From Scyliorhinus canicula (lineage: Eukaryota): a stretch of 64,000 nucleotides of DNA. This document shows positions 1 to 64,000 of the stretch, in pieces. Numbering within the stretch: position 1 is the stretch's first letter; each line of letters opens with the position of its first letter. Made by a program: the position numbers and the translations under genes. The notes under the pieces are model-generated. The model worked only from the letters and a program-made list of their open reading frames with translations, was not told the origin of the DNA and did not search any database. The stretch covers positions 83,427,830-83,491,829 of the forward strand of contig NC_052164.1 of assembly GCF_902713615.1 (NCBI RefSeq), in the 5' to 3' direction.

Positions 1-115
1 CCCAAAGGCATTAAAGCAGTATTTGCCCAGTGAAATTGGAGGTGAAAGTTCGGAGTAAGGTGTCGCCCTGTTAAGGCAGCAGCGAGTTTAAATTAAATCC
101 AAACGCTTCACTCAC

Positions 116-269
116 CACTGGAGAAGGCTTTTACCAAATTCGTCAGAACAAAAGGCAGGAATGCCTCTTCGAGCACTGCACCAAGGGGAGAAGCATAATA
201 CGTTTCCAAATAGATCCGAGAGTTAAACTTTTTCTCATAACCATCGCCATCGGTGAAACCCGACTCCAT
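116..269 (-). CDS. nnmt: NNMT-like methyltransferase copy A, coding exon 1 (rest of gene lies left of the window)
   Basis: ATG at 269; 154-nt exon MESGFTDGDGYEKKFNSRIYLETYYASPLGAVLEEAFLPFVLTNLVKAFSS-G; phase-1 donor GTGAGT at 115-110; N-terminus MESGFT and exon length match NNMT. Confidence 0.85.
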
Positions 270-290
270 TCCTGTCTGAACAGGAAAGTG

Positions 291-326
291 GACTGAGAGG
301 TGGATTGCAATCCCACTATATTTAAA
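291..326 (-). promoter_or_regulatory. Putative core promoter of copy A (TATA-like + Inr)
   Basis: TTTAAATATA starts 32 nt upstream of the A of CTCAGTC; same spacing in all four copies with an exon 1. Confidence 0.55.
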
Positions 327-1479
327 GGGACTGCCTCTGCCAGTAAAACTTTTGGAACTGACCCCATTGTGAGAAGGGGGAGGTGTTCCCGGAAGAGCTG
401 CCTATCATTTCACTCCACAATGTCTTTCTCTAAAAGTCACGTGAAACGTTTTGATGTTATTTGCTTCAGTTTGTCAGCATTTTTTTTTGACATCAAAATA
501 TATTTCCCTCTGTAACAGACCTCTGTGATAAAAAAAACCAATGTATCATGGGCAAAGTACAACCAAAAACAAGACCAACTCAGGTTGTACATCACGTTTG
601 TATCACTTGCAATTAATCGCCGTGCTTAAAGGTATGTGGTGCCAAAACTCAATCTATATCCATTCTCTAGGATTATGGGGAAAATAGGACATAATAAATC
701 TATTTGTGCTTGACTGCCAAACCTGTATTCTAAAGGACTGTGTAGATAAGATCTAGAAATTAGCACCCATATTTATTAAAGTTTGCGGAAAAACCTTCTC
801 ATACAAAATTAATTTTTGTAATGACATCATATACAGGTCAAGGTTCATTCTGAAAATTACCGATACAAGGTTCATATTTTTGATGTTTTAAAAAAAGGAT
901 GTTCGGCTATCACGGTCAAAAAGCTCCCAGTATATGTTAGTTGACCAAATGCACCGCACTAATATAAACAAAAGTCTCGGTACCAGAAAGGAGGACACAC
1001 TTTTCAAATGCACAATTTACAAATCTGATGTTTCAACAAATTTAAGCGCGGTACCAATGGTAATTTTAACGGTATGGACTCCTTGGATAGGTCAATGCCT
1101 GTAGAGTACTAAAGTTCCCTAACCTTCAAGGTTGCTTCCTTGCACTTACCTGCAACTTACCCGGACCCCACCCTGCACTTACCCTGATCATCCTGTGGTC
1201 TCCAGTGACCCAGGAGACCCCGCCGTTGCCGTTCCGCCTGATCCATGTTTGTATGGACCAGCACTGAATGGGCGCCTAGCTGCAGCCTCCCTAGATAGAC
1301 CGAAGAATCAAGGGAGGCTGCTGGACCAACTTCCTTGTGCGTCATTTGCTCCTGACCATTTGGGGCGGTTTTCCGACTCCGATGTCTCGCGGGACCTCCA
1401 AGAATCTAGTGGGATGCGGAAGCTATCAGGGGCTCGCTGGAGGACTTTCTCGGCATTTTCCGGCCGCGTTGCGTTGAAG

Positions 1480-2259
1480 CTCCAACCGCACTCTGACGTC
1501 ACTGAGCTATTTGATAAACACCCATTTCTTCAAGGTACTCTCACATGACACCTCCCCAAATAAAAAAATAAACCAGCAACTTCCAGATGGTTTCATTTTT
1601 CACCTTTTCACTTTCCTTTAAGAAATATTGACAGTAAATATATGTTTTTTTTTAAATAAAACAAAACACACAAATATGTGTAATAACATAGTCCATTTTA
1701 GTTCTTCTTCCTCCAACTGGAATCCCTCTTGATTGACAGTCTCTTTGGACAAGAAGGTCTCTGTATGATCCATCCATTTCTCACTGCCTCGGCATTTCTC
1801 TTTAAAGTCAGATACTTTAGTTCAATTCGATCACAGAGCCCCTTGTAATTCTCCAACACAGGAGCATTGGTTAACACAGCCTTCAGGCAGTCAAATGGCT
1901 GTTGACACTCCGCTGTCCACATACATTTGCTACACTTCTTCAGCAAGTCCATCAGTGGAGCAACCACACTGCTGAAGTTCGGCACAAATTTCCGGCAGAA
2001 TCCACTCATGTCAAAAAATCGCATTATTTCCCATTGTGCCGAAGGTATTGGAATCTCCCCAATAACTTTTGTTTTCACATCCCGTGGGCCCATTTGACCC
2101 TGTCCGATTGTATTGCCAAGGAAAGTGACTTGGGCTTTTCCAAGTTCGCTTTTGGCTAGGTTTACCACCAAACCCGCCTCCCGAAGTCGATCGAATAACT
2201 CCATCAGATGCTTTAAATGTTCTTTCCATGTCCGACTGAAGATTACCAGATTGTCGATG
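1480..2259 (-). mobile_element. Gmr1-like Gypsy LTR element 3' fragment (RT C-terminus, PPT, LTR start)
   Basis: ORF 1698..2279 IDNLVIFSRTWKEHL..LAKSE..VTFLG..GFCRKFVPNFS; GGGGAGG then TGTCATG at 1550. Confidence 0.8.
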
Positions 2260-3058
2260 TGATGCATGATCAATTGCACAAAGACGAGGTTGAATACAAC
2301 TGAGGCTTTATTACACTAAGATGTGTGGCCCCCTACAGCAGCTGACGAAATGGCTGCTGTACGGGGAGCACACATATTTATACTCCACCTACTGCGGAGC
2401 CAGCAGTCAGGGACTACCGCCGTACCTGCACTACAGGGCCTTACCATACATACCCTAATATATACAGCAGTGTTTATTACCACATTCACCCCCTGTTAAA
2501 ATTGGGTCTGGCGGGGGTAGTTGAGAACTGTATACAGCACAAGTTTAATATACAGAGAAAACATTTTTGAGTCCAGAACCAATTACAGGTTTAGCCGGCC
2601 TGATGTTGGGAATGCAGTGGTGGCGGCAATTCTGGTGTCAGTCGGATCCTTGGTGACTCCAGGAGCGTGCCGAGATCATGTTCATCCTCGGGCATGGGGA
2701 GGATGGATGGTCCTGGGGGGATTGCTGCTGGGGGCGCCGGGGAGGGGAGGGTGGCGCCGGTCTGGGGGGGGGTGTATGTGTGTGGAACCTGCTGGTGCCA
2801 GATCCCTGAGAGAGACAGTATCTTGGGCGGTCATTGGGGTACATCACGTAGGCATACTGGGGGTTCGAGTGGAGTAATTGCACCCTTTCCACCAACGGGT
2901 CCACCTGTGGAGTCGTACATGCTTACGGAGGAGTACGGGTCCTGGAGCTGTGAGCCAAGCCGGGAGCGACATCCCGGAGGTGGACTTCTGGGGAAGGCAA
3001 AGAGACGTTCATGGGATGTGTCATTAGTCGCAGTGCATCGGAGCGACCGAATGGAGAG
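2260..3058 (-). mobile_element. Gypsy family-2 3' LTR (2260-2484), PPT and integrase tail
   Basis: TG..CA LTR, AGGGGGTGAA PPT, DPLVERVQLLHSNPQYAYV. Confidence 0.85.
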
Positions 3059-3179
3059 TTCATCTGCCAGGTGCCTGCCCATTTGGCCAACTTGTCAATG
3101 TCCATCTGAAGTTGCTCAGCATCATCTTCACAATTCACTATTCTCCCTAGCTTAGTATCATCTGCAAATTTAGAGATTT
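3059..3179 (-). mobile_element. CR1 LINE RT fragment
   Basis: KFADDTKLG..EDDAEQLQMDIDKLAKWA..WQM. Confidence 0.8.
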
Positions 3180-3311
3180 AGAAATTTAGAGAAATATGAA
3201 ATAAAGACAATAATCAACAAGTATTTTGATTTAATAGTTTGTTTTTATTCTTGTGCGTTTAGTTCGTATTCAACGGCGCACATTTGCAACAACTGCAATG
3301 CAATTTCAACA

Positions 3312-3744
3312 TTAAGCATTCTGACACTTGTGAGCAACCAGGAAAATTGCAGCCTCACAGTCCGATATACTTCTTACATGGTCAGGGTCAACAAAAATTT
3401 CAAATCCATCTATCTCATAACCAGCCTCCTTCATAGCACTTTCTAAAAAGGCCTGATCAAGTTTCAGACATGAAAACTTCAGCTCATCAACGATGTAATA
3501 GGTCTCATTCAAAACACTAATCAGAATGAACACCCCGCCTGGTTTTAACAGAGAGGATATATTTCTGAGAGCAGCGCAGTAAGTTGCTTTATCCTTACAG
3601 GCAGCTTCCAGACACAAGGAAGTCACCAAACAATCAACAGGTTCCAATTCCACTGGATCCAGAGGGTTAGTTTGATGGACATCACACTTCAAAACTTGTT
3701 TGTTGGAATTTCTCAGCTTCTTCTCTTTCTCTGTCCATTTTTCC
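3312..3744 (-). CDS. nnmt: NNMT-like copy B exon 3
   Basis: tttcAG acceptor 3746-3745; (R)EKWTEKEKKLR..KQVLKCDV..DCLVTSLCLEAAC..LLKPGG..stop TAA 3314-3312. Confidence 0.92.
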
Positions 3745-4349
3745 CTGAAAGATACAAGCTCAGTGTCTGAGACAGAATGCTGCAGAGAATCACATTCAAT
3801 TCATACCGCATCAGAAGAGATAGTTGAGCGGATCAAGCTTTTTTTCTAATGCTTGTTCTAACGAGTCCCCAGTTAAGGGGCTACTCCATCGCAAAAAGCA
3901 GAGCGATGATTGTGTCTATGAAAGAGTTTCTCATGCAGCACATTAAAATGAACACCAGCCTACTCTATCATGCCTTTACATGCATCAATAAATGGTTGTA
4001 TTTATGTAGCGCCTTTTAACAGTGAAATGTAACAAAGGGGTTCATAGGAGTGTTACCAAATAAGATTTGACATGGTGTCACATACGGGGAGTACAGTGAA
4101 GATGGCAATAAGCTGGTTGAACAGGGGGAGCTCTAAAGAGTCTGAAAAGAAGAAAGAGAGGTAGACGGGTGGAAAGCTTTAGGGAGAGAAATCCAGAGCT
4201 GCAGCCTCAGTAACTCGGCATTGCAGCACAATTGGGTTGGCGCAATTAAAATTGGGGATCCAAGGAGTACAGAGATCCCTGAGGTGTACAGTGCTGGTGG
4301 AGGTTACTAACCGAGGGAGTGGGCAAAGGATTTGATCAAACTAAAGGCT

Positions 4350-4890
4350 GTAGTCAACTTTGGTTCACACTGTTGTCGGGGACAAAGACAACAAAAACGG
4401 CTGGAGAATGGCTGGGTCCGTGACCTGCAGCGGTCGCGCCGTTAAACATGGTGCCGGCCGTGTGAGGACCCAACCTGCCAAATACCTCCCCTCTGGCCAA
4501 CCCCTGGCCACCCCCACCAGCCCTTGTGCAAGCCCACCCGGCCAGCAGCACGGCTCCCGGCCAACTGTGACAACGCTGGGCACAGTCCGCAGCCGCCGTG
4601 CCAGGTTCCCGACAGCTGTGACCACAAGTGAACCGCGCCATCGGGAACTCGGCCCATCTGCGGTGGTGGATTGCGGAGGCCTCAGGGAATTGAGGGTCAG
4701 GCCCGCTAATGATATGCCAACAGTGCTTAAACAAGCAATGCATTTACGGGGTGCCGGAGGATCACGATTTGGCATCAAACTGCTGCCCACCGCACCCAAT
4801 CTGGCGTCAAACTGGCCCCACCGCGATTTTGGCGTCGGAGGGTATTCGCCGCCCATTTCGCCGTTGGCCGACGATGAATCCTATCCCATG
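4350..4890. mobile_element. GC-rich MITE-like remnant in intron 2 of B
   Basis: GC-rich island ending gaatcctatccc, resembling the Harbinger-type TIR family; duplicated in unit C. Confidence 0.5.
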
Positions 4891-5843
4891 GTTCTGAGAC
4901 GCTGAAGAGTTGGAAGGCAGTTCTACCTGAATAAGTGACACGGTGAATTTAATATTTGAGAAAAGCAGAACCCCGAACAAAGCTAACTTCCCTTCAGTAT
5001 TGAACTCAAGTATCAGGCTGGAATATGTGCCCCTCTCCCAGAGCGGGGGTTGAACCCACCGCCTTTGGACTCGACAGTGAGACGGCCGCCAGCTGAGGCA
5101 AACTGACAAAAGCAGAAAACTTTGAAAATTAGTTGAAACTCTGTCAAGGTGAAACGTGAGGTGGAGAAGAGAGGGGCATTTGAAGTATTTTGCCCCAGGG
5201 TGATCAGATATTAGCAGTCATCAAATTTGTGTTTATGTCCCCAGCATTGAGCAACCTCGACCAGGAGCAGCTTGCACTGCTGACATATGGAGTGATTGCT
5301 GCCTTATCCAGGCCAGTATTTGGGGACATACAGAATGGTGTAAAGTAAAATGGTCCTAACAAAATGAGTCTGGGGGTTTCCTTCACTTTGTGGAGATCAC
5401 GGTGTCTGATATCAGGTTTCCAGCAAACTATTTATATATCTACTGAGCTTTATAGAGAAGCTGTTTAAAAAGGGTGCTGAGCAACTCAGGATGGCAGCAA
5501 CTTTCCAGGTCTACAAGCGTCTTTCTTTTAAGTAAATAGGTTGATCTTTTTCTCACTTGACTGATGAGCCCTCTAACTGCATATTACAAATGAAACCTAA
5601 ACGCAGGAGTGACCTCTCATTGCAATGGATCCATTCTTGTCCTTTTCCTGGTTGAATTGCTCAGATTTAATTTGTAATTCAATGGAGTTGTTTGCATACT
5701 TTGACATATCGCGGAATTTACTGCTGGTTAGGGATCAAACCCAAGATTTTTCATGTTTAGGTTATCGATAGAGTTGTGTCTCGAAACCAATGGGCAGCTT
5801 TTTCACCTTTTAACAAAGCAAATCCGGGCTTCTCAATAATTAC

Positions 5844-6048
5844 CTGTCGCCTTCCAGTTCACACACATACTTTGCAATTGGGCTCCAGTCAAAAGCTCCC
5901 GGATCATTTTGTAACCACAGCTCAATCTCCCGGCGGTTGTTGGAAGCAAAATCGGACACAACAATTTGCTCCACGTGTCCCGACGCACAGAGAGCCAAAT
6001 GAAGACAGGGACCACATCCAATTTCAAGCAGTGTGCGGAATTTCGGAC
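5844..6048 (-). CDS. nnmt: NNMT-like copy B exon 2 (SAM motif I)
   Basis: AG 6050-6049, GT 5843-5842; GPKFRTLLEIGCGP..SDF..AFDWSP..VCELEGDR. Confidence 0.92.
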
Positions 6049-6443
6049 CTGGAATCATTCAAACATCGGTTGTTGATTGGGAAAGAAGATGGAAATAATG
6101 CCCCTAAAATTGTCCTGAAGACACCATGAAAGCAGTGAGAGGCAACCTGGGCCCAGTGATTGGGCTGCACGAGTTCCAAATTGGCTTGTTCACTAACCAT
6201 GACCCCATGAATATGATTAAATCTATTTCATACACAATCAAATATTTTATAATTAGTTATAGAAAAAGCTTAATCATTTCAGATACTAATAGATCTAATC
6301 AATTTCAAATGGTGAAAACAAAATAAATATTTATGCTTTGGATGCAGAGGGAATGTACGGCTCTCACAGTCAAAGCCGTGTGCAATTAGAATGCATCTCA
6401 CATTAGTTGCTCCATGTTTTATGTGCATATCACTTCACTCATT

Positions 6444-6660
6444 AAAAAAAAAGTTGAGTACACAATTAATTTTTTCCAATTAAGGGACAATTCAGCATGG
6501 CCAATCCACCTACCCTGCACATCTTTGGGTTGTGCTGGCGAAACCCAAGCAAACACGGGGAGATTGTGCAAACTCCACACAGGACTGTGATCCAGAATCG
6601 AACCTGGGACCTTGGCACTGTGAGGGAGCAGGGCTAACCCTCTGCGCCACTGTGCATCCC
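6444..6660 (-). mobile_element. HE1-like tRNA-derived SINE
   Basis: A/B-box head (ggttcgattc) and HE1-like core ccaaagatgtgcagg..ggattggccatgct. Confidence 0.8.
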
Positions 6661-6998
6661 TCATATCACTTCACTCAGACTGGTAGGGAAAATACCACAT
6701 GGACGGAAATCAGCGGAGTGTGGCAACGGTCAACAAAATGCCTCATGGGCTGCAATCAAAACCCAGATGGGCTGCAGGTTGGCCCTGGGTCTCAGGTTGC
6801 CCACCAGCGAACTAAAGGGAGCTTTTGGATCAATATCCGCTTATCTGTCTTTGCTGGCACAAATCAGATGCCATTCTTCTCCATCCTTCTTGCCGCACCC
6901 AATTCCGACGAGAAAGTAATTATGTTGCTCAGTGTGACAGGTACATTGCTGCTCTGCTGGGGAAGAACTCTCTCAATAATATTGCAGCATCAGGAATT

Positions 6999-9699
6999 TT
7001 TATTGAAATTTTTTGCAGAAAATATAATCAGAATAATTTTTATTGAAATTTTTTACAGAAAATATACCAACAAACAATGAAAAGCAACAATAAAACACCA
7101 TAATAGCTGTAACACCCCCAAGATCATATCAACGCATGTATCTCACCCCCGCCCCCCACGCCCCCAAACCCAGTAAACAACAAGAGAACTTAAAAATAAA
7201 TTACATTGAAATTAAATAAGCAAACATAGTCAACGTCCCCCCCCCTCTGTCTTTTTCACCCCCCCCCCCCGGGTTGCTGCTGACCCAGTACCCTATCGCT
7301 GAGCCAGAAAGTCGAGGTAAGGTTGCCACCGCCTAAAGAACCCTTGCACCGATCCTCTTAGGGCAAATTTGACCTTCTCCAGCTTGATAAATCCCGCCAT
7401 GTCATTGATCCAGGTCTCCACGTTTGGGAGTCTCGCATCCTTCCACTGTAACAAAATCCTCCGCCGGGCTACTAGGGACGCAAAGGCCAGAACTCCGGCC
7501 TCTTTCGCCTCCTGCACTCCTGGCTTCACCCCAACCCCAAAAATCGCGAGTCCCCATCCTGGCTTGACCCTGGATCCCACCACCCTCGACACTGTCCTCG
7601 CCACCCCCTTCCAGAACTCCTCCAGTGCCGGGCATGCCCAGAACATATGGGCATGGTTCGCTGGACTCCCCGAGCACCTGACACACCTGTCTTCGCCCCC
7701 AAAGTACCTACTCATCCTAGACCCAGACATGTGGGCCCGGTGCAGCACCTTGAATTGGATGAGGCTAAGCTGCGCACATGAGAGTTAACCCTCTCCAGGG
7801 CATCAGCCCATGTCCCATCTTCGGTCTGTTCCCCCAGTTCCCCCTCCCACTTAGCTTTCAGCTCCTCTACTGATGCCTCCTCCACCTCCTGCATTACCTT
7901 GTAGATATCAGATATCTTCCCATCCTCGGCCCAGACCCCTGAAAGCACCCTCTCACTCACCCCCCCTCGCGGGAAGCAAAGGGAATCCCTCCACCTGCCA
8001 CCTAGCAAACGCCTTTACCTGCAGATACCTGAACATGTTCCCCGAGGGGAGCCCAAATTTATCCTCCAACTCCCCCAGGCTCGCAAACCTCCCATCAATG
8101 AACAGGTCCCTCAGCTGTCTGATGCCCGCTCTGTGCCAACCCTGGAACCCCGCATCAATGTTCCCCGGGACGAACCGATGGTTCCCCCTTAACGGAGCCT
8201 CCATCGAACCCCCCACTTTCCCCCTATGTCGTCTCCACTGCCCCCAAACCTTGAGGGTAGCCGCCACCACCGGACTCGTGGTATACCTCGTAGGAGGGAG
8301 CGGCCACGGCGCTGTTACCAGGGCCCCCAGGCTTGTGCCTCCACAGGACGCCATCTCCAACCGTTTCCATGCTGCCCCCTCCCCCTCCATCACCCACTTG
8401 CGCACCATCGACACATTGGCCGCCCAATAATACCCCGAGAGATTGGGTAACGCCAGCCCCCCACCATCTCTACCCCGCTCCAAGAAGACCCTCTTCACCC
8501 TCGGGGTCCCATGCGCCCAAACAAAGCTCATAATGCTGCTAGTCACCCTCCTAAAAAAGGCCCTAGGGATAAAGATGGGCAAACACAGAAAAAGGAACAG
8601 GAACCTTGGGAGAACCGTCATTTTGACGGACTGCACTCTACCCGCCAGCGATAGCGGCACCATGTCCCACCTTTTGAATTCCTCCTCCATCTGCTCTACA
8701 AGCCTGGTAAAATTAAGCTTATGGAGAGTCCCCCAACTCCTGGCCACCTGCACCCCCAGGTATCTGAAACTCTTCACTGCCCTCTTAAACGGGAGCCTCC
8801 CAATTCCCTCCTCCTGATCACCCGGGTGTACTACAAATACCTCACTCTTGCCCAGATTTAACTTATAGCCCGAGAAGCTCCAAAACTCAACCAACAGCTC
8901 CATCATCCCCGGCATTCCCCCCTCTGGGTCCGCCACATCAGGTCGTCTGCATACAGCGATACCCTATGTTCTTCCCCACCCCGCACCAGGCCCCTCCACC
9001 TCCCCGACTCCCTCGGCGCCAAAGCCAAAGGTTCTATCGCCAGTGCAAAAGCAAGGGGGACAGGGGGCACCCCTGCCTGGTCCCACGGTAGAGCCTGAAG
9101 TACTCTGATCTCCTTCCATTGGTAACTAAACTCACCATTGGCGCCTCGTAGAGCAACCTCACCCATTTGATGAACCCCTCCCCGAATCCGAACCGCTCCA
9201 GCACCTCCCACAGGTACCCCCACTCAACTCTATCAAACGCCTTCTCTGCATCCAGCGCCACTAATATCTCCGCCTCCCCCTCCACCGCCGGCATCATAAT
9301 AACATTTAACAATCTCCGCACATTCGTGTTAAGCTGCCTTTCCTTGACAAATCCTGTCTGATCCTCGTGTATCACCCCTGGCACACAGTCCTCTATCCTG
9401 GTGGCCAGGATATTGAGGAGCGAGATTGGCCTGTGTGATCCACACTGCAAGGGGTCCTTATCCCGCTTCAGGATCAGAGAGATCAACGCCCGTGACATAA
9501 TCGGGGACAAAGCCCCCCCCCCCCCCTCCCATGCCTCATTGAAGGCTCGCACCAACAGGGGGCCCACCAGATCCGCATAATTCTTATAAAATTCCACCGG
9601 GAACCCATCCGGCCCCGGCGCCTTACCTGACTGCATTTGACCAATCCCCCTGACTAGCTCCTCCAACGTAGCCTGTTCATGAAGCTCTCCACCTCCCCG

Positions 9700-9741
<42 letters not shown>

Positions 9742-10837
9742 GCTCCAACCGGTACAGTTCCACGTAAAAGTCCCTAAAGACCCCGTTCACCTCTGCCCCC
9801 TTCTGCACCACATTCCCACCCTTATCCGTCACTCCACCAATTTCCCTAGCCGCATCTCGCCTGCGGAGCTGATGCGCCAACATCCTGCTCGCCTTCTCCC
9901 CATAATCATATACCGCGCCTTTCGCCCTCCTCCACTGTGTCTCCGCCTTTCTGGTGGTCAACAAGTCGAACTTGGCCTGCAAACTATGCCATTCCCCCAG
10001 CAATCCCTCCTCCGGGGCCTCCGCGTACCTCCTATCAACGTCCAGGGCTTCCCCACCAGTCTCTCCCTCTTCCTCCTCTCCCTCCTTTCCCTATGGGCCC
10101 GGATGGAAATCAGCTCCCCCCAGATTGCTGCTTTCAGAGCCTCCCGGACCATCCCCACCTGGATCTCCCCCGTGTCATTGGTCTCAAGATACCCCTCGAT
10201 ACTTCCCTACACACCTCCTCATCAGCCAGCATCCCCACATCCAGGCACCACAGCGGGCGCTGGTCCCGCGCCTCCCCCATCTCCAGATCGACCCAGTGCG
10301 GAGCATGGTCTGAAATTGCTATGGCCGAATACTCGGCATCCTGCACCTTCGAGATCAATCCCCTGCTCAGGACGAAAAAATCTATTCGGGAGTAAACCCT
10401 ATGCACATGGGAGAAAAAGGAATACTCCCACGCCCTCGGCCCCCCAAACCTCCAGGGATCCACCCCCCCCCCCCATCTGGTCGATAAATCCCCTCAGCAC
10501 CTTGGCCGCTGCCGGCCTCCTACCCGTCCTTGAACTGGACCGGTCCAGTGGGGGATCTAGCACCGTGTTAAAGTCTCCCCCCATGATCAGGCCCCCTGCC
10601 TCCAGGTCCGGAACGCGGCCCAACCTGCGCCTCATAAAGCCAGCATCATCCCAATTCGGGGCATATACATTAACCAGCACCACCTTCTCTCCCTGCAGCC
10701 TACCCTTCACCATAACAAACCTGCCCTCCTTGTCCGCCACCACCTCAGACGCCTCGAATGCCACCCTCTTCCCCACCAGAATCGCCACCCCCCGGTTATT
10801 GGCGTCTAATCCCGAGTGGAAAACCTGCCCCACCCAC
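6999..10837 (-). mobile_element. 5'-truncated L1-clade LINE (EN-RT-CCHC, frameshifted) in intron 1 of B
   Basis: GGDFN, SDH, DAEKAFD, QGCPLSP, YADD, HMFWAC motifs; 14-bp TSD cagcatcaggaatt at 6985-6998 and 10838-10851; empty site in C near 20875. Confidence 0.93.
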
Positions 10838-12360
10838 CAGCATCAGGAATTCCTGTCAACAGATGTCTCCACTGGAGCAGTAGCAGCAAAGGGTTTGCAC
10901 GGGGAGAGATGTGAAAGGAGAGTCCATGTGAGCTGAGCGATGGACGGGAGAAGAGTGAAAAGACACATGGCAGCTAGGGGAATGCTAGTATGGCCTGAGG
11001 GAACGGAGGAGATAGGAAGGCATTATTTCCAACATGAATGAAAGTTGTTTTGGGGGGAAATAGTTGTTGGACGAAGAAGATCTGTGTGGGAGAAGATGAA
11101 TAGGAGTGTCCATGGGAAGTGGAAAGGGCGGGTGACAAATGCTGGAATGAATGGGGGAGGGAGGGAGGAAATGCTTTCTGTGGGTTGCAGGGGACAGTGT
11201 GGAGAAGGTATGTGTGAACAAGTAAACTAAGGGCTGAGGAGATCAATAAGAATAATTATGGCCCCTCTGCATTTTCTCTGGAAGAAATGACTGCCTCTTA
11301 GTTGAAAATTTATTATATAGTTGTCATTGTAACAAAGTTAACAATGAGATTTTGTGACACAAATTCCATAATGGCTTTAAAATTCTTCATAGGAAATTGA
11401 GAAATCTGCAATTTTCACCTCACTCCTTCGTTATACTACATTTATTTACAAAAAAACTGTTGTAGGCCATGTTTGAGTTTATCCTTCACATAAGTAGTAG
11501 TCCTAATCCTGTGTGGTCAATTAGTTCCCCAATTCTTGATCTATATTAATCACCTTTTCTTCAACCATCTAGTTTTACACCTTGACCTGGTCTCGGCTTC
11601 ACAGGCTCATCATGATTCTCCATGCAAAAAATAATCTTGCTCTCTGTGCATGTCTCCTTTTCCTATCTCAACATCCGAATACTATCTGTTCCACTGACTA
11701 TTGCCCATTAATTGACTCTTAATCTTTTATATTAAAAGAAAAACTTAACATGGTTCCTCCTCGCTCCAGTTATCAACTTTATTGTAGGATATGCTGGAGT
11801 GCCAATTTCCCTTAGTGCAACCAATAATGGTGCTTGGCTGCCCCAGGGCAAAGCAATATTGGAGTGAAACCCTTAAGGAGTATATACACAAGGCCTAATG
11901 CCTGCTTCAGGAGTGGGTAAAGAATACCTCTAATTTCGCCTTATCTGGGATGGTGGGTGTGGGAGGGGGACAGACCTCCAGCTTAAAGTACATGCTTGCT
12001 CATGCCGATTTTGGAACCTCAGTAGGTTCTGGCTGCTGTTCCCTTGCTTTCAATAGATCCAGTCTTCCTCAGTTACATTCCTTCTTTACATATATGTGCT
12101 CCTTTCAGCTTCTCCCCCTCAACACTCTTTTGATTCTCTCGTCAAGCTTCAATTTGCTGATCCACCACTCTTCACCTCAGTATCAATGGGGTGTCATTAA
12201 AAATCCCTTTTCCCTTTCCCTCTCCAAAAGACCCTTAAATCTCCCTTTACTTCATGCCCCGCTCAGTCGTCTCCCATTATTGCCATCTACCTCCTGCTTT
12301 ATTCCCCCAATGCTGCTCCTCAGTTGTTAGTCAACAAATGTTTCTGACTCAGGAACACTA

Positions 12361-12500
12361 GAGTTGGAGCGGGGGAGAGGAGGGGTGGGGAGTTAGAGCA
12401 GGGAGGGGCTGGGGTTGGAGCGGGGGAGTTGGAGCGGGGGGGGGGGGGAGTTGGAGCGGGGGAGGGGGGAGTTGGAGCGGGGGGGAGGGGGGTGGGAGAG
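12361..12500 (+). repeat. G-rich minisatellite (ggagttggagcggggg)n
   Basis: About 5 degenerate units; not expanded in copy C. Confidence 0.7.
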
Positions 12501-12849
12501 TTGGCTGCAGCCCCACTCACATACTGGCTAGGCCAAATAATGATTTGACAGATAAACAGAAACAGCAAATACTGGACAATCTCAGCAGGTCTGACAGCAA
12601 TCGGTGGAGGGGAAAAGGGAGCTGACGTTTTTGAGTCCGGACGACTCTTTGCCAATGATTTGGGCTGAAGTCCTGCAGGTTCAGGAACTGCTCAGGGTTT
12701 CATACTGTCACCAGTCCTCCATCAGTACTTGATCCCAAAGGCATTAAAGCAGTATTTGCCCAGTGAAATTGGAGGTGAAAGTTCGGAGTAAGGTGTCGCC
12801 TTGTTAAGGCAGCAGCGAGTTTAAATTAAATCCAAAAGGCTTCACTCAC

Positions 12850-13003
12850 CACTGGAGAAGGCTTTTACCAAATTCGTCAGAACAAAAAGCAGGAATGGCT
12901 TTTCCAACACTTCACCAACGGGAGAAGCGTAATACGTTTCCAAATAGATCCGAGAGTTAAACTTTTTCTCATAACCATCTCCATCAGTAAAACCCGACTC
13001 CAT
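12850..13003 (-). CDS. nnmt: NNMT-like copy B exon 1
   Basis: ATG 13003; MESGFTDGDGYEKKFNSRIYLETYYASPVGEVLEKPFLLFVLTNLVKAFSS-G; donor GTGAGT. Confidence 0.92.
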
Positions 13004-13024
13004 TCCTCTCTGAACAGGAAAGTC

Positions 13025-13060
13025 GACTGAGAGGTGGATTGCAAATCCAGTATATTTAAA
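13025..13060 (-). promoter_or_regulatory. Putative core promoter of copy B (TATA-like + Inr)
   Basis: TTTAAATATA at -32 relative to TCAGTC. Confidence 0.55.
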
Positions 13061-13341
13061 GGGACTGCCTCTGCCAGTAAAACTTTTGGAACTGACCTCA
13101 TTGTGAGAAGGGGAGGTGTTCCCGGAAGAGCTGCCTGTCATTTCACTCCACAATGTCTTTCTCTAAAAGTCATATGAAACGTTTTGATGTTATTTGCTTC
13201 AGTTTGTCAGGCATTTTTTTTTACTTCAGAATGTATTTCCCTTTGTAACAGACCTCTGTGATTAAAAAAAACAATGAATCATGTGCAAAGTAGAACCAAA
13301 AACAAGACCACCTTAGATTGTACATCACGTTTGCATCACAG

Positions 13342-13614
13342 TGTGGTCGTATGACTAGAGGTACTATGGTACCTAGCAATGCCGAGACACCATTTGTGGA
13401 GAAGGCTCGCTGCTCATTGGCCCGATGGTATGTAACACTAATCACCCATTGGTTAGAGTTGTAAGGTAGCTCCGCCCAGTAAGGCGGGGTATAAGAGCCC
13501 GTGTATTCCCCACAGCTTCCTTTCTGTACCTGAGCTGCTGGGGAAACATCTTGTCTATTAAAGCCTTCAGTTCGGACTACAACCTCGCTTCTGTGGTCAA
13601 TTGATAGCGCATCA
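13342..13614 (+). mobile_element. Solo LTR upstream of copy B
   Basis: TG..CA ends, 5-bp TSD cacag (13337-13341, 13615-13619), TATA and ATTAAA; empty site in C at about 22218. Confidence 0.92.
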
Positions 13615-14514
13615 CACAGTACTTGCAATTAATCGCAGTGCATAAAGGCATGTGGTCTCAAACCTCAATCTATATCCGTTCTCTAGGATTATAGAGAAAA
13701 ATCCAATAGCACATAAAAATCTATTTGCCCTTGACTACCAAACCTGTATTCTAAAGTACTGTGTAGTTAAGCTCTAGAAATTAACACCCATGTTTATTAA
13801 ACAGTTTTCTGAAAAATCTTTTCATACAAAATTTATTTTTGTAATGACATCTTATACAGGTCAAGGTTCATTCTGAAAATTACAGATACAAGGTTCATAT
13901 TTTTGATGTTTTAAAAAAAGGCTGTTCAGCTATCACGGACAAAAAAGCTCCCAGTGTAAGTTAGCTGATCGAATGCACCGCACTAATATAAACAAAAGTC
14001 TCGGTACCAGAAAGGAGGACACACATTTCAAATGCACAATTTGAAAATCTGATGTTTCAACAAATTTAACTGAGGTACCAATGGTAATTTTAACAGTATG
14101 GACTCCTTGGGTAGATCAATGCCTGTTGAGTACTAATGTTCCCTAACCTCCAAGGTTGCTTCCTTGCACTTACCTGAATCTTACCCGGACCCCACCCTGC
14201 ACTAACCCTGATCATCCTATGGTCTCCGGTGACCCAGGAGACCCCGCCGGTGCCGTTCCACCTGATCCATGTTTGTATGGACCAGCACTGAATTGGTGCC
14301 TGGCTGCAGCCTCCCTGCATAGACCAAAGAATCAAGGGAGGCTGCTGGATCCCGCTGCAGGAGCTACTTCCTTGAGCATTATTTGCTCCTGACCATTTGG
14401 GGCGGGTTTCCGACTCCGATGTCTCGCGACACCTCCAAGAATCTAGTGGGTCGCGGAGGCTATCAGGGGCTTGCTGGAGGGCTTTCCCGGCATTTTACGG
14501 CCGCGTTGCGCTGA

Positions 14515-15748
14515 AGCTCCAGCCGCACTCTGACGTCACTGAGCTATTTGATAACCACCCATTTCTTCAAGGTACTCTCACATGACACCTCTCCCCAATA
14601 AAAAAAACCCATTAACTTCCAGATGGTTTCATTTTTCACCTTTTCACTTTCCTTTAAGAAATATTGACAGTAAATATATGTCTTTTTTTACATCAAACAA
14701 AACACACAAATATGTATAATAACGTAGTCCATTTTAGTTCTTCTTCCTCCAACAGGAATCCCTCTTGATTAACAGTCTCTTTGGACAAGAAGGTCTCTGC
14801 ATGATCCAGCCATTTCTCACTGCCTCGGCATTTCTCTTTAAAGTCAGATACTTTTGTTCGATTCGATTACAGAGCCCCTTGTAATTCTCCAACACAGGAG
14901 CATTGGTTAACACAGCCTTCAGGCAGTCAAATGGCTGTTGACACTCCGCTGTCCACATACATTTGCTACACTTCTTCAGCAAGTCCGTCAGTGGAGCAAC
15001 CACACTGCTAAAGTTCGGCACAAATTTCCGGTAGAATCCACTCATGCCAAGAAATCACACATATTTACACTCCGCCTACTTGGCGGAGCCAGCAGGCAGG
15101 GACTACCACCGTACCTGCACTACAGGGCCTTACCATACATACCCTAATATATACAGCAGTGGTTACTACCACATTCACACCCTGTTAAAATTGAGTCTGG
15201 CGGGGGTGGAGGAGAACTATATACAGCACAAGTTTAATATACTGAGAAGATAATTATGAGTCCGGAACCAATTATATGTTTAGCCGGTCTGACCTTGGGA
15301 GCGATGCAGTGGTGGCGGTAATTCTGGCGTCGGTCGGATCCTTGGTGACTCCGGGAGTATGGCGAGATCATGTTCATCCTTGGGCATGGGCAGGGGGAGG
15401 ACGGATGGTCCTGGTGGGATTGCTGCTGGGTGCGCTGGGGAGGGGAGGGTGGAGCTGGGCTTTGGGGGTGTATGTGTGTGGAACCTGCTGGTGCCAGATC
15501 CCTGAGAGAAACAGTACCTTGGCGGCCATTGGGGTACATCACATAGGCATACTGGGGGTTGGCGTGGAGTAACTGCACCCTTTCCACCAACGGGTCCACC
15601 TGTGGAGTCATACGTGCTTATGGAGGAGTACGGGTCCTGGAGCTGTGAGCCAAGCCAGGTGCGACATCCCGGAGTGGACTTTCTGGGAAAGGCAAATAGA
15701 CGTTCATGGGATGTGTCGTTAGTCGCATAGGAGCAATCGAATGGAGAG
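14515..15748 (-). mobile_element. Duplicated Gmr1-like + Gypsy family-2 fragments with internal deletion at about 15055
   Basis: Paralogous to 1480-3058. Confidence 0.8.
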
Positions 15749-16375
15749 TTCATCTGCCAGGTGTCTCCTCATTTGACCAACTTGTCAATGCCCCTCTGAA
15801 GTCGCTCAGCATCATCTTCACAATTCACTATTCTCCCTAACTTAGTATCATCTGCAAATTTAGAGATTTTGCCCTCAACACCCACTTCTAAAGCATTTAT
15901 ATAAATCAGAAAAAGCAAAAAGTCCCAACACTGAGCCCTGGGGAACAACACTTTCAACTCATCTCCAGTCTGAGAAATGGCTCTCTGTACCTACCCTCTG
16001 TTTTCTATCTCTTAGCCAACTTCTAATTCATTCTGCCAAGGACCCATCAATCCCAAACATTTTAAATTTGCTAACCAGCCTGCCATGTGGCACTGTGTCA
16101 AATGCTTTCTGAAAGCCCAAATATACAACATCCACGGCACTACCTTCATCCATTGCCGATGCCACCTCGTCAAAGTACAATTACATTGATCAGATATAAC
16201 CTGCCCTTGACAAACCATGATGGCTGTCTGGTATTAAGTTATTTTACTCTTATTTATCTCACCCCGTATTGTGGCCTCGATCAGTTTTCTATTGATGTCA
16301 AGGTGACAGATCTGTAGTTTCCTGGGTTATCCTTTGACCCTTTCTTAAATAACGGTGTCACATTTGTAATCCTCC
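15749..16375 (-). mobile_element. CR1 LINE RT fragment
   Basis: WRITNVTPLFKKGSKDNPGNYR; KISKFADDTKLG. Confidence 0.85.
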
Positions 16376-16834
16376 AGGGGTGGGGGAGAGGGTGGTGCGG
16401 GGGTGGGGGGTGGGGGGGAGGGGGATGGGGGAGGGAGGGGGGGTGAAGGTGCGTTAGATCTGTTTGGAGGCCGGCCCCTGGTGGCAGCCTTCGACAGCAG
16501 AATTCCAGAAAGGCTCTGGGTGCTAGTACAATGAAAGGCTGCCTTGTAAAGAGATTCCATGCCATCCCACCCCACAACACCATCATAATGGTGATTTGGC
16601 TCCTTTTGCAATTAAACGTTGGAAGGAAGCTGCCATTCAAGTTGAAACACACTCTTAATTACTTCCCATTTACAGCAACCTGGTGGGACCTCTATGGCTG
16701 GAAAGCCTCTGATTGTCCCTATCCCTCTAGTTCAAAGGGCCCACTTTGTCTTCCTTAATTTGACAGGGAACCCAGCCCCAGGACAATCAAGGTGCTGTGG
16801 TATTCAAATTTTTGACAAGTAACACTTTATATCC

Positions 16835-16873
<39 letters not shown>

Positions 16874-17191
16874 CCCCCATTTCGTAGGGGGTTGGTTTTG
16901 CACCTGGAAAAACAGCCCTGATCCCTGTTTCCCATCGTCAAAGTGAAAATTCACTCCCCATCTTATCTAAGAGGCAGCACAGTGTAACAATGCTACGGAA
17001 CATCACCGAATTGTCACTCTGCATCAAGCTCTTTTGAATTTAAAATCTTTGCGATTCTTAAGTGTGAACTATGAAATAAAGGCAATAACCAACAAGTATT
17101 TTGATTTGATTTAATAGTTTGTTTTTATTCTTGCGTGTCTAGTTCATGTTGAACAGCGCACATTTGCAACAACTGTAATGCAGTTTCAACA

Positions 17192-17624
17192 TTAAGCATT
17201 CTTACACTTGTGAGCAACCAGGAAAATTGCAGCCTCACAGTCCGATATACTTCTTACATGGTCAGGGGCAACAAAAATTTCAAATCCATCTATCTCATAA
17301 CCAGCCTCCTTCATAGCACTTTCTAAAAAGGCCTGATTAAATTTCAGACATGAAAACTTCAGCTCATCAACGATGTAATAGGTCTCATTCAAAACACTAA
17401 TCAGAATCAGCACCCCACCTGGTTTTAACAGAGAGGCTATATTTCTGAGAGCAGCGCAGTAAGTTGCTTTATCCTTACAGGCAGCTTCCAGACACAAGGA
17501 AGTCACCAAACAATCAACAGGTTCCAATTTCACTGGATCCAGAGGGTTAGTTTGATGGACATCACACTTCAAAACTTGTTTGATGGAATCTCTCAGCTTC
17601 TTCTCTTTCTCTGTCCATTTTTCC
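17192..17624 (-). CDS. nnmt: NNMT-like copy C exon 3
   Basis: Same acceptor and frame as B exon 3; ORF track 17192..17572. Confidence 0.92.
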
Positions 17625-18229
17625 CTGAAAGATACAAGCTCAGTGTCTGAGACAGAATGCTGCAGGGAATCACATTCAATTCATACCGCATCAGAAGAGA
17701 TAATTGTGCGGATCAAGCTTTTTCTCTAATGCTTGTTCTAACGAGTCCCCATTTAAGGGGCTACTCCATCGCAAAAAGCAGACCGATGATTGTGTTTATG
17801 AAAGAGTTTCTCATGGAGCACATTGAAATGAACACCAGCCTACTCTATCATGTCTTTGCATGCATCAATAAATGGTTGTATTTATGTAGCGCCTTTTAAC
17901 AGTGAAATGTAACTAAGGGGTTCATAGGAGTGTTACCAAATAAGATTTGACATGGTGTCACATAAGGGGAGTATAGTGAAGATGGCAATAAGCTGGTTGA
18001 AGAGGGGGAGCTCTAAAGAGTCTGAAAAGAAGAAAGAGAGGTAGACGGGTGGAAAGCTTTAGGGAGAGAAATCCAGAGCTGCAGCCTCAGTAACTCGGCA
18101 TTGCAGCACAATTGGGTTGGCACAATTAAAATTGGGGATCCAAGGAGTACAGAGATCCCTGAGGTGTACAGTGCTGGTGGAGGTTACTAACCGAGGGAGT
18201 GGGCAAAGGATTTGATCAACACTAAAGGC

Positions 18230-18782
18230 TGTAATCAACTTTGGTTCACACTGTTGTCGGGGACAAAGACAATAAAAACGGCTGGAGAATGGCTGGGTCC
18301 GTGACCTGCAGCGGTTGCGCCGTAAAACATGGTGCCGGCCGTGTGAGGACCTAAGCTGCCAAATACCTCCCCCCTGGCCAACCCCTGGCCACCCCCACCA
18401 GCCCTTGTGCAAGCCCACCCGGCCAGCAGCACGGCTCCCGGCCAACTGTGACGACGCTGGACACAGTCCGCAGCCGCCGTGCCAGGTTCCCGACAGCTGT
18501 GACCACAAGTGAACCGCGCCATCGGGAACTCGGCCCATCTGCGGTGGTGGATCGCGGAGGCCTCAGAGAATTGAGGGTCAGGCCCGCTAATGATATGCCA
18601 ACAGTGCTTAAACACCACGGTGTGAGCAATGCATTTACGGGATGCCGGAGGATCACAATTTGGCATCAAACTGCTGCCCACCGCACCCAATCTGGCGTCA
18701 AACTGGCCCCTACCACGATTTTGACGTCGAAAGGTATTCGCCGCCCATTTCGCCGTTGGCCGACGATGAATCCTATCCCATG
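18230..18782. mobile_element. GC-rich MITE-like remnant in intron 2 of C
   Basis: Paralog of 4350-4890. Confidence 0.5.
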
Positions 18783-19735
18783 GTTCTGAGACGCTGAAGA
18801 GTTGGAAGGCAGTTCTACCTGAATAAGTGACATGGTGAATTTAATATTTGAGATCAGCAGAACCCCGAACAAAGCTAACTTCCCTTCAGTATTGAACTCA
18901 AGTATCAGGCTGGAATATGTGCCCCTCTCCCAGAGCGGGGGTTGAACCCACCGCCATTGGACTCGACAGTGAGACGGCCGCCAGCTGAGGCAAACTGACA
19001 AAAGCAGAAAACTTTGAAAATTAGTTGAAACTCTGTCAAGGTGAAACGTGAGATGGAGAAGAGAGGGGCATTTGAAGTATTTTGCCCCAGGGTGATCAGA
19101 TATTAGCAGTCATCAAATTTGTGTCTATGTCCCCAGCATTGAGCAACCTCGACCAGGAGCAGCTTGCACTGCTGACATATGGAGTGATTGCTGCCTTATC
19201 CAGGCCAATATTTGGGGACATACAGAATGGTGTAAAGTAAAATGGTCCTAACAAAATGAGTCTGGGGGCTTCCTTCACTTTGTGGAGATCACGGTGTCTG
19301 ATATCAGGTTTCCAGCAAACTATTTATATATCTACTGAGCTTTATAGAGAGGCTGTTTAAAAAGGGTGCTGAGCAACTCAGGATGGCAGCAACTTTCCAG
19401 GTCTACAAGCGTCTTTCTTTTAAGTAAATAGGTTGATCTTTTTCTCACTTGACTGATGAGCCCTCAAATTGCAAATTACAAATGAAACCTAAACGCAGGA
19501 ATGACCTCTCATTGCAATGGATCCATTCTTGTCCTATTGCTGGTTGCATTGCTCAGATTTAATTTGTAATTCAATGGAGTTGTTTGCATACTTTGACATA
19601 TCGCAGAATTTACTGCTGGTTAGGGATCAAAACCAAGATTTTTCATGTTTAGGTTATCGATAGAGTTGTGTCTCGAAACCAATGGGCAGCTTTTTCACCT
19701 TTTAACAAAGCAAATCCGGGCTTCTCAATAATTAC

Positions 19736-19940
19736 CTGTCGCCTTCCAGTTCACACACATACTTTGCAATTGGGCTCCAGTCAAAAGCTCCCGGATCATT
19801 TTGTAACCACAGCTCAATCTCCCGGCGGTTGCTGGAAGCAAAATCGGACACAACAATTTGCTCCACATGTCCCGAGGCACAGAGAGCCAAATGAAGACAG
19901 GGACCACATCCAATTTCAAGCAGTGTGTGGAATTTCGGAC
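19736..19940 (-). CDS. nnmt: NNMT-like copy C exon 2
   Basis: 205 nt, AG/GT bounded; GPKFHTLLEIGCGP..VCELEGDR. Confidence 0.92.
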
Positions 19941-20332
19941 CTGGAATCATTCAAACATCAGTTGTTGATTGGGAAAGAAGATGGAAATAATGCCCCTAAA
20001 ATTGTCCTGAAGACACCATGAAAGCAGTCAGAGGCAACCTGGGCCCAGTGATTGGGCTGCACGAGTTCCAAATTGGCTAGTTCACTAATCATGACCCCAT
20101 GAATATGATTAAATCTATTTCATACACATCAAATATTTTATAATTAGTTATAGAAAAAGCTTAATCATTTCAGATACTAATAGATCTAATCAATTTCAAA
20201 TGGTGAAAACAAAATAAATATTTATGCTTTGGATGCAGAGAGAGTGCACGGCTCTCAGTCAATGCCGTGTGCAATTAGAATGCATCTCACATTAGTTGCT
20301 CCATGTTTTATGTGCATATCACTTCACTCATT

Positions 20333-20548
20333 AAAATTTTTTAGAGTACACAATTAATTTTTTCCAATTAAGGGACAATTCAGCATGGCCAATCCACCTA
20401 ACCTGCACATCTTTGGGTTGTGCGGGCGAAACCCAAGCAAACACGGGGAGAATGTGCAAACTCCACACAGGACTGTGATCCAGAATCAAACCTGGGACCT
20501 TGGCACCGTGAGGCAGCAGGGCTAACCCACTGCGCCACTGTGCAGCCG
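20333..20548 (-). mobile_element. HE1-like SINE
   Basis: Paralog of 6444-6660. Confidence 0.8.
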
Positions 20549-21732
20549 TCATATCACTTCACTCAGACTGGTAGGGAAAATAGTACATGGACGGAAATCA
20601 GCAGAGTGTGGCAATGGTCAACAAAATGCCTCATGGGCTGCAATCAAAACCCAGATGGGCTGCAGGTTGGCCCTGGGTTTCAAGTTGCCCACCAGCGAAC
20701 TAAAGGGAGCTTTTGTATCAATGTCCGCTTATCTGTCTTTGCTGGCAAGGATCAGATGCTATTCTTCTCCATCCTTCTTGCCGCACCCAATTCCGACGAG
20801 ATAATAACAATGTTGCTCAGTGTGATGGGTACATTGCTGCTCTGCTGGGGGAAGAACTCTCTCAATAATTTTGCAGCATCATGACTTCCTGTCAACAGAT
20901 GTCTGCACTGGAGCAGCAGCAGAACAGGGTTTGCAGACCTCCAGCTTAAAGTACCTGCTTGCTGTTGCCGATTTTGGAGACTCAGTAGGTTCTGGCTGCT
21001 GGGCACAAGCAGCCCAATTTCTAATTGTTCCCTTGCTTTCAATAGATCCAGTCTCCCTCAGTTACATTCCTTCTTTACATACATGTGCTCCTCTCAGCTT
21101 AGCCCACTCAATACTCTTTTGATTCTCTCGTCAAACTTCAATTTGCTTATCCAATTTGCTTTTCATTTTTCATTCTTTTCCACCACTCTTAGCCTCAGTA
21201 ACAAAGGGGTGTCATTAAAAATCCATTTCCCTTTCCCTCTCCCACCGACCCTTAAATTCCCCTTCACTTCATGCCCCGCTCAGTCGACTCCCATTATTGT
21301 CATCTACCTCCTGCTTTATCTCCCTGAATGCTGCTCCTCAATCGTTAGTCAACAAATGTTACCGACTGAGGGGGTGGGGAGAGTTGGTTGCAGCTCCACT
21401 CACATACTGGCCAGGCCATATAATGATTTGACAGATAAACAGAAACAGCAAATACTGGACAATCTCAGCAGGTCTGACAGCAATCGGTGGAGGGGAAAAG
21501 GGAGCTGACGTTTTTGAGTCCGGACGACTCTTTGCCAATGATTTGGGCTGAAGTCCTGCAGGTTCAGGAACTGCTCAGGGTTTCATACTGTCACCAGTCC
21601 TCCATCAGTACTTGATCCCAAAGGCATTAAAGCAGTATTTGCCCAGTGAAATTGGAGGTGAAAGTTCGGAGTACGGTGTCGCCCTGTTAAGGCAGCAGCG
21701 AGTTTAAATTAAATCCAAAAGGCTTCACTCAC

Positions 21733-21886
21733 CACTGGAGAAGGCTTTTACCAAATTCGTCAGAACAAAAGGCAGGAATGCCTTTTCCAGCACTTCACCA
21801 ACGGGAGAAATATAATACGTTTCCAAATAGATCCGAGAGTTAAACTTTTTTTCATAACCATCGCCATCGGTGAAACCCGACTCCAT
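21733..21886 (-). CDS. nnmt: NNMT-like copy C exon 1
   Basis: ATG 21886; MESGFTDGDGYEKKFNSRIYLETYYISPVGEVLEKAFLPFVLTNLVKAFSS-G; donor GTGAGT. Confidence 0.92.
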
Positions 21887-21907
21887 TCCTCTCTGAACAG
21901 GAAAGTG

Positions 21908-21943
21908 GACTGAGAGGTGGATTGCAATCCCACTATATTTAAA
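21908..21943 (-). promoter_or_regulatory. Putative core promoter of copy C (TATA-like + Inr)
   Basis: TTTAAATATA at -32 relative to TCAGTC. Confidence 0.55.
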
Positions 21944-23911
21944 GGGACTGCCTCTGCCAGTAAAACTTTTGGAACTGACCCCATTGTGAGAAGGTGGAGA
22001 TGTTCCCGGAGGAGCTGCCTGTCATTTCACTCGACAATTTCTTTCTCTAAAAGTCATATGAAACGTTTTGATATTATTTGCTTCAGTTTGTCAGGCATTT
22101 TGTTTTGACATCAGATGTATTTCCCTTTGTAACAGAGCTCTGTGATAAAAAACAATGTATCATGGGCAAAGTAGAACCAAAAACAAGACCAACTCAGATT
22201 GTACATCACGTTTGTATCACAGTACTTGCAATTAATCGCAGTGCATAAAGGCATGTGGTCCCAAAACTCAATCTATATCCATTCTCTAGGATTATGGAGA
22301 AAATCCAATAGTACATAAAAATCTATTTGCACTATACTACCCAACCTGTATTCTAATGGGCTGTGTAGATAAGTTCTAGAAATTAACACCCATAGTTATT
22401 AAAGTTTGCAGAAAAATCTTTTCATACAAAATTTATTTTTGTAATGACATCTTATACAGGTCAAGGTTCATTCTGAAAATTACAGATACAAGGTTCATAT
22501 TTTTGAAGTTTTAAAAAAAGGATGTTCGGCTATCCCGGTCAAAAATGCTCCCAGTATATGTTAGCTGATCAAATGCACCACACTAATATAAACAAAAGTC
22601 TCAGTACCAGAAACAAGGACACACTTTTCGAATGCACAATTTACAAATCTGATGTTTCAACAAATTTAAGTGAGGTACCAATGGTAATTTTAACGGTATG
22701 GACTCCTTGGGTAGGTCAATGCCTGTAGAGTACTAAAGTTCCCTAACCTCCAAGGTTGCTTCCTTGCACTTACCTACAACTTACCCGGACCCCACCCTGC
22801 ACTTACCCTGATCATCCTGTGGTCTCCGGTGATCCAGTAGACCCGCCGTTGCCGTTCCGCCGGATCCATGTTTGTATGGACCAGCACTGAACTGGCGCCT
22901 GGCTGCAGCCTCCCTGCATAGACCAAAGAATCAAGGGAGGCTGCTGGACCTACTTCCTTGAGGGTCATTTGCACCTGACCATTTGGGGCGGGTTTCCGAC
23001 TCCGATGTCTCGCGGGACCTCCAAGAATCTAGTGGGTCGCGGAGGCTATCAGGGGCTCGCTGGAGGGCTTTCCCGGCATTTTATGGCCGCATTGCGCAGA
23101 AGCACCAACCGCACTCTGACATAACTGAGCTATTTGATAAACACCCATTTCTTCAAGGTACACCCACTACAGCTATTTGATAAACATGCATTTCTTAAAG
23201 GTACTCTCACATGACACCTCCCATCAATAAAAAAATAAACCAGCAACTTCCAGATGGTTTCATTTTTCACCTTTTCACTTTCCTTTAAGAAATATAGACA
23301 GTAAATATATGTTTTTTTTACATCAAACAAAACACACAAATATGTATAATAACGTAGTCCATTTTAGTTCTTCTTCCTCCAACAGGAATCCCTCTTGATT
23401 GACAGTCTCTTTGGACAAGAAGGTCTCTGCATGATCCATCCATTTCTCACTGCCTCGGCATTTCTCTTTAAAGTCAGATACTTTCGTTCGATTCGGTCAC
23501 AGAGCCCCTTGTAATTCTCCAACACAGGAGCATTGGTTAACACAGCCTTCAGGCAGTCAAATGGCTGTTGGCACTCCGCTGTCCACTTAAATTTGCTACG
23601 CTTTTTCAGCAAGTCCACCATTGGAGCAATCACACTGCTAAAGTTCGACATAATTTTCCGGTAGAATCCACTCATGCCAAGAAATCGCATTATTTCCCTT
23701 TGTGTCGAGGGTATTGGAAACTCCCCAATAACTTTTGTTTTCACATCCCGTGGGTCCATTTGACCCTGTCCGATTGTATGGCCAAGGCTTTTCCAAGTTC
23801 TCTTTTGGCTACGTTTACCACCAAACCCGCCTTCTGAAGTCGATCGAATAACTCCATCAGATGCTTTAAATGTTCTTTAATGTCTGACTGAAAATTACCA
23901 GATTGTCGATG

Positions 23912-26900
23912 TAATGCTCGATCAATTGCACAAACACGAGAGTTGAATACAACTGAGGCTTTATTACACTAGGATGTGTGGCCTTCCACAGCAGCTGACG
24001 AAATGGCTGCTGTACGGGGAGCACACATATTTATACTCTGCCTACTAGGCGGAGCCAGTACTACCGCCGTACCTGCGCTACAGGGCCTTACCATACATAC
24101 CCTAATATATACAGCAGTGGTTACTTCCACATTCACCCCCTGTTAAAACTGAGTCTGGCAGGGGTGGTGGAGAACTATATACAGCACAAGTTTAATACAC
24201 AGAGAAAAAAATTTTGAGTCCAGAACCATGTCAGGTTTAGCCGGTCCGGATCCTTGATCTGAGGTTGGGAGTGACACAGTGATGGCGGTGATTCAGGCGC
24301 CAGTCGGGTCCTTGATGACTCCGGGAGTATGCTGAGATCCTCTTCATCCTCGGGTGTGGACAGGGGGAGGACGGATGGTCCTGGGGGGGTTTCTGCTGGG
24401 TGCGCCAGGGGAGGGGAGGGTGGCGCCAGGCTGGGGGGGTGTATGTGCATGGAACCTGCTGGTGCCAGATCCCTGAGAGAGACAGTATCTTGGCGGCTGT
24501 CGGGGTACGCTACATAGGCATACTGGGGGTTGGCGTGGAGTAACTGCAGCCTTTCCACCAACAGGTCCGCCTTGTGGAGTCGTGCGTGCTTACGGAGGAG
24601 TACGGGTCCTGGAGCTGCGAGCCAAGTCGGGAGTGAAATCCCGGAGGTGGACGTCCTGGGGAACGCAAAGAGACGTTCATAGGATGTGTCGTTAGTCGCA
24701 ATGCATAGGAGCGACTGAATGGAGAGCAGTGCATCGGGGATCACCTGCCAGCGGGAGGCCGAGAGATTTCTGGACCGTAGGGCCAGCTGGACGGCCCTCC
24801 AGACCGTCCCATTCTCCCTCTCCACTTGCCCGTTTCCCCGGGGGTTGTAGCTGGTCGTCCTGCTCGAGGCGATACCCTTGTGGAGCAGGAACTGACGCAG
24901 ATCATCGCTCACGAATGAGGTTCCCCTGTCACTGTGGATGTAGGCGGGGAAGCCGAACAGGGCGAAGATGGTGTTGAGGGCTTTGATGATGGTAGCAGAC
25001 ATCATGTTGGTGCATGGGATGGCGAAGGGGAATCCTGTGTACTCATCGACCACACTTGAGGAAATACATGTTCCGGTTGGTGGAGGGAGGTCCACGCTGA
25101 GGCGTTCAAAGGGGTGGGAGGTCTTCACCAGGCATGCATGGTCCGGCCTGGTAGAAGTGAGGTTTGCACTCTGCACAGACCAGGCAGTCTCTGGTGATGG
25201 CCTTGACTTCCTCGACGGACTAGGGCTGATTGCGGGCCTGAATGAAGTGGTACAACCGTGTGACAAAGGTTGTCGTGCAGAGTCCGGAGTCGGTGAACCT
25301 GTGCGCTGGCACATGTACCTCGGGATAGGGCATCGGTGGGCTCGTTGAGCTTAATGGGCCGATACAAAATCTCGTAGTTGTAGGTGGAGAGCTCGATCCT
25401 CCACCTCAAGATTTTTTCGTTTTTGATCTTGCCCCGCTGGGTGTTGTTAAACATGAAGGGTACTGACCGTTGGTCAGTGAGGAGAGTGAATCTTCTGCTG
25501 GCCAGGTAATGCCTCCAATGCCGCACAGCTTTAACAATGGCCTGGGCCTATTTTTCGACGGAGGAGTGCCAAATTTCGGAGGCATGATGGGTTCCTGAAA
25601 AGAATGCCATGGGCCTATCTGCCTGGTTGACGGTGGCGGCTAGAGCGATGTCTGATGTGTCGCTCTCCACTTGAATGGGTACTGTCTCGTCGACTGCATG
25701 CATCGCGGCCTTGGCGATGTCGGCCCTAATACGGTTGAAGGCCTGTTGAGCCTCGGCCGGCAGGGGGAAAAGGGTGGACTGGATGAGTGGACGGGCCTTG
25801 TCCGCATAATTTGGAACCCACTGGGTGTAGTAAGAAAAGAACCCCAGGCAGCGTTTGAGGGCCTTGTGGCAGTGAGGAAGGGGGAGTTCCATGAGGGGGC
25901 GCATGAGGTTTGGGGTCGGGCCTCAGAACACAATTATGGATCACATAGCCGAGGATGGCTAAGCGGTTCATGCTGAATACGCACTTCTCCTTGTTATAAG
26001 TGAGGTTTAGGAGAGTGGCGGTGTGGAGAAATTTGGCAAGGTTGGCGTCGTGGTCCTGCTGGACGTGGCCGCAGATGGTGACATTATCTCGGTACGGGAA
26101 AGTGGCCCACAGCCCTTACCGGTCGACCATTCGATCCATGTCCCTTTGGAAGTCCGTGAACCCGTTGGTGATGCCGAAGGGAACCCTAAGAAAGTGTTAG
26201 AGGTGGCCATCTGCCTGGAAGGCAGTGTATGGGCAGTTTGCCTTACGGATGGGGAGCTAGTGGTAGGCGGAGTTTTGGTCGACAGTTGAGAAGACCCGAT
26301 ACTGTGCAATCTGATTGACCATTTCAGATATGCGTGGGAGGGGGTACGCGTCGAGCTGCGTGTACTGACTGATGGTCTGGCTGTAGTCCATGACCATTCT
26401 GTGTTTCTCCCCCGTTTTCACCACTACCACTTGGGCTCTCCAGGGGTTGCTGCTGGCCTCGATGATTCCTCCGCTGAACCTCGGACCTGATGAAGGTCCT
26501 GTCCTGGGTGCTGTACCGTCTGCTCCTGGTGGCGACGGGTTTGCAATCCAGGGTTAGGTTTGCGAATAGGGAAGGTGGGTCGACCTTTAGGGTCGCGAGG
26601 CCGCAACAGTAAGGGGTGGTCGGGGCCCGCCGAATTTCAATGTTAGGCTCTGAAGGTTACACTGGAAGTCCAGGCCGAGTAGCAAGGCAGCGCAGAGGTT
26701 GGGGAGGACGTGGAGCCGGAAGCCGCTGAACGCTACGCCCTGGATAGTGAGCGTGGCTATGCAGTACCCCCGGATCGCCACGGAGTGGGACCCGGAGGCC
26801 AGGGAGATTCGCTGATTGGCGGGGTGTACCGCGAGGGAGCAGCGCCTTACCGTATCTGGATGTATGAAGCTCTCGGTGCTCCCGGAGACCAGCAGACAGG

Positions 26901-27009
26901 AGATCTCGTGCCCATCGATCTTCACGCTTGTGGAGGGACTACCCCCATACCTGTAGTACAGGGCCTCACTATACATACCCTAATATATACAGCAGTGGTT
27001 ACTACCACA
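23912..27009 (-). mobile_element. Gypsy family-2 LTR retrotransposon (PR-RT-RH-INT, degenerate; gag and PBS deleted)
   Basis: 3' LTR 23912-24131, 5' LTR remnant about 26933-27009, 5-bp TSD cgatg (23907-23911, 27010-27014); PR, RH and INT (SDRG, GQVEREN) motifs. Confidence 0.92.
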
Positions 27010-27609
27010 CGATGTATAACGCACAATTGGGTAATTCTGAAACAACTTTTGTTAGTTAACCATTGAAATGTGGCTGAGGGTTTTTCATGACAAATGGCGT
27101 AACTTTGAATTGGTATATACCATCTGGAGTCACAAAAGCTGAAATCTCCTCTGCCCATTCAGATAAAGCTACCTGTCAGTAACCTTTTAGTAAATCCAGT
27201 TTGGAAATAAAAACTGATTGTCCCACCTTCTCAATGCAATTCTCCAAACGTGGGATAGAATAAGAGTGCATTCTTGTAACTGCATTAACCTTTTTATAGT
27301 GTACACCAACCTTTGAGTACCATCTGGTTTCGGTACCATCACTATGGGTGAGCCCCATTCCTTCAACCAATTTCAATTATGCCATTTTAAAGCATATTTT
27401 CAATTTCTTTGTTAACCTGTGCCAATTTTAAACGGTTAAGTCTATATGGATGTTGTTTAACTGGAACATCATTTCTCACATCTACATCATGTATAGCCAT
27501 TTTAGTACTTCCCATCTTATCTCCACAAACTTGCCCATGTGATAACAATAACTCTTTCAGGTCAGTTCGTTTTTCCTCTGGAAGGTAACTCAACCATTTA
27601 TTCCAATTA

Positions 27610-27800
27610 GGGGCTGGTTTAGCTCACTCAGCTAAATCGCTGGCTTTTAAAGCAGACCAAGCAGGCCAGCAGCACGGTTCAATTCCCGTACCAGCATCCC
27701 TGGACAGGCGCCGAAATGTGGCGACTAAGGGCTTTTCACAGTAACTTCATTGAAGCCTACTCGTGACAATAAAGCAATTTTCATTTTTTTCATTTCATTT
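27610..27800 (+). mobile_element. tRNA-derived SINE with (tttca)n tail
   Basis: gggctggtttagctca..ggttcaattcccg; tail gtgacaataaagc..tttcattt. Confidence 0.8.
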
Positions 27801-28174
27801 TCAATTTTTATGAACATCTTCGTTTTCCAATTTAATTTGAGGGATGTCAAATTCAAAGTAATCTGGATTTGGAGTTAGAATCATTAAAACCTCCTCCGTT
27901 TGCTCTCCTTTCCTTTCAAAGTATCTTTTAAGCATATTCACATGACACACTTGGTGCGTTTTCCTTCTATCTGGCTTTCTTACCACATAATTCACCTCAC
28001 TTAATTTCCTTTCAATCTGATAAGGTCCACAAAACCTTGCTTTTAAAGATTCACCTACCACTGGTAACAATACTAAAACTTTATCTCCACTGGCAAAACT
28101 ACGAACTTTGGATTTCTTGTCCGTGACCCGTTTCATCACATTTTGTGCAACTTTTAAATGTTGTCTCGCCAATT

Positions 28175-28357
28175 GAAATGAAATGAAAATTGCTTATTGT
28201 CACGAGTAGACTTCAATTAAGTTACTGTGAAAAGCCCCTAGTCGCCACATTTTGGCGCCTGTTCGGGGAGGCTGGTACGGGAATTGAACCGTGCTGCTGG
28301 CCTGCCTTGGTCTGCTTTAAAAGCCAGTGATTTAGCCCAATGTGCCAAACCAGCCCC
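28175..28357 (-). mobile_element. tRNA-derived SINE, same family as 27610-27800
   Basis: Reverse-complement similarity; (gaaat)n tail. Confidence 0.8.
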
Positions 28358-29419
28358 TACTCTATTAAATTATTCCCTAAAATTTGACACGTAATCCAAT
28401 AATGTAAATTCTGATTTTTCACCCACCAATTTTTTCTTAAATCAATTTAAGTGGTCCTCTTACCTCATGACCAAAAATTAATTCAAAAGGACTGAATTTG
28501 GTTGACTCATTAGGTGCATCCCTAATTGCAAACAGTACGAATGGAATTCCTTTATCCCAATCCTCTGGATAATCATGACAATAAGCCCTCAACATTGTCT
28601 TTAATGTCTGCGGCCACCTTTCTAACTCTCCCTGCGATTCTGGATGGTGCACAGTTGATTTAAGTTGTTTTATTCCTTGCTATCCACAACTTCTTTGAAT
28701 AACCTTGAGGTAAAATTTGATCCTTGATCCGATTATATTTCTGTGGTGGGTAGTCCATATCTAGTAAAGAATTTAAGTAACTCCTCCACAACCTTTTTAG
28801 CTGTAATATTGTGGACTGGAAAGGCCTCGGGAAACCTAGTAGGCACATCCATTATAGTCAAAAGATATTTATTCCCACTTTTCATTTGAGTAAGAGGTCC
28901 TAGGCAATCAATTAAGACCCTTGCAAATGGTTCCTCAAATGCTGGTATGGGTACTAAGGGCACTGGTTTTATCACTGCTTGAAGTTTCCCTATCACTTGA
29001 CATGTGTGACATAAGCAACAAAATTTAACTACATCTTTATTTAGTCCAGACCAATAAAAATGTTTTTGGATTTTAGCTTGAGTTTTCCTTACTCCCAAAT
29101 GACCTCCCACTGGTATCTCATGTGCTATTCGCAACACCTTCTTTCTACACCCTACCGGCAATACCACTTGATGAACGTCTGCCCACTGTTCATCCGCCTG
29201 CTTATGTAAAGGTCTCCATTTACTCATCAAGACATTATTTTTATGATAATAACATTCTGGTATACACTCAGATTCCTCTTCCGTATATGCTTTCTGATAC
29301 ATCTGTTTTATTTCTATATATTTCTGTTGGAACTCCACCAATTTTCCTGAACTAAAAATATCTGCCTCATCCTCCACCTGTTCTTGTTTTTTTCCAATCT
29401 GATCAAAAGTTGTTTCTGA

Positions 29420-32400
29420 TGACTTCCGCTTGTGACCACGGAGTGATTGGTCACATAAAGGGCTGTTCCTGTTCAAAGTCACAGAAAAGGTCTCTTTTTA
29501 CCCAGATCTGGATGTAATTTTGATGAAAAGGGGTAGGTGAATGTTAGAGGAGTTTACCCCTGGAATAGTATCTCTTCTGATCACTGGACCCAGCAGAAAA
29601 CAGTGAGAGGTGTGGCTGGAAAGTTGAAACAGGCTTGTGCTTCACAGACAGTCTCTTCCAGCATGCAGTTGGGGGAGTGGCAAGCTGTAAGGCCACAGAT
29701 ACAGGAACTGATGACTTTTATCAAGGAGGAATTCCATAAACAGAGGAAAGAAATACATGAAGATCATGCAAACGCCATTGCAGAAGCTGTGGCACCCCTG
29801 AAGAGTACTTTGGAGCGGATGGAGAGGTGTTTGGAGGTGCAGGGGTCACAGATTCGGGAGATTGAAGGAGTGATCTCGGACCACAGCAATCGTGTGGTGG
29901 CCCTGGAGGTGGAAGAGGGGTTCCTGGGGGGCCTTTGTAAAATGCTGAGGGAAAAGGTTGAGGAGCAGGAGAATACCTCGAGTGAACAGAACCTGCGAAG
30001 AGTGGGCCTGCCTGAATGTGTGAAAGTGCCACGAGGTACGTCTCGAGGATGCTGGCGGGACTGGTGGCAGAATGGATGCTAGATAAGGCACCTGAAGTGG
30101 ACCGAGCCCATGCGTCTCTGAGGCAAAAGCCTAGAGCTGGGGAGCCGCTGCGGGCGGTGATCGTGAGACTCCATAAATTTGTGGAGAAAGAGAAAATTCT
30201 ATGGTGGGCCGGGGAGAAGTGTAGCTGCGACTGGGAGGGAAATAACGCCCGGAATGATCAGGGCTTCGGAGCCGAGTTTGCAAAACGGCGGGCAGGTTTC
30301 AACAAGGCCAAGGCGGTGCTGTATCGGCAGCAGATCAGGTTTGGGGTGCTCTACCCGGCAAAATTATGGGTGACGTTCGGAGGCTGGGAGTATTATTTCG
30401 AGACCCCAGACGCGGCCGAAGACTTCATTAAGGAGCATAAATTGGGGGAGAACTGAGTGGACAATGCTTGGGAACCGGGGTGCTTGCACTATGTAATGGT
30501 CGGGAGCATGTTTGAAGTTGGTGTAAGGATTGGGGGATTTTCGCCTTTTTTTGTGTGGAGGGGGTTTCTGTTCAATGTTGAGATTGTAAGGAGTTGTAGG
30601 GGTGAAACGTTTATGTGGGGATGGATGTTCTCATCCCCCCTCCTGCTTTATGGGACTGTTTGTGTTTAACATCTGTTTGTTTGCTTTTGGAGAAGGCTAC
30701 CTGGAGTCCAGGAGAAGTCGTTGTTTGGGTGGGGGAGGGTAAGGCCAGCAGGAGGCCTTCTTCTTTGAGCTGAGGAGTGGGGGGGTGGAGAGGGAGGGGG
30801 AGGTCATTAGGATGTGCCTTTGGGCCGGGGCAGCCGCGCTAGCAGGTTATGCTGGTGAACCGAAGTGAGGTGGTGGGGGAGAAAGCCAAGAGGGGTGGCC
30901 GGGGGGAGGGGGGAAGGGGAAAAGTGGGGGGGGGGTTTCTGCGACGCTGCAGGATGTGAGAGATGACATGGTCAAGGACAATGAAAGGGGCCATCTGGGA
31001 TGGGCTAGGTACAGAATGGAATTAAAGGGGCAGGAATTAAGTGGGGAAGATGACGGACGGTAGAGGGGATTGGAGGCGCAAGCCTCCGGTAAGGTTGGTA
31101 ACGTGGAACTTCCGGGGACTGAATGGGCCGGTTGAAAGGTCACGGGTGTTCGAGCACCTCAGGAGCTTGAAAGCGGGGGTGTCCCTTTGCAGGAGACACA
31201 CTCCGTATGAAGGACCAGGTTAGGTTAAGGAAGGGGTGGGTCGGGCAGGTTTTTCACTCGGGGTTTGATTTGAAATCGAGGGGTGTGGCGATTTTAATGA
31301 GCAAAAAAATGGGATTTGTGAGTGCGAAGGAGGTGAGTGATCCAGTTGGGAGATATGTGATTGTGAGTGGGGTATTGGAAGGAGCACCGGTAGTGATGGT
31401 AAATGTGTAAGCCCCAAATTGGGATGTTGTGGGTTTTATGAGGGGGTTGCTGGGAGCAATCCCGGATTTGGCCACGTACCAGTTGATCATGGGAGGAGAT
31501 TTTAACTGTGTCCTGGAGCCGAGGGCGGATAGATCAAGCCACAGTTTGATGGGTAGGGTACGAATGGCAAGGGAGCTGGGGGGTTTATGGAGAGGATGGG
31601 TATGGTGGATCCATTGCGCTTTCAGAACCAGGTGGAGGGGAGTATTCCTTTGTTTTACACGTCTGTAAGGTGTATTCGAGGGTTGATTACTTTGTAGTGA
31701 GTCGGGAGATTTTGGTTGGGGTGGAGGGGGCAGAGTATGCGGGGATAGTTATCTCGGACCATGCAGCCCACTGGCTGGATATTCGGTTCAGTACGGGATG
31801 AGAGCAGAGGCCGGGGTGGAGGTTTGACTCGGGGTTGTTGGCGGATGGAGGTTTTTGTGATAAGGTGCGGTTGGCGATTAGGGATTAGGTGGAGTTCAAT
31901 CAGAATGGGGAAGTGTCGGCGGGCATTTTTTGGGAAGCACTGAAGGCAGTGGTCCGGGGAGAAATTATCTCATTTACGCGAGATAAGGAAAGGAGGGCGG
32001 GGCATGACCGTCTAGTGAGCGAGACAGTGGAGGTGGAATATTCGAGGGTGCCCACCGTGTTGGGATTGGCGAGGAGGAAAAGGTTACAGGGGCAATTTGA
32101 CAGGCTGACAACGGGGAGGGCGGTAGGGCAACTGCGTAGGGCCAGAGGGGTGTAAGACGAGTATGGGGAGAAGGCGAACCGCATGCCGGCGCACCAGCTG
32201 TGGAGGCAGGCTGCGTCCAGGGAAATATTGAAGATCCGGACTGGGGCTGGGGATGTGGTGTCAGAGCCAGGGAAGATAAATGAGGCATTTAGAGAGTGTT
32301 ACCAGGGACTTTATGAGGCAGACCCAGGAGGAGAGGAGGTGGACATGAGGTGGTTTCTAGACGAGCTGGAATTTCCCCAGGTGGAGGAAGCAAAGAGACA

Positions 32401-33615
32401 GGCACTGGAGGAGCCCCTGGGGCTGAGAGAGGTGCTGGATATTATTAGAATTAGAATTGGAACAGTACAGCACAGAACAGGCCCTTCGGCCCTCAATGTT
32501 GTGCCGAGCAATGATCACCCTACGTATCCACCCTATACCAGTAACCCAACAACCCTATTAACATTATTTTTTTAGGACACTAAGGGCAATTTAGCCTGGC
32601 CAATCCACCTAACCCGCACATCTTTGGACTGTGGGAGGAAACCGGAGCACCCGGAGGAAACCCACGCACACACGGGGAGGACGTGCAGACTCCGCACAGA
32701 CAGTGACCCAGCCGGGAATTGAACCTGGGACCCTGGAGCTGTGAAGCATTGATGCTAACCACCATGCTACCGTGCTGCCCTTATTATCAGGGGTATTAAG
32801 TCGGGGAAAGCCCCTGGGCCGGATGGGTACCCGGGAGAATTTTATAAGGAATTTGCAGCGGACTGTTGGGGGCATTTAATGAAGCACCGGAGAAGGGGGA
32901 GTTGCCGGAGATGATGAAGCAGGCAGTAATCACACTAATCTGCAAAAAAGGGAAGGATCCGGTGGAATGTGCGTCGTATAGACCCATATCACTATTGAAC
33001 ACGGATGTGAAAGTATTGGCTAATTTGTTGGCGGGGAGGATGGAGGATTGTGTCCCGGGGGTGGTTGTAGAAGATCAAACGGGCTTCATGAAGGGCAGGC
33101 AGCTCGCATGTAATATAAGACGACTGTTAAATGTGGTGATGAATCCGTCAAGAACTCTCGTACCGGAGGTGGTGGTGTCCATGGACACGGAGAAAGCATT
33201 TGATCAGATGGAGTGGGAGTACTTGTTTGAAGTCTTGGGAAGGTTTAGGTTTGGGCCGTGATTTGTGGCATGGGTGATTTTGCTGTAAGTGGCACCAAGA
33301 GCGAGGGTGAGGACGAATGATATGAGCTCACGAAGCTTTGACTTACACAGGGGTATAAGGCAGGGGTGCCCGCTGTTGCCGCTGCTATTTGCGCTGGCCA
33401 TAGAGCCATTGGTGATGGCTCTCAGGAGGTCGGCAGAGTGGCAGGGGATAATGAGGGGACAGAGGGAGCATTGGGTTTCGCTCTATGCCAATGACCTCTT
33501 GCTGTATGTTTCGGATCCGTTGGGGAGTATGGGAAGGATGATGGGCCTGTTGGGGAGGTTTGGAGGGTTCTTGGGATACAAGCTGAATGTCGGAAAAAGC
33601 CAGGTATTCCCCTTT
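29420..33615 (+). mobile_element. L1-clade LINE, ORF1 + ORF2 (EN, RT), degenerate, 3'-truncated
   Basis: ORF1 QNLRRVGLPE..EVDRAH..AVIVRLH; ORF2 LVTWNFRGL, GGDFN, DTEKAFD, QGCPL, YAND. Confidence 0.9.
32447..32780 (-). mobile_element. HE1-like SINE inserted in the L1
   Basis: Full tRNA head and CR1-type (ttctaa)n tail. Confidence 0.88.
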
Positions 33616-33779
33616 GAGGGGGAGAGTAACCTAGGGTCATCTGGGACTATGGTGATTTTACTTACTTAGTTAGTGTCATGGGATCTCCTCTGTCTATCTG
33701 ACATTGATGACAGTGCCTCAGGTTAACATCTTATTTTAAGGCAACACCTCCAACACTACTGTAATGAACCGTCTGCCCA

Positions 33780-34511
33780 GAGCGGAGAATCAGCGCCATT
33801 GGCGCCAGCGTGGTTGGCGCGGCGCCGGTCGCGGGCCGCTCTGCGTGGCCGGCCTGCCCATTCTCTGGCCCGAATGGGCCCGGCGGCCGTAGGAAAGGAG
33901 CCGAGTCCCATCAGCGCCATTCTAACCTGCTCTGGGCCGGCGGGACCTTGGCGTATAATGAAAAATGAAAATCGCTTATTGTCACGAGTAGGCTTCAATG
34001 AAGTTACTGTGAAAAGCCCCTAGTCGCCACATTCCGGCACCTGTTGGGGGAGGCTGGTACGAGTGGCGGCCTGTGGGGGGGTGGGGGGGTCCGACCCCAG
34101 GGGGGGGGGGGGGGGGCCTCCGATGTGGCCTGGCCCGCGATCGGGACTCACAGATCGGTGGGCCGGCCTCTCTGGCTGGGGGCCTCCTTTCCTACTCGCC
34201 GGCCCCTGTAGCCCTGCGCCATGTTGCGTCAGGGACGGCGCATTGAAGAAGGCCACTGCGCATGCATGTGTTGCCGCCGGCGCCACTACGCATGTCCTCA
34301 TTGGCGCCGGCTCAACTGCGCATGCACAGATCCCGCAGCGCACAGTTCGCGCGGGATCTGCAGCTGGAACGACGTGAACCTCGCCAGCGCCGTGCTGGCC
34401 CCCTGTGTGGGCCAGAATTAGATGTGGGAGTGGCCCGTTCACACTGTCGTAAAACGCGACGGCGTTTACGAAAGCGTGAATACTCTGCCGCGGGACTGGA
34501 GAATCCAGCCC
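33780..34511. mobile_element. Harbinger-type MITE remnant with SINE fragment (about 33958-34060)
   Basis: Ends ggagaatccagccc; GC-rich internal palindromes. Confidence 0.6.
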
Positions 34512-34690
34512 CATAGCTTTTGGAGTATCCAGTGCCTTCAGCCGTTTCTTGATATTGCAGAAAGTGCATCGTATTGGCTGAAGACTGACATCTGTGAAGC
34601 TGGGGACCTCTGGAGAACACCGAGATGGATCATCCACTCGGCACTTCTGGCTGAAGAGTGTCAGCCTCAGCCTTGACTTTTGCACATCAG

Positions 34691-36511
34691 GGGCGAAATT
34701 CTCCGACCCCACGCAGGGTCGGAGAATCCGCCGGCAGCGGCGTTAATCCCGCTCCCGCAGGGTTTTTAAATCTCTGACCGGCCAAAAAACCGGCGCTGTT
34801 GCAAATCCCGCCGGCAGCCTCTGAAAAACAGCTGGCGCCGTTCCGTGTGCTTGGGGGGGGGGGGGGGGGGGGGGGGGGTGTGCGGCTCGGGGGTGGTTGC
34901 GGCATCGGGGGGGGTGTGCGGCATCGGGGGGGGGCCCGGGGGGTTGCGGCATCGGGGGGGGGGCATCGGGGGGGGGTGGGTTCGGCATCGGGGGGTTGCG
35001 GCATCGGGGGGGGGTTGCGGCATCGGGGGGGTTGCGGCATCGGGGGGGTCGCGGCACGGGGGTTTGCGGCATCGGGGGGGGTTGCGGCATCGGGGGGGGG
35101 GGGGGGGGTGTTGCGGCATCGGGGGGGGTTGCGGCATCGTCGGGGGGGGATCGGGGGGGGCATGGGGGGGGTTGCGGCATCGGGAGGGTTGCAGCATCGG
35201 GGGGGGGGTTTGGGGGCAGCGGCGTGCAGAGAGGGGGGGCGACGGATGACCGGGGCCAACGCACCGTCGCCCCCCCCTCTATATGCCGCTGCCCCCTACC
35301 CCAACCACCCCCCCCTCACCACCCCTACCTCCCTCCAACGCCCCTACCCCCCTCCCCACCACCCCTACCCCCTTCCCCACCACCCCTACCCCCCTCCAAT
35401 GCCGCCCCCCCATCTCTCGCAATGCCGCAACCCCCCACCCTCAACGCCGCAACCCCCCCTCTCAACGCCGGGTCCCCCCCCTCTCAACGCCGGGGTCCCC
35501 CCCCCTCAACCCCGGGTCCCCCCCCCTCAACGCCGGGTCCCCCCCCCCTCAACGCCGGTACCCACACCCCGTCCCCCTCCCTCTGAAGGCCGGTACCACA
35601 CACACCCCCCCCCTCTCTCCTCCTCCCCCCCTTCCTTCCTCCTCCCCCCTTCCTTCCTCCTCCCCCCCTTCCTTCCTCCTTCCCCCTTCCTTCCTCCTCC
35701 CCCCTTCCTTCCTCCCCCCCTCCATCCTACCCCCCCCTTCCTCCTCCCCCTTCCTTCCTCCTCCCCCCTTCCTTCCTCCTCCCCCCTTCCTTCCTCCCCC
35801 CCTCCTTCCTCCCCCCCTCCTTCCTCCTCCCCCCTTCCTTCCTCCTCCCCCTTCCTTCCTCCATTAGGGGGGGGGTGCGGCGTTAGTGGGGGGGGGTTCG
35901 GCGTTAGTGGGGGGGGGTGCGGCGTTGGAGTGGGGTAGGGGTGGTGAAGGGGGTAGGGGTGGTGAGGGGAGGGGGTTGGGTAGGGGCAGCGGCGTGCAGA
36001 GGGGGGGCGATGGTGCGTTGGCCCCGGGCATCCGTCGCCCCCCTCCTCTGCACGCCGCTGCCCCTACCCCAACCCCCCTCACCACCCCTACCCCCTTCAC
36101 CACCCCTACCCCCCTCCAACGCCGCACCCCCCCCACTAACGCCGCCCCCCCTCTCTCAACTCAACACCGCAAACCCCCCCCCTCAACTCAACGCCGCAAA
36201 GCCCCCCCCCTCAACTCAACGCCGCAAACCCCCCAACGCCGGGTCTGTCTCTCTCTCTCTCCTCCCCCCCCCAAATGCCTGTCTGTCTCTCTCCTCCTCC
36301 CCACCCCCCCAAAATGCCGGTCTGTCTCTCTCCTCCTCATCCTCCCCCCCCCCAAAAGACCGGGTCTCACTACTTCCGCAGCTGGTGAAACTGCTGGCCC
36401 CTCCGGGAACGGAGAATAGCGGCCTAAAAGAAGGCCCCGACGCCGAAGTCATCTACACCGATTTTTCTCGCCGGAAATCGGCGTTACGATGGTCTGCAGA
36501 GAATTTCGCCC
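34691..36511. mobile_element. Harbinger-type MITE filled with G/C-rich minisatellites
   Basis: TIR gggcgaaattctc / gagaatttcgccc; 3-bp TSD cag (34688-34690, 36512-36514). Confidence 0.8.
34850..35860. repeat. Minisatellite arrays (GnTTGCGGCATC)n, (CTCAACGCCGGGTCn)n, (CCTTCCTCCTCCCC)n
   Basis: Visible directly in sequence. Confidence 0.9.
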
Positions 36512-36514
36512 CAG

Positions 36515-37107
36515 GGGCGGGATTCTCCCCTACCCAGCGGGGCGGGGAGTCCGGCGTAGCGGAGTGGCGCCAACCACTCCGGTATCGTCCTGCCCAAAGG
36601 TGCGGCACCATCGGCCTTTGACGCCTGCCGCCCGGCGCCGGGGCTGGCCGAAAGGTGCCGCTGACGTCACCACCGGCGCATGCGCACTGGGGGATTCTCT
36701 TCCACGTCCGCCATGGTGGAGGCTGTGGCGGTGGCGGAAGGGAAAGAGTGCCCCCATGGCACTGGTCTGCCCGCCGATCGGTGGGCCCCAATCGCGGGCC
36801 TGGCCACCGTGGGGGCACCCCCTGGGGTCCGATCGCCTCGGCCCACCCCCAGGACCCCGGGGGCCCGCTCGCGCCGCCGATCCCGCCGCCACCAAAGGTG
36901 GTTCAAACCTCGGCGGTGGGAGAGGCCTCCCAGTGGCGGGACTTTGGCCCATCGCGGGCCAGAGAATTGCCGCAGGGGGCTCGCCGCGGCACGCTTCCCG
37001 CCCCCGCCAATTCCCGGGTGGCGGAGAATTTCTGCCACGGCGGGGGTGGGATTTTCGGCGGCCCCGGGCGATTCTCCGACCCTGCTGGGGGTCGGAGAAT
37101 TTCGCCC
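36515..37107. mobile_element. Harbinger-type MITE
   Basis: TIR gggcgggattctcc / ggagaatttcgccc. Confidence 0.78.
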
Positions 37108-37370
37108 ATGTGCTGGGCTCCTCCATCATTGAGGATGGGGATATTTGTGGAGCCTCCTCCTCAGTGGGTTGTTTAATTGTCCACCACTATTCATGGCTGG
37201 ATGTGGCAGGACTGCAGAGATTGGATCTGATGCGTTCGTTGTGGAATCGCTTAGCTCTTTCTATTACATGCTGCTTATGCTGTTTGGCACACAAGTAGTC
37301 ATGTGCCATAGCTTCACCTGGCCTGATGTTGCTCCTGGCATGCTCTCCATGCACTCCTCATTGAACCAGT

Positions 37371-37715
37371 GGGCAGCACGGTAGCATTGTGGATAGCATA
37401 ATTGCTTCACAGCTCCAGGGTCCCAAGTTCGATTCCGGCTTGGGTCACTGTCTGTGCGGAGTCTGCACATCCTCCCCGTGTGTGCGTGCGTTTCCTCCAG
37501 GTGCTCCGGTTTCCTCCCACAGTCCAAAGATGTGCAGGTTAGGTTTTTGGCCATGCTAAATTGCCCTTAGTATCCAAAATTGCCCTTAGTGTTGGGTGGT
37601 ACTGGGTTATGGGGATAGGGTGGAGGTGTTGACCTCGGGTAGGGTGCTCTTTCCAAGAGCCGGTGCAGACTTGATGGGCCGAATGGCCTCCTTCTGCACT
37701 GCAAATTCTATGATC
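37371..37715 (+). mobile_element. HE1-like SINE
   Basis: gggcagcacggtagca..gttcgattcc..gatgggccgaatggcctcc tail. Confidence 0.88.
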
Positions 37716-38048
37716 TAATCCCCTGACTTGGTGGTAATGGTAGTCGAGTGGGGGATATGTCTGGCCATGAGGTAGCAGATTATGGTTGAATACAAGTCTG
37801 CTGTTGCTGATGGCTCACAGTACCTCATGGCTGCCCAGTCTTGAGTTGCTAGATTTGTTCGAAGTCTATCCCGTTTAGCACGATGGTAGTGCCACACAAC
37901 ATTATTGAATATGTGACTCAGAAGTGAGTGTAGAATACAATAATTAATGGAAACAAGCACTTTGAATTGGTTCACTAATATGTTCTTTATTTTTGCTCTT
38001 TGGCCAGTATTGAACCCAGAGTAGATCTGCAGAAGCTGCAATAATGAA

Positions 38049-38490
38049 TCAGCATGGAGCATTCTTATTCTTAAGAGCAACTAGGAAAAATATAGCATTA
38101 AAGTCTGACAGAGTGTTCTGAGATTTGTCAAGACCATCAAAAATTTCCAACTGCTCTATCTCATATCCTACTTCCTTCACAATTTTTCTCAAAAAGGCCT
38201 GATCGAATTTTACACATGAAAACTTGTGATTGTTGACTGTATAAAAGGTCTGGTTCAAAACACCATTCATAATGAGCACCCCGCCTGGTTTTAACAGGGC
38301 GGTTACATTTCTGAGAGCAGCGCAGTAAGCTGCTTTATCCTTACAGGCAACTTCCAGACACAAGGACGTCATCAGACAATCAACAGGTTCCAATTCCACT
38401 GGATCCAGAGGGTTAGTTTGATTGACATCACACTTCAAAACTTGTTTGACGGAATCTCTCAGCTTCTTCTCTTTCTCTGTCCATTTTTCC
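38049..38490 (-). CDS. nnmt: NNMT-like copy D exon 3
   Basis: Acceptor AG 38492-38491; ..KCDVNQTNP..CLEVAC..LLKPGGVLIMNGVLNQTFY..NKNAPC*. Confidence 0.9.
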
Positions 38491-39349
38491 CTGAAAGATA
38501 CAAGCTCAGTGTCTGAGACATGATACTGCAGAGAATCACATTCAATTTATTCCATGTTAAAGGAGATGCCTGGAATTGTGTGCTTCAAACTGATTTCTCA
38601 CAGCTCCCATGTGTTCTTATAATTCCTGGTTAAGGGGTTTCTCCACAGCAACAAACAAGTGGTGACTGTGTTGAGCAAAGAACCTTTGATGGCTGTTGCA
38701 CAGTTAAAGGAGGTACGTTAAAATGAACACCAGCTCAAAAAATAAAGTAAGAACTTAATTGTGTATGATGTCTTTAAGTTTTTTGACTACAAACTGGTGC
38801 ATTTACATAGTGTTGTGACCAAGTTTGGAAGGGTGAATAAATACCTCTATTTTCCATCCATGCGGTTGATTATAACAGAGTTGGATTATTTCTAAACTTG
38901 TGACTTTTATCCAATTTATTACGTACTTCATCAAATGAAAATCTATATGAAGAAATAAGTCAGCCAAACCTCAGCTTAGCTTCGCAATAAAAGTCACACA
39001 CACAATAAGCTCAAGTGGGGGAAGCAGAGTGCTCAAGGGAGGAAAATGAAGGGCTGGAGGAGGAATAAAGACATAAAGAAGAACCTTGATACAGAAAAAA
39101 GTGGAAATAGGTGTGACGTATGCTCACCTGATTTGCACCTCACATACAATTAAGTACAAACATTGTTGCTATGCGTGGAAATATTGATTTTACACACACC
39201 ATGTCACAAGCAATGAGAAAGGATTTTCTTTGATGTTGGAGGGAAGTGAGTTGTCCAGTACACTGAAAGATGTTTGCTAGGTGCAATAATGAAAAAGGAG
39301 GTCTGATAGCCCATCAAACCTCTTGCATCATGCAGTTGCATCATTGTTT

Positions 39350-39572
39350 TTTTAAAATTTAAAGTACCCAATTATATTTTTCCAAATAAGGGGCAATTTC
39401 TGCATGGCCAATCTGCCTACACTGCACATCATTGTGTTTGTGGGGCTGAGACCCACGTAGACACGGGGAGAATGTACAAACTCCACATAGACACTGGCCC
39501 AGCGCTGGAATCGAACCAGGGTCATCAGCGCTGTGAGGCAACAGTGCTAACCACTATGCCACCGTGCCGGCC
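39350..39572 (-). mobile_element. HE1-like SINE (short A-tailed subfamily)
   Basis: tRNA head and core similar to 6444-6660. Confidence 0.75.
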
Positions 39573-40128
39573 AATTGCATCGTAGTTGATCTGAGTTTTC
39601 ACTCTGTCTAACCATCTTGGTCCTGTTACCTTCATAATCCTGGGCTCTATAAGGGTTACCTAAACAATTTAGGATGGCCAACTTAATATTTGACACAAAG
39701 AATCAGAATCTCCAATATTGCAACCTTCCCTTCCAGCCTGAACTCAAGTATCAAGTCTAGAATATGTGCCTGTATCCCAGGGTGGACTTGGAGCCACCAC
39801 ATTTGGACGCAGCAATGAGACTGTCACCAACTGAGACAAGCTGGCAGAAGCAGAAAATTCCAAAAATTAGTTGGTCCGAGTTGCAAATTTGTAAAGGTGG
39901 AAACATTAGATGGAAAGCGTAGGGTTGTTTGATGTGCATTGCCGCAGGCAAATTGAGTAGGACCTGCAAGCAAAGCAGTGAGTAAATTTGCATCTATGGC
40001 TGCAGTACAACCTATATGAATTTTGGAAGTACATGTACCCTGCTGCCTGATCTGGAAATGCTGTGGTGTGAGCACAGCTGGATCACTGTGAGCATTTTTG
40101 AGCACTAGAGCCTTTGGAAGAATATATT

Positions 40129-40320
40129 GGCCAGAATTCTCCAAACGTTGGGATTCACTATTCCGGCTGGCAGCACACCCCCGCCCGCGGGTTCCCCCTT
40201 GGCACGGGGTGACTTCTATGCAAAATCCCATTGACTAGTGGTGGGAGTAGGGAATGTCGATGGCAGTGAATGGTGTGCTGCTGAGCAACATGCGGCTGGG
40301 GGGACCGGAGAAATCGGCCC
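40129..40320. mobile_element. Short Harbinger-type MITE
   Basis: ggccagaattctcc..ggagaaatcggccc; TSD att. Confidence 0.7.
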
Positions 40321-40574
40321 ATTGGCTTTGCAAGCAGTACAGGCTTAATTTTACTAGAATGATAGCACGCACTATACGTGTTCAGCTCAAAGGAGAGATT
40401 GAACAAATTAGGTTTGTTTCACTGGAATTTAACAGGTTCTGTGGTGGCTTGATTTGAAATATTCTAAAGACCAAAGGGAACAGAAGAAGCACATTGGACA
40501 AACCTGTTTTGATTCGTTGGAGAGTCGAAGACGAGATAGCTTTGAATGCAAAATAAAAGCCAGCATCGAAATCC

Positions 40575-40870
40575 ATAGAATAGAATCCTTACAATGCAGA
40601 AGGAGGCCATTCTGCCCATCGAGTCTGCAATGGCCATTTGAAAGAGCACCTGACCTGGGCCCACTCCCTCACTCTATCCCTGTGACCCAGTAAGCCAACC
40701 TAATCTGAACATTTTTGGATTGTGCGAGGACACCAGAGCATCCGGAGAAAACCCGTGCTGATACTGGGAAAAAGTGCAAACTCCACACAGACAGTCACCC
40801 AAGGCTGCAAATGAACCCAGATCCCTGGTGCTGTGAGGCAGCAGTGCTAACCACTGTGGCACCGTGCCAC
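40575..40870 (-). mobile_element. HE1-like SINE, older
   Basis: Head, core and CR1-type tail (catagaatagaat). Confidence 0.75.
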
Positions 40871-41174
40871 CATAAAGGGGAAAAGAGAAAATGCTTAATC
40901 ACAAAGAATTGTAAAGGTTTAGAACTCTTCCACAAATGACAATTGATGCCAAATTGTTGGTTACTTTGTGATTATCATAGTATCAATGTTTCATCAAGTG
41001 AATTAAAATGCCTTCTGGGATTTACAGAGAAACCTTTAAGCGTGTGAGGATACTCAGCACGTGAGCGAGGGTTGCTCAGCACAGGTAGGCAGCACCTTTC
41101 TTTAATTGGACGTTATCTTTTTACCATTCGACTAAGGTGCCCTTAAACTGCAAGCCCTAAATCACCCTAAGCAC

Positions 41175-41394
41175 TGATGTGGAGATGCCGGAGTTGGACT
41201 GGGGTGAGCACAGTAAGAAGTCTTACAACACCAGGTTAAAGTCCAACAGGTTTGTTTCAAACATGAGCTTTCGGAGCACTGCTCCTTCCTCAGGTGAATC
41301 ACTCACCCGAGGAAGGAGCAGTGCTCCGAAAGCTAGTGTTTGAAACAAACATGTTGGACTTTAACCTGGTGTTGTAAGACTTCTTATTGTGCTG
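41175..41394. mobile_element. Penelope-like palindromic insertion with hammerhead-like cores
   Basis: About 90-bp inverted arms 41207-41297 / 41303-41393; 11-bp TSD accctaagcac; empty site in E at about 47538. Confidence 0.8.
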
Positions 41395-41684
41395 ACCCTA
41401 AGCACAGCAGTGATCTCTCATTTAGTAGATCCATTTTTGCCCTGTCACAAGTTGATTTGTTCCTTCTATTTCATTCTGAACAGATTACATTTGTATTTTT
41501 AGGTGGCTGTTCAGATACTTTGGCACCAGCGGAGACCAGTGAATTCAGTGAACTTTGATATCAAACCCAATATTTTCATCGCCAACAAAGTCTCAGTAAC
41601 ACACTGAGCTGAGTATGAACCATCGAGTAGCTATTTATCATTTTGAAAAAAAAACACTCCGGGTTGAAGCAATTTAATGATTAC

Positions 41685-41889
41685 CTGTTGCCTTCCAGTT
41701 CACACACTAATTTTGCAAAGTGGCTCCAGTCAAAAGCTCCCGGATCATTTTTCAGCCACAGCTTAATCTCTTGGCAGTTGCTGCGAACAAAATCGGACAG
41801 AACAATTTCCTCCGCGTGCCCCGAGGCACAGAGAGCGAAGTGGAGACAGGGACCAGATCCAATTTCAAGCAGTCTGCGGAATTTCGGAC
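41685..41889 (-). CDS. nnmt: NNMT-like copy D exon 2
   Basis: Manual translation GPKFRRLLEIGSGPCLHFALCASGHAEEIVLSDFVRSNCQEIKLWLKNDPGAFDWSHFAKLVCELEGNR; AG/GT bounded. Confidence 0.9.
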
Positions 41890-42708
41890 CTGGAAGAATT
41901 TAATCACCTGTCATTAAGTGGGAAATAAAGTGATAAAATCCATATCAAATTGTACTGAAGGATCAGACAAAGGAAGTTTGAGGATCAATTCTCTGTTTGG
42001 ACAGCTTTGCAAGCAGACAGAGGTTTGATTCTTCTCAACCCTCCTGGCTGACAAATCCCAGGTGATGATTACGATGTTGCTCCATAAATTTTGGTGCACG
42101 CTGAATAAAAGGGCCCTTTCTGCATTGAGCTGGGAACAATGGGGGGGGGGGGGGGGGGGGGGGCGTGGGGGGCGGGGGGGGGGGGGAGGGGGGTGAAAGA
42201 TGTCAGTGCAGATTGGGGAGCAAAGTGCTGGAGTGTCCTTGTTCTCTGAGAGAGGGACAACGAGCGGAAAGAGGAAGAATACAAAAGAGGAGGTAGAACA
42301 TGGCAACGTAACCGAATGAAGATGGGAGAGAGGAACATCTTCAGGGGGGAAAGATGAAGATGAGGGGTAATGGAAAAGGCATGAGGCAGGAGACAGAGGC
42401 CAGGATGAATGGGAGGAAGGAAAGGAAGGATTTCTGGGAGGTGGGGTCTGGCAGAGAGTCTGGTGAGGTGGAGTGTGGGATGAAGGTCTTTTTGTTACTC
42501 TGAATTTTAAACTGAGTTTATAAACACATCTCGTGACACAAATACATAATGGTTACACATTCTACGCAGGTAATGGATAAAATCTCTGTACTTATCAGCT
42601 CTTATGTAAAAACTTATACGTTTTTACATTTTGACATGATGCCTGCTTCACATCTCACAGACTCAAAGCCTGTGTGCAAAGTTTATCCCTTGCTGTCTCT
42701 GCTCTTTG

Positions 42709-42996
42709 ATAATAATCTTTATTGTCACAAGTCGGCTTACGTTAACACTGCAAAGAAGTTACTGCGAAAAGCCCCAAGTCGCTCCATTCCAGCGCCTGTT
42801 TGAGTACACAGAGGGAGAATTCAGAATGTCCAAATTACTTAACAGTAGATCCTTCGGGACTTGTGGGAGGAAACCAGAGCACCACGCAGACATGGGGAGA
42901 ACGTGCAGACTATGCACAGACAGTGACCCAACCGGGAATCGACTTGGGACCCTGGCGCTGTGAAACAACAGTGCTAACCACTGTGCTACAGTGCCG
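42709..42996 (-). mobile_element. tRNA-derived SINE ((att)n tail family)
   Basis: HE1-like head plus cttgtgacaataaagattattat tail. Confidence 0.78.
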
Positions 42997-43847
42997 CCGA
43001 AAAGACCTATTTAGATCTCATTGAATACTGTCCGTTATATTAACTCATTCCCAACATTGATACATTTAATCACCCCATGAAATCTCTTAAACGTTTCTCT
43101 TCATTGAAAATCATCCAGTGTATTAATTATTTCTTCATGTTTTTATTTCCGCACAACAAGCAATGTCCCAGCTTTATCCAACTAGTCCTGGATTGTTAGG
43201 TAAACCTGCAGCTTAATTTATGACTACACAGTGACCTTCCCTTCACTGCTGTTCATTCCCCATTTTCATTTCTCCTTTTTCCTCTCCCATCTCATAGCCA
43301 CCCTGCGCAGCTGCCCACCCTTTTCACTGCTATCAATTAGTGCGTATCATCCATTCTTTTCTCCACCTTCCCTCCTAATGTCACCAATATAGTCCCAGGT
43401 TGCCCCTTGAGGAGCCCGGGAACGGATGCTGGCAAGATACTGCTCGTCTTATCCCAATGCGAACTGCAGGGACGTACGTTTGGCAGCTAACTTGCCTTTT
43501 AGGGAAGTGTTTCACACTACTGTAAATAGAACGGTCCAACCCAGGTGGACCGAGGTGGAATCCAAAGTGGATCCAACGTCGCTGCCTGTTCTTGACGCTC
43601 AGGAGATCTGGAACTCGAGAGATGGAGCAGGGCTGCCCTGACCAGACTCTAAACTAGCGGTATTTGCTGTAGATTTAGGAATGTGTTTCAGCCCCCAGCA
43701 GCTGTGCAGTCAAAAAAACCTTCACGTGGAACTTGAATGAAAAAGCACTGGGCAAAACAAACGCACAGTAGAAACGACAGGTTCACAAATGGGGGTGCCA
43801 CCTTTGGGCTAAGAATCTAGTTAATTCATGTCAAAGAACTTACTCAC

Positions 43848-44001
43848 CATTGGAAAATACATTTACCAAATTCTTCAGAGAAAAAGTCAAGAATTCATTT
43901 TCCTGTCGATGTCCAGAGGTTGAATTAAAGTATGTTTCCAAAAAGACCCGGGAGTCAAATTTTTCCTCATAATAGTTGCCATCGCTAAAGCTTATCTCCA
44001 T
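43848..44001 (-). CDS. nnmt: NNMT-like copy D exon 1
   Basis: ATG 44001; 154 nt MEISFSDGNYYEEKFDSRVFLETYFNSTSGHRQENEFLTFSLKNLVNVFSN-G; donor GTGAGT. Confidence 0.88.
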
Positions 44002-44022
44002 TTTATCTCAAACAGAAAACTC

Positions 44023-44059
44023 GACTGAGTGAAGGCGGCGTTGCAGGTTTCCTTTATCA
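44023..44059 (-). promoter_or_regulatory. Putative core promoter of copy D (GATAAA at -32 + Inr)
   Basis: TGATAAAG at the position of the TATA-like box; CTCAGTC conserved. Confidence 0.5.
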
Positions 44060-44144
44060 TTTGTTTTGATGGGGGTGGTGCCTGTATGCAAAAACTGCTG
44101 AGACCCACATCAGTGCAGACAATAGCTCCCTGCACTTGTGGAAA

Positions 44145-44600
44145 GTTCTGGCAAATCCCATGGCTCTGTCATCCTGGCTAGCTTGATCCCGGTCGAAACA
44201 GATGCAGTTGGTGAGCCCTTGCGAAGAGTGCAGCCACCACCTCCTTGATACATTTATGAGTGGAGGCTTGCAAGAACCGCAAAGGTCACATATGGAGCCC
44301 TGCAAGGAGCCGGTTCCATAAACGTTGAGGGCGGATACGGCTTTCATGGCCGGAGGCAGTGGTTGCCCTCCAGGTGGCACCAACGCATGCTGAATGTGCT
44401 CCTGGACAGGTGAAGATTTTGCCAACTCGCGTTGTTGTTCATTTCCAGGAAGTACTGATGCCACCTGTAGACCCTGTGCCATTTAAGGTGCCTCTCTGGA
44501 TAGTGAGCAGGCCCTGCAACCCGTTCCTCATTGGGGTTCTGCTCCTACCTCTGGAGAGCCAGGCGCCTCTGTTGATGTCTTCTCTCCTCGTGACATCCTG
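44145..44600 (-). mobile_element. Decayed PIF/Harbinger transposase fragment
   Basis: GGQPLPPAMKAVSALNVYGTGSLQGSICDLCG..FDRDQASQDDRAMGFA resembles the HARBI1-type ALxFYATGSFQ region. Confidence 0.6.
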
Positions 44601-45749
44601 GAAGAATGATTGCTAGTTTCACAGGCTCTGTCTCTCTGTCTCTCTCTCACTGATCATTCAAAGTGAATGAGGGAGACAGTTAATGGTGAGTTCTCCCCTC
44701 TAAGGGCTGACCCTATACCCATCCACTCCTAGGAACAGCGTATTGACGGACACTGATTACTGTGCTGGCCATCACATTGAGGACCTTTCCGTCAGAATAT
44801 CCCAAAATGGACAAGGCCCCACATCACCCCCTGACTGAGGGACCACAGCTTTGGCAAGATTCCTGTCTCTTGAGCCCTCATGTAAATCACAGACATTTGT
44901 CATTTGGTTCACTCTAAAGGCCCATGCACTATCCTGATATCTTGGGGGAGGGGGGGGGGGGCAGCTGTAAGGAAGCCACAGCACCCGCATCTGATGGATC
45001 AGGGTGCTCTGCTTAGCCTGTTTGCTCTTGCCCTCTGCCGGGGAGGGTGTATGTGTTCACCCTCTCAGAGAATCGTGCAGGGAAAGCATGGCACTCACTG
45101 AGTGGGGAGGGCAACTGCAATGCATTAGCTGTTGAATGTGCAAAAAACTAGTGGCTCAATTATCTCATATAGAAATAAATTTTCTTTGTTGTCAGGCCTC
45201 TCTAATTGAGTAGACATGATCAGCCATTCTCCACTCTGTCACCTCATGCAGCCTCAGGATGGGTCAGTTTTAAGCTTGGCTTTCTTACTTCGTGTCATGG
45301 GATCTCCTTTGCCTACTTGACAATGATGACGGTGCCTCAGATTAAAATCTTATTTTAAGGCAGCACCTCCAACACTGAAAGGCTTCTTCAGTACTGGAAT
45401 GAACCGTCTGTCCAGATATTGTGGTTAAATGCCTGCAGTTGGGCTTTGAAGCCCACCCCCCCACCCTCCCCCACCCCCCAACTGCTGATCCAGAGGCAAA
45501 AATGCCAACAACTGAGCCATGGTTGAGAGCCTATTTAGCCGATGGAGATTGGACAATGGCAATACCTATGAAATGTACTGGAGTGTCAGTCAACATCAGG
45601 TTCTATTGAATATGTGGGTCAGAAGTGAGTGTGGAACCAAACAATCAATGGAAACAAACACTTTGAATTGGTTTAATAGTACGTTCTTTATTTTTGCTCT
45701 TTGGTCAGTATTGAACACAGAATAGATCTGCAGAAGCTGCGATAATGAA

Positions 45750-48009
45750 TCAGCATGGAGCATTCTTATTCTTCTAAGCAACCAAGTAAAATATAGCCTT
45801 AAAGACTGACAGAGTGTTTAGAGACTATCAAAATTTCCAACTGCTCTATCTCATACCCTGCCTCTGTCAAAGTTTGTTTCAAAAAGGCCCAATCAAATGT
45901 TACACATGCAAACTCAGTATCTGAGACAGAATGCCGCAGAGAATCTCATTCAATTTATTCCATGTTCAAGGAGATGCCTGGAATTGTGTGCTTCAAACTG
46001 ATTTCTCACAGCTTTCATTTGTTCTTATAATTCCCAGTTGAGGGGTTACTCCACAGCAAAAACCTAGTGCCGAAGTGTTTTGGGAAGAACATTTGATGGC
46101 TGTTATACAGTTAAAATAAGGAACATTAAAATGAACACCAGCTCAAAAAATAAAGAAATACTTTAATTGTGTATGATGTCTTTAAGTGCTTTGACTACAA
46201 ACTGATGCATTTATACAATGTTCTGACCAAGTCTGGATAAATTCCTCTCTTTTCCACCCATGCGGTTGATTATAACAGAGTTGGATTATTTTTTTAAGTT
46301 GTGATTTTTATCCAATTTATTATGTACTTCACCACGTGAAAATCTATATTCAGAAATAAGGCAGCCGAATCTCACCTTGGGGCACGTTGATTGGTGGTAT
46401 CTCAGACGGATGTGTAAAAACTTTAGAACAGGTCATTATTACAAGGGAGGAAGTGTTTTAAAAAGCATTAAGGAAGACAATTGCCAAGGGAAGATGGCAT
46501 CTATCCCAGGTTACTGAGGAAGACAAGAGATGAAATCGCTGGGCCTCCAACAGAAATCTTTGTGTCCTCGTTGGCCACAGGTGAGATCCTAGGGGATTGG
46601 AGGATAGCTAATGTTGTACCGTTGATTAAAAAGGGATGCAAGGATAACCCGGGTAATTATAGGCCAGTGAGCCTGACGTCAGTGATAGTGAAATTGTTGG
46701 AAAAGATTCTCAGGGGTAGGATAGATGCACATTTGGAAGTGAATGGTCTTATTAGCGACAGACGGAATGGGTTTGTATAGAAAGGGTATAGAAGGATACA
46801 GACGGTTGATCTAGATGGGACACATGATCGGAGCAGGCTTGGAGGATCAAAGGGCCTGTTCCTGTGCTGTATTGTTCTTTGTTCTTTAACCCTGTCTACC
46901 CACCTTGGCCCTGTTACCCCTGAAGCCCTGAGATCTATAAGGTTTACTGAAACAATTAGGATGGCCAACTTAATATTTGACACAAAGAATCAGAATCTCC
47001 AATGTTGCAACCTTCCCTTCCATCCTGAACTCAAGTATCAGTCTAGAATATGTGCCTATATCCCAGGGTGGGACTTGATCTCAATACATTTGGACTCAGC
47101 AATGAGACTGTCACCAACTGAGCCAAGCTGGCAGAAACAGAAAATTCCAAAAATTAGTTTATCCGAGTTGCAAATCTGTAAAGGTGGAAACATTAGATGG
47201 AAACCAAAGGGCTGTTTGATGTGCATTGCCACAGGCTGATCAGGATTATACTTCCAAATTGAACAGGAACAAGAGGCAAATTAGTCACTAAATTTGCACC
47301 TTATGGATGCAGTAGTCTATTTGAGTGTTGGGTGTACATGCAACCTGCTGCCTTATTTGCAAATGCTCTGCTTCAACCTACCTGGGGCACTGGGATTTAC
47401 ATAGAAACCGTTAAACTTGTGAGGACACTCAACAACTGAGTGAGGGTTGCTCAACAAAGAGAGGCAGCATAATTCTTTAATTGGATGTTATCATTTTACG
47501 ACTTGACGAAATGTCGTTAAACTGCAAGTTCTAAATCACCCTAAGCACAGCAATGATCTCTCAGTCCAGTGGATCCATTCTCGCCCTGTCACGGGTGATG
47601 TGATCCTCCTATTTCATTTTTACGTAGCTGCTCGGATACTTTGGCACACCAGAGGAGACCAGTGAACTCGGTGAACTTTGGGATCAAACCCAATATTTCC
47701 ATCTCCCGAAAAGTCTCAGAAACACAATGAGCTGAGTATGAACCATTTAGTAGCTATTTATCACTTTGGAAACGCATACCAAGTCTAAGCAACTTAATGA
47801 TTACCTGTCGTCTTCCAATTCACACACTAATTTTGCAAAGTGGCTCCAGTCAAAAGCTCCCCGATCATTTTGTAACCAGAGCTCAATCTCTTGGCAGTTG
47901 CTGCGAACAAAATCGGACAGAACAATTTCCTCCGCGTGCCCCGAAAAACAGAGAGCGAAGTGGAGACAGGGACCAGATCCAATTTCAAGCAGTCTGCGGA
48001 ATTTCGGAC
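45750..48009 (-). pseudogene. NNMT-like pseudogene copy E (paralog of D): exon 3 remnant 45750-45914, open exon 2 47805-48009, exon 1 not found
   Basis: About 280-bp deletion removes the exon 3 acceptor and 5' part; premature TAG near 45775 and a small deletion; intron homology to D stops at about 50400. Confidence 0.88.
46400..46890 (+). mobile_element. CR1 LINE fragment with 3' tail in intron 2 of E
   Basis: DGIYPRLL..DWRIANVVP..NYRPVSLTS. Confidence 0.85.
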
Positions 48010-48133
48010 CTGGACTATTTAATCACCTGTCATTAAGTGGGAAATAAAGTGATAAAATCCATATCAAATTGTACTGAAGGATCAGCCAATGGGAATTTGA
48101 GTATCAGTTCTCTTTTTGGCCATCTTTGCAAGG

Positions 48134-61329: not shown

Positions 61330-62230
61330 TCCTGTCTCTGCATTCCAAAAGAGCTGTCCATTCTGTGAAACCTTGATCCACACTTCAGACAAGTGGGCGT
61401 CTTCTCCCTTCCAATGTCTCATTTCCATGCAAACATAGGGGACGTAACACCTATCCTTTTGCCCTTTCCGGTGTCACCATCCAAGGCTCCAAACAGTGAT
61501 TTTCTTGCTCTTCATTCAGTTTAGTACACGCTATTCACTGCCCTCGATGTGATCTCCTCGACACTGGGGATATCAAACGCAGACTGGGTGACCACTTTAT
61601 GGGGCCCCTTAGTTCAGTCCTCAGGCCTGACCCTGAGATTCCTGTTGCATGTCGTTACAATTCTCCACCTTGCTCCGCACTCTGACCTTTCTGTCCTTGG
61701 ACTGTTGCAGTTTCCCACTGATGTCCAGCGCAAGCTCGAGGAACAGCACCTTATCGTTCAACCTGCCACTCTCCAAGCCTTCTGGACCAAATATTAAGCT
61801 CAATAATTTTAGATCATAACCTCTACCTCCATTTTGTTTATTGTTTTTTTGCCGGGTTGGTTTTGTGTCGCTTCACATTGTGTTTGGACGGCAGATCTCC
61901 AGCCATTCGCACCTCACCTGGACACATCTTTTATTTCTTTACTGTGCTGAGTATCACTCCCTCCTTTACCATGGAATCTTTTGTTATTGAACCTCTCCTC
62001 TTCACCCGATCAGAGACCTTCCCATTTGTTCTCCTTCCACACTCTCCCCTCTATAATTTGCTCAGAACCAATTACATTCTGACTTTCTTTAGTTCTGATG
62101 AAGGGCCATCATTGACTTGAAATGCTCATTCTGTTTCTCTCTGCACAGATGCCCTCTCACCTGCTCAGTATTTGCAGAATTTCCATCCAGAATTTATTTC
62201 AGATTTCTGACACCTGCAGCATTTTGCTTT
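61330..62230 (+). mobile_element. Penelope-like element remnant (GIY-YIG region and terminal repeat)
   Basis: Degenerate C-x-LLxxGxxKRRLGD, RKLEEQHLI; ctgatgaaggg..gacttgaaa terminal motif. Confidence 0.65.
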
Positions 62231-62239
62231 TGAGAGAAA

Positions 62240-63545
62240 CAAGTTCAGTTTCCATTCCCCACTCTCATCTCACTTTACCCTATTGGAGCTATCTCCCCCT
62301 GCTGGGAGGGCAGAGAGGAGGCATTCTCTGGTGTCTGCGTCATTTAGGACGGAGAGCATCATAGGTCATCCTTACTTTCCCAACCTTACCTGGCTGCAAT
62401 GCCTCCTTGGTGCTCTTCAGAAGCCTGGAGGCTACTCCTGTGGCTGCAGGCAAGAACATGTGACTCGGTTCCTAGCCGCCATGTTGAAAGGTCACGTGCT
62501 TGTGGCTGACAGAGGGATGGAGAGCGGGAACGAGCATTGTGCCAAAACACGCAAGTGCTTGAGATGTGTGTTGCATCAGCGGGTTAACATGTGATGCTGC
62601 CTCTTTTTCTTGGGTGTGTCCTCCACCAGGTCCTTCTCAGTAACTGGCATCTCAGCTTCCTCTGCTGTATTAGTGGCCAGCCTTGCTGCTCCGTGCAGCC
62701 TATTCCCGGAGTCAGCGGTGAACCTGAGCTCTACTGGGAGCGACTTTCAAGTTTTCGCAAAGCATTGCCAAAACTTTGCTGAGAGCGCTGAAGTTGGCAA
62801 TTATTCCATTATCACATCTCAGTGACATCTGAGATGTTGCTCTGAGGTGTAACATTGCAACGTATAGATTTTACTTTACCTGGCTATATTGAATCAGGGA
62901 TTTCACTGTGTGAATCATTCATTCAGCTAGGCTTAGAGTAGTGAGGAAAATAAGTAGTGTGAACAATATTCCACTTCTCACACACACATCTTGAAATAGC
63001 CTACCAATAAATTACGGACCGGTATCCAAAGTGATTCCTCTAGGCATACAAAATACAGTGGAGATAGCACTAGTGTATGCTCAAATATGCTTAACATATT
63101 GTACAATTTTTGAATAATGGGGTAAAGTAGTCAACAATGATGATGAAGTCAGTGCGATGGACATGAAAGAGGTCAGATTTGATTTTGGACCAAGGATGGG
63201 CACGACCTTCATGTGGTATAAGTGGTTCTTCAAGCTGCCTTAGCGAATTCTCTTGACATGCCTCACATGTATTGGTGAGGGCTTCAGTGAGATTCTTCAT
63301 ACCTAACCAATAGACACTTTCTTGCAAGTCTTTTGGTTCAATCTATGCTCATACGTGAATGACAAAGTTTTTGAAGAAAGGTTCCTGTGTGACAACCTGC
63401 TTTCTTTTTAAGAAGACTCTAAGGGAGACTACTAACTCATCGTCATAAAGCCAAAATGGTCTCACGTTTTTGTGGACATGGTCTCCAACATAATTGTTTT
63501 GCCAAATAAATAGGTATGAAAATGCACAATTCCAAACACTGAGGC
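62240..63545 (-). mobile_element. Decayed Gypsy integrase region
   Basis: ESVYWLGM..CEACQ..HPWSKIKSDLF..IIVDYF. Confidence 0.7.
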
Positions 63546-63567
63546 TAATGTTTCCTGCTTGATACCG

Positions 63568-63900
63568 CAGCGTGGTAGCATGGTGGTTAGCATAAATGCT
63601 TCACAGCTCCAGGGTCCCAGGTTCGATTCCCGGCTGGGTCACTGTCTGTGCGGAGTCTGCACATCCTCCCCGTGTGTGCGTGGGTTTCCTCCGGGTGCTC
63701 CGGTTTCCTCCCACAGTCCAAAAATGTGCGGGTTAGGTGGATTGGCCATGCTAAATTGCCTGTAGTGTCCTAAAACGTAAGGCTAAGGGGGGGTTGTTGG
63801 GTTACGGGTATAGGGTGGATACGTGGGTTTGAGTAGGGTGATCTGCTCGGCACAACATCGAGGGCTGAAGGGCTTGTTCAGTGCTGTAATGTTCTATATT
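63568..63900 (+). mobile_element. HE1-like SINE
   Basis: Head ggttcgattccc, core and CR1-type tail. Confidence 0.88.
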
Positions 63901-64000
63901 CGAGTAGGATTTTGAGGCAAATGCAGTAGATTATTTTATATTATTTGTGCTCCCAGAACTTTCTGTGAAGCATCTACCTTCAAGAAGCTGTCTCCCAAAG

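What the first reader, a model, noticed from the sequence alone, without database searches (positions are those of the whole stretch)
116..48009. Expanding shark NNMT-like array whose enzymes lack the nicotinamide pocket: candidate undescribed small-molecule methylation system
Seen: at least 5 same-strand copies (3 complete ORFs, 1 running off the window, 1 pseudogene) with NNMT exon structure and SAM motifs (EIG[C/S]GP, SDF, CDV). Known (numbering recalled): human NNMT positions nicotinamide with D197, S201, S213 and Y242; PNMT uses E185 and E219 for its amine. By manual alignment B/C have S, E and C at 197/201/213, no Tyr near 242, and E at 167 (CLEAA). That gives two PNMT-like acidic residues in an NNMT-like scaffold. 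Motif-I TIYQ has become CLH[L/F]. Inference: the acceptor is probably a primary/secondary amine or thioether, not nicotinamide. Elasmobranch methylamine osmolytes, dietary amine or Se/S detoxification and tryptophan-derived metabolites are speculative candidates only.
Basis: partly seen in the sequence, partly recalled or inferred. Interest (0 to 1): 0.8.

Follow-up and report, generated by a model that had tools for sequence, protein, structure and literature searches.

The report
Catshark NNMT-like methyltransferase gene array
This is a real tandem cluster of four working genes and one dead copy for small-molecule methyltransferases in the small-spotted catshark. The genes are already annotated, and their "odd" pocket residues are the normal ancestral state of this enzyme family outside mammals, so the cluster is an ordinary family expansion and not a new methylation system.

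Summary
The minus strand carries five NNMT/PNMT/TEMT-family (PF01234) copies.
- Copy A has only exon 1 in the window.
- Copies B, C and D are intact three-exon genes.
- Copy E is a pseudogene.

The window is from Scyliorhinus canicula. RefSeq already names A-D "nicotinamide N-methyltransferase-like". Copies differ by 4-16% in DNA, so they are not assembly duplicates. dN/dS is 0.4-0.55. Spliced transcripts of at least A and C exist.

E167 and E201 align exactly with PNMT E185 and E219.

These states are not special to the shark. E167, G/S197, E201, C213 and His69 are the commonest or common states across fish, lungfish, amphibian and reptile members and PNMT. The D167/D197/S201/S213/Y242 signature occurred only in mammalian NNMT.

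In the tree, shark genes group with lungfish and ray-finned fish. Mammalian NNMT and INMT split later, inside amniotes, so the shark genes are co-orthologues of both.

The substrate remains unknown. Most likely these are broad-specificity amine or azaheterocycle N-methyltransferases, possibly including nicotinamide. Interest is low to moderate.

The parts
116..269 (-). Copy A, exon 1 (codons 1-51 plus 1 nt). The rest of the gene lies beyond the low end of the window.
   Evidence: ATG and GT donor. Identical to the first 51 residues of P0366 = XP_038635597.1, an intact 263-aa protein.
12850..13003 (-). Copy B, exon 1
   Evidence: Gene model. The spliced protein is identical to P0365 = XP_038635550.1.
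5844..6048 (-). Copy B, exon 2 (motif I EIGCGPCLH and the SDF motif)
   Evidence: AG acceptor and GT donor are present.
3312..3744 (-). Copy B, exon 3 including the stop codon (KCDV, CLEAAC, KPGG, ISVLNETYY, FSC)
6992..12488 (.). Extra ~5.5 kb in intron 1 of copy B relative to copy C. It carries LINE reverse-transcriptase ORFs.
   Evidence: Self-blastn breakpoints. RVT_1 hit on ORF 9037-9666.
21733..21886 (-). Copy C, exon 1
   Evidence: The protein is identical to P0001 = XP_038635549.1. A contig from run X1 is identical across the exon 1-exon 2 joint.
19736..19940 (-). Copy C, exon 2
   Evidence: Transcript contigs join 19938|21731 and 17623|19735, skipping CT..AC on the plus strand, which is GT..AG on the minus strand.
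17192..17624 (-). Copy C, exon 3 including the stop codon
   Evidence: PF01234, 136 bits; alignment to human NNMT.
43848..44001 (-). Copy D, exon 1 (Phe at the Y20 position)
   Evidence: The protein is identical to P0011 = XP_038635548.1.
41685..41889 (-). Copy D, exon 2 (EIGSGPCLHF)
38049..38490 (-). Copy D, exon 3 including the stop codon (MNGVLNQTFY, giving G197 and Q201)
   Evidence: PF01234, 131 bits.
47805..48009 (-). Pseudogene E, exon 2 (open frame, 12 of 205 nt differ from D)
45730..45968 (-). Pseudogene E. The tail of intron 2 is fused to the 3' part of exon 3. Relative to D there is a 282-bp deletion that removes the acceptor and codons ~121-208, plus 1-bp and 10-bp deletions.
   Evidence: Pairwise alignment with D. 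tblastn fragment at 45927..45802.

Best explanation
The region is a tandem array in the small-spotted catshark. It holds four intact genes (A, B, C, D) and one decayed copy (E) for cytosolic SAM-dependent small-molecule methyltransferases of the NNMT/INMT/PNMT family.

The shark genes descend from the single ancestral gene that later gave rise, inside amniotes, to mammalian NNMT and INMT. They are therefore co-orthologues of both, not NNMT orthologues that lost a pocket.

They keep the family's ancestral acceptor pocket. It has two glutamates, at the positions of PNMT E185 and E219 (NNMT positions 167 and 201). It also has Gly or Ser at 197 and Cys at 213. The SAM site is fully conserved.

Inferred mechanism: SAM binds as in NNMT. 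The glutamate pair positions a protonatable nitrogen of a small amine or azaheterocycle for methyl transfer. The enzymes act as clearance or phase-II-type methyltransferases.

The old D versus A/B/C split changed pocket residues (Y20F, S197G, E201Q, Y203F). That implies different substrate preferences. A, B and C are young, near-redundant copies.

Whether nicotinamide is a substrate is open.
For: Shown here:
- Gene models with canonical splice sites.
- PF01234 match well above the cut-off.
- AlphaFold2 model of C with pLDDT 95.7, and TM 0.93-0.96 and rmsd 1.5 A to human NNMT.
- SAM-site residues G63, G65, P66, D85, N90, C141, D142 and C165 are invariant in 12 shark sequences.
- dN/dS is 0.41 for B-C and 0.54 for C-D.
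- Spliced transcript contigs occur in three studies. One carries copy-A-specific bases and one is identical to C.
- Copies are 84-96% identical in DNA, so they are true paralogues.
- The same layout of one D-type plus three B/C-type genes is seen in S. torazame.
- In the tree, sharks are monophyletic (100/99) and sister to lungfish, then ray-finned fish. Mammalian NNMT and INMT are sisters inside the amniote clade.
- The AU test rejects a clade of sharks plus mammalian NNMT (p = 1e-4).
- Pocket states are family-wide common states.
- The equivalence with PNMT E185/E219 was mapped.
- A toad member of the family methylates tryptamines (PMC10570959). So substrate diversity among genes annotated "NNMT-like" is documented.
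Against: - No enzymatic data exist for any shark, fish or reptile member, so substrate class and physiological role are inference only.
- The node joining mammalian NNMT and INMT (88/56) and the tetrapod clade (82/58) are only moderately supported.
- The lungfish-shark grouping hints at hidden paralogy.
- The AU test group was named after the tree was seen.
- Synteny could not be checked.
- Tissue of expression is unknown because run identities are coded.
- Transcript contigs from near-identical paralogues can be chimeric.
Confidence: 0.8

Rival explanations
1. The array enzymes are the shark's genuine nicotinamide N-methyltransferases. The pocket carboxylate sits at position 201 (Glu) instead of 197 (Asp), and nicotinamide clearance is their main job, as it is assumed to be for NNMT across vertebrates.
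For: - Only these S. canicula family members were recovered in the homologue search.
- Y20, Y204 and the whole SAM site are conserved in A/B/C.
- The reptile clade that contains true mammalian NNMT also has E201 with Thr or Ile at 197. The mammalian state therefore evolved from an E201 state.
- Reviews assume a vertebrate-wide NNMT function (PMC8533529).
Against: - D197 is reported as indispensable for nicotinamide methylation in human NNMT (PMC8956669, PMC12650368). It is absent here.
- Position 197 is among the most variable sites in sharks (91st percentile of entropy).
- S213 and Y242 are also absent.
- Copy D additionally lacks Y20.
- The two-Glu arrangement is the one PNMT uses for an amine substrate (plus recalled PNMT literature).
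Confidence: 0.3
2. One reading: a shark-specific, expanding, previously undescribed small-molecule methylation system. Possible roles are methylamine osmolytes, detoxification of dietary amines or selenium/sulphur compounds, or tryptophan metabolites.
For: - Ser197 is restricted to Scyliorhinus, Carcharodon and Stegostoma copies.
- Motif I GPCLH is shared only by sharks and lungfish, plus a few others.
- A, B and C are recent copies (dS 0.06).
- D and A/B/C differ at pocket residues.
Against: - Every flagged residue except S197 is the common non-mammalian state.
- Copy number (1 + 3) is the same in S. torazame. Most other sharks sampled show one or two genes.
- No link to osmolyte or selenium/sulphur chemistry was found in sequence or in the literature.
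- dN/dS below 1 gives no sign of adaptive diversification between A, B and C.
Confidence: 0.07
3. A, B and C are assembly duplicates of one gene, or non-functional relics.
For: High similarity among them (95-96% protein identity).
Against: - The B and C gene bodies are 96.3% identical and their flanks 89-95%. B has a private 5.5-kb insertion.
- There are 14 amino-acid differences between B and C.
- Separate transcripts carry A-specific and C-specific bases.
- There are three paralogues in the sister species too.
- Reading frames and splice sites are intact.
Confidence: 0.01

Closest known systems
Mammalian nicotinamide N-methyltransferase (NNMT, EC 2.1.1.1; e.g. PDB 3ROD, 2IIP)
   Same: - About 46% identity and the same fold (TM 0.93-0.96).
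- Same length and same SAM-site residues.
- Y20, Y24/Y25 and Y204 are kept in A/B/C.
- It is the best PDB sequence hit.
   Different: - The nicotinamide-contacting set D167/D197/S201/S213/Y242 is replaced by E/S/E/C/His-or-gap (G197 and Q201 in D).
- Motif I reads CLH[LF] instead of TIYQ.
- It is not the orthologue. NNMT and INMT separate later, inside amniotes.
Non-mammalian 'NNMT-like' genes of ray-finned fish, lungfish and sauropsids (uncharacterised RefSeq models such as Amia, gar, Protopterus and turtle/alligator NNMT)
   Same: - Same pocket signature: CLEAACKD, L-N/G-E-T-F/Y-Y and FSC.
- His at position 69.
- Closest clade in the tree (98/91 with fish, 99/93 with lungfish).
- Tandem multiplicity is common.
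   Different: - Sharks (with lungfish) have Cys at position 67.
- Scyliorhinus A/B/C have Ser rather than Gly at 197.
- The local 1 + 3 (+1 pseudogene) array is specific to the genus.
Phenylethanolamine N-methyltransferase (PNMT; PDB 1HNN, 6WS1)
   Same: Both substrate-binding glutamates (E185, E219) have exact counterparts in the shark proteins. Position 197 is Gly in PNMT, as in copy D.
   Different: - PNMT is a separate clade (100/100) at about 32-35% identity.
- It has an N-terminal extension.
- Its motif is CLEAVSPD rather than CLEAACKD.
Indolethylamine / thioether methyltransferase (INMT; PDB 2A14) and toad RmNMT (PMC10570959)
   Same: - Same family.
- E at position 167 and Cys at 213 in human INMT.
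- They show that family members annotated NNMT-like can methylate amines such as tryptamine.
   Different: - INMT has V197 and L201, so no second Glu.
- It is an amniote/mammal-specific branch, sister to NNMT.
- The toad enzyme belongs to the separate tetrapod NNMT-like expansion.

Membership tests
NNMT/PNMT/TEMT family (Pfam PF01234) | Profile match above Pfam's gathering score | tested here: met
   Exon 3 of C scores 136.3 bits and exon 3 of D 131.2 bits against a cut-off of 25. Exon 1 scores 30.3 bits.
NNMT/PNMT/TEMT family (Pfam PF01234) | Class I SAM-methyltransferase fold with the family's N-terminal helical cap | tested here: met
   The AlphaFold2 model has pLDDT 95.7 and pTM 0.92. Foldseek gives TM 0.93-0.96 and rmsd 1.5 A to human and mouse NNMT.
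NNMT/PNMT/TEMT family (Pfam PF01234) | SAM-binding residues (GxGP motif I, D85, N90, C141-D142-V143) | tested here: met
   These are invariant in 12 shark sequences. T67C and Y69H are lineage-wide substitutions also seen in other members.
Bona fide NNMT (EC 2.1.1.1) | Orthology to mammalian NNMT to the exclusion of INMT | tested here: not met
   Mammalian NNMT and INMT are sisters within the amniote clade. Sharks group with lungfish and ray-finned fish. The AU test rejects sharks plus mammalian NNMT (p = 1e-4).
Bona fide NNMT (EC 2.1.1.1) | Key residues D197 and Y20 (PMC8956669, PMC12650368) | tested here: not met
   Y20 is present in A/B/C but is Phe in D. Position 197 is Ser in A/B/C and Gly in D.
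Bona fide NNMT (EC 2.1.1.1) | Nicotinamide-contacting S201, S213 and Y242 (roles recalled from the 3ROD structure paper, which was not held in the library) | tested here: not met
   The shark proteins have E or Q at 201, C at 213, and His, Ser or a gap at 242.
Bona fide NNMT (EC 2.1.1.1) | Catalyses nicotinamide to 1-methylnicotinamide | not testable with these tools
   This needs a recombinant enzyme assay. No literature on shark or fish enzyme activity was found.
PNMT | Membership of the PNMT clade | tested here: not met
   PNMT sequences form a separate clade with 100/100 support.
PNMT | Substrate-binding Glu pair E185/E219 | tested here: met
   PNMT E185 aligns with NNMT position 167 and E219 with position 201. 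Both are Glu in A/B/C. D has E and Q.
INMT / thioether S-methyltransferase | Membership of the mammalian INMT clade | tested here: not met
   The INMT clade (100/99) is sister to mammalian NNMT, far from the sharks.

The most novel reading that the evidence does not exclude
The D197-type nicotinamide pocket is a mammalian invention. The two-glutamate, PNMT-like pocket kept by sharks, fishes and sauropsids makes their "NNMT" genes amine N-methyltransferases that do not clear nicotinamide efficiently. If so, the assumed vertebrate-wide NNMT-NAMPT partnership would hold only for mammals. The catshark array (A/B/C versus D) would then be a convenient natural pair for finding the ancestral substrate(s).
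Probability: 0.2. Interest if true: 0.55.

Novelty: new member of a known kind. Interest (0 to 1): 0.27.

Why it matters
For the catshark itself this is routine. It is a lineage-specific tandem expansion of an already annotated enzyme family.

The useful by-product is comparative. In 138 family members examined, the residues that define nicotinamide binding in human NNMT were found only in mammalian NNMT. The shark, fish and reptile genes labelled "NNMT(-like)" carry the PNMT-type glutamate pair instead.

Automatic "NNMT" names outside mammals therefore should not be read as evidence of nicotinamide methylation. Models of NAD metabolism that assume NNMT activity across vertebrates rest on untested enzymology.

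Tried and rejected
- **Assembly duplication of A/B/C.** Rejected. DNA divergence is 4-11%, B has a private 5.5-kb insertion, and paralogue-specific transcripts exist.
- **Synteny test for NNMT versus INMT locus identity.** The rest of the window (48-64 kb) holds only retroelement ORFs. A look-up around the Chiloscyllium orthologue returned no neighbours or DNA. No conclusion was possible.
- **Literature on NNMT-family activity or 1-methylnicotinamide in sharks or fish**. Nothing relevant was found beyond the toad enzyme paper and NNMT reviews. The structure paper of Peng et al. 2011 was not held, so the roles of S201, S213 and Y242 rest on recall.
- **Earlier scan notes near this place.** None exist. 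One note on an unrelated methyltransferase elsewhere in the genome has no bearing.
- **Pseudoenzyme idea based on the motif I changes T67C and Y69H.** Rejected as the leading view. These residues are invariant across sharks and common family-wide, and all other SAM contacts are conserved.
Full report
**What is there**

A six-frame motif scan and tblastn with one spliced copy located every NNMT-like exon in the window. All lie on the minus strand. Splice-aware models give the following.
- Copy A has exon 1 only (269..116). The gene continues off the window.
- Copy B is 13003..12850, 6048..5844, 3744..3312.
- Copy C is 21886..21733, 19940..19736, 17624..17192.
- Copy D is 44001..43848, 41889..41685, 38490..38049.

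Exon sizes are 154/205/433 nt (442 nt in D). All introns are GT-AG. The products are 263, 263 and 266 residues.

Copy E keeps an open exon 2 (48009..47805). Its exon 3 has lost the acceptor and the first 266 nt through a 282-bp deletion, and it carries two further small deletions. No exon 1 is detectable upstream.

The introns and spacers are full of LINE and LTR-retroelement ORFs.

**Identity and annotation status**

Exon 3 of C and D match Pfam PF01234 (NNMT/PNMT/TEMT) at 136 and 131 bits against a cut-off of 25. The best solved relatives by sequence are human and mouse NNMT (E about 1e-39), then INMT and PNMT.

A homologue search shows the window is Scyliorhinus canicula. Copies D, C, B and A are RefSeq proteins XP_038635548.1, XP_038635549.1, XP_038635550.1 and XP_038635597.1. 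All are named "nicotinamide N-methyltransferase-like". Copy A is intact in the full genome. The genes are therefore not new to the databases.

**Real paralogues, expressed and constrained**
- Self-comparison gives 96.3% identity between the B and C gene bodies and 89-95% for the exon 1 and upstream units of A/B/C. B has a private 5.5-kb insertion in intron 1. D matches B/C only over exon 3 (84%), and D matches E at 85-89%. This excludes assembly duplication.
- dN/dS is 0.41 for B-C (dS 0.06) and 0.54 for C-D (dS 0.35). That is relaxed but clear purifying selection.
- Contigs from three independent studies, laid on 17100-22000, skip exactly the two predicted introns. One 950-nt contig covers all three exons.
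- Base-by-base comparison shows that this contig carries copy-A-specific bases in exon 1 (8 of 9 variant sites). Another contig is identical to C across exons 1-2. At least A and C are therefore transcribed and spliced.
- An index look-up suggests D-type mRNA sits in a different set of runs from A/B/C-type mRNA (compared). I could not lay reads to confirm this.
- S. torazame has the same complement of one D-type gene (94% identical to D) and three B/C-type genes. The three B/C-type genes cluster by species (98/95). This means either concerted evolution or parallel triplication. "Expanding" is thus only weakly supported.

**The pocket residues**

HMMER aligns C exon 3 to human NNMT without gaps from residue 123 to 236. 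The substitutions are D167->E, T163->S, D197->S, A198->V, S201->E and S213->C, with His or a gap at Y242. Motif I is GCGPCLHL against GSGPTIYQ.

I derived native PNMT numbering from the alignment of a PNMT to PDB 6WS1, which carries a 12-residue tag. PNMT E185 is the Glu of CLEAV, which is NNMT position 167. PNMT E219 is the second Glu of ALEESWY, which is NNMT position 201.

Two reviews state that D197 and Y20 are key for nicotinamide methylation (PMC8956669; PMC12650368). The roles of S201, S213 and Y242 are from my recollection of the 3ROD paper, which was not available.

**Why this is not special to the shark**

I tabulated these columns in 138 full-length family members, using a rodent NNMT as the numbering reference.
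- The complete signature D167/D197/A198/K200/S201/S213/Y242 occurs only in mammalian NNMT, including platypus and marsupials.
- Every fish, lungfish, amphibian, reptile and bird member has Glu at 167, apart from two caecilian copies with Gln and one with Asp. So do the mammalian "NNMT-like" paralogue and INMT.
- Gly is the usual residue at 197.
- Glu201 is standard in ray-finned fish, lungfish, some salamander genes, the sauropsid genes closest to true NNMT, and PNMT.
- Cys213 is common.
- His69 is standard in fish, and occurs in many turtle genes and some frog genes.

Among 105 representatives of 50%-identity clusters the picture is the same.
- E167 occurs in 84.
- G197 occurs in 47, S197 in 12 and D197 in 2.
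- E201 is the commonest state, and so is C213.
- H69 occurs in 30 and Y69 in 33.

Within sharks the SAM-site residues are invariant, whereas position 197 is one of the most variable sites (S/G/T/V, 91st percentile of entropy). It is met for everything except Ser197 and, partly, Cys67.

**Phylogeny**

The tree used 64 sequences, with IQ-TREE under LG+C20+F+G4 and PNMT as outgroup.
- Sharks are monophyletic (100/99).
- They are sister to lungfish (99/93), and these together are sister to ray-finned fish (98/91).
- Tetrapod sequences form the other side (82/58).
- Within tetrapods, mammalian NNMT and INMT are sisters (88/56). They sit inside an amniote clade that also holds the reptile and bird "NNMT" genes.
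- Forcing sharks and mammalian NNMT together costs 61 log-likelihood units (AU p = 1e-4). The group was chosen after the tree was seen.
- D groups with Mustelus (99/87) and is sister to all other shark copies. The D versus B/C split is therefore old.

The shark genes are best seen as pre-duplication co-orthologues of NNMT plus INMT that retain the ancestral pocket. The nicotinamide pocket is a derived mammalian feature.

**Structure**

An AlphaFold2 model of C, built on 90 aligned sequences, has mean pLDDT 95.7 and pTM 0.92. It superposes on human NNMT at TM 0.93-0.96 and rmsd about 1.5 A. The tools do not give coordinates, so pocket geometry could not be measured. The pocket assignments rest on the ungapped sequence alignment.

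**How it most likely works**

What is shown: these are intact, transcribed, constrained genes for NNMT-fold enzymes with a complete SAM site.

What is inferred:
- They transfer the methyl group of SAM to a nitrogen (less likely sulphur or selenium) of a small molecule held between Y20, Y204 and the E167/E201 pair, by analogy with PNMT.
- A/B/C and D have diverged in specificity. D has F20, N196, G197, Q201 and F203.
- The physiological role is clearance or modification of small endogenous or dietary amines and azaheterocycles.
- Nicotinamide is possible. A carboxylate at 201 may stand in for Asp197, and the sauropsid relatives of true NNMT share this state. I give about 0.3 to nicotinamide being a main substrate.
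- A toad family member that methylates tryptamines (PMC10570959) shows that substrate variety among genes annotated "NNMT-like" is already documented.

**Verdict**

The "undescribed methylation system" interpretation is not supported as something particular to this array. It is a new, uncharacterised but annotated member set of a known family.

The broader point is that the nicotinamide pocket seems confined to mammalian NNMT. This is a modestly interesting lead, but it concerns the whole family and not this locus.

Noticed in passing
window 20380-20543 (intron 1 of copy C): A short interspersed repeat with enormous summed contig depth in transcript-like runs (45,000-129,000) and many reads with "goes back" joints. 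It is evidently a very high-copy, transcribed SINE-like element of the catshark genome.
   Followed up: no
window 54700-56547 (+): An uninterrupted 615-aa ORF with a reverse-transcriptase domain (RVT_1, E = 5e-32). It may be a young LINE copy. A second RT fragment at 48126-48911 also carries an ALKBH8_N-type Pfam match.
   Followed up: partly
window 34000-37300: A very GC-rich stretch (GC up to 0.69) of low-complexity sequence that is open in many frames (Pro/Gly/Arg-rich ORFs on both strands). It lies between the B/C-type copies and copy D. Its nature is unknown.
   Followed up: no
window 24175-29482 (-): Remains of LTR-retroelement genes upstream of copy C (rve integrase core and Integrase_H2C2). 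Related RT and integrase fragments recur upstream of A (1698-2279) and B (14734-15753) as part of the duplicated unit.
   Followed up: partly
window 38000-44050 (copy D) versus 17100-22000 (copy C): Runs whose contigs hold the A/B/C-type mRNA (X1, X3, X4) hold almost none of D's words. D's words appear at an mRNA-sized share in other runs (X7, X25, X26). This hints at different tissue or stage expression of the old paralogues.
   Followed up: partly
P0084, P0086, P0088, P0107 (mammalian 'NNMT-like' proteins; not in the window): Many mammals carry a second, little-known "NNMT-like" paralogue with E167 and G197. In the tree it belongs to the large tetrapod NNMT-like expansion, not to the NNMT/INMT pair.
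   Followed up: partly
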